Position numbers and translations under genes: made by a program
Shown: positions 1 to 64,000 of the stretch, one piece after another
Numbering within the stretch: position 1 is the stretch's first letter
Layout of the letters: every line of letters begins with the position of its first letter
NCBI GenBank assembly: GCA_021513715.1
Contig: CP084167.1
Location: forward strand, 1,952,001 to 2,016,000
DNA length: 64,000 nucleotides
Direction of reading: 5' to 3'
Origin: Candidatus Heimdallarchaeum endolithica
GTDB lineage: Archaea; Asgardarchaeota; Heimdallarchaeia; Heimdallarchaeales; Heimdallarchaeaceae
The notes under the pieces: model-generated
Databases searched by the model: none
What the model was told of the DNA's origin: nothing
The model's input: only the letters and a program-made list of their open reading frames with translations

Positions 1-809
1 CCAGTATATTTATAATTAACATTCGTAAGACCAAGAGCTTTGGTGAGTTCATCAGCGATTTCAGTTACAGAAATTGTTTCTGAGGAAGAAACATTAAAAA
101 CATCAAAATTGTTTTTGTTGTTATAATTTAACAATAGATTAAATGCCTCAATAGTATCAGAGATATATAAGTATGTTTTTGTTTGTTTTCCATTACCTAA
201 AATAATGAGCTCTTTTGGATTTTGCTTTAACTTATTATAAAAATCATACATTACACCATGAGTAGAACGAGGTCCAAAAATATTTCCTAATCTTATTGAA
301 GTTATTTGCATTGAATACAGAGAAGAATAACTACTACAGTACATCTCTATTGCTGCTTTTGCAGCACCATAGTTTGAAATGGGTTTTAGTGGTTGATTTT
401 CAGCATTTGATTTTTGCGTTTCTCCATAAATTGTTCCTCCAGAACTCGCAAAAATCATCCTTGGGATATCCTTTTTTCTCATCAATTCTAAGATATTAAA
501 TGAGCCATCAACATTGATTTCAAAATCCAGTCTTGGATTATTCACACTAACTTTCACATCTGGTTGCGCTGCCAAATGAATAATACAACTGTATTCTCTA
601 TCAAGCTGTAGTAGTTTTTCAAAATCTCGAATATCAAATTGGTAAAAATCTACCTTTTTGTTGTCTAGGTACCCCTGGATATATTGTAAATTTGTTCCTG
701 CAGAAAGATCATCAATAATGGTAACAAAATGACCATCTTTAACAAACTGATCAACAATATGGGAACCTATGAAACCGCATCCTCCAGTTACTAATATGTT
801 TTTTTCCAT
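1..809 (-). CDS. NAD-dependent epimerase/dehydratase (UDP-glucose 4-epimerase-like extended SDR), 3' end outside the window
   Basis: Manual translation from ATG at 809: MEKNILVTGGCGFIGSHIVD (GxxGxxG), plus HLAAQ and the YGAAK (YxxxK) catalytic motif. Absent from the ORF track because its stop lies outside the window. Confidence 0.9.
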   Translation of the reverse strand, partial: MEKNILVTGGCGFIGSHIVDQFVKDGHFVTIIDDLSAGTNLQYIQGYLDNKKVDFYQFDIRDFEKLLQLDREYSCIIHLAAQPDVKVSVNNPRLDFEINVDGSFNILELMRKKDIPRMIFASSGGTIYGETQKSNAENQPLKPISNYGAAKAAIEMYCSSYSSLYSMQITSIRLGNIFGPRSTHGVMYDFYNKLKQNPKELIILGNGKQTKTYLYISDTIEAFNLLLNYNNKNNFDVFNVSSSETISVTEIADELTKALGLTNVNYKYT

Positions 810-824
810 TTAATTCAACCTATT

Positions 825-2090
825 TTATCCTATTGTTCTCAGAAAATCCTCTAATGCACCTAGAAAAACTTCAATCTCATCAAATGTGTTATAAATATAG
901 AGTGAAGCACGAACTGATCCTTCACCTTTACCAGGATTCATTCCAATACTGTACGCAAATGGATGAACACAATGATTACCTGCCCTCATCATAATTCTAT
1001 GCTGGGGGAGCATATCATTCATATACATTGAAACATCATTATGGGAAACAACATCAGATTTTGGTCTAAAAGACACTAAAGCAGCTCTATTTTTCAGTTC
1101 TGTAGAACCAATTATTTCTATCCCTTCCAAATCTAACATCCCCCTAAGTAATTTTCTTAGAAGAGATTGCTCTCTGTTATGGACCTCTTCCATTCCAATA
1201 TTCATCAAATAATCTACTGCTGCACCAACCCCCATCATCCCTGCATAATTTTGCAACCCGGCTTCAAATTTATGAGGTGGTGGGAGATATTTTGGTATTA
1301 TCTTACCATCTTTATAAACTACATCTTCAATTACATCTCCTCCAACAAAGAACATATCCATCTCTTCTAGGAGATCATATTTACCATAAAGAACGCCCAT
1401 TCCTGAAGGCCCACATGCTTTATGCATACTCAATACAGCTATATCAACATCTAATTTTTTCACATCCAATGGAGCATGGGGAGCATATTGAGCCTCATCA
1501 GAAATCACTAATGCATTGTGTTCATGAGCTATTTCTATTATTTCTTTTAATGGAGCAATCGTTCCAGTGACGTTCGATGCATGAACAAGAGAAACAATTC
1601 TTGTATTATCATCAATTTTTTTTTCAAAATCACTTAAGTCAAATCGACCATCTTTGGAAGCATTTACTATCCTAAATTCACTACCTACTTTTTTTGCTCG
1701 TTCATAAAAAGGAAGCATACCAGAATGGTGTTCAAGGGAAGTCGTGACAATATTTTGATTTTTAGTAATAGATATACTGTTAGCTGCAATGTTTAACCCC
1801 TCTGTTGCATTTCTTGTCCAGATTATTTCTCTCGAATCTTTAGCATTTATAAATTTAGCAACTTTATCTCTAGCTTCTTCAGCCAACAGGCTTGTTTCTG
1901 TGCCTAAAGAATGAGTAGAGCGTCCAGCCCCACCACATGCACCCAAATATCTATAATAATATTCAATTGTTTCCCATACTTGTTTTGGTTTTAATGACAT
2001 ACATGCTGAATCAAAATAAATCAAAATTTTTCCTTCGTAAAGCTGATCTAGAACAGGAAAATCTTTTCTAATTCTATGCCAAACAACCAT
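825..2090 (-). CDS. sufS: SufS-type (class II) cysteine desulfurase
   Basis: RKDFPVL, YFDSA, SMHK PLP-lysine, FEAG and RAGNHC catalytic Cys motifs. Confidence 0.88.
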   Translation of the reverse strand: MVVWHRIRKDFPVLDQLYEGKILIYFDSACMSLKPKQVWETIEYYYRYLGACGGAGRSTHSLGTETSLLAEEARDKVAKFINAKDSREIIWTRNATEGLNIAANSISITKNQNIVTTSLEHHSGMLPFYERAKKVGSEFRIVNASKDGRFDLSDFEKKIDDNTRIVSLVHASNVTGTIAPLKEIIEIAHEHNALVISDEAQYAPHAPLDVKKLDVDIAVLSMHKACGPSGMGVLYGKYDLLEEMDMFFVGGDVIEDVVYKDGKIIPKYLPPPHKFEAGLQNYAGMMGVGAAVDYLMNIGMEEVHNREQSLLRKLLRGMLDLEGIEIIGSTELKNRAALVSFRPKSDVVSHNDVSMYMNDMLPQHRIMMRAGNHCVHPFAYSIGMNPGKGEGSVRASLYIYNTFDEIEVFLGALEDFLRTIG

Positions 2091-2092
2091 TC

Positions 2093-2341
2093 TTATCCCT
2101 CAGTTTCTGGATCATGTACTAGCTCCCAAAGGAATCCAGAACTAGTCCACTTTCTCTCAACAATTCCTTCTTCAACAAGTTTTTTTCCTGCTAAAATAAC
2201 GTCTCCACCACTAGCGCACCCAGAACACAGTTCAGGAAACAAATCACGTAAAGCTAGTATATCTTTTGTTGATGCAGGATTCTTTTTCCTTAAAATTGCT
2301 AAGACACAGTCTATATTTTTCTCCTCAAAACCACTTGACAT
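2093..2341 (-). CDS. Small winged-helix-like protein with CxxC, coupled to sufS
   Basis: 82 aa; LVEEGIVERK wing pattern; CSGC; stop lies 2 nt before the sufS ATG. Confidence 0.6.
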   Translation of the reverse strand: MSSGFEEKNIDCVLAILRKKNPASTKDILALRDLFPELCSGCASGGDVILAGKKLVEEGIVERKWTSSGFLWELVHDPETEG

Positions 2342-2505
2342 TTAACTCAATTCATTGTTTTTAAACCCGCTTTTAAAAATTATGGAAATAATTACTGTTT
2401 TTTTCTTCCATTACAAAACGTGATTTATACAATTTGCGTTTTTTTAAGCAATGAAAAATCTTTTCAAGTATAAGTTTTTGTGTTATCTGGAAAGAAAATT
2501 CTCAA

Positions 2506-3042
2506 ATGGTGAAATTATTGGTCAATTTACATCGTTGTGAAATGTGTGGGCGTGAAGTCCCGCGTCTAACTGAAATTGAAATAGAGGGAGCCCGATTATT
2601 AGTTTGTTCCAATTGCTCAAGACATGGAAAGAAAGTTGTAAAAAAAACTGTTTCTCAAACAAAGAAAAGATTTGTTCGAGGTCCATCGCAAACAAAGAAA
2701 ACTAGTACAACTAGAGAAAAGCCAAAAATGACTATTCAAAGACGGAGTGAAGAAACAATTGTTTTGGCTGAAGATTATGATAAAAGGCTTAGGTTAGCTA
2801 GACAAAAAATGAATCTAACTCAAAAAGATGTTGCAAATAAAACCAAGATATCTGCTAGTAACATACAAAGTTTTGAATTAAAGAAACTTCGACCTACAGA
2901 TGAACAAATAAAAATACTTGAAAAATTCTTTGGCATTACTCTCACAGAGAAAATAATCAACTATGGAAGTGGAGAACAAAAGACTTCAAGAAACTACCAG
3001 ACTCTAGGCGATATAGTTGTAATAAAGAAAAAAACAGATTAA
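2506..3042 (+). CDS. mbf1: Archaeal multiprotein bridging factor 1 (Zn ribbon + HTH)
   Basis: CEMCG...IEGARLLVCSNC zinc ribbon, Cro-type HTH, C-terminal TLGDIV. Confidence 0.92.
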   Translation: MVKLLVNLHRCEMCGREVPRLTEIEIEGARLLVCSNCSRHGKKVVKKTVSQTKKRFVRGPSQTKKTSTTREKPKMTIQRRSEETIVLAEDYDKRLRLARQKMNLTQKDVANKTKISASNIQSFELKKLRPTDEQIKILEKFFGITLTEKIINYGSGEQKTSRNYQTLGDIVVIKKKTD

Positions 3043-3055
3043 AGGAAGAGTTAAT

Positions 3056-3268
3056 TTAAAAGGCTTTAACATTCATTTTACTTTGAAGATCTCGAATTAA
3101 AGATTCAGCTTCCTTAATTGGAAGTTTAAAAGTATATAATTTCTTTTTTGTTCTAAACTTTAATTTTATTTTGTCTTTAGACCTTTTTGTTCTTAACTCT
3201 CCATTTTGCTCGATGGTTAATTGAATAACTTTTTCTAATTGTTCCTTAGTAGTGAGTTCCATTGGCAT
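3056..3268 (-). CDS. rpl38e: 50S ribosomal protein eL38
   Basis: From the ATG at 3268: MPMELT...KIKLKFRTKKKLYTFKL matches the eL38 KxKxRxxxxLYT signature; 70 aa. Confidence 0.75.
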   Translation of the reverse strand: MPMELTTKEQLEKVIQLTIEQNGELRTKRSKDKIKLKFRTKKKLYTFKLPIKEAESLIRDLQSKMNVKAF

Positions 3269-3371
3269 TTTCTTCATAGTGCTGCTATCACTTTTCATTA
3301 AAAATGTTTCTTTTGAAGAAAAAATGTTTTTGTCTATAACTTTCTGAACAAGAATCATCTTTTCTTGTTTT

Positions 3372-4637
3372 CTAATACCCATATATTTTATATCGAAGTA
3401 TTGCAGCTATACCTCCAAAAGCTTTGTAGAGCACCATACCATCCTCATGCTTTGTACTAATAATTTCGATATTAGCTCCTGTTTCTTCAGCTTTTTGCTT
3501 TAATTCACTTACAAGATCCTTTTCATTTATTATTTCTAAACTTGTATCTCCACATTTTGGGCATTTTTTACTTGATAGATTATTAATGTAATCTTCATAA
3601 TTGGAAACAATTACTGTATCATTTATTTCATTCCCGCAAGAATTACATTTCAGTTCAAACGTTATCCTATCTACCTCTTCAGAGATAAGTACAATATCAA
3701 CAGCTGCTTTCTCTAAAGCTTCTCTAACTTGCTTTTCTCCATATGTAATTAAACCAGTATCTTTACCAAGATGTGTAAGAAACTGCTGCATTAATTTTCT
3801 TTCTTTTACTAATTCAAAGTCTTGAAGCAAATCTTGAGCTTGTTCTATTAATTCTTTAATCCCAGCCTTTCCTGTATAGCCTACATCAAAAGTACCAAGT
3901 ATTTTCTCTTTAATTCGATAATCTATAGCTTTACTTTCCAAATACTTCGAATTTGATATTGCAGGGCCACCTACAATTATAGCTTCAACTGGGAAAGATT
4001 CTAAATATATTTCATTCATCATTTGAGCCATTTTATTGTACCAGGCATTTGCTGCTTCTTCTACTAAACGTTGAAAACGTCTTTGTGATTGTCCACCCAT
4101 TTTATGCTTTTTTGGAACGTGAGATTCTTCATCTCTAATTATTTTCAGATCATTTCCTCTCAATACAGCAAAAGTAGCTCCTCCTCGAGATATAATAACC
4201 AAACCATAACTTGTTTTTGGTTCCAACATCTCCCTTAACGGTTCTGTGTGGAATTTGTTATCACACATGTACAATTTGATTCCAACAGGTTCTGGTGGAA
4301 CAATTGAATGAAACTCCATTTTATTTAATCCTGTCATCCCACAAAAAATTACCAAACCGTTTTCTGTATTACGCATATTTTTAATCCTAGCCATAATCGA
4401 AGTTAATGCAGCTTGTACTGCCTTTCCAGTATTTTTATCTTTAATATTTGATGCGGTTCCATGTTCATCTAATAATTGGCTACGTATATCAGACAACCTA
4501 GTACCAGGAGGTATATACAATGAAATTAAAGATGTTGACATATTAAATGATTTTTTTTGTTCTAGTCGTTTTATAGATTGTCTAAGTTCATACAATTCTA
4601 CACTGGTACGTTTTTTATTTTCTTTAGTATCAGTCAA
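3372..4637 (-). CDS. prf1: Peptide chain release factor aRF1
   Basis: LISLYIPPG, ASNIK, YMCDNKF and GGQSQRRF motifs; Zn-ribbon insertion; FGGIAAILRY. Confidence 0.96.
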   Translation of the reverse strand: MTDTKENKKRTSVELYELRQSIKRLEQKKSFNMSTSLISLYIPPGTRLSDIRSQLLDEHGTASNIKDKNTGKAVQAALTSIMARIKNMRNTENGLVIFCGMTGLNKMEFHSIVPPEPVGIKLYMCDNKFHTEPLREMLEPKTSYGLVIISRGGATFAVLRGNDLKIIRDEESHVPKKHKMGGQSQRRFQRLVEEAANAWYNKMAQMMNEIYLESFPVEAIIVGGPAISNSKYLESKAIDYRIKEKILGTFDVGYTGKAGIKELIEQAQDLLQDFELVKERKLMQQFLTHLGKDTGLITYGEKQVREALEKAAVDIVLISEEVDRITFELKCNSCGNEINDTVIVSNYEDYINNLSSKKCPKCGDTSLEIINEKDLVSELKQKAEETGANIEIISTKHEDGMVLYKAFGGIAAILRYKIYGY

Positions 4638-4739
4638 TAGTTTTCTCCTCGTATATTCATAACTATGTTTTTGACAACGACTCTAAAACCCTTTTTTTGT
4701 TTTGTTATTTAATATTTTTTTTTCAAACAGATTATATAC

Positions 4740-5749
4740 TGTATACTCAACTCACATTGGTAACAAATAAATAGAAGTGGGTTACGTGGGTAAGTGATAT
4801 ATTATGAACAAAAACGAACGTAACCTGGAGAAACTAAGAAAGATTGTGGTTAAAAAAGCTTTGGAAGGAGAGAAGATAAAAGAAGTAGCTCACAAGTATA
4901 TGGTGAGTAGGAAGTTTGTGTATAAGTGGTTGAAGAGGTTCAGAGAGAACCCTGAAGGAGTATGGTGGAAAGATAGATCTTCCAGACCAAAAACTATACA
5001 CAGGAAAGTAGATGAGGAGTTAAAAGAGAGGATAAGGGAGTTAAGAATAAAACAAGGAATGAATGTGGAGAAGATAGCTTATTTGTTGAAGAGAGAAGGA
5101 AAAGCACTCTCTCAGACGACAGTGACGAAAGTAATAAAAGAGTTAGGTCTTCCTTTATGGGTTAATAGAAAAAAGAGGAAAAGACCTCGATACAAGAGTT
5201 TTGAACGTCAAAAACCTAACGAACTCTGGCAAATAGATGTGAAAGGACCATTCTGGGTAGAAGAACAGGGACAACATCTCCACCTCATAACCTTGATAGA
5301 CGACCACTCACGATTCTGTCTGGGAGCTGAATTCCACCCTTTTGCACCAAAAAAAGAGCAGATAATAAGTTTGCTAGAGGAAGCAATAAAAGAGTACGGT
5401 TACCCCGAGTCTATACTTACTGACAATGGAGCACTCTTCTCTTCCGTTAGAGGAGGAACAAGTACCTTCTCCCGTTGGTGTCAAACAGAAGGAATAAAGC
5501 ACATCAGAGCTAGAGTTTTTCACCCCGAAACATGTGGAAAAGTAGAAAGACTACATGGGACAATCATCCGTGAGATGGAAAGATTAGGTCTAAAATACTG
5601 CAACGCAGATCTCTCCTACTACCGCTCTTACTACAATTTTAGTCGTCCTCACCAATCTCTTAACTTCCTCACCCCAGGAGAAAGATTTATGAATCACCCC
5701 TATGTTTCTCTAGTACCCAAAAGTGTAACCCAAGTCTATTGAGTAAACA
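4740..5749 (+). mobile_element. IS481-family insertion sequence, intact copy (1010 bp)
   Basis: Terminal inverted repeats TGTATACTCAA / TTGAGTAAACA; 16-bp direct repeat CAAACAGATTATATAC at 4724-4739 and 5750-5765. Confidence 0.93.
4804..5742 (+). CDS. IS481-family DDE transposase (HTH + rve integrase core)
   Basis: WQIDVKG, IDDHSR, TDNG, GKVERLHGT and YNFSRPHQSL motifs. Confidence 0.95.
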   Translation: MNKNERNLEKLRKIVVKKALEGEKIKEVAHKYMVSRKFVYKWLKRFRENPEGVWWKDRSSRPKTIHRKVDEELKERIRELRIKQGMNVEKIAYLLKREGKALSQTTVTKVIKELGLPLWVNRKKRKRPRYKSFERQKPNELWQIDVKGPFWVEEQGQHLHLITLIDDHSRFCLGAEFHPFAPKKEQIISLLEEAIKEYGYPESILTDNGALFSSVRGGTSTFSRWCQTEGIKHIRARVFHPETCGKVERLHGTIIREMERLGLKYCNADLSYYRSYYNFSRPHQSLNFLTPGERFMNHPYVSLVPKSVTQVY

Positions 5750-5838
5750 CAAACAGATTATATACAAAAATGTTTTACAAAAACAAGAGAGAAATAATAA
5801 AAAGATTGAACGATATAAAAATTAAAAAAATTTCTTAT

Positions 5839-6033
5839 TTAAGGTTTATATTTTCTCATTTTCTCCATTCCTTTCAAAACCTTAACAACTTTGTAAATTT
5901 GCTCAATTTCTCTTACACTTGAACGGGGTTTAGATGTAAGAATATTTTCATAATTCCAGATTTTCCTTTCTGGATTATCTTTTAGATTAACAACGGGGAT
6001 TGTAGAAACATCTTTTCTAATTTCTTTGGACAT
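5839..6033 (-). CDS. Hypothetical small protein
   Basis: 64-aa ATG-initiated ORF filling an intergenic gap; no recognisable motif. Confidence 0.45.
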   Translation of the reverse strand: MSKEIRKDVSTIPVVNLKDNPERKIWNYENILTSKPRSSVREIEQIYKVVKVLKGMEKMRKYKP

Positions 6034-6314
6034 AATATCATATTAAACTCGTGGTTATGTTTATTTCATACTACGTAATACTAAGGAAATATTCAAAACA
6101 AAACAAGAGATAACCCTAGTACAACCATTAGGAGAAATATCAGAAAAAATGAACTCAAATCGAACCACCAATTATTGGATTTATTGTCGAGAGAATAGCT
6201 GAGATAATAAGAAATTATAAATACCAGATACTCCATTATTATTTAGAACTATTTCTCTTTCAGAGAAAGAAATAAATATTATTGAAAATAAAAAAAAACG
6301 AGGATATTGGTATC

Positions 6315-7178
6315 ATGTCAATCTTAGATTGGATAGACAAACTTCCACCACTAATTGAAGATAATGGACTGAAATTATTAATTTATCTCATTATTATTTT
6401 TGCAATAATTACAGCAGTAATAGTTCACTTTTCAACAAAGGGAGAATATCGTTCATCAGGAGGACTAACATTAAAGGAACTTGATTTTGATATTAGTCGG
6501 CCCATTTCAGATATAGCACCAGAAGAAAGAATTGAAATATTAAAAATTGAAAAGGAAAAATTTATAGCTGCTCGCAAAGCGCTAACTGACTCCTACAAAC
6601 GCAAGAAATTAAGTGACACTATTTTTGAAAGACTATCAGTAAGGTATGCTTCAGATCTCAAGAAAATAGAAGATGAAATTGAGAGAACAGAAAAAGAAGC
6701 AGAAGTTAGTCAGTTAGAAGAAGAATTAAAGAAAATGCAAGGAGACTATCTAGCAAAAATTGCTGGAGAAACAAAGGTTGAAACAACACCTTCTACTGCG
6801 CCAACAACTCCACCACCGTCAGCACCAACTGCACCAACACCAACCCCTGTAGCTCCATCCAAAACAGTAACTCCACCAACACCAACAACACCAACTGCAC
6901 CAACACCAACCCCTGTAACTCCACCCAAAACAGTAACTCCACCAACACCAATAACACCAACTGCACCAACACCAAGCACATCGGCTCCAATACCAGCACC
7001 GATAAAACCACCGGCCTCTGTAGCACAAACAACCCCTCAAGCACCAGTAGACACTAGTTCAGGAACAGATGATCAAGGGGATTTATTTGCAAAAAGCACA
7101 TCTATTGCCGCTTTAAGAAAAGAGATGTTGAAAGAGTTAGATCGCCTAAAAGCATTTATGTCTGAACAAAATAAATGA
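6315..7178 (+). CDS. Single-pass membrane protein with coiled coil, Pro/Thr-rich repeat linker and C-terminal amphipathic helix
   Basis: N-terminal TM ([17 protein letters not shown]), heptad-rich middle, PT-rich repeats, C-terminal [19 protein letters not shown]. Confidence 0.8.
6823..6975 (+). repeat. 66-bp tandem repeat (~2.3 copies) encoding a 22-aa Pro/Thr unit
   Basis: CACCAACTGCACCAACACCAA recurs at 6823, 6889 and 6955. Confidence 0.9.
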
Positions 7179-7251
7179 GATAAAAGTATACAACCATGTG
7201 TGTTTATTTTTTTTAATTAGCACACTTCTTTTTTGTTTTCGGTGATAAATT

Positions 7252-7974
7252 TTGCAATCTAAAAAGGAAATTGAAAAATATATGGCGTCTAAATATGTAG
7301 TAGACAATTTAATTTTCGACGATTTAATTGTTGGAGTTGGAACTGGCACTACAATAAACATTTTTATTGAATTGTTATCAGAAAAAGCAAACACAGATGA
7401 TTTAAACATTATTTGTATTCCTTCTTCTATAGAAACGAAATTACAATTAATCCAAAAAGGGCTTGTTGTCAGCGATATTATTGAAAATTCTGAAATTGAC
7501 ATTTATATTGATGGAGCTGATATCGTCACAGAAGATTATAATCTTATCAAAGGGGGCGGGGGAGCTATGACCATGGAAAAAATTTTAGCTTCATCTTCTC
7601 AAGAATTCGTTGTAATAGTAGATAGTGGCAAATATCCAAAAAAGCTTTTGTCATATCCTGTTCCAGTAGAGATTATACCTCTTGCAGTAAACACAGTGAT
7701 AAAACCACTATTTGACTTAGGAGGAGAACTTAAACTAAGATATGGAACTGGAAAGATCGGGCCTATTGTTTCTGATAATGGCAATGTTTTGGGAGATGTA
7801 ACTTTTAAAAAAGAATATGACCCAAAAATCATGGAAAAAGCAATTAATAATATCCCAGGAATAATTGAAAACGGTCTTTTTCCAGAAAAAGCGGATAAGA
7901 TTGTCATAGGAATAGATGATAGTGTCAAATATATCGAAATAAGAAGAAATAAAAAAAATGATTATCCTACCTAA
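7252..7974 (+). CDS. rpiA: Ribose-5-phosphate isomerase A
   Basis: GVGTGTT, DGAD, IKGGGGA..EK and VSDNGN motifs. Confidence 0.95.
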   Translation: MQSKKEIEKYMASKYVVDNLIFDDLIVGVGTGTTINIFIELLSEKANTDDLNIICIPSSIETKLQLIQKGLVVSDIIENSEIDIYIDGADIVTEDYNLIKGGGGAMTMEKILASSSQEFVVIVDSGKYPKKLLSYPVPVEIIPLAVNTVIKPLFDLGGELKLRYGTGKIGPIVSDNGNVLGDVTFKKEYDPKIMEKAINNIPGIIENGLFPEKADKIVIGIDDSVKYIEIRRNKKNDYPT

Positions 7975-9841
7975 CCAGAGCTGAAATAACAGCTCCCCGC
8001 TCATAAGCTTCTTTAAATAATGACCCAAGTTCTGAATTAATATTAAGTTTGATTTCAGCTGTTTTACCTACAGTTAAAGTTACAATGACCTCACCATTAA
8101 TCATGATATCAACATCTTTACCAACACATAAATCTGGAAAAACTAAAAAAATAGTGTTTTTACTTTGATATACATTAATTACATACTCTGCTTCTTCATC
8201 AAAACTATTATTTTGGTCAATATCATTCAATTCAGACATTTCTGAATAAGAGCGCACGTCAACGTTCAAATTTAGTGCAGATTCTATTTTTTCTATTGTT
8301 TTTCCTGACTTTCCAATTATTTTTGCTCTATCTGAATTGCGCACAAAGAGCGTGATAGAATTGGAATCAGTTATTTTAAATTCAAAATCATGGACACCAC
8401 TGTACTGTTTAAGTATTCTTTTTATTTTTTTTCTGCTAATAGCAACATGTTCATTCATTGAATGTGTTTGTTGCACTGGTGTTACTACAATTTGTTCTCC
8501 AAAAGTGTATAGTTCGTACTCTAGTTTATGAGAATGAAAATCTTTTACCTCAACAACAGGTCTACTCAAATCTCTCTCTTTTAATCCTGATGGAAGTTTT
8601 ACTTTTATTGAAAGTGTATATACCTTCCTTATTTCTCCATCTTCAATAAAAATTAGTGTGTCAATAATACTTGGAATCACTCCCAAATCAACTCGTTTAA
8701 TAAATCGTTTTACTCCATCAATTGCAGTAGTGCCATGAATAACGCCAATAAGTCCAATACCAGCCAACCTTAGGTCTGCATATGTCTCAAAATCAAGATT
8801 TTTCCTTAATTCATCATAGACAGTATGATCAGGTCTCATAAGTAAAATAAGGTCCGCTGTAGAAGAAATATCCCCCCTAAACCCACTTAGCTGAGTGATA
8901 CGATCATCGACTTGCAAATCCCTAGGATTTTCAAATGTTTTTACAATTCTACCTTTATCAGCGTAAAATTCAGCTAATGCTGTTGCGAAAGTGCTTTTTC
9001 CAGCTCCAGGAGCTCCAACAATTAAGATCCCTTCACTTTTTGTTTCAATTCTTTGTAACAATTTTCTATCAAGGTTATAATCCTCAATTTTTCTTTTTAA
9101 AATTGGTCTAACAGCAGTTATTTCCATAGCGTCACTAAATGGTGGACGAGTAATAATGATTCTCATGTTTTTTAGCTGCACAACTGTAAAACCTTGCATA
9201 TCACTTTCAATAAACGACTCTGGATCTCTGGTAGCTCTCTCAACTATCTCTTTAGCTAGTTCCTCAATTTCTTCTTTTTCAAGAACAGAGCCCCCAGTAG
9301 GTTGAAGATGAAAATTTCCAGGGGTACCTACTTTTGCAAGAGGTAAATTTCTTTCTCTTAAATGAACTGACATGGTTTGTTCAGTAAAATAATCATCAAT
9401 TCGTTTTCTTGGTTTTTCAGTTGTTTCTTTTAAAAAAACTACAGCCAATCCTTCAATCTCAGCAATATGAGCTTGAACTTTATCTGCAGTAACTAGAATA
9501 GCTGAATGTTCATATGCTAATTCCCGAATTTGGGCATCTAGTTCTCCAGAAGAGGCAAATTTGATTTGATTTGGTGTTGGTCGTGCGCCATCAATTATTA
9601 TTTCTATCATTCTTTCAGAAGCAAAATCCTTTAAGGCAACCAATTCTTCTAAAGCAGCTACACCAGTAGTTCTAGCTTGATTAGCTTGATGTTCTATTTC
9701 AGCAAGAACTACACGTGACAAAACAATTCTATTTATTGTTTGTTTTTTCTTTTTTAAATATTTTAAGAACTCTCCATTAACAATAACACTTGTATCAGGA
9801 ACAAATGAAACATTATTTTCTACATCAGACTGGTGATTCAT
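7967..9841 (-). CDS. PINA ATPase (PIN domain + P-loop ATPase + KH domain)
   Basis: N-terminal VPDTSV PIN domain; GAPGAGKST Walker A; DELR; KH motif IIGKSGKTIEKIE. Confidence 0.9.
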   Translation of the reverse strand: MNHQSDVENNVSFVPDTSVIVNGEFLKYLKKKKQTINRIVLSRVVLAEIEHQANQARTTGVAALEELVALKDFASERMIEIIIDGARPTPNQIKFASSGELDAQIRELAYEHSAILVTADKVQAHIAEIEGLAVVFLKETTEKPRKRIDDYFTEQTMSVHLRERNLPLAKVGTPGNFHLQPTGGSVLEKEEIEELAKEIVERATRDPESFIESDMQGFTVVQLKNMRIIITRPPFSDAMEITAVRPILKRKIEDYNLDRKLLQRIETKSEGILIVGAPGAGKSTFATALAEFYADKGRIVKTFENPRDLQVDDRITQLSGFRGDISSTADLILLMRPDHTVYDELRKNLDFETYADLRLAGIGLIGVIHGTTAIDGVKRFIKRVDLGVIPSIIDTLIFIEDGEIRKVYTLSIKVKLPSGLKERDLSRPVVEVKDFHSHKLEYELYTFGEQIVVTPVQQTHSMNEHVAISRKKIKRILKQYSGVHDFEFKITDSNSITLFVRNSDRAKIIGKSGKTIEKIESALNLNVDVRSYSEMSELNDIDQNNSFDEEAEYVINVYQSKNTIFLVFPDLCVGKDVDIMINGEVIVTLTVGKTAEIKLNINSELGSLFKEAYERGAVISALVR

Positions 9842-10404
9842 TTTTTAACATCCTCCTTTTCTTTCTTGATAATTGGAAACTCTAACGATTTTACAGAATA
9901 ATAGTTTACATCACCCAAACTATCAATTACTGCAAAAATTAAACTTAATCCCATATCATCTGCCCTTGATACTATTTTTTCAATTTGATCTATGTTAAAC
10001 ATTACTCCTTCAACAAAAGGGACAATTAAAGCATATTTAGTTTCCTTTTCTTTATTAGAAGAAGCTCCCCTTTCATACAAGGTAAAGAAGTTATGTGTCT
10101 TTTCATATTTTTTCACAACATATCCGCGTCCTCTTAAATCCTTGAACAACAGATAATAAACCAAAAACCCAGGAAATACTTTTGAGAAATAAGAAATTAA
10201 TTCTGGCAAAGATAATTCCTTGTCTAATTCATTAACAACAATTATCCGTTTTCTCTCCATCAACAAAACAGCTTCATAAGGTTCTAGGATAAGGTGGCCA
10301 TCGTCTGATAATTCACCATACCAACCTGTGCTGTAAAGATCGTTAGCTATTTTTGTATCATAAATCACTACTTGATTTCCAACTACTTTGGCATTGAAAG
10401 ACAT
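9838..10404 (-). CDS. endA: tRNA-splicing endonuclease subunit, probably non-catalytic (structural/beta type)
   Basis: EndA fold motifs (LEPYEA, DLRGRGYVVK, LYERG, AVIDSLGDVNYY); catalytic His and Lys are not conserved. Confidence 0.8.
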   Translation of the reverse strand: MSFNAKVVGNQVVIYDTKIANDLYSTGWYGELSDDGHLILEPYEAVLLMERKRIIVVNELDKELSLPELISYFSKVFPGFLVYYLLFKDLRGRGYVVKKYEKTHNFFTLYERGASSNKEKETKYALIVPFVEGVMFNIDQIEKIVSRADDMGLSLIFAVIDSLGDVNYYSVKSLEFPIIKKEKEDVKK

Positions 10405-10487
10405 TTTTATGTCAACAACGTAATGAAATAATTATTAAGTATTTATACATTCGACTAAATGAAGAAGCAAGGAAATTGTGAAGTTTA

Positions 10488-11324
10488 ATGAATATTAAGT
10501 TGAAACTCCAAGAAGAACTAAAGGAACTTATCCCTCCTAACTTAATTAACTTGATTCCTTCAAGTTATTCAGTAATAGGTAATATTGCAATTGTTCGATT
10601 CAACAGTAAAATACCAACAAAATATAAAAAAATAATCGCTACAAAGCTTTGTGAATTAGAAAACAGAGTAAGTACAGTTATTGAACAAAAAGATACAATC
10701 TCTATTTTTCGTAAACCAATTGTCAAACATCTTGCAGGCAAAAAAAATATGGTAACAGTTCATAAAGAATTTAATACTTTATTTGAAATTGATGTTTCAA
10801 GAATAACTTTTTCACCAGGAAATAAGCATGAAAGAAAACGGTTGATTAATATTGTTGAAGATGGAGAAACTATAGTTGATATGTTTGCGTGTATTGGAAA
10901 CTTATCGTTACCTACTGCTAAAAATCATGAAGGTATAAAGGTATTTGCTATTGAAAAGAACCAATACACCTATAATTATTTGAAAAGAAGTATTGAACTT
11001 AACAATTTAGCTGATCGATATTTTCCAATTCTTGGGGATAATAGAAAAAAAACCCCAAAAAACACAGCAAACAGAGTATTGATGGGATTTTTTGATATTG
11101 ATAAAGTACAATTAAAAAAAGCCATTGATGCGATTAAGGAAAGAGGATGGATACACCTTCATGATTTAATAAAACGTTCAGAGGACAGAGAAAATAAAAT
11201 TAGAACTCTCGAAGAAATAAGAAAGGAAGAAGAGTTTACAATAGAAGAAGTAAATACAAGAACAGTAAAAAAATTTTCACCAAGTAAAATACATTTATGT
11301 CACGATATTTTGATTAAAAAATAG
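10488..11324 (+). CDS. Trm5/Taw2-family SAM-dependent tRNA modification enzyme (likely Taw2)
   Basis: VIGNIA, FSPGNKHERKRL, VDMFACIG and ANRVLMG motifs. Confidence 0.8.
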   Translation: MNIKLKLQEELKELIPPNLINLIPSSYSVIGNIAIVRFNSKIPTKYKKIIATKLCELENRVSTVIEQKDTISIFRKPIVKHLAGKKNMVTVHKEFNTLFEIDVSRITFSPGNKHERKRLINIVEDGETIVDMFACIGNLSLPTAKNHEGIKVFAIEKNQYTYNYLKRSIELNNLADRYFPILGDNRKKTPKNTANRVLMGFFDIDKVQLKKAIDAIKERGWIHLHDLIKRSEDRENKIRTLEEIRKEEEFTIEEVNTRTVKKFSPSKIHLCHDILIKK

Positions 11325-11367
11325 GTAACATTTGATATGTAATAATACAGAAAAAGAACAAAATAAA

Positions 11368-12597
11368 CTATATTACATTTTCTTGAACATGTGTTCCAGG
11401 AGGAATTATACTACCAGCTGCTATTTTCCTACCAGGAAAGATCATTGAACTCACTCCAACTATACTATTATCACCAATTATTGCTCCAAGTTTAGTAAAA
11501 CCGGTATCAACCATATGCCCATTAACTTCCATCTTGATGGATTTAATGGGTGTTTCAGTATTTATGGTCATCACATTAGTTGAAAGGATAGTATTTTCGC
11601 CTACAACACTATCACCAACATAACATAACCTGTAGATTTTTGTACCAGAAAATAGTACTGAATTTTTAATTTCGCTCCCAAAGCCTATTAAAGAATTTGA
11701 ATCTATTGATGTATGATCTCTCAATAACACATTGTTACCGATGTATGTATTAGGTCCAATATACAATGGACCAATTAGAACAGTACCAGAGCTTATTATT
11801 GTATTTTCGTCTATGATAACCACATTTTTTAGCACAACATTAGATTCAATTGTAACATTACTTGCGATTCTTGATTCTGTAAGTTTAGATAAAAGCAAAC
11901 GATTTGCTTCAATAATGTTCCATGGCTTTCCAATATCAATCCACTCTTTTTCCCATATTGCAGCAATTACTTTGTCACCTTTCTTTATTCTTGCATTAAT
12001 TGATTTAGGGATGTTAGGCTGAGTTTCCAATTCATCAAATATAGTAGTCTTTAGAACAAAACACCCTGCATCTATATAGTTACTTTTTGTATCGGTTTCA
12101 GTAGCTAAACCTACAGATTTCACATATCCCTTATAATCTATTTCTACAACTCCGAAATTTCCAGTATCACCTTTCAATGTCAATGCCATTGCCATGTCTG
12201 CTTGAGTGTTTTCATATGCGTTTAGTGTTCTTTGAATTAAACCTTTCTCAGCTATTATATCACTAAACAAGAGAAGAAACTCATTATCATTAGCTAAGTA
12301 TTTTTTTGCTGCAAGAAAAGCTGATTTAATATCATTTTCTTTACTCTGTTTAGCATATGAAATTGACAATCCAAATTCTGAACCTTTTTTGAAATAATCC
12401 TTTATTTGCTCTCCTTTATAGCCTGTAACAATTAATATTTTTGTTACTCCTAGTGTCTTTAGCTCTTCAATTATATACTGTAAAATTGGTTTTCCTAGTA
12501 GTTTAATCATAGGTTTTGGTTTAGTTTGGGTTAGTGGAAATAGTTCTCTACCCTCTCCACCAGCAAGAATAACTGCTTTTAATTCTTTTTTTACCAT
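11368..12597 (-). CDS. GlmU-like sugar-phosphate nucleotidyltransferase with left-handed beta-helix
   Basis: AVILAGGEG...PLT..KPKPM; WIDIGKPW; hexapeptide repeats; KLGAIIGD. Confidence 0.85.
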   Translation of the reverse strand: MVKKELKAVILAGGEGRELFPLTQTKPKPMIKLLGKPILQYIIEELKTLGVTKILIVTGYKGEQIKDYFKKGSEFGLSISYAKQSKENDIKSAFLAAKKYLANDNEFLLLFSDIIAEKGLIQRTLNAYENTQADMAMALTLKGDTGNFGVVEIDYKGYVKSVGLATETDTKSNYIDAGCFVLKTTIFDELETQPNIPKSINARIKKGDKVIAAIWEKEWIDIGKPWNIIEANRLLLSKLTESRIASNVTIESNVVLKNVVIIDENTIISSGTVLIGPLYIGPNTYIGNNVLLRDHTSIDSNSLIGFGSEIKNSVLFSGTKIYRLCYVGDSVVGENTILSTNVMTINTETPIKSIKMEVNGHMVDTGFTKLGAIIGDNSIVGVSSMIFPGRKIAAGSIIPPGTHVQENVI

Positions 12598-12766
12598 ATT
12601 AGTTACTCCCTTATTTTTTATAATCACTACCTTTCTTTTATTTTTCTGTTGCTTAGATATCTTTTTACTGAATTTATCTCAAAAAAAGTTATATTTTTCT
12701 TCTTAAAAAGATTATGGAGCGAATGCAACTTTTATCTTTTTATATTAAGTTATAGGATATTTAACA

Positions 12767-14263
12767 ATGACAAGTATCTCGTGGAGTGGAAAAATATATA
12801 AAGGAGGAGCAAACTCCGGGTGGATTACCATTCCTTTAAATTTAAGAAAATATGTGAAATTGGAGCATTGGTATAATGTTCAGATAAATACAAAAAATAA
12901 AATAACTTTGAACACCACCCTATGCTTAAAAAAACTCAAATCTTCGTGGGGTTTTTACATTAAAAAGAGAATATGCGAGATAAATCAATTAATAGGTCAA
13001 AATGTTACAGTCATTATTTCTCCTTCTGAATTTTTTCAGAGGAAAATCTCGGCTTATAAAAGCATTCGTTTACCAAAAAGTATAGTTAAAATAAAAGGAA
13101 TAAAGAAATTTGACATATATGAAGTTGAAGTAGAAGTTTACTCAAGGACATATAGAGAGATAGTCTTAATATCAGTAATAGACCGTTCTACACGTACAAG
13201 TGCAGATGAGTATTATTTTACGCTGCGTTTGACAGATGTACACAAAGCAAAGGAGGCAAAAGTAAGACTATTAAGAAAAATTGAAAAAATAGATGCTTAT
13301 GAGAAAAAGAATTCAAAAAAGGAAATTTATCTTCCCAATCTCTTTCCTGAAGCAATAATAGGAAAAATAGATGATAGACAGATGATAATCTTTGATGGAA
13401 ATCATACTCCGGTAATAACTCCGATAATAATAAATATTGAAGAGTTCATCCATTATTTCGGTTGTTACCACGCAGACGGAACAAAATCAAGTTTTGGATG
13501 GAGTATAAATGCATCAACACCAGAACAAGCACATTACTATATCCTAACTTATAAAAAAATTGTACTCAATCCAAAGCTAAGTTTCGAGCTATCATACAGT
13601 AAAAAACCCTCAAACGTAGAAAATTACCTTATTACTACAGATATATTGATTAAATACTGGAAAAAGAATGCTTCAATTCAATTAAAAACTGACAAAATTA
13701 GGATTAAAGAAGCAAGATCAGAAAAAATAAAGAAATGGAATCCGTATGGAAGCATAAGGATACGTGATTTCCGGTCAATCGTTCTCAAGTTACATTTACG
13801 TATACATAACAAGATTCTAGATCATCTTAAAAATGAAATGAAGTTACAACAATTATGGCTATTTCTATTTGGAGTGCTAGAAGGAGATGGATATGTAGCA
13901 GGAGGAAAAAATCGTTTTGGGATTGGTTTTGCAACAAATATAGATGATAATATAATCAGTGAATTTCTCAATAAACTAAAAATAAAGTACACTATTGATG
14001 ATTCAAGGATTAAAAAAGGACTAGGAAAAGGTTTACAAATCAGGATTTGCTTAAATCAAGTGCTAAAAAATTTACCAGCAATATCTGAAAATATTTTCAA
14101 ATACTACCCAAAGCGAAGAATGATGTTTATCAAACGATTGATAAATAAGCCCAGTGTTAAAAAATTATTAGAATCAAATATCCATTTAGAAAATAAAGAT
14201 ACCAAAAAGGAATCGATTGAATGTCTACTTAAACTTAAAAAAGAATTAGAAAAAATTAAATAA
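12767..14263 (+). CDS. Free-standing double-LAGLIDADG endonuclease-like protein with N-terminal AbrB-like repeats
   Basis: YFGCYHADG and FLFGVLEGDG motifs; N-terminal GWITIP/SIRLPK swapped-hairpin-like units; no intein splice motifs. Confidence 0.7.
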   Translation: MTSISWSGKIYKGGANSGWITIPLNLRKYVKLEHWYNVQINTKNKITLNTTLCLKKLKSSWGFYIKKRICEINQLIGQNVTVIISPSEFFQRKISAYKSIRLPKSIVKIKGIKKFDIYEVEVEVYSRTYREIVLISVIDRSTRTSADEYYFTLRLTDVHKAKEAKVRLLRKIEKIDAYEKKNSKKEIYLPNLFPEAIIGKIDDRQMIIFDGNHTPVITPIIINIEEFIHYFGCYHADGTKSSFGWSINASTPEQAHYYILTYKKIVLNPKLSFELSYSKKPSNVENYLITTDILIKYWKKNASIQLKTDKIRIKEARSEKIKKWNPYGSIRIRDFRSIVLKLHLRIHNKILDHLKNEMKLQQLWLFLFGVLEGDGYVAGGKNRFGIGFATNIDDNIISEFLNKLKIKYTIDDSRIKKGLGKGLQIRICLNQVLKNLPAISENIFKYYPKRRMMFIKRLINKPSVKKLLESNIHLENKDTKKESIECLLKLKKELEKIK

Positions 14264-14269
14264 ATAAAC

Positions 14270-16096
14270 TTACAGTACTGTTACACTTTTAGCGAGGTTT
14301 CTTGGTTTGTCAGGCGAGTATCCTCTCTTTACTGCAGTATAATAAGCTAGCAATTGTAGGGGAACAACATATGGAATTGTTGAGAATATTTCAGAGTACC
14401 CTTGAGGAATTTTAAAACTCCAAGTTACAAGGTTTTTTATTTCATCATCATTTTCTTCAATAACACCGATAGTAGATGCGCCTCTAGCATTCATTTCCAT
14501 AATATTAGATTGAATCAGCCTATAGGTGTGATCCTTTGGTGCAATAAATACAACAGGAAAATCTTTTTCTACCAAGGCGATTGGACCATGTTTTGATTCT
14601 CCAGCTGGATATGATTCACAGTGAATGTAAGATATCTCTTTCATTTTCAAAGCTCCTTCATTTGCTGTTTGCACATTTATTCCACGCGCTAAATAAAAAC
14701 CACTTTTCTTTTTCGAAAACCAGTTAGCAACTGTTCTAGCTTGAACTTCATTGTTTGTAATAGTTGTTTTAACTATTTTTGGGAGCTGATTGAATTTTTT
14801 TCTGTGAGATTCATACTCTGTTTTATTAAAAGAACCACTTAAAAGCCCTAGTTCTAATCCTACATCCCAGTTAGCTATTGTTTGTGCAAGATATGTTTTT
14901 GTTGCTGCGACTCCAATCTCAGGCCCTGCGTGGAGATATATAACCTCATCTGAATATCTAGTAATTGTACTACCTACCACATTTACTATAGAGAGAATCG
15001 ATGCACCTTGTTCTTTAGCTTTTTTAATACCTAAAATTGTATCCATTGTTTCTCCAGATTGACTCACAGGAACTACAACTGTATTCTCATCAATTAAATT
15101 TAAAATTGATTCAAATTCAGAAGCAATTATTGACTGACTTAGTTTTTTATTAAATTTTCTTACTAAATACTCTCCAGTTAATGTTGAATAATATGCTGTT
15201 CCTGCAGCAACAAAAAAAATTCTTTCTGCTACATAAATTTTTTCAGCTACCTTTTTTACAGATTTTTGTTTCATTCGGACATAGTTATACAAAGAATTAG
15301 GTTGTTCATGGATTTCTTTTAACATAAAATGCGGATAACCTGCTTTTTGAGCCATTTCTGCTTTCCAAGAAACAGTATAGGGAGCACGTGTTATCTGTTC
15401 CATAGATATCAGATTAAAAATGTTATACCCATCACTTCTTATCTCTACAAACTCATTGTCGTGTAAGAGTACAACTTGTTGAGTTTGATCAAGAAATGCA
15501 GGAATGTCGCTAGCAACGAAGATTCTATTTGAATTCAAGCCTATTACTAATGGGCTGTCCTTTTTGGCACAATAAATTCTTTGAGGAGCATTCGTACTTA
15601 TTACACAAATTGCATATGTCCCTACTAGCTGTTTTATAGCCTTAATTACAGCTTCACGGAAACTCAAGTGCTCATTAACAAAAAAATCTTCAATCAAGTG
15701 ACTGATTACTTCTGTATCAGTCTCAGAACTGAATGTATGCCCCTTTTCTTTTAAATTACGTCTTAATTCCTGAAAATTTTCAATAATCCCATTATGAACA
15801 ACGGCTATTTTTCCATCGCAACTAACATGAGGATGAGCATTTATTTTTGAAGGTGGACCATGTGTAGCCCAACGTGTGTGTCCGATTGCAATCTTGCCAG
15901 ATATAGGGGCGATATCAATTTTTTCTATTACTTCATTTATTTTTCCTTTATCTTTTTGAATAATAAGTTTGTCATCTTCTATAATTGCAACCCCTAAACT
16001 ATCATATCCCCTATACTCCAATTTTTGAAGAGCATGGATAATTTCTTCACCGATTTTTGTCTCATTTTTTTGAATTATTCCTACAATTCCACACAT
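14270..16096 (-). CDS. glmS: Glutamine-fructose-6-phosphate transaminase
   Basis: MCGIVG, LEYRGYDS, GHTRWATHG, SQSGET and PRNLAKSVT motifs. Confidence 0.97.
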   Translation of the reverse strand: MCGIVGIIQKNETKIGEEIIHALQKLEYRGYDSLGVAIIEDDKLIIQKDKGKINEVIEKIDIAPISGKIAIGHTRWATHGPPSKINAHPHVSCDGKIAVVHNGIIENFQELRRNLKEKGHTFSSETDTEVISHLIEDFFVNEHLSFREAVIKAIKQLVGTYAICVISTNAPQRIYCAKKDSPLVIGLNSNRIFVASDIPAFLDQTQQVVLLHDNEFVEIRSDGYNIFNLISMEQITRAPYTVSWKAEMAQKAGYPHFMLKEIHEQPNSLYNYVRMKQKSVKKVAEKIYVAERIFFVAAGTAYYSTLTGEYLVRKFNKKLSQSIIASEFESILNLIDENTVVVPVSQSGETMDTILGIKKAKEQGASILSIVNVVGSTITRYSDEVIYLHAGPEIGVAATKTYLAQTIANWDVGLELGLLSGSFNKTEYESHRKKFNQLPKIVKTTITNNEVQARTVANWFSKKKSGFYLARGINVQTANEGALKMKEISYIHCESYPAGESKHGPIALVEKDFPVVFIAPKDHTYRLIQSNIMEMNARGASTIGVIEENDDEIKNLVTWSFKIPQGYSEIFSTIPYVVPLQLLAYYTAVKRGYSPDKPRNLAKSVTVL

Positions 16097-16185
16097 TTTT
16101 TTCCCTATTAAAGCAACATTAACTGTTTTTTACTCAAGAACAGTCAATTAATGTTATTCATAAAGGTTTCGCTATACAAATTAAG

Positions 16186-17204
16186 TGTATACTCCACTCA
16201 CATTGGTAACAAATAAATAGAAGTGGGTTACGTGGGTAAGTGATTAAATATGAATAAGACCGAACGTAACCTGGAGAAACTAAGAAAAATTGTAGTTAAA
16301 AAAGCTTTGGAAGGAGAGAAGATAAAAGAGATAGCTCACAAGTATATGGTGAGTAGGAAGTTTGTGTATAAGTGGTTGAAGAGGTTCAGAGAGAACCCTG
16401 AAGGAGAATGGTTGGTGGAAAGATAGATCCTCCAGACCAAAAACTATACACAGGAAAGTGGATGAGGAGTTAAAAGAGAGGATAAGGGAGTTAAGAATAA
16501 AACAAGGAATGAATGTGGAGAAGATAGCTTATTTGTTGAAGAGAGAAGGAAAAGCACTCTCTCAGACGACAGTGACGAAAGTAATAAAAGAGTTAGGTCT
16601 TCCTTTATGGGTCAATAGAAAAAAGAGGAAGAGACCTCGATACAAGAGTTTTGAACGTCAAAAACCTAACGAACTCTGGCAAATAGATGTGAAAGGACCA
16701 TTCTGGGTAGAAGAACAGGGACAACATCTCCATCTCATAACCTTGATAGACGACCACTCACGATTCTGTCTGGGAGCTAAATTCCACCCTTTTGCACCAA
16801 AAAAAGAGCAGATAATAAATCTACTAGAGGAAGCAATAAAAGAGTACGGTTACCCCGAGTCTATCCTCACGGACAATGGAGCACTCTTCTCTTCCGTTAG
16901 AGGAGGAACAAGTACCTTCTCCCGTTGGTGTCAAACAGAAGGAATAAAACACATCAGAGCTAGAGTTTTTCACCCCGAAACATGTGGAAAAGTAGAAAGA
17001 CTACATGGGACCCAACAATCATCCGTGAGATGGAAAGATTAGGTCTAAAATACTGCAACGTAGATCTCTCCTACTACCGCTCTTACTACAATTTTAGTCG
17101 TCCTCACCAATCTCTTAACTTCCTCACCCCAGGAGAAAGATTTATGAATCACCCCTATGTTTCTCTAGTACCCAAAAGTGTAACCCAAGTCTATTGAGTA
17201 AACA
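16186..17204 (+). mobile_element. IS481-family insertion sequence, second copy (1019 bp)
   Basis: Near-identical to 4740-5749 with the same IRs; 14-bp direct repeat CTATACAAATTAAG at 16172-16185 and 17205-17218. Confidence 0.93.
16250..17197 (+). pseudogene. Frameshifted IS481 transposase
   Basis: +4-bp insertion near 16410 and +5-bp insertion near 17012 relative to the intact copy; split into ORFs 16458-17042 and 16982-17197. Confidence 0.88.
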
Positions 17205-17213
17205 CTATACAAA

Positions 17214-18338
17214 TTAAGTATCCAATAATTTTTTGAAATTTTTTAATAAACCATGTTTCTTTGCTAAAGTCTTTTTTAGCAAATCGATTCCTGTAATAAC
17301 TGTGGGGTCAATTTCATTTAGAAATGCTAAATATAAGCTAATATAATCAATAACATAAGTTAAAGTTAGTTGATGAGCAATTTTTGATTTCCCAAGCGCA
17401 TAAAGTTCAACAATTTTTTCTGTTTTTTTAGACATTATTCTTTTAGTAACTTCCACCCTTGTCTTTATCTCAGGTTGCTCATTTGGTAATCTTAATAGAA
17501 CCACAGAAATGTGGTTCATCACTTTCAAACTATCCCAAATAACAATACCATTATGGTTACTTTCGGGTAGGTTCTCATAACATGAAAGAAGTTTACTATT
17601 CTCGTTCAGTTGGCATTTAGCTCTATAGGAAACAGAAGAACAGTAAGAATTACTAATGAAAATGGGGGTTGAATTATAAAGAAATAAAGAAAATTTCTTA
17701 GCTTGATTTTGACTACTAGATACTTCAGGAGATAATTGTTCAGATAGATCTTTTAACAAAACTACTGATTCATCTAAAGCTTCATCAATATTTTTTATTG
17801 AAAAAACTTTTTCTAACACTTTTAATAATGAAACATAAATTAGAGGAAATGCAGTTCTTGGAGGTTGCCCTTTCCTTAATATCACACAAGGGATTCCAAT
17901 TTTCGATGAATATTCGCCTAAGATCCCACCAGAGGATATTGTAACAATCATTGACTTTTTTTCCAAAGCTTGATAGAAACAAGAAATTGTTTCTTCTGTG
18001 TTTCCAGAGTAACTAATACATATGACAAGTGTTTTTTCATCAACAAACTTAGGAAGTGAGTAATTTTTGTTTACGATGATAGGGATGTTGATTTCGTCCA
18101 TAAATAAATCAGAGATATAATCTGCTACAATAGCAGAACCACCCATTCCACAAATCAGGATTTTTTCTGGTTTTTTATAATAAACAACTTGATTTTTCCA
18201 TGAATATTTTTCAGGAATAGAGAAATCTTGTATTTTCTTTCTTAATTCTGTTATTGTAGAAGCCCAAGTGGATATCAACATTAGTTGATCAGATTTATCT
18301 AATTTTCTTAGTACGTTTATATCATCTAAGTCAATCAT
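17214..18338 (-). CDS. Bifunctional phosphoglucose/phosphomannose isomerase
   Basis: CGMGGSA, SYSGNTEET, QPPRTA, QLNENSK and PESNHN motifs. Confidence 0.92.
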   Translation of the reverse strand: MIDLDDINVLRKLDKSDQLMLISTWASTITELRKKIQDFSIPEKYSWKNQVVYYKKPEKILICGMGGSAIVADYISDLFMDEINIPIIVNKNYSLPKFVDEKTLVICISYSGNTEETISCFYQALEKKSMIVTISSGGILGEYSSKIGIPCVILRKGQPPRTAFPLIYVSLLKVLEKVFSIKNIDEALDESVVLLKDLSEQLSPEVSSSQNQAKKFSLFLYNSTPIFISNSYCSSVSYRAKCQLNENSKLLSCYENLPESNHNGIVIWDSLKVMNHISVVLLRLPNEQPEIKTRVEVTKRIMSKKTEKIVELYALGKSKIAHQLTLTYVIDYISLYLAFLNEIDPTVITGIDLLKKTLAKKHGLLKNFKKLLDT

Positions 18339-18456
18339 TAAAATAGATAGGATATTGATTATTTTAAATACCTTTCTTTATCATTTCACATAAAGATAAA
18401 TCCGCAACTTCACTTCAAACAACAGTTTTTTAAATAAATTTTGTTTATGCTCAAAT

Positions 18457-18642
18457 ATGTCTAAAGTTCCATATCCTAAAACAAAATACTACAAAGTTAA
18501 GTGTGCATCATGTAATAATGAACAAATTGTGTTTGATTCTGTAAAATCGACTGTAAAGTGTAATGTTTGTGACGAGATTCTTGCTGAACCAAAAGGTGGT
18601 AAAGCACAAATTCTTGGTGAGATTATAGAACAATATTCTTAG
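18457..18642 (+). CDS. rps27e: 30S ribosomal protein eS27
   Basis: VKCASCNNEQIVF...CNVCDEILAEPKGGKA. Confidence 0.96.
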   Translation: MSKVPYPKTKYYKVKCASCNNEQIVFDSVKSTVKCNVCDEILAEPKGGKAQILGEIIEQYS

Positions 18643-18738
18643 ACTAAGAACCTCAAACCAGAACTTTCATTTTTATCTATGTAAATGAAACTAGTCTATT
18701 TTATCAAGAAAAGAAGGATTATTTAATTCTGAACAACA

Positions 18739-19356
18739 CTAAATTTCTACTTTTTCAGCGATATCATGAGCTATAAAACCATTAGCATTTTCTTTTGGTA
18801 ACTTACAGATATCCTCTTTTTTAAATGGACCATAAATTGATCCATCAACACCCACAATTTCATTTTTTACTTCTTTCGAAAATCTTACAACAATATACTC
18901 AATATTTGTTTCTTCTCTTGCGTTTACTTCTTTAACAACTTCGTCTTCAGGTTCATAAAAAGTGAATTCTTGAAAAATCAGTGCTTCACTAGGTCGCTCT
19001 AAACTTCTAACAAAGAATTTGTGCAGTTTCTGAAAGTTGGAATAAAAAGCATATTCTTCTTGGGCCAAGTTTACTTCAATCTTTTTGCCCTCAATAACTG
19101 CATTGACAATTTTTTTCGTCCTTATTTCAATAAGATCTCTTAAAACATAATTCAATCGATTAAATCGGGTATTTAATATTTTTTTTATGACTGGGTCAGA
19201 TTCTTTTTCAATAATTTCTGAAAATTTATTCTTTAAAATTTTGATATCAGAGAAGAAACTAGGCTTAATAGGAGTAATTTTCTTACTACTTTCTCTCTCC
19301 GTATGCCATACAGAATATAAATCGTCAATATATTGAAATTTAATTCTTGAAGACAT
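18739..19356 (-). CDS. DNA replication complex GINS subunit (Gins51/Gins15 type)
   Basis: Helical A domain (ERES...RTKKI...EE) plus C-terminal B domain VGVDGSIYGPFKKEDI..LPKENA; adjacent to PCNA. Confidence 0.82.
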   Translation of the reverse strand: MSSRIKFQYIDDLYSVWHTERESSKKITPIKPSFFSDIKILKNKFSEIIEKESDPVIKKILNTRFNRLNYVLRDLIEIRTKKIVNAVIEGKKIEVNLAQEEYAFYSNFQKLHKFFVRSLERPSEALIFQEFTFYEPEDEVVKEVNAREETNIEYIVVRFSKEVKNEIVGVDGSIYGPFKKEDICKLPKENANGFIAHDIAEKVEI

Positions 19357-19399
19357 TTTTAATTTCCAATTAGTTATATTTTCCCTCCCTCAATTATAA

Positions 19400-20215
19400 T
19401 TAGTAATCTTCGTCATCATATTCATAATCGTCTTCTTTTGCCACACTTTCAATTCTAGGGGCAAGCATATAATGCAAATAGCCTTTGTTTTCTAAATTGT
19501 ATTCCAAAATGATAGGCTTATTCGTTGCAAAACCAATAGTTAGTGTTTCAGAGGATCTAATACCCTTCATGAAATTATTTAAAAATTCAAGAGAGTAGGA
19601 AGATTCAGACTCTTCGATAATTTCAAAAGACTCTGCTTCTATTTCTTCACTTTCTGGCCCAACTACTGTTTCCATCTCATTAGAAAAACTTGTACAACTA
19701 AAGATTACTTTATCAGGAAGGGCATGTATTTTAAAATGATCACTTATCATCATCGAATCTTTCAACACTTGTTGAAAGAATGAAGCATCAATATTAAATT
19801 GCGCTGTTCTTAATATGTTCACTCTGTCAGGGGGTGGATTATCATCTTTAATATCAATCATTTTCAATGTAAAACTTCTTTCTCTGTTTTTTGCTTTAAA
19901 CACGATACGCAAGCGCTGTTCTTTTTCATCAAAATTCAAATTTAAAACTTCGTCCTTTTTTGCTGTTTTTATCATATTATTTAATGTCTCTAAGTTTAAA
20001 CCTAAAGAAAAAGTCTTGTCAACTTTAAATTCCTGGAAAGCTTCTTTTTTTAAAACAAAATCAAACATTGATATTCGTGTTGGATCAAAAGTTTTAATTT
20101 GAATATTATCGGTGTTGATGCTTAAAAAACATTCAGAAACAATTGAACTAATAATTGAAATATTACTAGCTAAAATTTTTGAATTTTCGTTATCAAGTTG
20201 TAATTCGAAACTCAT
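19400..20215 (-). CDS. pcn: DNA polymerase sliding clamp PCNA
   Basis: FDPTRISM, SYSLEFL, KPIILEY and YMLAPRIE motifs. Confidence 0.93.
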   Translation of the reverse strand: MSFELQLDNENSKILASNISIISSIVSECFLSINTDNIQIKTFDPTRISMFDFVLKKEAFQEFKVDKTFSLGLNLETLNNMIKTAKKDEVLNLNFDEKEQRLRIVFKAKNRERSFTLKMIDIKDDNPPPDRVNILRTAQFNIDASFFQQVLKDSMMISDHFKIHALPDKVIFSCTSFSNEMETVVGPESEEIEAESFEIIEESESSYSLEFLNNFMKGIRSSETLTIGFATNKPIILEYNLENKGYLHYMLAPRIESVAKEDDYEYDDEDY

Positions 20216-20303
20216 TGTATTTCCCTTAATTCAATTTATTACTATCTTCAGTCTATATGTAAAAAAACATTTAGCTATTTAAGGGAATCGTCGGTAGTTT
20301 ATT

Positions 20304-21065
20304 GGTAGTGTCTAGTTTTTATACCACCTCCTAGGCAAAAAGGAACTAAGGGGAGGATGTCCCAAGCTCTGATGAGGACGAACGAAATTATAATAGAGTA
20401 TAAAGAGTGTAAGGAAACCAGAAAGATGGGTAGAGCCATAGACGGCACGGATAGAACATGTGCATTGGAGAATAGAATGAAACCAACGATAGCTCTTAAG
20501 TGTGGCATTAAAACGTTCAATATAGGAGCGTAAACCACCATTGATAAAAGAGATTTTGATACCGAGACGAAGTAATACAGGATACCATACCCCTGCATCT
20601 GTAACGACAATACGAGGCTTAGAACCCCAACATTTGAACCAATAACGGAAAGTTAGTAAACATTCAAAATTACTCCGTCCTTTAGTAATACTAAAACCCA
20701 GTAAAGTCTTATTGTAAGGATCTAACGCGAACCACATATACATTGAGCCTTGAGAGGTCTTAATCTCTGTTTCATCAACTACTATAATCTCTGGTATTCC
20801 CCCTCTCTCTGCTACAACTCTATGTAAACTTTCCCTAAAGAGCCTGAACTTCTTTACCCAATACCATAGTGCCTGGTGTGTTAAACCATTCTTCCATCCT
20901 ACTGTCCTCAACCCATTCTTTGAACCAATATATTCATAAATAGCTCTTATGATTATCTTTTTGGGGACTCTGCTCCCTTTAAAAAGGGAGTATATTCTTA
21001 GTTTGTTCATATTTTCACATTAGAATCTCCAATAATATTTTTGTCGGGAGAAACTAGACACCACC
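20304..21065 (-). mobile_element. IS6-family insertion sequence (762 bp)
   Basis: IRs GGTAGTGTCTAGTTT / AAACTAGACACCACC; 10-bp direct repeat GTAGTTTATT at 20294-20303 and 21066-21075. Confidence 0.9.
20312..21010 (-). CDS. IS6-family DDE transposase
   Basis: VDETEIK..YMWFALD, VTDAG.WY, IERFNATLK and YYNFVRPHQSL motifs. Confidence 0.9.
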   Translation of the reverse strand: MNKLRIYSLFKGSRVPKKIIIRAIYEYIGSKNGLRTVGWKNGLTHQALWYWVKKFRLFRESLHRVVAERGGIPEIIVVDETEIKTSQGSMYMWFALDPYNKTLLGFSITKGRSNFECLLTFRYWFKCWGSKPRIVVTDAGVWYPVLLRLGIKISFINGGLRSYIERFNATLKSYRWFHSILQCTCSIRAVYGSTHLSGFLTLFILYYNFVRPHQSLGHPPLSSFLPRRWYKN

Positions 21066-21181
21066 GTAGTTTATTTAACAAAGAAGGTTAAAAATCAGAT
21101 ATTTATGCTCAATGTCTCTTTTTTTCTTTGGGTTTCTTATCTATTAAAAGAGTAAAGGAATTACCAAAAAAAGTGATAACA

Positions 21182-21247
21182 ATGTTTGACCCAGTAGAAG
21201 ACATGCCAGAAGATGCAGATTGCATCCCTCCTTTATACTTTCCTTAA
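21182..21247 (+). CDS. Candidate 21-aa small peptide MFDPVEDMPEDADCIPPLYFP
   Basis: ATG-initiated GC-richer island in an AT-rich gap, preceded by GTGAT and followed by a poly-T tract. Confidence 0.35.
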   Translation: MFDPVEDMPEDADCIPPLYFP

Positions 21248-21319
21248 GTAGAAAGGAATTCTTTCTTTTTTTTTTATTTTCATTAAAAGGTTGGTAAAAT
21301 AGAAGAAAAAAGAGTTAAT

Positions 21320-22774
21320 TTAGATGTCAGTCCGATTATAGTCAATAGTAGTATCCCGAAATCTAGGATGAAACTTTTTAATTACTTCAACTGGAATTCG
21401 TTTAAGTACACGTTCTGGGTCATCAAAAATAGATAATAACTCCCAACCTATATCTAAGCTTTCAAAAATTGTTCTATCTTCATGATAGTCTTGATTAATA
21501 AATTTCTCTTCAAATAGATCTGCAAATTGTAAAGTTTTTCGATCTAAATCTGAGAGACTTTCTGAACCAACAACTGCAACAAGGTCTCTTAAATCTCTAC
21601 CGTCTGCATATAAAGCATATAATTGGTCAGCCACATATTTATGATCACTACGAGTAGAATTAATACCAATACATTCCTTCATAAGACGACTTAGACTGGG
21701 TAAAGGATTAATAGGAGGATATAAACCTTTGCGGTTCAAACCTACATCAATGTAAATTTGTCCTTCAGTAATATAACCTGTTAAATCAGGAACAGGGTGA
21801 GTAATATCAAAATTAGGCATTGTTAAAATAGGTATTTGTGTAATAGACCCTTTTTTTCCACGTATTTTTCCTGCTCTTTCATATATTGTAGCAAAATCGC
21901 TGTATAAATATCCTGGATAACCTCTTCTTCCAGGAACTTCATTTCTTGCTGCACCAATCTCTCTCAGTGCTTCAGCATATGTTGTCATATCTGTTAAGAT
22001 TACTAAAACTTGATATCCTTTCTCAAAAGCCAAATATTCTGCTGCAGTTAACGCAATTCTAGGAGTTAGCAACCTTTCTACTGCTGGATCATCTGCTAGG
22101 TTTAAGAACAATACAGTTCTTTCTAATGCACCAGTTGATTCAAAATCATCTCTAAAAAACCTTGCTTCATCAGCTGTCAATCCCATAGCACAAAAAACAA
22201 CAGCAAAATCTTCTTCTTCACCTAACACTTTAGCTTGTCTTGCAATTTGAGCAGCGATTCTATTATGAGGTAAACCACTTCCTGAAAAGAGAGGTAATTT
22301 TTGTCCTCTCACCAATGTCAATAATGTATCAATAGTAGAGATTCCTGTTTGAATAAATTCTTTTGGATATTCTCTAGCAGACGGATTAATGGGTGCACCA
22401 TTTATATCCAGTATTTTTTCCATAGCAACTGGTCCTCCACCATCAATTGTTATTCCTCTTCCACTAAAAACTCTTCCCAAGATTTCGTGGCTTACTCCAA
22501 ACTCCATCGTTCGACCTAAAAATCGTACTCTAGTTTTATCAGTCTCCAAACCCCGGGTTCCTTCAAAAACTTGAACTACAGCAAGATTTTGAGAAACTTC
22601 AAGAACTTGTCCATTTCTTTTTTCCCCATCAACTGTTTCAATCTCAACGATTTCACCGTAGGAAACTCCACCTTTATTTCTTAAGTCAACAAACAGTAGA
22701 GGACCACTAACTTGTTGTACAGTTTGAAATTCTCTATAATTTAATTGTAATTTTTCATCCATTTTCTTCACCAA
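21320..22774 (-). CDS. atpB: A/V-type ATP synthase subunit B
   Basis: [24 protein letters not shown] and [12 protein letters not shown] motifs. Confidence 0.97.
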
Positions 22775-22776
22775 AT

Positions 22777-25700
22777 TTAACTCAAATCTTCTACACCTAC
22801 ATCTGTATGGCTGATACCATCAATTTCAGCGATAAGAGCATTAATTTCTTCTTCTACATCTTCTTGTACGATATACTTCATTCTTGCGATTTTAACCACA
22901 ATATCGTGTTCGAATATATTCTTCACTTCTGCACCCCTTTGATACAAATCATTTGCTTTATGATAGAAACTCAATATTGCCTTTAACATAAGATATTGTT
23001 TTTGCATACTACAGAACGAATCTACCTCGTGAAAAGCATTCTGTTGTAGAAAAGATTCTTTAATCATTCTAGCAATTTCTAAAACAATTTTCTCTTTAGG
23101 AGGTAGTGCATCAGGGCCAACAAGAGAAACAATTTCAGAAAGTTCTTTATCTTTTTGTAATAAAGCCATAGCTTCTGCGCGCAATTCTGGGAATTCTGGA
23201 TCAATATTAGTTGAATACCAGTCCTGTAATGCATTCCAATACAAAGTATAACTTAAAAGATAGTCGATTGCAGGAAAATGCCTTCTTGCTGCAAGATCCT
23301 TACTTAATGCCCAAAATACTTTTACAATTCTCAAAGTATTTTGAGTAACTGGCTCACTAAAATCGCCTCCAGGAGGACTTACAGCCCCAACAACTGTGAT
23401 ACTAGCAGTTCTTGGTTCTGAGCCCAAAGTTAATACCCTACCAGCTCTTTCATAATATTGAGCAACTTTTGAAGCCAGATAAGCAGGAAAACCTTCTTCA
23501 CCAGGCATTTCTTCTAGTCTTCCAGATATTTCTCTTAATGCCTCAGCCCATCGGGAAGTTGAATCAGCCATCATTGCTACATCATAACCCATATCTCTAA
23601 AGAATTCAGCCATTGTTATTCCAGTGTAAACACTTGCTTCTCTTGCAGCTACAGGCATGTTGGAAGTGTTAGCTATTAATGTAGTTCTATCCATTAGGGG
23701 GCCACCAGTATACGGATCAACAAGTTTAGGGAACTCTCTTAAGACATCAGTCATCTCATTTCCTCTTTCACCACAACCCACATAAACAACGATCTTAGCA
23801 TCCGACCATTTAGCTAGTTGATGCTGTGATACAGTATTATGTAGGGTAAATGGTAATTTTCCTCCAACAAAGTTATGATATTCGTCTACTGTTAAATCAT
23901 AGACATCGGTTTCCTGTTCGATTATTGAAATTTCTTTTATTCTATCGAAAAATACATGTTCTACTAATTCATGAAGATAGGCTCGATTACTAAAATCATC
24001 CAAAGTGTTAGTATCAAAGTTAGAATTTGTTACATTTACCATCTGTTCTATTACGACAGAAATATTATTTGACTGAACAACTTTTCTTGCTAATTGTGTA
24101 ATATTATTAGTTTCTTGATACTGGTATAGTTGGTACATTTTTTCATGTTTAGTAGTATTATAATGAGAGAACTTTTCTATCAACTTCAGTAATTCTTTCT
24201 CTTTTATTTCTAAAACAAAGTTGTTTTGATCTTTTAGATTATAAACAATACCTAATCGTGTTAGGAGATAGGAAAATTCTGATAATTGGAATTTGTTTTT
24301 ATGGTAGATTTGAAGAGTAGTATCATTGAACGATGCATTTATTGCAAAGTAACCATTTAGATAATGAACCAACAGCTCATCGGATGATTGCATCAAGAGT
24401 TTTGGAACACAAACATCAGAATCTGTCAAACTGCTTTTAAGTCCAAGATATTGAAGGAATTTAACAACTACAGAACTTGAAAAATGTACAAAATTTTCCC
24501 CTATTGTGCTATCATAATCATAGGCACAAAATAGTCCAAATATTTGCTCTGTAAGATCATTAAAACGATTCAACAAAGATTCTGAATTTGTGCTAAAGAA
24601 AATAGTTTCATCTCTAATAGTACCATTAGCTGTAAAGAGTCCTAACCATTCAGCAAGTTCACTAGTCATATAAGCAGGTAAATTCACAACTGAAGAATTA
24701 GTTTCTTCACGTAATACAGAAACATTGATCTCTGGTTCTCCAGCTAATTTAGTTAGTTTACGCAAAAATGCTAAGGTAGGCTCTTTTTCTTTGTTTAGAT
24801 ATTTCGTTAAAATGTTGAATGAAAGATTAGTTTTTTGAGCAATTTCTTCCAAGGACATTACTTCACTTAGCTTATTGATAATTTCTTCCATCCTCATTAA
24901 AGCTTGTGCGTCAGCAACTCTAAGTGATAGATCGATATCATAGACACTAATAGGGTTTTGTTGTCCTTTAATTTGAAGATGGCGAGGAACAATAAGCAAA
25001 TCACCAGGTTGTAAATACTGTGATTCTACCTCTTCTATTTTACGTCCATTGAACCTAAAAAGTTTATGAACAGGTGTAACTGTAACTTCTCTTCCACTAT
25101 TTGTTTTTACACTTATCAGCCTTGAAGTTTTTCCACGATAAATGTAACTTGCTTTTTGCTCAACATATGATTCTCCATTAAAACTTAGTATAGAAAGATC
25201 ACCAGTAATTTTTATCAGAGTTTCATTTTCATCATCTAATTCAATCAATCCATCGTTTTGAATAAAACTTTTATAAAGATCCTTTATTTCTACCAAACTT
25301 CCATCGCTTAGGAATACTGGAGTGGAACCAATAACGCATTTCCCAGTACCAAAACCCCCAGGAATTGCTCCAGTTCCTCCTTTTGCAATAGGGGCAAAAG
25401 TATCAAATATTCTTTGCCCAGTTATAAGAGGAACATTACTTGGTAAACGTTTATATATTGGCCTAGGAGTTCGGACAGGCCATTTATGGAAAAATTGTAA
25501 ATTTATTTTTTCTCCACTAGCTGTTAACACTGTTGCTGCAGTTTCATCTATGGTATAATCTCCTGCAGGAGCAATGTATTCTAGCGTTCCCTTTATGTAA
25601 GGAGGTACTAACAGCTTAAAATCAACTGTTGGCGTTTCAGGAATAGTTCCTAATATATCTCCGCCTACCACCTTATCTCCTTTCTTAAGTATTGGACGAA

Positions 25701-26064
25701 AATCCCACAACTTTTTATGATCTAATCCAGGAACATCAATTCCTCGAGATATATTATCCCCTGTCAATTTTTGTATTTCTGGAAGAGGACGTTGAATCCC
25801 ATCATATATTTGACGAAGTAAACCAGGTCCTAGCTCAACTGAAAGAGGACTGTTTGTGGGATACACAGGTTCTCCTGGTGTTAAACCGTCAGTGCTTTCA
25901 TAAACTTGAATTGTAGCTACGTTACCCTCTAGCCTAATTATTTCTCCAACTAGTCGTTCATCCCCTACTCTTGCTACATCATAAAGTTTAGTTCCAAGCA
26001 TGTTAGATGCTTGAACTACAGGACCTGAAATTTTATTTATTACTCCAACTTTGGCATCATTCAT
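22777..26064 (-). CDS. atpA: A/V-type ATP synthase subunit A, intein-containing
   Basis: GGFGTGK|intein|TVSQ P-loop; GCGERGNE; [12 protein letters not shown]. Confidence 0.97.
23836..25338 (-). mobile_element. Intein (501 aa) in the AtpA Walker A motif
   Basis: Begins CVIGST after GTGK; block B TPVHKLF; ends VYDLTV...TLHN followed by Thr; degenerate LAGLIDADG motifs. Confidence 0.93.
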
Positions 26065-26163
26065 TCTCTATCTTTCTCGCTTCTGATAAACCACTGTAAA
26101 AAAAGAATTTTTTAAGTTTATCTAAGAGAACAAGAAATCATCATCCAATGTTTTTTTAAATTT

Positions 26164-26715
26164 CTATATTGTTCTGACAGAGCCACCTAATTTAGTAATA
26201 ATAAAATCTGTAATCTCTTCAATGGTCTTTTCATCATCACAATATATTGCATGCTCTTTAAGTTCTGGGAGCCATTTTTTATAGATATAAAATTTCTTGG
26301 AAGAAGATTGAGTTGAAGAATATTCCTTACATTTCTCTATGAGTGCTTTATTTTGGGAATAGGTGACACTAGCTAAAATACAGTATCTATAGGAGTGAGT
26401 AGGACCATTATCAGAATACGATACTTTAAACCCATTTTCATTCAATAAATCTTTTTTATCTTTTATACTCAAAATAGAAGATTTTTCTTTTAAACATAAC
26501 TTTTTTTCTAATTTGAGTAGTTCAATATAATCAGATTCAGTAACAGGCAATTTAAGAAATTTATATCTATATTCAAAGTAATCTATTCTTCCCTCTATAA
26601 AACTAAAAAGAGAATCAGATAATTCATTTTTATAATAACTTAACTCATTTCTCAATTCTGATAAAATAGATGGTATATCAGAATATTTCTTACAAAAATC
26701 ATTCATATCAATCAT
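26164..26715 (-). CDS. Hypothetical protein
   Basis: 183-aa, very AT-rich ORF; no motif recognised. Confidence 0.6.
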   Translation of the reverse strand: MIDMNDFCKKYSDIPSILSELRNELSYYKNELSDSLFSFIEGRIDYFEYRYKFLKLPVTESDYIELLKLEKKLCLKEKSSILSIKDKKDLLNENGFKVSYSDNGPTHSYRYCILASVTYSQNKALIEKCKEYSSTQSSSKKFYIYKKWLPELKEHAIYCDDEKTIEEITDFIITKLGGSVRTI

Positions 26716-26787
26716 TTATTAATCATAAATTATAATGAAAAAATAGTATAAAAAACTAAAAAAAGATATAAAATTTATAAAATACAA

Positions 26788-27969
26788 TTAAAGTTTAACA
26801 ACCCACGGTTCAGTTTGTCTATTTGTTAAAAAAACACAACCGTTCTCAGTTACCTTAATCATTTCTTCAATTGAACAGTAACCATATTTTTCCAGATAAA
26901 CATGTAATTCTAGTGTAAATATATTATTTTTCTCAATTTTTAGTTCTGGTGATCGCCCATATTTCTCCCACTTTGGTCCAATTAAACAACCTCCGTCATG
27001 AACATTAATACCTACTTGATGACCTAATGCATGCATAAATTCAGGATATCCTGAAGAAACAACATACTCTCTTGCTATATTGTCAATCTCATATCCTTTC
27101 ATTCCAGGTCTAATTTTATCAGCAGCTTCAGTAATAGCATTCTTACAAGTATCAAATGCCTTTTTAACTTCAAGTGGAACAGAAGTTTCCTTTTCACCAA
27201 GAACATATGTTAATCTTTGAATATCAGAGGCATAACCATCATATATCACTCCATAATCAACATTAACCAAATAACCGTGTTTCACTGTAATTATTGAGGA
27301 AGGGCTCCCATGCCCGATAGTTGTTTCTGGACCAACATTAATTAAAGGAGGGTATGCATATTCAACTCCAAATTTTTCATTATTTGCTTTTAAAATATTT
27401 GCAAGGTCAGTTTCAGTCATTCCAAGTTGAATATTATTTTTTAATAATTCATGACCTACCTCACTTATCTCTACAGCTTTCTTAATTCTGTCTACTTCTT
27501 CTGGAATTTTTCTTCCTCTTAAAGCTGTTAAGATTTTTTCAGATGATATTAATCTGTCCTTATATGGTGTTCCTTCGAGAATTTTTCTCAATTTTAAGTA
27601 GAGACCATATGTTAGTCCATCAGCAGCAACATTATCTTCAGAATAGTTAACTGCAATTGTTTCAGGTTTATTACGTTCTAAAATATTTAGTAACTCATCT
27701 TTGATTCCTAAATCATAAGATACAATTTCATCATATATCTGTTGTTTTTTGATATCAGGTGCATCATATCGACCTACAATTACTATTTTTTTACCTTCTT
27801 TGGTTAAAATGAAGCAAGTTTGCCAAGTTAACCAAGTATTTTCAGTTAAAAAGAAAAGACTTGGATCTCGAATCTCTGATGTTTTCCTAACGTAAGTCAA
27901 CCACATATCAATATTTAATTCTTGAAGAATTGCTATTGCTTGTTTCACTTTTTCTTTTATTAAACTCAT
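26788..27969 (-). CDS. Xaa-Pro aminopeptidase family protein (M24)
   Basis: VDYG...YASDIQR, HALGHQVGINVHD, TLE and EE metal-binding residues. Confidence 0.92.
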   Translation of the reverse strand: MSLIKEKVKQAIAILQELNIDMWLTYVRKTSEIRDPSLFFLTENTWLTWQTCFILTKEGKKIVIVGRYDAPDIKKQQIYDEIVSYDLGIKDELLNILERNKPETIAVNYSEDNVAADGLTYGLYLKLRKILEGTPYKDRLISSEKILTALRGRKIPEEVDRIKKAVEISEVGHELLKNNIQLGMTETDLANILKANNEKFGVEYAYPPLINVGPETTIGHGSPSSIITVKHGYLVNVDYGVIYDGYASDIQRLTYVLGEKETSVPLEVKKAFDTCKNAITEAADKIRPGMKGYEIDNIAREYVVSSGYPEFMHALGHQVGINVHDGGCLIGPKWEKYGRSPELKIEKNNIFTLELHVYLEKYGYCSIEEMIKVTENGCVFLTNRQTEPWVVKL

Positions 27970-28055
27970 AAAATGCTATTGTTACTTTGGAATTTAAGAT
28001 TTATTGAAAAATCAATTCAAAAAGTCACAAAGTTTTTTTTTCTAACTTAAGATAA

Positions 28056-28865
28056 GTGTATATGGACATTTTGCAGTTCTTAGTAGTTGTTCTTTCTTTG
28101 ATACTAATAATTAGTAGTCTTTTTCTGTTACTAATCAAAAATGAAGAAAAAAAAAGCAAATACTTTTGGATTGTTTTTATAGGGGGTATGGGGTGGTTAA
28201 TTGCTTTTCTTTTGCGTATTATCCCTCTAAATCTTGCAAAAGCACTCACACTAGTTTCTTTAGGAATAGATTTATCCGACACACAAGCAGTACAAGCCGC
28301 TTCACATAATAATGTTCTTGTTCTTATATGGGGGCCCATTTTTGCTGGTTTATTCGAAGAATTCTGCAGGTATTTTCTTATTTCAAAAATAAGAGATGTA
28401 AAATCTAATTATCCAAAAGGCCCAATAATATTAGGGTTAGGATGGACTTTAGGAGAGATAATTTACATTCATACAGCATACTTAATTTCGATGAACACAT
28501 TAAATATACCTTGGGAAACATCTGCATGGTCACTTGTATTAGCAAGTTTGTTTGAACGCTTTACAGTTTCTGTTTTTCATGTTTTGATGAGTTTAATCAT
28601 TTTTCAGTCAATTCTTGAAAAACGTTTGAAGAAAAGATACGGATTGTGGATAGCTATAACTCTACACATACTATTTGATGGACTAATTATTGTGTGGATA
28701 ATATTCTTTCCTTTAGAGAATCTCATTAATATTTGGACTTTAGAAATGGCTTTTGCACTTCAAACTCTAATTACTCTGATATTCGTTTCAAAGTATTGGG
28801 ATAGAAAAATAAGAGAAAAACTAGGTTCATTATCAAACGAAGAAGCAATTAATTTAGTAACTTAA
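28056..28865 (+). CDS. YhfC/PrsW-like intramembrane metalloprotease
   Basis: Multiple TM segments; AGLFEEFCRY, GLGW..GE, ER...FH and HILFD motifs. Confidence 0.8.
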   Translation: MYMDILQFLVVVLSLILIISSLFLLLIKNEEKKSKYFWIVFIGGMGWLIAFLLRIIPLNLAKALTLVSLGIDLSDTQAVQAASHNNVLVLIWGPIFAGLFEEFCRYFLISKIRDVKSNYPKGPIILGLGWTLGEIIYIHTAYLISMNTLNIPWETSAWSLVLASLFERFTVSVFHVLMSLIIFQSILEKRLKKRYGLWIAITLHILFDGLIIVWIIFFPLENLINIWTLEMAFALQTLITLIFVSKYWDRKIREKLGSLSNEEAINLVT

Positions 28866-28911
28866 AAAGCAAAATACAAAAATTTTTGAATTTTTTCTTC
28901 TTTTTTAGAAT

Positions 28912-29421
28912 ATGAAACACGAACTAGAAAAAATAAGCCCATATTTATTTCCAAATCCCGCACTATTAATATCTTGTAAGAGTAGTAACAAAGAATCTAT
29001 AATCACACTTTCTTGGGTAGGGACAAGTTGTTCTGAACCACCAATGGTCTCTATCGGGATTCGTCCTACCAGATATTCGTACAATATTATAAAAGAATCA
29101 GGTGAATTTGTAATTAATGTACCAACTTCAGAAATGATAGAAAAAGTGAAATTTTGTGGAACAAAATCAGGAAAAGATGTTGATAAGTGGATGAAATGTA
29201 ATTTTACAAAAGAGAAACCTAGTAAAGTGAACACACCTTTAATTAAAGAATGTCCTGTAAATATTGAATGTACAGTAAAGAAAATTATTGAGTTAGGAAG
29301 TCATCATCTTTTTATTGCAGAGATTGTTGCAGTTCATATGGATGAAAATTGGAGAAAGAGTAAATATGAAGGAATGGTTACTTATTCTTTAGGTCAGTAT
29401 GGTAAAACAGTTCCACTGTAA
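28912..29421 (+). CDS. Flavin reductase family protein
   Basis: PPMVSIGIRPTRYS, GEFVINVP, CGTKSG and GSHHLFIAEI motifs. Confidence 0.9.
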   Translation: MKHELEKISPYLFPNPALLISCKSSNKESIITLSWVGTSCSEPPMVSIGIRPTRYSYNIIKESGEFVINVPTSEMIEKVKFCGTKSGKDVDKWMKCNFTKEKPSKVNTPLIKECPVNIECTVKKIIELGSHHLFIAEIVAVHMDENWRKSKYEGMVTYSLGQYGKTVPL

Positions 29422-29479
29422 CCAAAAAATGCACAAAATTTTTTACGATATGAAACTATTTTATATCATAGTGATTAAA

Positions 29480-29731
29480 ATGAACAAAGAAAAATATACA
29501 ACAGATATTTTGGACATAATGGCCACTCAAAAACGTGGTTTTAGTGTAGCTGATATAATGTTACAATTAAATACGCTTTATGCTCCCAGAGGAGAAAAAC
29601 CAGATCAAAAAGTAGTAGAAGAGGTACTCAATGAGCTAACAGAAAAAGGATATCTAAAAAGATTCACAGTCGGAATTATTCCACAGTGGAAAATTACAGA
29701 AGAAGGAGAAGATTATTTTTATAGTCTATAA
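29480..29731 (+). CDS. Small winged-helix protein
   Basis: LNELTEKGYL...WKITEEG wHTH pattern. Confidence 0.7.
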   Translation: MNKEKYTTDILDIMATQKRGFSVADIMLQLNTLYAPRGEKPDQKVVEEVLNELTEKGYLKRFTVGIIPQWKITEEGEDYFYSL

Positions 29732-29746
29732 ATGTGTGATGCAAGA

Positions 29747-30511
29747 ATGAGCTTTAAAAAAAACATTGGTTTACCAATGGAAAGTTTTGAGGAAGAGCTT
29801 TATTTTAATAGAGAACTAATTCATACAAAAGGATTAAGAGAGTTTTCTTTATCGGAAGTTGTATTTAGAGGAAAAAATAAAGAAGATGAAAAAGAAAAAA
29901 TAATTGTTTTCAAAAAATATCAAGATATTTTCCTTACTGAACATAAGCCACATTTTGATGATGTTCGATTTGATATTTTTGTTATGTTACCTGGTTTTCA
30001 TTCAGGTGAGTTTAACCATATTCCAGGCTATTATAGGAATTATGCAGACAATGGATTTCATTTTCCTGAGCTGTTTCAAGTTGTCGAAGGTTATGCAGAA
30101 TTTCTTCTTCAACAACCAGCTGAAAAACACGAAAAAGTAAAAGATTGTATTTTATACAGATGTCAAATTGGAGAAATAGTTACAATACCTCCGGCACATG
30201 GAGTAACAATAATCAACCCAACTGATAAAAAAACAGTTGTAATTCGACTTAGAGCTAGAGATGCAGAGTCTATCCATGAGCATTACAATATGACGAGAGG
30301 AGCATGTTATTACAGAGAACAAAATGACAAATGGATTTTTAATTCCAACTATGAAGAAATAGCAACAATGAAACTACTACCTACACAAAAAAAATGGAAA
30401 GTTTTTCAAAAAGAGATCCCAATTTACCAATCGTTTATCAACAACACATGGTCTCAAAAATTTCTACTGGAACCAAACCCTGTTGATTTCACAATAGATA
30501 CACTCATATAA
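29747..30511 (+). CDS. Cupin-type glucose-6-phosphate isomerase homolog (metal ligands degenerate)
   Basis: RFDI.VMLPG...GEF, PELFQVVEG.A.FLLQ, IPP....IIN and RGACYY match archaeal cupin PGI. Confidence 0.72.
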   Translation: MSFKKNIGLPMESFEEELYFNRELIHTKGLREFSLSEVVFRGKNKEDEKEKIIVFKKYQDIFLTEHKPHFDDVRFDIFVMLPGFHSGEFNHIPGYYRNYADNGFHFPELFQVVEGYAEFLLQQPAEKHEKVKDCILYRCQIGEIVTIPPAHGVTIINPTDKKTVVIRLRARDAESIHEHYNMTRGACYYREQNDKWIFNSNYEEIATMKLLPTQKKWKVFQKEIPIYQSFINNTWSQKFLLEPNPVDFTIDTLI

Positions 30512-30594
30512 AATAATTTTTTCTTTTTTCATCAACAGTTGAGAGCAAAATTAGACCATAAAAACTATACAATAAAATTGACAAATGTCAAATG

Positions 30595-30996
30595 TCATTT
30601 AAGTTTATTGAGAGTTTCCAACAAACTTTTTATTGCGTTATTAATAGAAATTATTTCATCTATGTTTTCAGAAATTTCTAGCTGCTTATTTAATTGACTT
30701 AATTTTTTCATGATTACACTTTGTGTTTCAAGTAGAGTTTCATGGGTAATATTACTACCATGCTGCGATATCTGGTACTGAGATTTGACTTGATTCGAGG
30801 ACATTTGCTTCCTTTGCTGTAATTTTGATTTTTCATCAACCAACACATATTCTTGTTTACATTTAACACAAATTATTTTACCACCATACTCATATAAGGG
30901 GGAATAGCATTTAGGACAAGCCTTGTTTAACATTTTTCCACCCTTTAATAATATATCTGCCCCTGCTTTTGAATAGTCATCAGAACTGTTGTTCAT
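30595..30996 (-). CDS. UPF0148 / Sjogren autoantigen p27-like Zn-ribbon protein
   Basis: LLKGGKML..ACPKC.SPL.....CVKC. Confidence 0.88.
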   Translation of the reverse strand: MNNSSDDYSKAGADILLKGGKMLNKACPKCYSPLYEYGGKIICVKCKQEYVLVDEKSKLQQRKQMSSNQVKSQYQISQHGSNITHETLLETQSVIMKKLSQLNKQLEISENIDEIISINNAIKSLLETLNKLK

Positions 30997-31092
30997 TAGT
31001 TTCTTGTTTTTTTTTTCATTATATAATATTTATTATAGAAAATAAAATTAGAATAAAATAATCTTCAATATACTAGTCTTCAATATACAATT

Positions 31093-32469
31093 TTATTTAA
31101 TCAGTTTTTCAAGCTTTTCAACTATGCTAGAGATCCATTCGAATTGTTCCTTTGTTGGAGCTTCGAAATAAATTCTAATTTTTGGTTCTGTCCCAGATTT
31201 TCTAATTAATATCCACGTCCCATCTTCAAAATCGAACCTTAAACCGTCAAAATCTAATACGTTCTTTTTATAGGGAGCACAGATTGTGGTTAAGTGATTC
31301 TTTAGTGAATTGAAAATAAGATTTGCATTTTCTTCTGAAACAAGGTAAGATCTTCTTTCTGAAAAAAAACTTGGAATTGATTTAATTTTAGTATAAAGAG
31401 AACAGTTTTTTTCCACCAATTCCTTCAAAATTACAACTGCACCAAATAATCCATCAATCCACAGCCCCCAATCTAAAGGAAATATTGGTTTCCATGGTTC
31501 AGCAGCAAAAATGACTCGTTCTCCATTATTAATTAACTCTAAAGACTTTGTATGAAGATCACCTAAAGGAGCTCGAATAACTTTAACAGAAGAGCTATCT
31601 AGTGAGTTATCTATACATGTTGACGAATCTATACTAAGGACAACAATACCACTTTTATTTGTGGTGAGAGATAACTGAGCTAACAAAGCATTTATTCTTG
31701 ATAGTTCCACAAAATTACCTTGTTCGTCAATAAATGAGACTCTATCCCCATCTCCATCATGAGCAATACCAATAGCACCTTTTTCTTTACATAAATTAAT
31801 AAGAACTGACAGATTTTCTTCACTTGGTTCAGCTAAACGACCAGGAAAACAACCATCAATATTAGAGTTGAGTGTAATTACATTAAATCCAAGTGTAGAA
31901 AAAATTCTTGGAGATAAAAGGCTCATCGGTCCATTTGCACAATCTACAATTAAAGTTCTATTATCAGCTTTAAAGTTTATTTTTTGAACAATAGCATTAA
32001 AATACTGATTATTAGCATCAATTATTTTTCTTTGATTTTTTATTTCATCCCAATTAGAATGAAAAATTTTATCAAAAAGTACTATTTCTTGTTCAAGTTT
32101 TTCTTGTTCTTTTTCTGTAAATTCTCTTCCAGTAAATAACAATTTAACTCCATTATATTCTGGTGGATTGTGAGAAGCTGTAATATAAATCCCTATTTTA
32201 TGCTCTAATTTTTGCGACATATATGCCATAACAGGAAAAGTGCATAACCCAACATCATACACTTGTGCACCATTTATTGATATCGTTGCTAATGCATATT
32301 GTGCTAATGATTCTGAACTAGTTCGAGCATCATGCCCTACAATAATTCCTTCATCAGGAAACATTTTAACTACAGCTTGACTTAATTTTATTATAAGATC
32401 AGCTGTAACTTTCTTTCCTAATAATCCTCGTATCCCTGCAGTGCCAAATAATTTAGTAGAAGTATTCAT
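31093..32469 (-). CDS. Phosphohexomutase (PMM/PGM/GlmM family)
   Basis: LFGTAGIRG, TASHNP, DGDGDR and RKSGTEPKIRIY motifs. Confidence 0.92.
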   Translation of the reverse strand: MNTSTKLFGTAGIRGLLGKKVTADLIIKLSQAVVKMFPDEGIIVGHDARTSSESLAQYALATISINGAQVYDVGLCTFPVMAYMSQKLEHKIGIYITASHNPPEYNGVKLLFTGREFTEKEQEKLEQEIVLFDKIFHSNWDEIKNQRKIIDANNQYFNAIVQKINFKADNRTLIVDCANGPMSLLSPRIFSTLGFNVITLNSNIDGCFPGRLAEPSEENLSVLINLCKEKGAIGIAHDGDGDRVSFIDEQGNFVELSRINALLAQLSLTTNKSGIVVLSIDSSTCIDNSLDSSSVKVIRAPLGDLHTKSLELINNGERVIFAAEPWKPIFPLDWGLWIDGLFGAVVILKELVEKNCSLYTKIKSIPSFFSERRSYLVSEENANLIFNSLKNHLTTICAPYKKNVLDFDGLRFDFEDGTWILIRKSGTEPKIRIYFEAPTKEQFEWISSIVEKLEKLIK

Positions 32470-32544
32470 TAATTAAATAAAAGTATAGTTCTTAAAAAAA
32501 TTACTAAAAAAGAAATAAGTGAAGAGGTTTATAATAAGATTGAA

Positions 32545-32949
32545 TTACCTGTAAGATTTTTGGAATCTTGAGCGAGCACTTGGTCCTCCAAAGTGCTTAG
32601 ATTCTGTTCTCCTTGGATCTCCAGAGATAATTGTTTTGTCATATGCAACAAATTTTTCTTTCAAAGTCTCATCTTCAAAGTAATTGACAAGACCACGGGC
32701 AATTGCAGTTCTTACTGCTTCTGCTTGACCCATGTATCCCCCTCCACGAACATTAACTTTGATATCTATCTTATCACGAATATCTTGTCCTGCAAGTATG
32801 AAAATTTCTTCAATTTTTATTCTTTGAAGTTCATTAGGTAGTACTTCAAGGGGGATACCATTAATTCTTACCCTACCTTTTCCTTCCTTTATTGTTGCAC
32901 GAGCGATTGCTGTTTTTCTTTTTCCAGACATTACTACAACTTTAACCAT
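32545..32949 (-). CDS. rps9: 30S ribosomal protein uS9
   Basis: SGKRKTAIARA, GGGYMGQA and ARSRFQKSYR motifs. Confidence 0.97.
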   Translation of the reverse strand: MVKVVVMSGKRKTAIARATIKEGKGRVRINGIPLEVLPNELQRIKIEEIFILAGQDIRDKIDIKVNVRGGGYMGQAEAVRTAIARGLVNYFEDETLKEKFVAYDKTIISGDPRRTESKHFGGPSARSRFQKSYR

Positions 32950-32962
32950 AATTATCACCAGT

Positions 32963-33430
32963 TTATTTTCCCCATCCAAACTCCTTACAAAGTTCACCTA
33001 CAGTTATATATTGACAAGTTAATTTATTCCCATCGGCATACTTTGGTTTAATAACTTCTTCAGTTTTAACAGTCTCTGGGATTCCAATATGTGTCAATAA
33101 TCGATGATAGGCAGATCTACCTTTTGGTTTCTTCATAGGCAACATCCCTCTTACCGTACGTCTTACGATTCTATCGGGTCTCTTTGGATGGAAAGGACCT
33201 CTACGAGGATTGGATAATGTGTGCTTTTTGTGCATATTTAATGTCTCTTTCAATATAGAAGCTTTCTTTCCTGAAATAATAGCTTTTTCGCAATTGATAA
33301 TGTCAACTTTATTTCCTTCTAAAAGCAATTTGGCAACTTCAGAACTCAGTCTACCAAGAATGGCATTCTCTGCATCTATTATTATTTTTTTCTGTGTAAA
33401 TTTTTTTATTTTTTCTGTCTGTTTCTGCAT
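32963..33430 (-). CDS. rpl13: 50S ribosomal protein uL13
   Basis: IDAENAILGRLSS and RRTVRGMLP motifs. Confidence 0.96.
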   Translation of the reverse strand: MQKQTEKIKKFTQKKIIIDAENAILGRLSSEVAKLLLEGNKVDIINCEKAIISGKKASILKETLNMHKKHTLSNPRRGPFHPKRPDRIVRRTVRGMLPMKKPKGRSAYHRLLTHIGIPETVKTEEVIKPKYADGNKLTCQYITVGELCKEFGWGK

Positions 33431-33440
33431 TTTGCACACC

Positions 33441-33806
33441 TTATACGATTATTTTCACCTTTTTTGGTTCAGGTGGATTCTTTATCAGTTCAGTTAGTGT
33501 CATCATTTTACTATTGGAATCAGCAATTTTAGCTTTTGCATTCTCTGAAAAGCGTAGTGCAGCAATAGTAACAGGATGGTCTAACACCCCAGATGATAAA
33601 ACAGAACCAGGAACAACTGCGATCTCGTCATTATTAACATAACGATTTATTTTACTTAAGTTCACAGTAGCCCTTTGTCTTCTGGGTTTCTCTAATTTTT
33701 CAGCAACTGTCTTCCAAATTTGAACGTCATGTTCAGAAGATAGTTTTTTTAACAAGTTGATTACTTCAATCAGATTTGAATCTGTTGGACCAGTTCTTTT
33801 TGGCAT
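33441..33806 (-). CDS. rpl18e: 50S ribosomal protein eL18
   Basis: VNLSKINRY and VVPGSVLSSG motifs. Confidence 0.96.
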   Translation of the reverse strand: MPKRTGPTDSNLIEVINLLKKLSSEHDVQIWKTVAEKLEKPRRQRATVNLSKINRYVNNDEIAVVPGSVLSSGVLDHPVTIAALRFSENAKAKIADSNSKMMTLTELIKNPPEPKKVKIIV

Positions 33807-33824
33807 GATTATCTCACTTTATTT

Positions 33825-34649
33825 TTATTCTTCTTCGCTTGTAGTGATTACTTCTAATTTGTTTTTTAATTCGTCGATTCTAGAGAGAAGTATCTCTCCA
33901 GCTTTTTCCATTAACTTAGATGGTGGCATACCATTGTTAATTTCGAAAGAAAAGATAATTTTAGAAGAATCATATTTTATTTGAACCCCCCCAGGTTCGG
34001 CAAAGTCAGTACAATAACCGCATAAGTTGCAATTAAGTAGATTTTCAACAGCCAATTTCCCATTTTTTACAGAAAATACATTACGGTAGCATGCATCTGC
34101 AACTTTCTTTGGATCTTTAATTTTCTCATGATCAATCTCAATTACAGGATAAAACTGATAACCCATTGCAGATACAGGTTGCCATTTAGCATGCTCTTTT
34201 CCTATGCCAAGCTGAGCCATGCATTCCAACTCTAAAGCTTGATTTGGACCAAGTTTTACTATTGGAATTTTACTGTTAATAGGTTCTACTCCCTCTTGGG
34301 AGGAAATAAGATCACCACTATATACTATAGCGGGTTCTTGGCTTGTTTCTTTTGAAATCGTTAAAGTCACAGTACAGAGATTACACCCTATTCCATTACA
34401 GTCACATTCATCTCTAAAGTTCAGTTCTAGGGTGTCAGCATCATATTTTAAAGGAATCAACCCTAATCTTTGAGCTATAAATTCATCGAAAAGAGGAGAA
34501 GTATTCTTTAACACATACACATCCTCAATAACAAGGGTTGGAACTTCAGCTATTGCTATTCTACGTATAGCATTGGCAAAAGCGATGCTAGTGTCTTCTA
34601 ATATAAACTTCACAGAATTCGGTAGTAATTCAATTATATCAATGTCCAT
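33825..34649 (-). CDS. rpoD: RNA polymerase subunit Rpo3 (D) with Fe-S domain
   Basis: ANAIRR...EVP, RLGLIPL, GKEHAKWQP and CNLCGYC motifs. Confidence 0.96.
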   Translation of the reverse strand: MDIDIIELLPNSVKFILEDTSIAFANAIRRIAIAEVPTLVIEDVYVLKNTSPLFDEFIAQRLGLIPLKYDADTLELNFRDECDCNGIGCNLCTVTLTISKETSQEPAIVYSGDLISSQEGVEPINSKIPIVKLGPNQALELECMAQLGIGKEHAKWQPVSAMGYQFYPVIEIDHEKIKDPKKVADACYRNVFSVKNGKLAVENLLNCNLCGYCTDFAEPGGVQIKYDSSKIIFSFEINNGMPPSKLMEKAGEILLSRIDELKNKLEVITTSEEE

Positions 34650-34725
34650 ATAGTGCCACCTAGTAAAGGTTCATCTATACGAACCCAATTATAATTATAA
34701 AAAAGGTTTTCCATCAACGTGTTTG

Positions 34726-34828
34726 TGTTCACTCACTGAAAATGGGTTATGCTTTCGGGAAATAGAGAAACGTAAGGGTGATTCATATTTTTTTCTTTAA
34801 CAATAAGAAAGTTTAGAGATTGGTGAGG
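34726..34828 (-). mobile_element. Degenerate IS481 right-end relic overlapping the tRNA-Leu 3' end
   Basis: Encodes PHQSLNFL......MNHPYVSL.P.S.T, colinear with the IS481 transposase C-terminus; ends in IR-like TGAGTGAACA. Confidence 0.85.
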
Positions 34829-34924
34829 GGAGGGCGATTCGAACGCCCGAACCACTAAGGAACGGATGGCCCATCTTCTTTTAGATCTTGAGTCCGTCGC
34901 CGTTGACCTCTTGGCTATCCCCCC
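34821..34924 (-). tRNA. tRNA-Leu(CAA) with 19-nt intron at 37/38 (34868-34886), encoded CCA
   Basis: Cloverleaf: GGGGGGA/TCCCCTC, ACGGA-CTCAAG|A-TCCGT, long variable arm, GGGCG-TTCGAAT-CGCCC; BHB at the junctions. Confidence 0.93.
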
Positions 34925-35069
34925 ACGTTGGATAAGGGACAAGTTCAAACAAACCTATTTTTCACTTATTTTAAATTTTTTTGTAAGATATATTTTAGAA
35001 TTTAAGTCTAGAATTAAAATAAAAGTTCAAAATAAAAGAAAATAAAAGAAAATAAGTAAACTTGTAGTT

Positions 35070-35525
35070 CTAACGTTGTGGTTTTTGTTTTCTTCCTTCT
35101 ACGAGCATTTTAATAGCAGCACCATTTACATGAGTTACTTGCCATTTAACTCCAGGAATATCTCCTTTTGCTCCTTTTTGTGCTCCACCTATAGAACAAA
35201 CCAAAACCTCATCATGTTCCTCTATATAGAGTAATCCTCCATCGTGAGGAACAAAAGCACCTATTTGTTTCCCATTCTTTGTTAATCTTACTCTCACACA
35301 TTTTCTTAAAGCAGAATTAGGTTGCTTACTTTCCACACCATATTTTTCAACCACTATTCCTCTTGCAGCTGGAGCACCTTCTAATGGATCTGCTTTTTTA
35401 TCTAATCTTAACATTTTTCGTTTGTAATAACTATCTTTCCAACGAAACTTCTTCCTTTTTTGAACCAATTTACGTGCCGCATATTCTCCTTTTGGACTTT
35501 TCGAACCAGTCATTTTATACACCAT
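35070..35525 (-). CDS. rps12: 30S ribosomal protein uS12
   Basis: [15 protein letters not shown] and GDIPGV motifs. Confidence 0.97.
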
Positions 35526-35697
35526 AGTTTTTATAAGTTCGACTCTACTACGTCTTCCTCTTATGTTTCTTCCTTTTACCTTTTATTAAAAAACTTTTGA
35601 TTTTATACATATTATTTTTCTTGTTCAAAGAAAAAAATATTTCCAGAATTTTAATTTCAGCATTTGGATAATAAATTAAAAAATAGTAATTGAAGCG

Positions 35698-37065
35698 TTA
35701 ATATGAAGTTATCGAAACATCTTTTTTTGCTTTTTCATGTTTTGGTTGTATTTTATCCCAAATTTCTTTTATTTTATGGACATCATCAGGATGAGCATAA
35801 ACTCGGACTAATGTATATCTCGAATTTCCACTTGCAATTGTGTATATATATTTAGTTTCTATTAATGCCTCACTAAGAGTAAAAGATTTCCGTCCTGGAT
35901 GTATACGATTATATGGATCATAAATGAAAACATTTGATGCTTGGAACTCATCAGCGCTAATTGTTGAAAGTTTATATGTAGAATCAATTATCATCTTACG
36001 TTTTATTTTGATATTATTTGCTTTGGCATACTCTTTAATTTTTTTAATAAATGATTCATTTGCAGTCATTTCACATAGTTCTTCCACAGAAACTCCTAAA
36101 GTTTCCGAAGTTGTTTCATCAATTATCTTTTCCCAGACTGCTTTGTGTAGACGTCGGTTTAGAAAGTCTTTCACATAGGCCTTAGCTTTTTTTAGCTCAG
36201 GAGCCTCACTAGAAAATATTTCCCCTATGAGTGTATATTCGTTGAGATAAGTAAATAACTCAAAATCTTTTGTACGTTCAATTAAATTAAGAGGTTCTAA
36301 TGATTCTCTTAAAAAGGATTGAATTAGGATATCAGCTGCTCTTGCTGCTTTGTGGAAATATACACTCTTATATTCGAAAAACCTTCCTATTAAAGAAGAA
36401 TAAATATCATCTAGAACTTTCCAATTATAGTGAATGGCTTCTGCGCCATTATGTTCATGAATTATCGTATTATTTATTATTCTATTAACATCAATTTCGC
36501 CAAAATGAGTAGTTCCTGCAAATAGAGAATCGCGCAACATGAAGTCTAGCCTATCAGCACCTAAAGCTCCTTGAATCAGGGGATGCAATAGATGACTACG
36601 TCCATCCCAGACTTTAATCAATTCTTCAGGATCACAAAATTCCTCAATTATAGGCTTAAGTAGATCTGATTGTATCAATTTATTACGGTGGACATCATGA
36701 CCGTGGGGATGGTCAGGGTATACTTCTTTGTAAACAACATCATCATATTGATGACTAAATGGCCCATGCCCTATATCATGGAGTAATCCGGCCAATCTAG
36801 CTAGTTGCACTCTATAAGTCACGTCATCATAATCTTTGAACACTTCAGCAGTATATTGACCAGCTAAATGCATAACACCAACACAGTGAGCAAAACGTGT
36901 GTGAACGGCAGAAGGATAGACATGACGAACTCCAGATAATTGACTTATCCAACGCAATCGCTGAAAAACTGGAGTATCAATTATTTTATTTTCTATTTCT
37001 GTTATTCTTATTTCATCATGAATAGCATCTTTAATGGTACGAGTATATTTTAAATTAGACTGCAT
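35698..37065 (-). CDS. HD-superfamily phosphohydrolase (SAMHD1/YdhJ-like)
   Basis: FQRLR.I.QL, HTRFAH, LLHDIGHGPFSH, DRLDF..RD and VYFHK motifs. Confidence 0.9.
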   Translation of the reverse strand: MQSNLKYTRTIKDAIHDEIRITEIENKIIDTPVFQRLRWISQLSGVRHVYPSAVHTRFAHCVGVMHLAGQYTAEVFKDYDDVTYRVQLARLAGLLHDIGHGPFSHQYDDVVYKEVYPDHPHGHDVHRNKLIQSDLLKPIIEEFCDPEELIKVWDGRSHLLHPLIQGALGADRLDFMLRDSLFAGTTHFGEIDVNRIINNTIIHEHNGAEAIHYNWKVLDDIYSSLIGRFFEYKSVYFHKAARAADILIQSFLRESLEPLNLIERTKDFELFTYLNEYTLIGEIFSSEAPELKKAKAYVKDFLNRRLHKAVWEKIIDETTSETLGVSVEELCEMTANESFIKKIKEYAKANNIKIKRKMIIDSTYKLSTISADEFQASNVFIYDPYNRIHPGRKSFTLSEALIETKYIYTIASGNSRYTLVRVYAHPDDVHKIKEIWDKIQPKHEKAKKDVSITSY

Positions 37066-37157
37066 ATCGATTCCTCTATACTTTACAATATTTTTTTAAT
37101 ATTAAATCCTTTTAATCTTTTTGATTTTAGACGATATTTCGACAAAAAAGGAGTGGT

Positions 37158-37265
37158 TGGTGGACTGGGCGAGATTTTCCGTTTTGGCGCCCACAACGCC
37201 CATAACTCTCGAACTCGCGGCCTCTTCACTGCGAATGAAGCGTTCTTCCTCTGAACTACCAGCCC
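37158..37265 (-). tRNA. tRNA-Ala(CGC) with 33-nt non-canonical intron at 59/60 (37175-37207), encoded CCA
   Basis: GGGCTGG/CCAGTCC acceptor (G3-U70), CTTCA-TTCGCAG-TGAAG anticodon arm, GCGAG-TTCGAG|T-CTCGC with relaxed BHB. Confidence 0.9.
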
Positions 37266-37444
37266 ACTCTTTTGTTTTTAAGAGCAAACTGTTCTAACAT
37301 CCAGAACTACAAATCTTAATTGAAATTATGTACAATTTTCAATATTTGTTATTGTTTCTTCTTTTATCAAATACTCGTAGTAATACCCTTATTTCATAGT
37401 GACATTTTAACTTCTCGCTTCAGTAATAAAAATAAAAGTATAAA

Positions 37445-37849
37445 TTATTTAACTCGCATTATTCTCATTTTACCTAACGCTTTCCAGTACTCAACTTCAC
37501 AGCCTTCTGTTAGGTTTCCTTCGATTTCTCCTTCTGGAGGAAGCCCTGCTTCAAAAGTTTCATAGGTTTCCATATCCATCAACTGTACACTATCTTGGCT
37601 TATTGCTAATACTTGAGCAGTTCTTTTATCTATTATAGGTGATTGTAGTTTTTGATCTCCAGGTATAGTTATCTCCGTTTTATTTCCTGTGAAAATATTT
37701 TCTATTTTCATTCTGCATTTTGCGTGCCCGTGTTTCCCAGATTTTGATTTTTCTACATCCCTTACTAGATATACATCGCCATCTTTTACTATATAATTTC
37801 CAGCTTTTACTTGTCCAGCTTTTATTGGTTCAACATCATATTCACTCAT
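37445..37849 (-). CDS. eif5a: Translation factor aIF5A
   Basis: KSGKHGHAK hypusine motif. Confidence 0.97.
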   Translation of the reverse strand: MSEYDVEPIKAGQVKAGNYIVKDGDVYLVRDVEKSKSGKHGHAKCRMKIENIFTGNKTEITIPGDQKLQSPIIDKRTAQVLAISQDSVQLMDMETYETFEAGLPPEGEIEGNLTEGCEVEYWKALGKMRIMRVK

Positions 37850-37981
37850 ATATACTCACATCTTATTTTTGTGTTATTATTAATTGACACTTTAAAAAGA
37901 TTTACTCATTATAGAGAATTAGATATTAAACTACGGCACTTTGTTCATTTTATGTTCTTTTTTTGAGTAGAAAGATAAAAA

Positions 37982-39415
37982 TTAGAAATCTAAAATATTA
38001 ATTATTTCTTTTCCTTCATCTAACAGCTGTTTACATTTGTCCACGAGTAAAAATACTTCTTCTTTAAATGAACTTGAGATCATACCTTTCTCTGCCAAAT
38101 CATTTATAATTTCTGTATCTTGAACTTCTATTTCATCTTCTTTCTTTATTAAAGAAACACCAAGATCGATATAACGAATATAACCTTCATTATATAATTC
38201 TACTGGAGTGACTATTTTTATGTATTCACCCATCAATTTTTCTTTTCTGTAAACTTTAGTGTGGATAGTCCAACAGCCCTCTTTAATATAAGTAACAACA
38301 TTATCCCCACTATTAATAGGCTCATCTATTGCAAAATGTAACCCTCTTGATGCTCTGAAACTCCGCTTAATAACCATCGTATCTTTGTCCCAGTTTAACT
38401 GCCCCAATATTCTATCTAATGGTGACGCAATTAAACTATATGATTGTTCTTTAATCAACGAATTTTCTGAAAAATCTTTCTCTAAGATAACTTCCTTAAG
38501 TATTTTAGACAATTTCTCAGGTTCAATATCTTGAGAGATTCTTTCTGCAAAGGTAGTTGTTATCTTTAAATTTTCAGAGTAAGACATAAACCAGTGATAT
38601 AAAGGAAACGTTGGGGTGATAACACTTCTTATCTCATCCATTTTTTGTTTTGCTCCTTGGACAAATAATATGTGGGCCACTGTTTGACCTGGCTGTAATA
38701 TTCCGGGTCCATAAGAAGAACCAGAAATCAACAAATCTAACTCTTCAGATTTTTGGATTAGTTTTTGTATTTCAGAAGTTAGATCCTTATCACTTACTGA
38801 TGCAGCACTAGTTCTCATAATTAAGCCATGACCATGAGGTCTAAGTTTTTTTCCACGTTCAAACAGATCATCTCTATCTTCTTTTGATAATTTTCTAGAA
38901 ACTCTAACAAAACGCGCATCTCTCTCTAGAATAACATGATGCCCTGGAAAATGAATAACATCCGAACATAAAGGAAGTTGATCTCCTAAAACATTCAACT
39001 CATTTACTTGAACAACAACTTTTTGTCCTTTCTTGTAATTTGCATTAAATAGAATCGCATTTATTTTTTCTCCGATATCAACAATAGAAAGATTTTTCTC
39101 AAAATTTACATGTATTATCTCTCCATTGTATATAGCATGTAGTTGTACTGGATGAAGTAAAACGATGGAATTAGGGATTTTATCAAAAATATTAGAAATA
39201 ATTTCTTCAACATACTCTTCATCACCTTCGATTTTTATCCCATAACCACCTAGAATATCTGTTATATCTATGTCATGAGCATTTAAATTTTCATTTATCC
39301 CGAAAATTTTACTCTGTTCAGCACTAGGTTGTACCAATTTATATCCTAAATCATCAGACAATAATTTAATAATTGCAACATCATAAATACTTCTAACACG
39401 AAAAGTTGGTACCAT
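37982..39415 (-). CDS. FAU-1-like RNA-binding ribonuclease (RNase E/G-related)
   Basis: RVRSIY..A N-terminus; S1 region; VSRK....R, GLIMRTSA; C-terminal TPVE....IRYIDL. Confidence 0.78.
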   Translation of the reverse strand: MVPTFRVRSIYDVAIIKLLSDDLGYKLVQPSAEQSKIFGINENLNAHDIDITDILGGYGIKIEGDEEYVEEIISNIFDKIPNSIVLLHPVQLHAIYNGEIIHVNFEKNLSIVDIGEKINAILFNANYKKGQKVVVQVNELNVLGDQLPLCSDVIHFPGHHVILERDARFVRVSRKLSKEDRDDLFERGKKLRPHGHGLIMRTSAASVSDKDLTSEIQKLIQKSEELDLLISGSSYGPGILQPGQTVAHILFVQGAKQKMDEIRSVITPTFPLYHWFMSYSENLKITTTFAERISQDIEPEKLSKILKEVILEKDFSENSLIKEQSYSLIASPLDRILGQLNWDKDTMVIKRSFRASRGLHFAIDEPINSGDNVVTYIKEGCWTIHTKVYRKEKLMGEYIKIVTPVELYNEGYIRYIDLGVSLIKKEDEIEVQDTEIINDLAEKGMISSSFKEEVFLLVDKCKQLLDEGKEIINILDF

Positions 39416-39545
39416 TAAATCACCACTTGAAATTTCTAACGACACAAACGGTTAAGCATGTCCGAATAAAAGTTTATGCTTTTGAAACAGTAGAAAACAA
39501 TTAGGTCTACTATAAGAACAGAGGATTGAGGATAAAAAATAATTA

Positions 39546-39641
39546 TGGAGCCAGGACGGGGATTTGAACCCCGGAGGCATAAGCCAGCGGTTATCTCTCT
39601 GACGTTTCGAGACCGCCTCCGTACCACTAGGATATCCTGGC
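39546..39641 (-). tRNA. tRNA-Ser(CGA) with 13-nt intron at 37/38, encoded CCA
   Basis: GCCAGGA/TCCTGGC, GCGGT-CTCGAA|A-ACCGC, short variable hairpin, CGGGG-TTCAAAT-CCCCG. Confidence 0.9.
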
Positions 39642-39833
39642 AAAACAAAATTTCATTATTTTGAATTTCATAGAAGTTAATATTTTAAGATTTCTACTAA
39701 GTTCATTTTTCATATTAATATTAATCATTGTTGATTTCAAACCAACTCCCAACACAGTGATAAAATCACATCTCACGCGTGATTTCTTCAATAAGATATA
39801 ATTATAAATAACCAAAATAAGAAAAAAAAAGAG

Positions 39834-40448
39834 TTACAGCCTAATAAAAGTTCTACTCTTGCACTCGGGACAGCCATTTATTGTACACTCATCACAAAGA
39901 AAATTTCCACATTTTGAACATTTTTTTATTGCTTTATTTTTTCTACACTTTACACATGTTTTGATCATAAATCGTTTCCACAGTTTGTATATTAAATAAA
40001 ACAGTGAAAATGCTAATGCAATTCCTAAAATAACCTTTAGTATTATTAACAGTACATTCCCAGCAGTAGGCCCTATATGATCTGGAGTCGCATCTAACGT
40101 TATTTTTAGAATTTTCACGTTTTTATACTCAAAATAACTTACGGAACCATTTGTTTGAGTAACATACCATGAAATTGAAGGCTTTGTTTCTCCTACCTTC
40201 ATACCTACTAATTCACTAACAAAATTATAATTTGTAATATCTTCGTCAATTGCTACTTCTAGGGGGCTATTTTCAGTATATACAGTTTTTAATCTACCAT
40301 CTATATAACGCTCACAAGCAACTTCTACACGATCGCCCCACTCAACACCTAGTTTTTTGTCATAAGCAGTTACATTGATAATTGATGATAGGAATAAAAT
40401 AGTAAAAATAAATGTAAATGTTAGAATTCTGGTTCTAGTTTTACTCAT
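39834..40448 (-). CDS. Membrane protein: signal peptide, degenerate FKBP-like domain, TM helix, C-terminal 8-Cys Zn finger
   Basis: GDRVEV...LVGMKVGE; TM helix; CVKC..CSKC..CDEC..CPEC; paralog of the next gene. Confidence 0.75.
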   Translation of the reverse strand: MSKTRTRILTFTFIFTILFLSSIINVTAYDKKLGVEWGDRVEVACERYIDGRLKTVYTENSPLEVAIDEDITNYNFVSELVGMKVGETKPSISWYVTQTNGSVSYFEYKNVKILKITLDATPDHIGPTAGNVLLIILKVILGIALAFSLFYLIYKLWKRFMIKTCVKCRKNKAIKKCSKCGNFLCDECTINGCPECKSRTFIRL

Positions 40449-40492
40449 CGGTTTTTTTTTATTAGGCTAATTTAAAAGAATTTCTAAGAGGT

Positions 40493-41119
40493 CTATTTTT
40501 TAAATCGAACTAAGGTTCTTCCATTACAACTTGGACAACCATTTTGGAAACAGTGAATACAATAATTTTTTCCACATTTACTACATTTACCTATTGCTTT
40601 CTTCTTACAGATAGAACATTTTTTGAAAAACAATTTTGGATATACTTTAACACCACCATAAATTAAAATTAAGGATCCACCAATACTAGATAATACTATA
40701 ATAAATTTAAAGAAGTCAAAATTTCCCGATGGAGGAGAAGTTGTTGAAGAAACACCTTGAACATCATAAACCTCAACATTCTGATAATGTAACAATTTCC
40801 CTGCTAAATAACCATAATCTGGATCTGAAGCATCAAAACCTTCTTCTGGTGGTATATCAAAATTTCTTTTTTCACCGATCTTCATCCCAAGCATCCTATT
40901 GTACAATCCAATAGGTTTAATATTATTTTCATTAAACAATGTTTTTTTTGGTATCGAACTATCATAATATTCGATTGTCTTTCCATCAACAAGCAAATGA
41001 TACCCAAAAGATACTAAATCGTTATCCTGAAGTCCATTATCATAACCTTGAATTGGTATTGCAACAATAGCAGAAAAGAACAGAATAGCAAATACAAAGA
41101 GTTTATTTAGATATCTCAT
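40493..41119 (-). CDS. Membrane protein: signal peptide, FKBP-type PPIase-like domain, TM helix, C-terminal 8-Cys Zn finger
   Basis: DLVSFGYHLLVDG...LGMKIGEK...IPPEEGF...LAGKLL; TM helix; CSIC..CSKC..CIHC..CPSC. Confidence 0.8.
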   Translation of the reverse strand: MRYLNKLFVFAILFFSAIVAIPIQGYDNGLQDNDLVSFGYHLLVDGKTIEYYDSSIPKKTLFNENNIKPIGLYNRMLGMKIGEKRNFDIPPEEGFDASDPDYGYLAGKLLHYQNVEVYDVQGVSSTTSPPSGNFDFFKFIIVLSSIGGSLILIYGGVKVYPKLFFKKCSICKKKAIGKCSKCGKNYCIHCFQNGCPSCNGRTLVRFKK

Positions 41120-41345
41120 TGTTTTTCAAAAATATAATTAAATTAAAAAGATATCGAAAATGGTTTATTGCTAATAAAATTTTAACTATTTGTAAATTCA
41201 AATATTTATTCTAAAAAGACATGAAATAATTTTTACGTAAAAAATATTTTTTCAACAAAGAAGATATTAGAGAGAGGTCAAAAATGCATTTCAAAAACAA
41301 AAACACAAAATAACATAATAAAAGCGTCACAATTTTTCAGAGATA

Positions 41346-41353
41346 TTTATATA
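41346..41353 (+). promoter_or_regulatory. TATA box (TTTATATA) upstream of the candidate structured RNA
   Basis: Consensus archaeal TATA box starting 27 nt before the predicted RNA 5' end; a second TATA-like CTTATATA lies at 41363-41370. Confidence 0.55.
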
Positions 41354-41372
41354 CTAAAATCACTTATATAAA

Positions 41373-41632
41373 GTGTCTTGAGCTATATGCTTTAAGACGT
41401 AGGTTTCAGTCCTACGACAGCCGGACTTCCCTATGGGAGTGATGAGTGCCGGGATCAGGAGATGAACCAGTTAGAGAACTTATTGAGACTGTGTCTCTTG
41501 TTCTCTTAAACCAATCCTCACAATCAGATTGTGTTGCTTGGTTGGGTAGAGTCCTGAAGAAATTACGTAAAATTTCAACTCATGATGCTTTAAGGAGACC
41601 TAAACAACAAGGTTTTTTAACTTGCAGAACAC
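41373..41632 (+). ncRNA. Candidate unassigned structured non-coding RNA (~260 nt)
   Basis: GC-elevated intergenic island with at least 8 nested helices, G-U pairs favouring the + strand, an upstream TATA box and no credible ORF. Confidence 0.7.
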
Positions 41633-41692
41633 CCATCTAAAAATCTTATAAATATAAAATGTAAAAAAAAAATAAAAATGAAAGAAAGGAAA

Positions 41693-43603
41693 TTACCGTC
41701 TAGAGAGCAGAAAACCCACAATTCCAATTATAGCGACAAGAACTAATCCACCACCGACCCAAATCCAAACAGGAATTGGAGGTTTATACTCAATATTATT
41801 TTGGACTCTAGTTCCGCTAAAATCTGCAGTTTTTGCGTTAAAAGAAAATGAGTATAACCCCCCTTTCACGCTTTTTAACAGAATTTCACTTCCCCATCCG
41901 CCATATTTCTCCTCATTAAAAGTAAGATTATAGTAGTATATTCCTTTATCTCCAGTCAATATTAGTGTTACAAAATCAGCTCCATTAGCATTATAAATCT
42001 CAGTTTGATTATAAAATACAATATCTAAGTCACTTACCAGAAGTGTTCTTCCATCAAATGAGATCACTGGCTTATCTAATCTTAGTTTAAAATGTTCTAA
42101 GGTTTCTACTAGCACACTAGCTTGAGGACCTAAGCCAAATGGATCACCGTAAATAGTTGGATAATCCTCATCAACATATGCCAAGCAGAACAATATTTTC
42201 TTTACACTTTTTTCTGGTTCAACGTAAAATTTCTCTTCTGTTGTTTCATAAATTTCATAATCAACAAGTGTGTCATCTTTAGAAAAATATAAAGTTACAA
42301 CACCTAATCTTCTTTTTTCGTTATTAGTGATTCTAACATCCATAAATCTATTAAGTAGATTTATTTCAAATGTGTAAAAACCATAATATGGTACATCAAT
42401 CGTAGATGACAACTCAGTGTAAGTTTTTGATATTGGTTCGATGGTGAATGTAATATCTGTAAATCCAAACGTTCCATTAGCGAGGTCTGGTCTATCAATT
42501 AATAAAGCAACTTGCCAGTTATAAAAAAAGTCGTTAAAAGTTTCTCCTTTATCCTTTAATTCATCGTTTATTGATTCTTGTACAGGTCTAGTGTCATTAA
42601 CAAATTTTCTTATTATATCAGCTCCAAATTGCTCATAAATATAAAAAACAAAAAGATAAGCGCCACCATAATCAATTCGTACATCACGGTTTCCTTCAGA
42701 ATAATAGTTCCAATAAATCAAAGAATCATCAGATTGTTCTTTAAAGTAATTTTCACTCCAATAAGATACTCCATCATAATCTCCTGGCATTCGTCCAGTT
42801 ATATACTCTGAAAATACAGCACAACCTTCATCAAACCACCGCATTTCATCTTGATCATGATTGTAATGAATTAAATGTTGAAATTCGTGCGCTAAAGTGT
42901 CAGTGTAGTCAGCAATGCCACCAATAAATATCATTTCCCACTCATTAGACTTTAAATAAGAATAACCTTGTGCGTTTAGTTCTTCCTGTGTATGTTCATT
43001 AATTCCCCAGAAATATCCAGCATAGTCTGAGGGAAGGTAAGTATGAAGAATAATTAATCGACCATCTCCTATATTTCCTAAATTACCCTCCATATCTCCA
43101 AAAAAGTTATGTTCAATTGGATAAATTTTACTTTCAAATATGCTTTTTTCGCTGGTTATTAGATTATTTACACTATTTTTGCCATATTCATTAATCATAT
43201 CAACTTCTACAAAATAATATGCATGATCTGAAACAGCAATAACTTGTGCTTCTGCAATTCTAAAACTAATAGTATTACCCCCTTCGTCTACATAAAAATT
43301 CTTAGTGTCACCTACACTAAAAGAAGAAGTATAAGTTTTTGTTGCTTTTACCTCATGGCGAGAAATATGTTTGGTATTTTCAATGATTTCTTTTGGAACG
43401 CTATGAGTAATCACAAGTTCATTTTGAGATGAATCCTGAAAGTAATTTGTCACACTTTCTTCAAGCAGCTCATCAGTAATATCTTCTGTACTAGAATAAT
43501 AATTTGAATTCTCAAATAATGAATTTGACATAAAAAATTGTGAAAGAATAACAACAACAAATATTTTGGTTAACAAATAGTGTTTTTTAACAATTATTGC
43601 CAT
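41693..43603 (-). CDS. Secreted, C-terminally anchored zinc metallopeptidase (M30/immune inhibitor A-like)
   Basis: Signal peptide; AHEFQHLIH...WFDEG zincin motif; C-terminal TM helix. Confidence 0.8.
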   Translation of the reverse strand: MAIIVKKHYLLTKIFVVVILSQFFMSNSLFENSNYYSSTEDITDELLEESVTNYFQDSSQNELVITHSVPKEIIENTKHISRHEVKATKTYTSSFSVGDTKNFYVDEGGNTISFRIAEAQVIAVSDHAYYFVEVDMINEYGKNSVNNLITSEKSIFESKIYPIEHNFFGDMEGNLGNIGDGRLIILHTYLPSDYAGYFWGINEHTQEELNAQGYSYLKSNEWEMIFIGGIADYTDTLAHEFQHLIHYNHDQDEMRWFDEGCAVFSEYITGRMPGDYDGVSYWSENYFKEQSDDSLIYWNYYSEGNRDVRIDYGGAYLFVFYIYEQFGADIIRKFVNDTRPVQESINDELKDKGETFNDFFYNWQVALLIDRPDLANGTFGFTDITFTIEPISKTYTELSSTIDVPYYGFYTFEINLLNRFMDVRITNNEKRRLGVVTLYFSKDDTLVDYEIYETTEEKFYVEPEKSVKKILFCLAYVDEDYPTIYGDPFGLGPQASVLVETLEHFKLRLDKPVISFDGRTLLVSDLDIVFYNQTEIYNANGADFVTLILTGDKGIYYYNLTFNEEKYGGWGSEILLKSVKGGLYSFSFNAKTADFSGTRVQNNIEYKPPIPVWIWVGGGLVLVAIIGIVGFLLSRR

Positions 43604-43794
43604 AACCCCTTTATCTTATTAAAATATATAAATTATTATATTTTTAAAATCAATCAGCATGCAGACAATAACCTAAAGGGACTAATTGATATTTTTATTG
43701 GTTAAAAATCAAAAGCTTTTTATCAATTAGTAAATCAAGACAATTAAAGTTATTACACTAGTGTAAAGATTCAAAGTTTTTTTGGAGAGTAGAA

Positions 43795-46482
<2,688 letters not shown>

Positions 46483-46492
46483 GGTGAAAAAA

Positions 46493-49261
46493 ATGGCAGA
46501 CTATCTTACAACAAGGCAAATTAGTAATAGATTAAGAAAATTGAGAGAAGAAGGGATTCCACAGACCATTGTTGATGAATTAAAAGAAGAATTGAAAGGA
46601 AAAAAAGTGACAAAAAAACAAATGGATCTTATAATAAAAGAAATAGGGAAAAGCTATGAATTTGCACAAATTGACCCCGGTAGCGCAGTAGGAACAGTGG
46701 CAGCCCAATCAATAGGGGAACCTGGAACGCAAATGAGCATTCCTGGTAACGAGAAAGTAGTTGTAAAAATTGGAAGTAAAACAAAAATTATAGAAATTGG
46801 GGAGTTTATTGATGAATTACTAGAGAAGAATGAAAGCTACTTAATAGAAAACGAAACACAGACTGTTGTTTATGATTTACCCAATAACAATAATATTTAT
46901 GTGCTAGGAATAAATAACAACGAGAAAATAATTTGGCAACGAATTTTACAAGTAAGTAGACATTTACCTAATGGAAACTTATTACGAATAAAAACAAGAA
47001 CTGGCAGAACAATTACTGCAACATTTTCTCACTCTTTTGTTATTAGAAAAAATAATGAAATTGTACCAATAAAAGGAAGAGAGTTGCAATTGGGAGACAG
47101 ATTACCTGTTGTTTTAACTATTCCAGCTATGTCTCCAATTACAGAGTTGGAAGTTAGTGAGTATTTGCCACAGGAAGTATTGCATAATTCAGATTTAACT
47201 ATAACAATACCAATGGGAGAAAAATGGGAAGGAGGTTCTGGTAATGATTATACTGTATCAGAAACACAAGAAGATTTGTGGAGACCTATAAAAACGGAGA
47301 AAATAGAAGATCTAGAAGAAAAGACTTTTTATCCTAGAATTTATCAGAATACTAAAATAGTTATCCCAGAGAAAATCCCTCTCACAAATGATTTTGGATG
47401 GTTTATTGGAGCATACTTAGCAGAAGGGAATAATACAGGTACAAGAATCTCCATTTCAAATATCAACCATAATTACCTTAAAAAAGTTGAAAAATTCGCT
47501 AATTGGCTAAATATTCCAACTGCAACAACAAGTAAAAATAGTGAATTTGGATCTATTTTTAGTGTCCACCTTAACTCAATGCTTCTTGCAAAATTAATGA
47601 AAAGAATGTGTGGAAAAACTCCAAAAAGCAAATTTGTTCCAGGATGGACAATAAATACAAAAACAGAATTTATTGAACAATTACTTCGAGGATATTTTGA
47701 TGGAAAGGGAAGCGTTAGTACAGAAAAAGGTGTAATTATAGCTCATTCTAAATCAAAAGAATTACGTGATGGGATATGTCTTTTACTATCAAGATTGGGA
47801 ATTTTTGCCAAAAAAAGTAATAAAGGAAATGAATACATACTATCCATTCCTAGAAAATATGCAAAAATATTCCATTCAAGAATTGGCTCAGACATTGATT
47901 ATAAGGAAAGATCTTTGCTTCAGCTTCTCGAAAGAGAGAAATCAAAAGAAAAGAGAGATGAGTCTACTGATTTGATACCTGGATTAGGATCCATCTTTGG
48001 AGATATAAAAGAAAAACTAGACTTACACTCAAAAGTAATTCCTAGAACAAGTAAAGGGAAAACTATCGAGAGACAAACATGTGGACAATATATCCAAATG
48101 TTTTCCGAAGTAGCTGAAAAGAAAGGAATTAACATAGATAATGAACTTTCAATCCTAAAACAAGCGTATAATAGCGACGTAATGTGGGATGAAATTGTAA
48201 GTTTAGAGAAAATCGATTCGCCTACACATTATGTTTATGATTTTGGTGTTTCAGAACTTGAAACATTTATGACTGCAGAGGGGATAATAACACATAATAC
48301 TCTACAAACTTTCCATTATTCTGGTGTTGCAGAAATGTCTGTTCTTCGAGGTTTACCTCGATTAATAGAAATTGTTGATGCTAGAAAAAATCCTAGTACA
48401 CCAACTATGAAAATTCACTTAGATAAAATCGGAGAAAAGGATGAACAAATAGCTAAACAAGTTGCAAGAAGAATTGAGCTAACCACAGTTAACAATGTTG
48501 CTACCAGTATAAAACACAGCTTTGCAGAAGGATGTATTAAGATTAAATTAGAACCAGTATTACTAGAGGATAAAGGTATTGAAACTGAAACTATTGTCAA
48601 AAAGATTCAGAAGAAGAGAAGACGTATTAAAGTAGAAACAGACCCTGACGATGAATATACCATCATTGTAACACCAACAAAAGAACTAAAGTTTAATGAA
48701 TTACCAAAACTAGCAGAAAAAGTAAAAGATATACCTATTAAGGGACTAAAAAATATTTCTAGAGTAGTGGTTCTTAAAAATAAACAAGGAGAGTATTATC
48801 TTCAAAGTGAAGGGAGCAATTTCAGCGAATTGTTAAGAATACCTGGAGTTGATCCAACCAGATGCTATAGCAGTGATATAAATCAGATTGCAGAAACTTT
48901 AGGGATTGAAGCAGCGAGAAATGCACTCATCCAAGAATCTTTAGCAGTTATGAAAGAACAAGGATTAGATGTAGATAAAAGGCATGTAATGCTTGTTGCA
49001 GATCTGATGACCTTGGTTGGAGAAGTACAACAAATAGGGCGACATGGTGTTTCAGGAAAGAAAAGTTCTGTTTTCGCTAGGGCAGCTTTTGAAGTAACTG
49101 TAAAACATTTGTTAGAAGCTGCAATTCATGGAGAACATGAACCTCTAGAGGGAATTACAGAAAATGTAATAATAGGACAAACAATTGCTTTAGGAACAGG
49201 AATCGTTGATCTTACCATGAGTCCAAATTATAGAGAATTCGCTAAAAAAGAGGAAAACTAA
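46493..49261 (+). CDS. rpoA2: RNA polymerase subunit Rpo1C (A''), intein-containing
   Basis: AQSIGEPGTQM|intein|TLQTFH; GLPRLIE; RAAFE; GAGGTGA RBS before ATG 46493. Confidence 0.97.
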   Translation: MADYLTTRQISNRLRKLREEGIPQTIVDELKEELKGKKVTKKQMDLIIKEIGKSYEFAQIDPGSAVGTVAAQSIGEPGTQMSIPGNEKVVVKIGSKTKIIEIGEFIDELLEKNESYLIENETQTVVYDLPNNNNIYVLGINNNEKIIWQRILQVSRHLPNGNLLRIKTRTGRTITATFSHSFVIRKNNEIVPIKGRELQLGDRLPVVLTIPAMSPITELEVSEYLPQEVLHNSDLTITIPMGEKWEGGSGNDYTVSETQEDLWRPIKTEKIEDLEEKTFYPRIYQNTKIVIPEKIPLTNDFGWFIGAYLAEGNNTGTRISISNINHNYLKKVEKFANWLNIPTATTSKNSEFGSIFSVHLNSMLLAKLMKRMCGKTPKSKFVPGWTINTKTEFIEQLLRGYFDGKGSVSTEKGVIIAHSKSKELRDGICLLLSRLGIFAKKSNKGNEYILSIPRKYAKIFHSRIGSDIDYKERSLLQLLEREKSKEKRDESTDLIPGLGSIFGDIKEKLDLHSKVIPRTSKGKTIERQTCGQYIQMFSEVAEKKGINIDNELSILKQAYNSDVMWDEIVSLEKIDSPTHYVYDFGVSELETFMTAEGIITHNTLQTFHYSGVAEMSVLRGLPRLIEIVDARKNPSTPTMKIHLDKIGEKDEQIAKQVARRIELTTVNNVATSIKHSFAEGCIKIKLEPVLLEDKGIETETIVKKIQKKRRRIKVETDPDDEYTIIVTPTKELKFNELPKLAEKVKDIPIKGLKNISRVVVLKNKQGEYYLQSEGSNFSELLRIPGVDPTRCYSSDINQIAETLGIEAARNALIQESLAVMKEQGLDVDKRHVMLVADLMTLVGEVQQIGRHGVSGKKSSVFARAAFEVTVKHLLEAAIHGEHEPLEGITENVIIGQTIALGTGIVDLTMSPNYREFAKKEEN
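46736..48298 (+). mobile_element. Intein (521 aa) in the Rpo1C trigger-loop region
   Basis: Starts with Ser (SIPGNE) after GTQM; block B TFSHSF; LAGLIDADG-like FIGAYLAEG; ends VYDFGV...ITHN followed by Thr. Confidence 0.93.
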
Positions 49262-49989
49262 TCCTTCCCTTTTTTTAAATTTTGAAAGTGAATATGTGTA
49301 GGAACATGAACAAGAATATAATCTTTAGCTAATTCACTCAACTTTTTTGCTTCAAACAGAGTTAAATGATAATCTTCTTTTTTTTCAATGAATGTTGCTT
49401 CTATTAGTGCAAGGTCAACACCTTTAACTAGGATTTTTAGTTGGTCAAAATAGCCTGTATCTCCAGTATATAAAATTGTTTCATCTTTTTTTGATATTTT
49501 ATATCCTACAGCACTCAGTTTTTTCCCTGGAGGGCTTAAAGAACTTCTATGCTGTACTAAGAAAGATGTTATAGTAAAAGGTTTAAATTTAAAAGATTTA
49601 TCTGTTGTTTCTACATAATTAATATCAAAGGTTTGATGCGCCGTATTATATTCTGTAAAAACATTAATCATATTTTTAAGGTTGGAGTTGTCAGGAGGAG
49701 AGATAATAGTTAGAGTTTCACTTCTGTTCACCAATCTAAAAATAGAAAGTAGTGAAAATATCCCTCCAACATGATCAAAATGGCCATGAGTTATCGCAAT
49801 AGTATTTATTTTCTCAAAAATACGCCCTGGTAATTCTAACAGATCTCTAACTATTCCATCACCAGCGTCAACTAAAAGAAAACTTTCTTCTTTCCTACTC
49901 TGTATAAGTATTTGTGATGCAACACCAGCAACAGAAAATAGAACCTTTACATTAAATTCTTTTCCAACCCAATCCCAATTAACACTCAT
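49258..49989 (-). CDS. Metallo-beta-lactamase-fold hydrolase (RNase Z-like)
   Basis: LVDAGDG, THGHFDH, YTGDT and EAT...H motifs. Confidence 0.85.
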   Translation of the reverse strand: MSVNWDWVGKEFNVKVLFSVAGVASQILIQSRKEESFLLVDAGDGIVRDLLELPGRIFEKINTIAITHGHFDHVGGIFSLLSIFRLVNRSETLTIISPPDNSNLKNMINVFTEYNTAHQTFDINYVETTDKSFKFKPFTITSFLVQHRSSLSPPGKKLSAVGYKISKKDETILYTGDTGYFDQLKILVKGVDLALIEATFIEKKEDYHLTLFEAKKLSELAKDYILVHVPTHIHFQNLKKGKD

Positions 49990-50169
49990 AAAAAAAAGAA
50001 GACATTAATTCATATATACTTTTTTTATACTGTTTATTCAAAATATAATTACAATATCGATGTTTCACTTGCTATTACATTAAAAAAAGAGTATAATATT
50101 TAACAGTCTATATTTATCATAAAAGTTTTTTTAACAATATGTTTTTAAGAAGTATAAAATTAGTTTCTT

Positions 50170-50499
50170 GTGTCAATCTCTAATTTTCAAAAAAAGGTCG
50201 CATATATTGAAAAACAAATAGATGAAATTTCTACTATGGGAAACTACTGTATTGTAGGAGAAATAACAAAAATTGAAGACAATGGATTCCAATTATCTGA
50301 TGAAACAGGAGAAATTAAAGTAAAAGTTTCTGAAGGATCCGTCTATAAGGAGCTAGAAGAAGGAAATAAAGTTAGGATCTTTGGCAAAATAGAAAGTGAA
50401 CTGAAGATTATCAAAAGTGATATAATACAAAAACTTCATGATCTCGATTTAAATTTATACAGAAAAATGAGAATTATTGAAAAATCATTATTTGAGTAA
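50170..50499 (+). CDS. Single OB-fold protein, RPA14/Rpa3-like
   Basis: LSDETGEI, VRIFGK and IIQKLHDLDLNLY followed by a C-terminal helix. Confidence 0.7.
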   Translation: MSISNFQKKVAYIEKQIDEISTMGNYCIVGEITKIEDNGFQLSDETGEIKVKVSEGSVYKELEEGNKVRIFGKIESELKIIKSDIIQKLHDLDLNLYRKMRIIEKSLFE

Positions 50500-50534
50500 A
50501 AAAGAAGTATGCTGAATTTCATACTAAACTTAAT

Positions 50535-51692
50535 TTAGAGATTATAATCAATATCTTCGTATTCGAGTTCTTCATTATCTATTTGTTCTAGATATTCCTC
50601 AGAAATTTCAATTTTAGATTGGTCTTTAAATTTACTATGTGTTTTCCATATATGAATGATAAGTTCGTCTAGCTCTTTTGTAAGCAAGTCAATATTTTTA
50701 TTTTCCTTTGTGGAAATTTCAAAAGATGTATTAAACTTAGATTTAGCATTTTCAATTTCTTCATCAGACAATAAATCAATTTTATTTAATACACAAATAA
50801 TTGGTACTTGTGGAAAATTAGTTTTAATGTCATTCAACAAATTGATCTGTTCATCTGGTTCAAGGCTAGCATTATATGACACATCAAAGAGAATAATAAT
50901 TATATCAGATATATATTTAATTGTGGAAATACTCTGAAGCTCGATAATATTTCTCTCACCAAATGGCCTATCTAATATTCCAGGAGTGTCAACGATCTGT
51001 GCCATTGTAAAGAATAGATTGCGATGCCCAAAAATGATTTTCTTTGTTGTAAACGGATATTCTCCAATTTCAGGTTTTCCTGTTGAGATAGATCTTACTA
51101 GTGAAGACTTACCAACATTTGGAGCTCCAGCGACTACAACTGATGGAATAGTCATATCAAAATCAGGAATTGTTTTAGCTTTTTTAGTAACACGAATCAA
51201 ATATCTAATATCTCCTTTAGCTTTTTTTACTAAAGATGCAAAACGTCCATAAGCAGATTGTCTAATTTTAGCTGTTTGCTGAGGGTGTGTTGTCTCTTTT
51301 AATTTTTTTAATTCTTCTTTTTCTATTTTCTTTATTTGTTCAGAAATACCTTTTAATCTCCCCAAAATTTGTTTTATTTTGGCAACATCTCCAAAAACAG
51401 CACAAAGTGAGATATAAAATGGATGCATATCTTCAATCCATGGAAATTGTGAAATAATCTTTTCTAATTGAGTACAAATATATAAAGATAAAGTAGAAAT
51501 ACGTTTAACCTCTAAAGCCGCTATTTTTTCTTCTCTAGATTTTTTTCTACTTCTCTTTTGTTTAAATTGAACAGCAGCTGCTTTATTAAAACCCATTTTT
51601 AAGATTTCATTAACTGGAGGGATATAACCTACACGTCGAAAGGGATTTCCTTGATAACGATCATATTGCTTTGTTCTTGACACTAAGTACAC
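50535..51692 (-). CDS. Nog1-family GTPase
   Basis: GAPNVGKSS, YPFTTK, DTPGILDR and NKID motifs. Confidence 0.92.
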   Translation of the reverse strand: MYLVSRTKQYDRYQGNPFRRVGYIPPVNEILKMGFNKAAAVQFKQKRSRKKSREEKIAALEVKRISTLSLYICTQLEKIISQFPWIEDMHPFYISLCAVFGDVAKIKQILGRLKGISEQIKKIEKEELKKLKETTHPQQTAKIRQSAYGRFASLVKKAKGDIRYLIRVTKKAKTIPDFDMTIPSVVVAGAPNVGKSSLVRSISTGKPEIGEYPFTTKKIIFGHRNLFFTMAQIVDTPGILDRPFGERNIIELQSISTIKYISDIIIILFDVSYNASLEPDEQINLLNDIKTNFPQVPIICVLNKIDLLSDEEIENAKSKFNTSFEISTKENKNIDLLTKELDELIIHIWKTHSKFKDQSKIEISEEYLEQIDNEELEYEDIDYNL

Positions 51693-52819
51693 CTTATTTG
51701 TTCTAAAATTTCTGGTTTGATAGGATGATCGAAGTATTTCTCCAGGTTTTTAATAACTTCTTTTCTCTTTAAAGTGAATTTATCTTGATATTCACAAACT
51801 AGGTTGTAAAGTTTTGGTTTACAGTCTTTTCCACATATTAATTTTCCATTTTTACATTGGGTTCTTATTTGCTCTAGCTCTTCATCATCCCTAATAAAGA
51901 AAGTTTCAAACCAGTTAAATACGGTACATTTTTCAGGAACCCCACCCAATTCTTTTTGCTCTTTTAATGTGTCTCGTCCACCAGTCAACGCACTCATAAT
52001 TTTCTTTTTTATTGTTTTCTTATCATCTCTTATGTATACACATGTTTCTGGAATTGATGATGACATTGGACCACCTGTTAGTCCTTTCAAATATTTTACA
52101 TAAATTGAGGCGGGAGCTGTAATTTTTCTTTTACCTGCAACATCCCTAGTTAGTCTCATATATACATCTTGATCTAGACCAATAGGTACAACTACAGGAA
52201 AATTGTAGTCAACGCTAGGTTGAAGGATATGAGCTGCTTGCACACAAGAATAGAAAACAGTTCCTGCATTTTCTTCTCCTGAAAAACCTAATGCGGCTTT
52301 AATTGAATTATAAGTAAGATTAACTGAAAAATCAAGGGCCAATCTGTATATTCTGGGGGTTTCACTTGATAAATAGCAATGAACATTGTCTGGTTCAAAA
52401 CCTAATGCAAAAATGTCTATTGCATTCTCAATTGCCAATTTATATGTTTCATTATTCAATGCTTTTAATTTCCTAAAAACATATTTTTCATCATCTGACA
52501 AAGGCATAAAAAACTTACATCCGAACTTTTTTTGCAATTCCAATATCAGCTCAAAAACAATAAGGTGGCCAATATGCAGATCATTTGACGGTCCACGACC
52601 ACTTATTATTGCCCAATCAAGACCATTTTTTGCACGTTCAAGAATTTTATTAAAATCTCTATGTGCAATTACAATTTTTCTTCTGAAAAAGAAAATATCT
52701 TGTTCTATTTCTGATTGAAGTTTATCTATTTCTTCAATCCCAAATTCTCGCATAATGTTTTCGTAATCAGTTCTTTTTCTAATATCATAGTTACTATTCT
52801 GTTTCACATTTATCACCAA
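51683..52819 (-). CDS. trpS: Tryptophanyl-tRNA synthetase
   Basis: GRGPS..LHIGH, PIGLDQD, MSSS and TGGR.T..EQ motifs. Confidence 0.93.
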   Translation of the reverse strand: MVINVKQNSNYDIRKRTDYENIMREFGIEEIDKLQSEIEQDIFFFRRKIVIAHRDFNKILERAKNGLDWAIISGRGPSNDLHIGHLIVFELILELQKKFGCKFFMPLSDDEKYVFRKLKALNNETYKLAIENAIDIFALGFEPDNVHCYLSSETPRIYRLALDFSVNLTYNSIKAALGFSGEENAGTVFYSCVQAAHILQPSVDYNFPVVVPIGLDQDVYMRLTRDVAGKRKITAPASIYVKYLKGLTGGPMSSSIPETCVYIRDDKKTIKKKIMSALTGGRDTLKEQKELGGVPEKCTVFNWFETFFIRDDEELEQIRTQCKNGKLICGKDCKPKLYNLVCEYQDKFTLKRKEVIKNLEKYFDHPIKPEILEQIRCT

Positions 52820-53051
52820 AAAACATCACTAAAAAACTTTGTTTTTTCATATAATGAAATAGATCACTGTTGTTCATAAACGCAAGTATGACTATTTGAA
52901 AAAAAATCGCCAACCCAAGTGACCACTCTCTTGTAGAAGGAAAAAAAACAATTATTTAAAAAGTTTATCTAGAATTTTTCATTCTTGAAAAAGGATTACT
53001 TAACACATAACTAAAAAAGAATATTTTTTTATGTAAAATGAATGTGATCAT

Positions 53052-54470
53052 ATGAAAAATTGGATTGAATTTTATATTTCTTCCCTTAAAGAACTTAAAC
53101 CAATAGTCCTTGAACAAGGTCATATTTTACTCGGTTTCAATGTTAATTTGGATAAAATAATAAAAATAAATCCAACTAATTTTCCCAACTATTTTTCCAA
53201 ATTTCAAGATTTAGAAAAAGGCACAAACAGCACTCTTAAAGAAAAAATAATTGAAAAAAAGGAAGATTTCTTCTACTCTATTGTAGATGCTATTGAAATG
53301 GGAAAAGCTGAGGAATATTTAATAAACAAAAAAATTCAGGAATGGATTGAAGCAAATTTTTATTTTGAAAAAACGTGTATTGGAGGACAAGCTGCAATTA
53401 TTGCAAATATATTAAGTGACTTTGGTTACAAAAACATTGTGTTAAATCTACCAGTAAAGGATGAACGCCTTAAGCATTTACTTAATGATGAGATAAGAAT
53501 TCCAATTAAAAACAATAGTAAAATTAAGATATTACCAACAACAAAAGTATCATTCAAAGGAAAATACAATATTGTTCACTATATTTTTGAATTTAGTTCA
53601 GGAAAGTATTCTCTAGGAAACAAAAAAATAATTTGCACTAGAGATAACAGATTCATAGCTTCTGCAGATACAATAAATTCGAGAATGATAACAGATAATG
53701 CATTTATAGAATGGAGTTACAAAAATGCAAAATCAGTTACAGCTGCGATTTTATCTGGTTTTCATCTACTACAAAGGAATGTTTTAAAAGAAAAAGGAAA
53801 TAAAAACAACTTGAATAATACAATAGAGCTAATAAATCAATTAAAAACAAATAATAAGCAAATAAAGATACACATAGAATTAGCATCATTTAACAATATT
53901 GAAACCTTAAATTTTGTAACTGAAAAAATATTTCCTATCATTGATTCTATTGGATTAAATGAACGAGAACTAATTATGCTTACAAAAATTTTTGATAACG
54001 AACTTTCTTCGAAAATGCAAAGTGGCAAAATAATTGACTATTACAAGGGATTATTTGAGATATTTAGGAGATTCCCGAATTTAAGAATCCATTTTCATTT
54101 TTTAGGTTATTACATTATTTTATCAAAACCTATTTCAGATAGGAAAATGATAATTAGGCGCTCTTCCCTAATTAAAGCGTCTATTAAAGCATTTCAGAAA
54201 GTTTCACCGTACCAAAATATACTACATATCAAAGAAAATATAAAAAATCTTATCTCACACAAAGGAATGAGTGAAATAAGATCATTAGAGGATTATATAG
54301 TTAAAAATTTTCAAGTTGAGAGAACACTTTTTGCCAAAGGATATTTAAACTCTAGAAAATTTACAATTGTTGCAGTACCTACTTTAATAGAAAAAAATCC
54401 TACACAACTTGTGGGATTGGGAGACACTATTTCATCCTTGTCATTTATTGAAGATCTTATTATCGACTGA
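53052..54470 (+). CDS. ADP-dependent glucokinase/phosphofructokinase family protein
   Basis: GFNVNLD, IGGQAAIIAN, NRFIA, DSIGLNE.E and VGLGDTISS motifs. Confidence 0.9.
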   Translation: MKNWIEFYISSLKELKPIVLEQGHILLGFNVNLDKIIKINPTNFPNYFSKFQDLEKGTNSTLKEKIIEKKEDFFYSIVDAIEMGKAEEYLINKKIQEWIEANFYFEKTCIGGQAAIIANILSDFGYKNIVLNLPVKDERLKHLLNDEIRIPIKNNSKIKILPTTKVSFKGKYNIVHYIFEFSSGKYSLGNKKIICTRDNRFIASADTINSRMITDNAFIEWSYKNAKSVTAAILSGFHLLQRNVLKEKGNKNNLNNTIELINQLKTNNKQIKIHIELASFNNIETLNFVTEKIFPIIDSIGLNERELIMLTKIFDNELSSKMQSGKIIDYYKGLFEIFRRFPNLRIHFHFLGYYIILSKPISDRKMIIRRSSLIKASIKAFQKVSPYQNILHIKENIKNLISHKGMSEIRSLEDYIVKNFQVERTLFAKGYLNSRKFTIVAVPTLIEKNPTQLVGLGDTISSLSFIEDLIID

Positions 54471-54667
54471 CATGACTTATTTTTTGACGTAAATTCGTAA
54501 AAATTAAGGGAAAATTGAATGTAAAAAAGAGAAAGGAAAGAAGGAATAGGGAAGAAAGGAAATGAGGGTTTTTATAGGGAAAAAACTATAAGTAAGATTA
54601 AGCAAATGCGAGACAACATGAAAGCCAGAAAATTTTTGCTCTTATATATATTACCAGAGTAGTATTA

Positions 54668-56041
54668 ATGAATATGCATTCCAAAATAATTACTTATGAC
54701 AATATTATTGAATTAAAGGATAAAAAAAATTTACAACTACGAGTTGAAATTTTTAAAATCAAAAACTTCAGTGTGGAAAATAAACATTTAATAAATGAGT
54801 TGACATCTAGAAAGCAAACTTACAGTCTTTATATTTCAAAGAAAGAGATTCTTTTGTTCATGTATTATTTTAAAGATGAGTTGGAGAAAATTGATTCAAA
54901 TGGAATATCAAGTAACAACTTTTTATCTTGCTATGTAGATAAATTTAACGAAAGTGATAATTATTTTCCATTACAAAAAATTAAAAAAATAAAAGAAAAA
55001 AAGGATTTAATTGAGATCACTAACGAAAACAATGAAAAAACATTTTATCGAATATATGTATGTAGATTAAAGAAGGGAGAGCAGTTACTAGAAAAAGATA
55101 TAGCCAAATACTTCATCGACATAGCAAATTTGGATTTCTTTGATGTTGTAATATCGCAAAAATTTGATAACAAAGATGGAAAAAAAGGTGAAAATTGGGG
55201 AATTTTTTTAGTTGCAAAACATAAAAAAGAGGAAGAACTTGAGTTAAAACACAAACATTTTCTGAATTTTATTAGTCGCAAAATAAAGTCATTTAACATA
55301 AATTTTGTAAAGGCAACTAAATCGGATATTGAGTGGAATAAAACAAAATTCCAGCTACTACTACCATGGATAAGACATTCTGGCAATTTGGCATTCAAAT
55401 TGAATTTCGATTCATTTTTTATTAACTTCAATACAGTAATAAAACTAAATTTAAAGGAAAAACAAACTAACTTAGACAAAGAAAATGGAGTTAGACTAGT
55501 CCAAAAAATTGAAAAAAAGCCATTACCATCAGTAAAGGAAATTGAGAATAAATTAAGAATATCAAATAACGATTTTAAACTAAAAAAAGATGAAATAAAA
55601 ACTAAAATTGAAGAACCGATAATTATTAAAACAATCCCAAAAACAACTGAAATATCGAAAAAATCCAATAAAAATTCAATAAGAAGAACAGTTTCAGGAA
55701 TTTTTAAAACAATAGGTTTTAAGGAAAGCTTAATTTTTAACAACAAATTTGATATTGTACTAAGAAGAGGGACTTCATATATTTTTGTTATTATTTCTCC
55801 TGACACATTTCTTGCTCATAACGCCTATGAACTTGTTGAAGAATTATCAGGCATTGCAGGCTTAAGAAATAATTTTCTAGCTTTGGTAATTGCTCCAGTT
55901 TTTGAAAAAAAAGCAGAAAAAGTATTACGAGATTACAACATTATAATGATCAACAAGTTTGAAAGCATGGATGAAGAAAGGTTAAAACAAGTTCTATATG
56001 AAAAATTTAGTGAATTATATTCATTCCTACCTGCTGTCTAA
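54668..56041 (+). CDS. Hypothetical protein, possible C-terminal restriction-endonuclease-like fold
   Basis: 457 aa; C-terminal F..IGF......FDIVLRRG..YIFV...LVIAP.F...A pattern. Confidence 0.6.
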   Translation: MNMHSKIITYDNIIELKDKKNLQLRVEIFKIKNFSVENKHLINELTSRKQTYSLYISKKEILLFMYYFKDELEKIDSNGISSNNFLSCYVDKFNESDNYFPLQKIKKIKEKKDLIEITNENNEKTFYRIYVCRLKKGEQLLEKDIAKYFIDIANLDFFDVVISQKFDNKDGKKGENWGIFLVAKHKKEEELELKHKHFLNFISRKIKSFNINFVKATKSDIEWNKTKFQLLLPWIRHSGNLAFKLNFDSFFINFNTVIKLNLKEKQTNLDKENGVRLVQKIEKKPLPSVKEIENKLRISNNDFKLKKDEIKTKIEEPIIIKTIPKTTEISKKSNKNSIRRTVSGIFKTIGFKESLIFNNKFDIVLRRGTSYIFVIISPDTFLAHNAYELVEELSGIAGLRNNFLALVIAPVFEKKAEKVLRDYNIIMINKFESMDEERLKQVLYEKFSELYSFLPAV

Positions 56042-56223
56042 GATAATTTATATTAAACAGCATTGAGACTTAAATCTTAAATATCGTGGCGGAGGAGAGA
56101 ATAACCACTTCGTCTGGCTCAATGAGCATTTTGTTTTTTCTTTCAAAAAACTAACAAGGAAGTAAAATTTATTCAAAAAATGCCCAAAAATTGAGTTTTG
56201 ATGTATCAAAAAGATTATTCTAG

Positions 56224-56296
56224 CGGGCCAGGTAGGAATTGAACCTACGATAGCCTGCTCCGGAGGCAGGTGCCTTATCCACTAGACTACTGGCCC
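56224..56296 (-). tRNA. tRNA-Arg(CCG), no intron, CCA not encoded
   Basis: GGGCCAG/CTGGCCC, CCTGC-CTCCGGA-GCAGG, GTAGG-TTCAATT-CCTAC. Confidence 0.95.
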
Positions 56297-56403
56297 AAGA
56301 TTTGATTGATTTTACAACTTAAAAAATCATCATCTTTAGATAAATAGTTTCGTTTTTATGAAGTGAGTTTAGATTTTTGGAGAAGAATAAAGATGGATAG
56401 TAA

Positions 56404-56739
56404 TCAATCATATTCTCTCCAAGTATGACCACATTCTACGCATCTGAAAAATCGGGTTGGAGATTCATCTGCACTTCTAGTTTGTTGTTGCCAATAAGTA
56501 ACCTTCTGCTTTTTCTCACATTTTGGGCAGTATAATTCTCTTGTTGGCAGAGTTTTATCGATTACAGACTCATCAATAACTTCTGACTTTAACAGTTCCT
56601 TTTCTATATCATGATTAATTTCCTCTGTAAATGAATCGTCTTGTTCATTAGTAATTTCCTTTGTAAAACCGCATTTTGTACAAATCAATTTACCATCTTC
56701 AGGTATCATTAATTTTCCACATTTAGGACAAAATTCCAA
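56404..56739 (-). CDS. tfs: Transcription factor S
   Basis: FCPKC N-terminal ribbon; QTRSADE..T.FFRC..CGHTWREY. Confidence 0.93.
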   Translation of the reverse strand: MEFCPKCGKLMIPEDGKLICTKCGFTKEITNEQDDSFTEEINHDIEKELLKSEVIDESVIDKTLPTRELYCPKCEKKQKVTYWQQQTRSADESPTRFFRCVECGHTWREYD

Positions 56740-56823
56740 TAATATCACCTATAAGCCTTGAATGATACAAAGAGTATTATTTCAAAAATATTTCCTTTAG
56801 AGCAAAATAGGAAAGAAGTAATT

Positions 56824-57564
56824 TCAGACAAACATTCCTTTATCTGAATCATCTTTTTCAGTTTGGGGCTTGTTAGCTTTTAATAAACTTTGAATTTCTT
56901 TTTCAATTTTCTCTGCTTGTTCAATTAATGCAGAAATGTCTACTGTAATACCAACCATCTTCTCGATCTCTTTAATCGCAATACTTGCTGCAATTGGATC
57001 AGGTCTCGATCTCTCTGCATAAGGTAATAAAGCCATAGCTGGAAAATCATGTAACTCAGAGAAGAGCATTACATAAGCTAAAGGTCCTGTTACATAAAGA
57101 CCTTCATCCAAAGTTGGAATTGAAATGGATTTTCCAAGGTCAATAAAAGCTTGGGTATAAATAGCTTTTAACTGGTTTTCATCTTTAAGTCTGTTGTCCA
57201 AACCCCCAACCAATATCGCTTGTTTAAAATCAGCATCGATACACCATTTTACTAGTGTTTTTGTAAATTTCAGGTGCTCACTTTTTATTGGTTCAAAAAT
57301 GGGCAATACAATAACTAGATCGTCCTTTTTATATATTTCAAAGGGAAAAGTAATGCGTTCATTTTTTATAGTTATAAATTGGGGTATATTTTCAGTAATT
57401 ATAAAACCTATTCTTTTAGCTCCAATTTTTTCAACAATGTGACTAACTGAGATATAACCGCACTCACCAATACCATGCCAACCATTTAGTAATGTACAAC
57501 CTTTAAAATTTTCTTTCTCCTTAAATACAAAACTAATTTCTTCATACTTTTTTATAAAAACCAT
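56824..57564 (-). CDS. PAC2-family proteasome assembly chaperone
   Basis: GWHGIGECGYI, GGL and PDPIAA motifs. Confidence 0.85.
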   Translation of the reverse strand: MVFIKKYEEISFVFKEKENFKGCTLLNGWHGIGECGYISVSHIVEKIGAKRIGFIITENIPQFITIKNERITFPFEIYKKDDLVIVLPIFEPIKSEHLKFTKTLVKWCIDADFKQAILVGGLDNRLKDENQLKAIYTQAFIDLGKSISIPTLDEGLYVTGPLAYVMLFSELHDFPAMALLPYAERSRPDPIAASIAIKEIEKMVGITVDISALIEQAEKIEKEIQSLLKANKPQTEKDDSDKGMFV

Positions 57565-57608
57565 TTTTTTCCACCAATAAAGCTAAATAGAAAAGAAAAT
57601 ATAGAAGG

Positions 57609-58343
57609 TTATTTCCTTCCTTTCTTTCGACCACTTCGTTTAGCAGCTATCAAACCAACTTTCTTTCCTGGTTGAGAATGTCTAGATACTGTTGTAGATC
57701 TTGGTGGACCTTGATGTGAGCCACCACCATGTGGATGACTTACAGCATTCATGGCAACACCTCGAACACGTGGATAATAGTGTCCTTTTGCTTTCATCGC
57801 ATGATACTTATTTCCTGCTTTAACAAAAGGTTTCTCTGTTCGGCCTCCACCAGCTACAATACCGATAGTAGCTCTACATCTTTGAGGAATCTCTTTGATT
57901 TCACCACTAGGTAACTGAACTTTTACTTTACCTTTATCTCTTCCAAGAATTAGAGCATATCCTCCACTTGAGCGAATAATCCTGCCACCATCACCTGGAG
58001 TGAGTTCTATGTTAAAGACAGGAGTACCATCGGGTATAAATTGTAATGGAAGGGTATTATTTATTTGTATAGAAGCTGCTGCGCCATACTCAATCTGTTG
58101 ACCAACTCTAACACCTTCAGAGACTAAACTAACCTTTTTAAGATCATCTTCAAATAGAACTCTCGCAATAGGAGCTCCTCTTCCAGGATCATGGATAATA
58201 TCCTTAACTACACCAGTAATTTTTCCAGAGTATTCTATTTTGGAGAGTTTTCTATATTTTATGCTTCCTTTTCTTTTATGAGAAGCTGCGCGAAATTGTG
58301 ATGTTCCTCTTCCGCGTCTTTGTACTAAAATTTTCTTACCCAT
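57609..58343 (-). CDS. rpl2: 50S ribosomal protein uL2
   Basis: MGKKILVQRRGRG and VRGVAMNAVSHPHGGG motifs. Confidence 0.98.
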   Translation of the reverse strand: MGKKILVQRRGRGTSQFRAASHKRKGSIKYRKLSKIEYSGKITGVVKDIIHDPGRGAPIARVLFEDDLKKVSLVSEGVRVGQQIEYGAAASIQINNTLPLQFIPDGTPVFNIELTPGDGGRIIRSSGGYALILGRDKGKVKVQLPSGEIKEIPQRCRATIGIVAGGGRTEKPFVKAGNKYHAMKAKGHYYPRVRGVAMNAVSHPHGGGSHQGPPRSTTVSRHSQPGKKVGLIAAKRSGRKKGRK

Positions 58344-58355
58344 ATTTTCACCACC

Positions 58356-58619
58356 TTAGAACAGACCCATCTTTGAAGCAATGTCTGCAGCATCATCAAA
58401 TTCGCTCAATTTTACATATGCCTTTTTCGTACCTCGTGGAGTAATTAAAGTATTAACTTTTTCTACTTTGACATTATACAACTTTTCTATTGCTTCCTTG
58501 ATTTGATGTTTCGTTGCTCTACGATCAACTAGGACGACAAGTTTATTTTCTCTTTCAATTAACTCAAAATCTTTCTCGCTAATTAAAGGTTTCTTGATTA
58601 TATTGTACAAATCCATCAT
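58356..58619 (-). CDS. rpl23: 50S ribosomal protein uL23
   Basis: PLISEK and [18 protein letters not shown] motifs. Confidence 0.97.
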
Positions 58620-58621
58620 CC

Positions 58622-59407
58622 TCACCTATATTTTTCATTTAAATATGCAACAGCTTTTTCAGTCCAAATTGTTAGTCGACCTGGATCGGCTCCGGGAGCA
58701 AGTAACTCTGTTTTTAATTTATTAACTGGTTTCACATCAACACCCAAAACATTTCTAGCAGCTTTGAGAATGGGACTATCGTCACTACCCACAATAATTA
58801 ATGGTCCAACAGGCGTCTTATATCTTCTTCCGCGCATCTTTCCTTTTCCAGGACGGATACGACGACCATTTTTAACCCTCTCTAGGTCAGCTCCAACACC
58901 CAAATTGTTTAACAATTTAATTGCATCTTTTGTCTTTGATATTTCCTCTGCTTTTTCCTCTACAATTATTGGAAATTCTATAGCATCATTAAAGCGATGT
59001 CCTCTCTCTCGTACTGCATCTTTTAGCGCGGTAAAAGCGATAGAAGATTTTAAAGCGAGAAGGTGCTCTTTTTTGTTGATTTTCTCGATAATGTTTTTAG
59101 TACTTTTTGGGGGATGAGCTTTATGCCCACCTCTTGCTTGTGGTACAAAAGCTCCGCGTTGGGCGCTATGGGTTCGTGTTCCTTTTGTTCGAGGGACTCT
59201 TGCAGCTCCTCGTCCAGGGCCCCAATTTTCTACAGAAACCAGCCGACCAGCTAAAGGACTAACTCCTTTTGGTTGCCTATTCCAACTTTGTTCTGCAAGG
59301 ACAGCACGTTTGATTACATCTTTCCTTAATGGAGTTTCAAAAACAATAGGCAGTTCTATTTCAACATTTGTCTTTGTACCATTTACTGACATTATAATAG
59401 CTTTCAT
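58622..59407 (-). CDS. rpl4: 50S ribosomal protein uL4
   Basis: [22 protein letters not shown] and [10 protein letters not shown] motifs. Confidence 0.97.
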
Positions 59408-59412
59408 TCATT

Positions 59413-60414
59413 TCACCCTTGTTGACTTTTCCTTGATATATATGTTATCTGCGGCTCTTTTTCTTGCTGAGGAGTCTTTCTCATAGGTTTTCTCAAAAAA
59501 ACAGTACGCTTTTTGCTTCCAGGAATTGAACCTTTAAGTAAAACATAATTGTTTTTTACTTCCCCATAGTTAATAAAGCCTCCGTCAGGAATAATTTCCT
59601 TGCCATCAGAACCTATTTGCATAATTCGTTTGTTGTATTCTGTACGAGTATGAAAACCCATTTGCCCATGTCTGGGAACAGTCCACATTGTTCGTGCTGG
59701 GTGCCAAGGTCCTATTGAACCAACACCACGTTTTGTTCCTTTAGATTTATGTTGTAGTATTTTAATTCCATGTCTTTTAACTGGTCCTTGAAAACCTTTT
59801 CCCTTTGTAACTGCAATTACATCGGCAAATTCTCCGGCTTTGAACACATCTCGTATCATCACTTCTTTACCTAATAAAGACAGACCATATTCAAATCCTT
59901 CAGAAGGGCTATTACAACCGATTTTTATTTCACTAATAGAGGGGGTTTTCGTTCCAATTCCAGTCAAGTATGGTTGTGTATGTACTATAGCTCTGATCTC
60001 CACCATTTCGGGGAGTTTTGCTTCAAAGTTCTTTTTTGCTTTCTCAAAATCGTATTTTTTAGGAGTTTTAACACGCCGACGTAATTCTTCCTTATATTCA
60101 GAAGAGAAGAGATCAGCTGAAATACTAAGACCATAAGGAGTCTTAGCGTAGCCGCGGAGACCATAAACAACAATTGGCGGGGTCTCAATAACAGTGCAAG
60201 CTACTGTTACCTCGCGGTTCGCCAGATGACTTTGCCGGCGATCCTCTATATACGATAGTTGGCTCATTCCCGCTTTGATACCTAAGAAACCAAGCAACTT
60301 TGGCTGTCCATTATATGCTGGCCAAGCTCTTGGTTTAGGAGTAATCCTTGCGGCTCTATTCCTTCTGTATCCAAGCGATGAGCGACGAGGTGCATGGCTT
60401 GTTCTACTTCCCAT
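59413..60414 (-). CDS. rpl3: 50S ribosomal protein uL3
   Basis: KAGMS, TKGKGFQGPVKR and GQMGFHTRTEYNK motifs. Confidence 0.97.
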   Translation of the reverse strand: MGSRTSHAPRRSSLGYRRNRAARITPKPRAWPAYNGQPKLLGFLGIKAGMSQLSYIEDRRQSHLANREVTVACTVIETPPIVVYGLRGYAKTPYGLSISADLFSSEYKEELRRRVKTPKKYDFEKAKKNFEAKLPEMVEIRAIVHTQPYLTGIGTKTPSISEIKIGCNSPSEGFEYGLSLLGKEVMIRDVFKAGEFADVIAVTKGKGFQGPVKRHGIKILQHKSKGTKRGVGSIGPWHPARTMWTVPRHGQMGFHTRTEYNKRIMQIGSDGKEIIPDGGFINYGEVKNNYVLLKGSIPGSKKRTVFLRKPMRKTPQQEKEPQITYISRKSQQG

Positions 60415-60559
60415 GTTATCACATCTTTATTTTTATTTTTTTATCATAAAACCAGTTTGTTATTTTAATATACAAACTGGTATCTTATGCTTGTATTCCG
60501 AAAATCATTTTGCTCATATAAAGATGTTGTTTTGCGTTTTTTATAAAACAACTAAAAAG

Positions 60560-61093
60560 CTACACTTTTCGAAAATAACGTTTTAAAGGACTCCCACAAT
60601 CTGCACAACAGTCTAGTTTTTTTGAGAACTGAGCTCCACATACAGTACATTTCCAGTAATATTTTTTTCTCTTTGTAATTTTAAAAAAGGAAGATAATAC
60701 TCTGATATTAAATATATTACAAAGATTCTGGATTGCATTGTCATCAGAAATAATAGTAAACTCTGGGTTTTCTATTGCAAGAGCTATAACATTAAGATCG
60801 TAACTCGACAATCGCTCATATTCACCAGCCTGTTTAGCTAGATTAACTGCATTAGAGAGCGAAAAAGAAGAAGGCATGAGAAAGATTATGTTTTTTTTAC
60901 TCTCAAGGAGGGTTAAAACTAAATTACTTTCAAATGATTTTAATTCCTCTTTAATATTAGCTGGAACAATAACAACACAATCATCTGTGAGAAACCAATC
61001 TTTTGCTAGAATCTGAATTATGACTGTAGAATCTAGAATTAGTTTTTTTGGAAAATTTTCGGGTAAACTTCGCTTTTGAACCAATTCATTCAC
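60560..61093 (-). CDS. nob1: Nob1-like PIN endonuclease with Zn ribbon
   Basis: ILDST, LSSYDLNVIALA, SDDNAIQN and CTVC...CADCGS motifs. Confidence 0.88.
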   Translation of the reverse strand: MNELVQKRSLPENFPKKLILDSTVIIQILAKDWFLTDDCVVIVPANIKEELKSFESNLVLTLLESKKNIIFLMPSSFSLSNAVNLAKQAGEYERLSSYDLNVIALAIENPEFTIISDDNAIQNLCNIFNIRVLSSFFKITKRKKYYWKCTVCGAQFSKKLDCCADCGSPLKRYFRKV

Positions 61094-61923
61094 CGAATAC
61101 GCTCCAGCAGTTTATTTCGAACACGTTTTATATAATTGTCAGAAAATCTAATAAACCTGATTTTTTCGCCAGATTTGTAGATTTTTACATTTTCATTGTA
61201 TCCTAATGTATAGTGCGCTTGTCCATCAACCACAACGATTCCTGTTCTAAATTTAGCCTCATTAGTAACTGTTACTACTGTATCAGTCGAAAAAACAATT
61301 GGTGAAACGTTTACAATAAAGGGGCAAATTGGAACAAGACAAAAAGCTTCTACATTAGGCATTATAAGGGGTCCTCCAGCAGATCTTGCATATGCACTCG
61401 AACCAGCACTTGTTGAAACAATTACACCATCGCCCTCAATAACATAAAACAATTTATTGTTAATTTCAACCTTTAACCTCATGATATTCCCATGATTCTT
61501 TGGAACGATGGTTATATCATTAACGGCAGAAATAGGCGGATAAGACTCTGATGAAACTGCTACTGTTGAAAACTCTTCTATAATAAATTCATCATTCAAA
61601 ATTTTATTAATTGCCCAATCTAACTTTTGAGGAATTATTTCAGTAAGAAACCCTACACGACCACAATTAACTCCCAAAATCGGAGATTCTTTCCATTGAG
61701 TAAAAGTTTTTAGTATAGTACCATCTCCCCCAAAAACAACAATTAGATCAGGTTGTTGTCCTTGTATTATAAAGTCAGATTTTCTCAAATTTTTGGCTAA
61801 TACTTGGCTTAAAGCGACCTTATAACCTTTTCCTAACAACATAGAAAGCGCTTCTGAAGCAGAAATCAAAGCACTTTCCTTTTCTGATGAAACTAGAAGT
61901 ATTAAAGAATCTTTTGTCAGCAA
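61090..61923 (-). CDS. nadK: NAD kinase
   Basis: GGDGT, GRVGFL and GDGVIVSTSAGSSAY..SAGGP motifs. Confidence 0.92.
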   Translation of the reverse strand: MLTKDSLILLVSSEKESALISASEALSMLLGKGYKVALSQVLAKNLRKSDFIIQGQQPDLIVVFGGDGTILKTFTQWKESPILGVNCGRVGFLTEIIPQKLDWAINKILNDEFIIEEFSTVAVSSESYPPISAVNDITIVPKNHGNIMRLKVEINNKLFYVIEGDGVIVSTSAGSSAYARSAGGPLIMPNVEAFCLVPICPFIVNVSPIVFSTDTVVTVTNEAKFRTGIVVVDGQAHYTLGYNENVKIYKSGEKIRFIRFSDNYIKRVRNKLLERIR

Positions 61924-62152
61924 TGCCCTTCTAAAGAAAATAAGAATAATCTAATAAAAATATTGGGTTGGACATAAATTATTATAATTAAGTATTAATA
62001 AGGTACCTAATCTCAGAAAATTCAAATAAAGTATCCTTTAATTTTTATTGAGTATTATAACAAACTTATACTGTTTATTCAAGACACATAATATAATTTT
62101 CTTCAACAAAATATAATTTTAAAAAGTATTAGTACTAAAACGAATTGATAGA

Positions 62153-62992
62153 ATGCGATATGCAGTAAAAGTTTTTTATTTGGGTGATTATTATTATGGT
62201 TACCAAAGACAACCTAATGTACCTACTGTAGAAGGTACAATTATCAATGCACTAAAGAAGGCAGGATACATTACTGATGTAAAAACAAGTAATTTTGCAA
62301 GTGCAACACGGACTGACCGTTATGTAAGTGCATTAGGAAATTGTTTCGCTTTTAATACAAAAAAGGATCTAATAATTACCCAATTAAATCATTTTTTACC
62401 ACACAATAACAGTATTATTTGTTGGGCAAAAAGTACCGTAGACGAAGATTTTTCTCCAAGGTTTGCAAAACTGAAAAAATATTGGTATTTTCTCTCAAGA
62501 AACTACATAAATGAAAAACAGTTATCAATTAATGACATAAAAAAAGTATGTAAAAAATTCGAGGGAACCCACGATTTTAGATTATTTTCAAAGTTTAATG
62601 AAAAAGATACTATACGATCAATTGACAAAATTAATTTAATTGAAAATCAAGATAGTTTAATTTTAGAATTCATCGGTCAATCATTTCTTTGGCAGCAAAT
62701 TAGAAGAATTATATCCTACACTTTATCATTTCCTTTTCTACCAGAACAGTTTCAAAACACAGAGGAATTATTAAGGGAAAATAGCATAAATCACCTTCCC
62801 CTTAAACCAGCAAGTCCACACCACCTTTTATTTGTTGAGCATTATTATGAAAATCTTAATTGGAAAGTAAACCAAACCACATTAAAAAAAATATTATCAT
62901 ATTCAATGTTTCAAACTTTTGAACTCGATTCAAAATATGCTAGATTCAAAAAGCAATGGTCCTTTTTTAAAGATATGATCGAAGAAAATTAA
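62153..62992 (+). CDS. truA: tRNA pseudouridine(38-40) synthase
   Basis: GYQRQPNVPTVEG, RTD..VSA, GTHDF and SFLWQQIR motifs. Confidence 0.92.
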   Translation: MRYAVKVFYLGDYYYGYQRQPNVPTVEGTIINALKKAGYITDVKTSNFASATRTDRYVSALGNCFAFNTKKDLIITQLNHFLPHNNSIICWAKSTVDEDFSPRFAKLKKYWYFLSRNYINEKQLSINDIKKVCKKFEGTHDFRLFSKFNEKDTIRSIDKINLIENQDSLILEFIGQSFLWQQIRRIISYTLSFPFLPEQFQNTEELLRENSINHLPLKPASPHHLLFVEHYYENLNWKVNQTTLKKILSYSMFQTFELDSKYARFKKQWSFFKDMIEEN

Positions 62993-62998
62993 AAAAGC

Positions 62999-63130
62999 AG
63001 TTGGCTCATTTTAGCATTTTCACTACTTGAGCGAATAGAGGTTATAGATGAAAAAAGACAGTTCTCTTTTTAGGCATCTATTGCATTATTACACACTTTA
63101 CTTGAAAGGAAAATCTTCAGCTACAGCTTC
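62999..63130 (+). pseudogene. Degraded IS5-family transposase fragment
   Basis: WLILAFSLLERIEVI aligns with WVILALAIIARIEGI of the transposase at 63561; similarity then decays. Confidence 0.5.
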
Positions 63131-63338
63131 AGTGGAAAAACATTCAAAAACATTCAATCATCTTTTCTGACTCGTTAAATACTCTATTCATCTGAATGAC
63201 AAAAAACAGGATTAGAAAAATGTATGAACTCAAGCTAATTATTTAACTCAAGCAGTCTTAAGAAAACGACAGAAAAGCAATATTTAAAAAATAAAAAAGA
63301 ACAAAAATCAAAAACAGAAGTAAGAATAAAAAAAGAGT

Positions 63339-63478
63339 GCCCTGATGGTGTAGCGCGGCCAATCATAATGGACTCTCACATGTTGAGGTCCGTGGGCCAA
63401 AACAGAAGAATCCATTGACCCGGGTTCAAAAAGATAAATGTTGAGGCATTTATTTTGTAACTCCCGGTCAGGGCACCA
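63339..63478 (+). tRNA. tRNA-Glu(CTC) with two introns: 37/38 (63379-63409) and 59/60 (63431-63461), encoded CCA
   Basis: GCCCTGA/TCAGGGC, ATGGA-CTCTCA|A-TCCAT, CCGGG-TTCAAA|T-CCCGG; both junctions form relaxed BHB motifs. Confidence 0.9.
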
Positions 63479-63539
63479 ATTTCTTTTATAGTATAAATTT
63501 TATATTATAAAGCATGTCCAAAAATTAATTTTTATTAAT

Positions 63540-64000
63540 GTGGGGGTTTATGTCGGAAGTATGAATTTCTTTCAGATCATAGACCCCCACAAAGCAAGAG
63601 AATTCATAATCATTAATGAACCTTTCCTTAAGAAACTGGTGAAAGAGGAACCGAGAGAAAGCAAGAGAGGGAGAAAGAGAATAGCAGAAAGATGGGTGAT
63701 ACTGGCTTTAGCAATCATTGCTAGAATAGAAGGGATAGCTTGGAGGAAGTTAGAGGAAAAGTTGTCTTTATGCGATTTTTTGATAGAAGAGGGGTGGATG
63801 AAGAAGATTCCTTCTAAATCTACTTTTCATGCAGTGTGGAGAGCGACAGAAAGTAAAATCTTAGAGCAGTGGATAATAGATTTAGGTAGGGAAATAGTGA
63901 GGAAAAAAGGCTTGAAAGCTATGGCAGTGGATAGTTCAGGGTTTAAAATCCGTCAAGCTTCTGTTTGGCGTTTTCTCAAATGGTCAAGAGGGACACTAAA
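63540..64000 (+). mobile_element. IS5-family element (left part, truncated by the window end)
   Basis: Abrupt GC rise at GGGGGTTTATG followed by a transposase ORF; the left boundary is approximate. Confidence 0.7.
63561..64000 (+). CDS. IS5-family DDE transposase, partial
   Basis: Manual translation MNFFQIIDPH...RGRKR...IPSKSTF...AVDSSGF (first catalytic Asp); frame is open to the window end. Confidence 0.8.
   Translation, partial: MNFFQIIDPHKAREFIIINEPFLKKLVKEEPRESKRGRKRIAERWVILALAIIARIEGIAWRKLEEKLSLCDFLIEEGWMKKIPSKSTFHAVWRATESKILEQWIIDLGREIVRKKGLKAMAVDSSGFKIRQASVWRFLKWSRGTL

Follow-up and report, generated by a model that had tools for sequence, protein, structure and literature searches.

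What leads IS elements of an Asgard archaeon to come to rest directly upstream of promoters is a question raised by four junctions in the window analysed here, the whole 64,000-nucleotide stretch of the Candidatus Heimdallarchaeum endolithica genome. A preliminary description of this DNA had proposed that at each junction the IS edge abuts a BRE/TATA-type promoter that is left intact, and that transposases are guided to such places by TBP/TFB. All four junctions are indeed present in the window sequence, read on the minus strand. Their component features are given below, with gene identities from Pfam and boxes ranked by a BRE+TATA matrix trained on the genome (percentiles are among intergenic positions, 99.1st to 99.9th overall).

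4706–4723 (box 4706–4713), minus strand: putative BRE/TATA of aRF1, an A9-T run followed by ATTAAATA; 99.9th percentile
4724–4739 and 5750–5765: TSD of copy 1, 16 bp, an exact direct repeat adjoining both IS ends
4740–5749, plus strand: IS481-family copy 1, 1010 bp, TGT...ACA ends, intact 312-aa transposase at 4804–5742
14270–16096, minus strand: glmS
16157–16171 (box 16157–16164), minus strand: putative BRE/TATA of glmS, CGAAACC followed by TTTATGAA; 99.1st percentile
16172–16185 and 17205–17218: TSD of copy 2, 14 bp, exact
16186–17204, plus strand: IS481-family copy 2, 96.6% identity to copy 1, with indels and a broken transposase frame
19400–20215, minus strand: PCNA
20276–20293 (box 20276–20283), minus strand: putative PCNA promoter, CGACGATTCC followed by CTTAAATA; 99.7th percentile
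20294–20303 and 21066–21075: TSDs of the IS6-like element, 10 bp
20304–21065, minus strand: IS6-like element, 762 bp, inverted repeats beginning GGTAGTGTCTAG, 232-aa transposase at 20312–21010
33825–34649, minus strand: rpoD
34696–34709 (box 34696–34703), minus strand: putative BRE/TATA of rpoD, AAACC followed by TTTTTATA; 99.9th percentile
34726–34828, minus strand: IS481-family right-end (IRR) relic, terminal base 34726, facing rpoD

Each of the four boxes is the top BRE+TATA match between its IS and the start codon, so that none of these intervals offers a better promoter candidate. Their distances from the start codons are -54 to -76 (the aRF1 box is 76 nt 5' of its start), which puts them upstream of the main genomic TATA peak (-45 to -25). 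The transposase of copy 2 is represented in the ORF list by a 194-aa remnant alone, and the second TSD of this copy overlaps the stop codon of a SIS/PGI-like gene (17214–18338). The relic is recognized by an inverted-repeat match to copies 1 and 2, a BLAST identity of 75% over 106 nt and the end motif GTGAGTGAACA; the AAACC of the rpoD element begins 16 nt past its end. A tRNA located beside the relic was found by Rfam and missed by ARAGORN.

Comparison with Ca. H. aukensis provides a view of these sites before insertion. In that genome the sites of copy 1, copy 2 and the IS6-like element are empty, and the sequence on the promoter side remains conserved as far as the TSD; the target of copy 2 is present there as a single, unduplicated sequence. 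The aRF1 box region carries one substitution, the glmS and PCNA boxes are conserved, and the rpoD box is identical. Homology between the two genomes breaks off at the IS481 relic.

The 1010-bp element is a typical IS481-family member from the subgroup with 15–16-bp TSDs. The copy 1 transposase scores 234.4 bits against NCBIfam NF033577 (IS481; cut-off 224) over residues 15–295, and Pfam identifies rve, rve_3 and HTH_32/HTH_28 domains within it. There are 25 full-length copies in the genome (copy 1 being the 100% reference), with ends TGTATACTC...GAGTAAACA and a single 312-aa ORF in the 1010-bp element, and 20 of the 25 have clean TSDs of 14–17 bp, with a mode of 16. The family model, the size, ORF and ends, and the TSD length all agree with IS481 membership, the family range being taken as 2–15 bp, with a subgroup at about 15–16 bp. 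The archaeal elements ISMac4 and ISA0963-1 and the parabasalid IS481EU/Banshee share with it a single-ORF rve-type DDE transposase with an N-terminal HTH, a length of about 1 kb, TGT...ACA termini and 15–16-bp TSDs, the last two being documented for archaeal IS481 members and IS481EU alike (PMC10045372). The Heimdallarchaeum element differs in that its host is an Asgard archaeon. The discrete TSD lengths of the 15–16-bp group have been tied to how strongly the target DNA is bent (PMC10045372).

The second element is less easily placed. Its transposase finds its best NCBIfam model in IS6, with 45.7 bits where the cut-off is 125, and Pfam gives DDE_Tnp_IS240 at E 0.016 along with weak rve and rve_3 matches; the plain IS6 label that the element had been given thus falls below the family threshold. 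Members of the IS6 family have 8-bp TSDs, lengths of about 0.7–0.9 kb and inverted repeats beginning GG. The 762-bp size and GG... repeats match this description, whereas the TSDs are 9–10 bp in six copies, not 8. Ten full copies of this IS6-like element are present in the genome.

Across the whole genome, 14 of the 25 IS481 copies (56%) end 55–115 nt 5' of a start codon, where 22–28% would be expected from uniform intergenic placement, a 2–2.5-fold excess (p from 3e-4 to 3e-3) in a small sample of 25 copies and for a zone that, like the motif windows used below, was partly picked after the data were seen. An unrelated IS family used as a control, F0, has 8 of 33 copies in the same zone (Fisher p 0.014 against IS481). 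Gene starts here are those of a simple gene caller of our own, not mapped transcription start sites, and genome-wide the TATA signal forms only the broad peak noted above, with no sharp spacing from the start codon, which makes distance to a start codon a coarse stand-in for promoter position. A TATA-like word, defined as at most two mismatches to TTTAWATA and located 5–11 nt outside the TSD, is found at 26 of 40 IS481 half-sites (65%), against 25–30% expected or at random intergenic positions. Uniform distances, or boxes that are not the true promoters, would have counted against the preliminary description's proposal; the distances are in fact non-uniform and the boxes are the best promoter candidates, so insertion is targeted, not just filtered by selection. 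Neither the orientation of the 25 copies relative to their neighbours (9 co-oriented and 4 anti-oriented in tandem spacers) nor the end that faces a gene's 5' end (IRR in 18 of 25, IRL in 14 of 25) shows a significant bias.

The target itself has a well-defined structure. It is two-fold symmetric and consists of a T-run, 16 bp, an A-run, and then a TTTAWATA-like box. In a logo of 20 sites, T occupies 12–17 of 20 at positions -6 to -1 and A occupies 11–17 of 20 at +17 to +23, with T-T-T-W-T-A-T-A beyond the A-run. The region beside copy 1 that holds the A9-T run and ATTAAATA is, on the plus strand, the T-run flank of this motif. A T6/N16/A6 score averages 8.25 at the insertion sites as compared with 4.4–4.9 in four intergenic null sets (z 7.5–9), and falls to background within a shift of 4–6 bp. 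When the null is matched for distance and type of gene end, A-runs occur at 26 half-sites where 8.5 are expected, and TATA-like boxes at 26 against 12.2 (at most two mismatches) or 9 against 2.7 (at most one). The pattern is two-sided, since even the weaker flank is A-rich in 10 of 20 sites, against 19% expected (p 0.0016). It also replicates in a second species: in a small set of 18 independent half-sites from Ca. H. aukensis, an A-run is present at 67% against 19% (p 1e-5) and a TATA-like word with at most one mismatch at 44% against 5% (p 1e-6). A search of genome contigs for further independent insertions returned Ca. H. aukensis and one distant bacterial match only, and the papers searched on archaeal IS481 elements and IS481EU/Banshee gave no earlier account of promoter-proximal clustering, of A-tract targeting or of a T-run/N16/A-run target with a TATA-like box.

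This motif, together with selection, suffices to account for the positional bias. T-run/N16/A-run sites are themselves enriched 40–85 nt upstream of starts and 25–70 nt past stops, and motif-matched sites at which selection would permit an insertion lie in the 55–115 nt zone in 39–52% of cases, as against the 56% observed (p 0.07–0.41). For motif plus purifying selection the predicted share of copies is 43–52%, not significantly different from the observed figure, which stands at the upper end of the prediction.

IS481 targeting is therefore real, and selection alone is rejected as its cause. Its placement is likely to be explained by direct readout of DNA sequence or shape combined with purifying selection. 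The transpososome would pick its targets by reading the DNA directly and make cuts staggered by 16 bp within a spacer that has an outward-reading A-tract of about 5–7 nt on either side; past each A-tract would come a C/G-free stretch, T first and TTTAWATA-like, giving a top-strand target of TATAWAAA, T5–7, N16, A5–7, TTTAWATA. In the AT-rich Heimdallarchaeum genome, such targets would be found chiefly at A-rich BRE/TATA junctions and oligo-T terminators, and both neighbouring signals would survive thanks to the 16-bp duplication. Purifying selection would then clear most insertions from genes and core promoters, and with the signals spared, surviving copies would accumulate about 55–115 nt 5' of starts, directly upstream of BRE/TATA-like boxes. 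We infer that the transposase itself, not a bound host protein, reads the motif, and that it probably does so as intrinsically bent or narrow-groove A-tract DNA.

Such behaviour has parallels among related enzymes. The Tn10/IS10 and Mu transposases and the HIV and PFV integrases have weak palindromic target consensus sequences and prefer bendable DNA. Like these DDE transposases and retroviral integrases, Heimdallarchaeum IS481 prefers targets whose two-fold symmetry reaches outside the staggered cuts, as would suit a symmetric transpososome that reads or bends its target. The differences are an unusually long stagger, at 16 bp, and the location of the informative positions outside the duplication, where A-tracts are followed by an AT-only segment.

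The preliminary description's own mechanism, in which TBP/TFB bound at a BRE/TATA would recruit or position the transposase so that strand transfer falls at the upstream edge of the BRE, must be weighed against direct readout. The genome's real promoter layout is A-rich at -7 to -3 and then TTTAWATA, and the IS481 half-site mimics it well, such that a protein bound there is also compatible with the sequence alone. The frequency of TATA-like boxes just past the TSD, the enrichment of copies in the promoter-upstream zone, the top rank of the four window boxes and their conservation for the most part in H. aukensis, and the presence of TATA-like boxes at 14 of 20 half-sites of the IS6-like element would all fit such guidance. 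The signature, however, is symmetric around a constant 16-bp spacer and not one-sided, and it is kept on flanks that face stop codons, lie inside ORFs or are distant from starts: among 25 half-sites facing no start codon within 150 nt, 16 have the A-run and 15 the TATA-like box. Nor does it depend on a nearby gene start: at 8 of 20 sites neither end has a start codon within 125 nt, long tandem spacers hold three copies by the terminator (33–46 nt after the stop) and one by the promoter, and about three copies are probably intragenic. Divergent, tandem and convergent spacers hold 10, 13 and 2 copies, against roughly 7.9, 13.8 and 3.4 expected (chi-square about 1.1), so there is no sign that promoter-less spacers are shunned. 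The A-run, at 80% A, is also far stronger than real BREs in this genome (45–55% A), and motif plus selection already accounts for the positional bias. What survives of the earlier proposal is targeting beyond chance and selection; guidance by TBP/TFB at promoters is disfavoured by a signature that is two-sided and promoter-independent, and we regard it as unlikely. A broader version, in which TBP/TFB would recruit the transposase on any BRE/TATA-like sequence, cryptic or bidirectional ones included, with integration again at the BRE upstream edge, seems quite unlikely.

The comparison with Ty3, which is directed by TFIIIB (TBP/Brf1) to Pol III starts, is instructive in this regard. Both systems employ an rve-fold enzyme, integrate close to a TATA-like element with a fixed spacing, and leave the promoter intact. 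Ty3 targeting, however, is one-sided and needs a transcription factor bound at a functional promoter, whereas the IS481 signature is two-sided and occurs away from gene starts as well. The IS481 copies do not show the Ty3/TFIIIB-like arrangement of a functional promoter on the targeted side and an unconstrained flank on the other.

Another explanation looks to the host chromosome: A-tract-flanked spacers at gene boundaries, free of histones or nucleoid proteins, might be favoured by any transposase, in which case the motif would mark accessible DNA and not recognition by the IS481 enzyme. F0, which differs in its ends, makes TSDs of 6–8 bp and encodes a transposase of no assigned class, likewise carries A-rich flanks (25 of 50 against 10.5 expected, with a peak 5–8 nt outside the TSD), a hint that the families share some cause on the host side, such as chromatin accessibility, and the enrichment of T-run/N16/A-run sites near starts and stops would fit as well. 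The IS481 signature, though, is phased to the base pair with the element's own 16-bp stagger, its TATA-like component is absent from F0 (11 of 50, the null level), the IS6-like element lacks A-runs (3 of 20), and F0 shows no promoter-zone enrichment. Each IS family has its own pattern, which would not be expected from accessibility alone, and this explanation is improbable. Purifying selection by itself, with insertion at random and survivors confined to the brief neutral stretch that separates a terminator from the next BRE/TATA and hence abutting promoters, is very improbable: all 25 copies do lie outside called genes (restored-site ORFs suggest that about three interrupt genes), the restored spacers are short, many 84–210 nt, and the median intergenic length is 124 nt, but the data reject a null that takes neighbour type and distance into account, the motif score is phased to TSD edges where selection would permit TSDs overlapping the T- or A-runs, the equally selected F0 resembles the uniform null, and the signature recurs in the probable intragenic copies and in H. 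aukensis.

Selection against insertion into genes is a trait that Heimdallarchaeum IS481 shares with bacterial IS elements, which it likewise confines to intergenic DNA. Plague reportedly found in 2010 that bacterial IS elements in intergenic DNA lie preferentially in convergent or 3' regions; the IS481 copies differ in being enriched upstream of 5' ends (14 of 25), with 2 of 25 in convergent spacers.

Direct readout with selection offers a concrete and testable target rule, T-run/16 bp/A-run/TATA-like box, for the IS that is most active in a closed Asgard genome, and this rule explains how copies come to lie just 5' of housekeeping promoters (aRF1, glmS and rpoD) that remain unbroken. More generally, in AT-rich archaeal genomes an appearance of promoter targeting can come from sequence preference plus selection, which calls for caution before host-factor tethering of transposases is invoked. 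Recruitment by TBP/TFB, if true, would be an Asgard counterpart of the transcription-factor-guided integration of Ty3 and other eukaryotic retroelements, and would date that strategy back to the archaeal relatives of eukaryotes. For Heimdallarchaeum genomes, the target rule is useful in annotating IS insertions and predicting their hot spots.

All four junctions between insertion sequences and promoters in the preliminary description are present in the sequence of the window as described there, and Pfam bears out the identities of the neighbouring genes. The window occupies positions 1,952,001-2,016,000 of a single 3.33-Mb contig of 30.8% G+C, and the relevant features, with target-site duplications (TSDs), are as follows.

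3372-4637, minus strand: aRF1 (Pfam)
4740-5749: IS481 copy 1; exact TSD of 16 bp
14270-16096, minus strand: glmS (Pfam)
16186-17204: IS481 copy 2; exact TSD of 14 bp, transposase frame broken
19400-20215, minus strand: PCNA (Pfam)
20304-21065: 762-bp element; TSD of 10 bp
33825-34649, minus strand: rpoD (Pfam)
Terminating at 34726: IS481 relic, the outermost ~100 nt of the right end
63510-64000 (genome 2015510 onward): F0, a third IS family used as a control, about 1005 bp with a 326-aa transposase

Gene-ward of each TSD (for the relic, of the adjoining 16 nt), 5-10 nt are followed by ATTAAATA, TTTATGAA, CTTAAATA or TTTTTATA. Each box is the top match between IS and start codon to a BRE+TATA matrix trained on promoter-like sites of the same genome (99.1-99.9th percentile), which upholds all four as promoter candidates. 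In Ca. Heimdallarchaeum aukensis the target sites of both IS481 copies and of the 762-bp element are empty, and the promoter-side sequence is kept up to the TSD; the aRF1 box alone differs, by one substitution. The IS481-like element exceeds the NCBIfam IS481 cut-off; the "IS6" label of the 762-bp element reflects only a weak resemblance (45.7 bits where the cut-off is 125; TSDs of 9-10 bp). Ca. H. aukensis PM71 is the only other genome with near-identical IS481-like copies; it was described in one paper with Ca. H. endolithica PR6, which reports a transposase family at up to 27 copies per genome and does not mention its target sites or promoters (PMC8813620).

Several local details accompany these junctions. 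The right-hand TSD of copy 2 (17205-17218) overlaps the stop codon of a SIS/PGI-like gene (17214-18338, minus strand) in a glmS-PGI spacer of only ~84 nt in total before insertion, and disrupts neither that stop codon nor the promoter of glmS. The relic is located between the rpoD promoter and the 3' end of a 101-nt tRNA (34824-34924, minus strand; Rfam, 41.8 bits) that ARAGORN missed and that may therefore contain an intron. An ORF at 6315-7178 (plus strand), with no match in Pfam, carries four tandem 66-nt repeats (6803-7000; 61-86% identity) rich in ACC/CCA codons, and its product looks like a low-complexity Thr/Pro-rich protein.

Genome-wide, a simple dicodon-plus-Shine-Dalgarno caller yielded 2755 genes (87% coding) and recovered an AGGTGA motif upstream of starts; the starts used here are this caller's own predictions. 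Twenty-five full-length copies of the IS481-like element were found, 20 with clean TSDs of 14-17 bp (mode 16). None overlaps a called gene, although some three appear, from a restored-site test, to interrupt ORFs. In fourteen, an end lies 55-115 nt upstream of a start codon, a zone holding 22% of all intergenic positions (p = 3e-4) and 28% of those sparing genes and core promoters (p = 3e-3), so that distances to starts depart from the uniformity that the preliminary description had set against its proposal.

Some copies outside the window have unusual surroundings. One without a TSD (genome 625001-626010) has flanks that are mutual reverse complements, which makes it the centre of a palindrome, and on one side a gene starts ~44 nt away; the arrangement suggests inversion, or inverted duplication, mediated by the IS. 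At genome 46670 and 311444, two left ends directly adjoin another copy's left end in inverted orientation, and these head-to-head IRL-IRL junctions suggest insertion into IS copies or recombination between them.

When 20 restored targets were aligned in IS orientation, a T-run was found directly left of the TSD (T in 12-17 of 20 sites, positions -6 to -1) and an A-run directly right of it (A in 11-17 of 20, +17 to +23), the latter followed by T-T-T-W-T-A-T-A. The mean T6/N16/A6 score is 8.25, compared with 4.4-4.9 in four intergenic null sets (z 7.5-9), and a 4-6 bp displacement of the frame brings it down to background. A TATA-like word (TTTAWATA with at most two mismatches, its first base 5-11 nt outside the TSD) occurs at 26 of 40 half-sites, a half-site being one flank of the target, against ~25% by chance. 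The excess persists under a second null matched for neighbouring gene-end type and distance to the gene end.

Signature at IS481-like half-sites against the matched null (200,000 simulations, none of which reached the observed count in the first two rows).
A-run: observed 26, expected 8.5, p below 5e-6
TATA-like, at most 2 mismatches: observed 26, expected 12.2, p below 5e-6
TATA-like, at most 1 mismatch: observed 9, expected 2.7, p 0.001

The signature, derived on the H. endolithica genome, was reproduced by the related copies of H. aukensis: over 18 independent half-sites there, the A-run reached 67% against 19% (p 1e-5) and the TATA-like word with at most one mismatch 44% against 5% (p 1e-6). 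Samples are small throughout, and the 55-115 nt zone and the 5-11 offsets were partly fixed after the data had been seen, a concern mitigated by this replication and by F0.

In likely real promoters of this genome, TTTAWATA begins 25-45 nt upstream of the start codon and the segment at -7 to -3 before it is enriched in A (45-55%), a feature that TATA-like words farther upstream do not have. The IS481-like half-site mimics this BRE/TATA layout, and the promoter-like pattern of the preliminary description is therefore real. Its further proposal, guidance by the TBP/TFB pre-initiation complex, fares less well: judged from sequence, TBP/TFB may contribute to target choice, but dependence on a functional promoter or bound complex is opposed by a signature that is two-sided and promoter-independent. 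The weaker flank is still A-rich in 10 of 20 sites against 19% expected (p 0.0016), and the 25 half-sites with no facing start codon within 150 nt carry the signature equally (A-run 16, TATA-like 15). In long tandem spacers, three copies lie 33-46 nt after a stop codon beside oligo-T tracts and only one on the promoter side; convergent-gene spacers hold two, against ~3.4 expected. At genome 633272, 2353684 and 3075616 (outside the window), reconstruction of the empty site yields junction-spanning ORFs 1209, 253 and 237 codons long, so these ~3 copies probably interrupt genes rather than lie upstream of promoters. The genome's BRE is also far weaker than the A-run next to insertions, where A reaches 80%, and of the motif-matching intergenic sites that spare genes and core promoters 39-52% lie 55-115 nt upstream of a start, no different from the observed 56%.

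A host factor, whether TBP/TFB or chromatin, which may likewise contribute, would accord with the flanks of the other two families. F0 (33 copies; ends AAGCATGTCC..., also given as AAGCATGTCCAAAAATT...; AT-rich TSDs of 6-8 bp such as TATATA and TAAATA) has A-rich flanks 5-8 nt outside the TSD, though at an offset that differs from the IS481-like one and with no TATA-like boxes; in the IS6-like element, TATA-like boxes occur at 14 of 20 half-sites, without A-runs. As each pattern is distinct, transposase-specific preferences fit better than a single host factor. Selection alone is ruled out as the cause of the clustering by the zone excess of IS481-like copies together with F0, whose 8 of 33 copies in the zone equal the uniform expectation, with no promoter-zone enrichment (Fisher p 0.014 between families).

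In its ~15-16-bp duplication and TGT...ACA ends, the IS481-like element resembles archaeal IS481 members and the eukaryotic IS481EU, a group whose discrete duplication lengths have been linked to how strongly the target is bent (PMC10045372). The most economical account of its placement is that the transpososome would choose its targets by reading their sequence or shape directly and in a symmetrical manner, as two outward A-tracts that flank the 16-bp stagger and are separated by about three helical turns; the 16-bp duplication would preserve neighbouring signals, and purifying selection would then remove harmful insertions.
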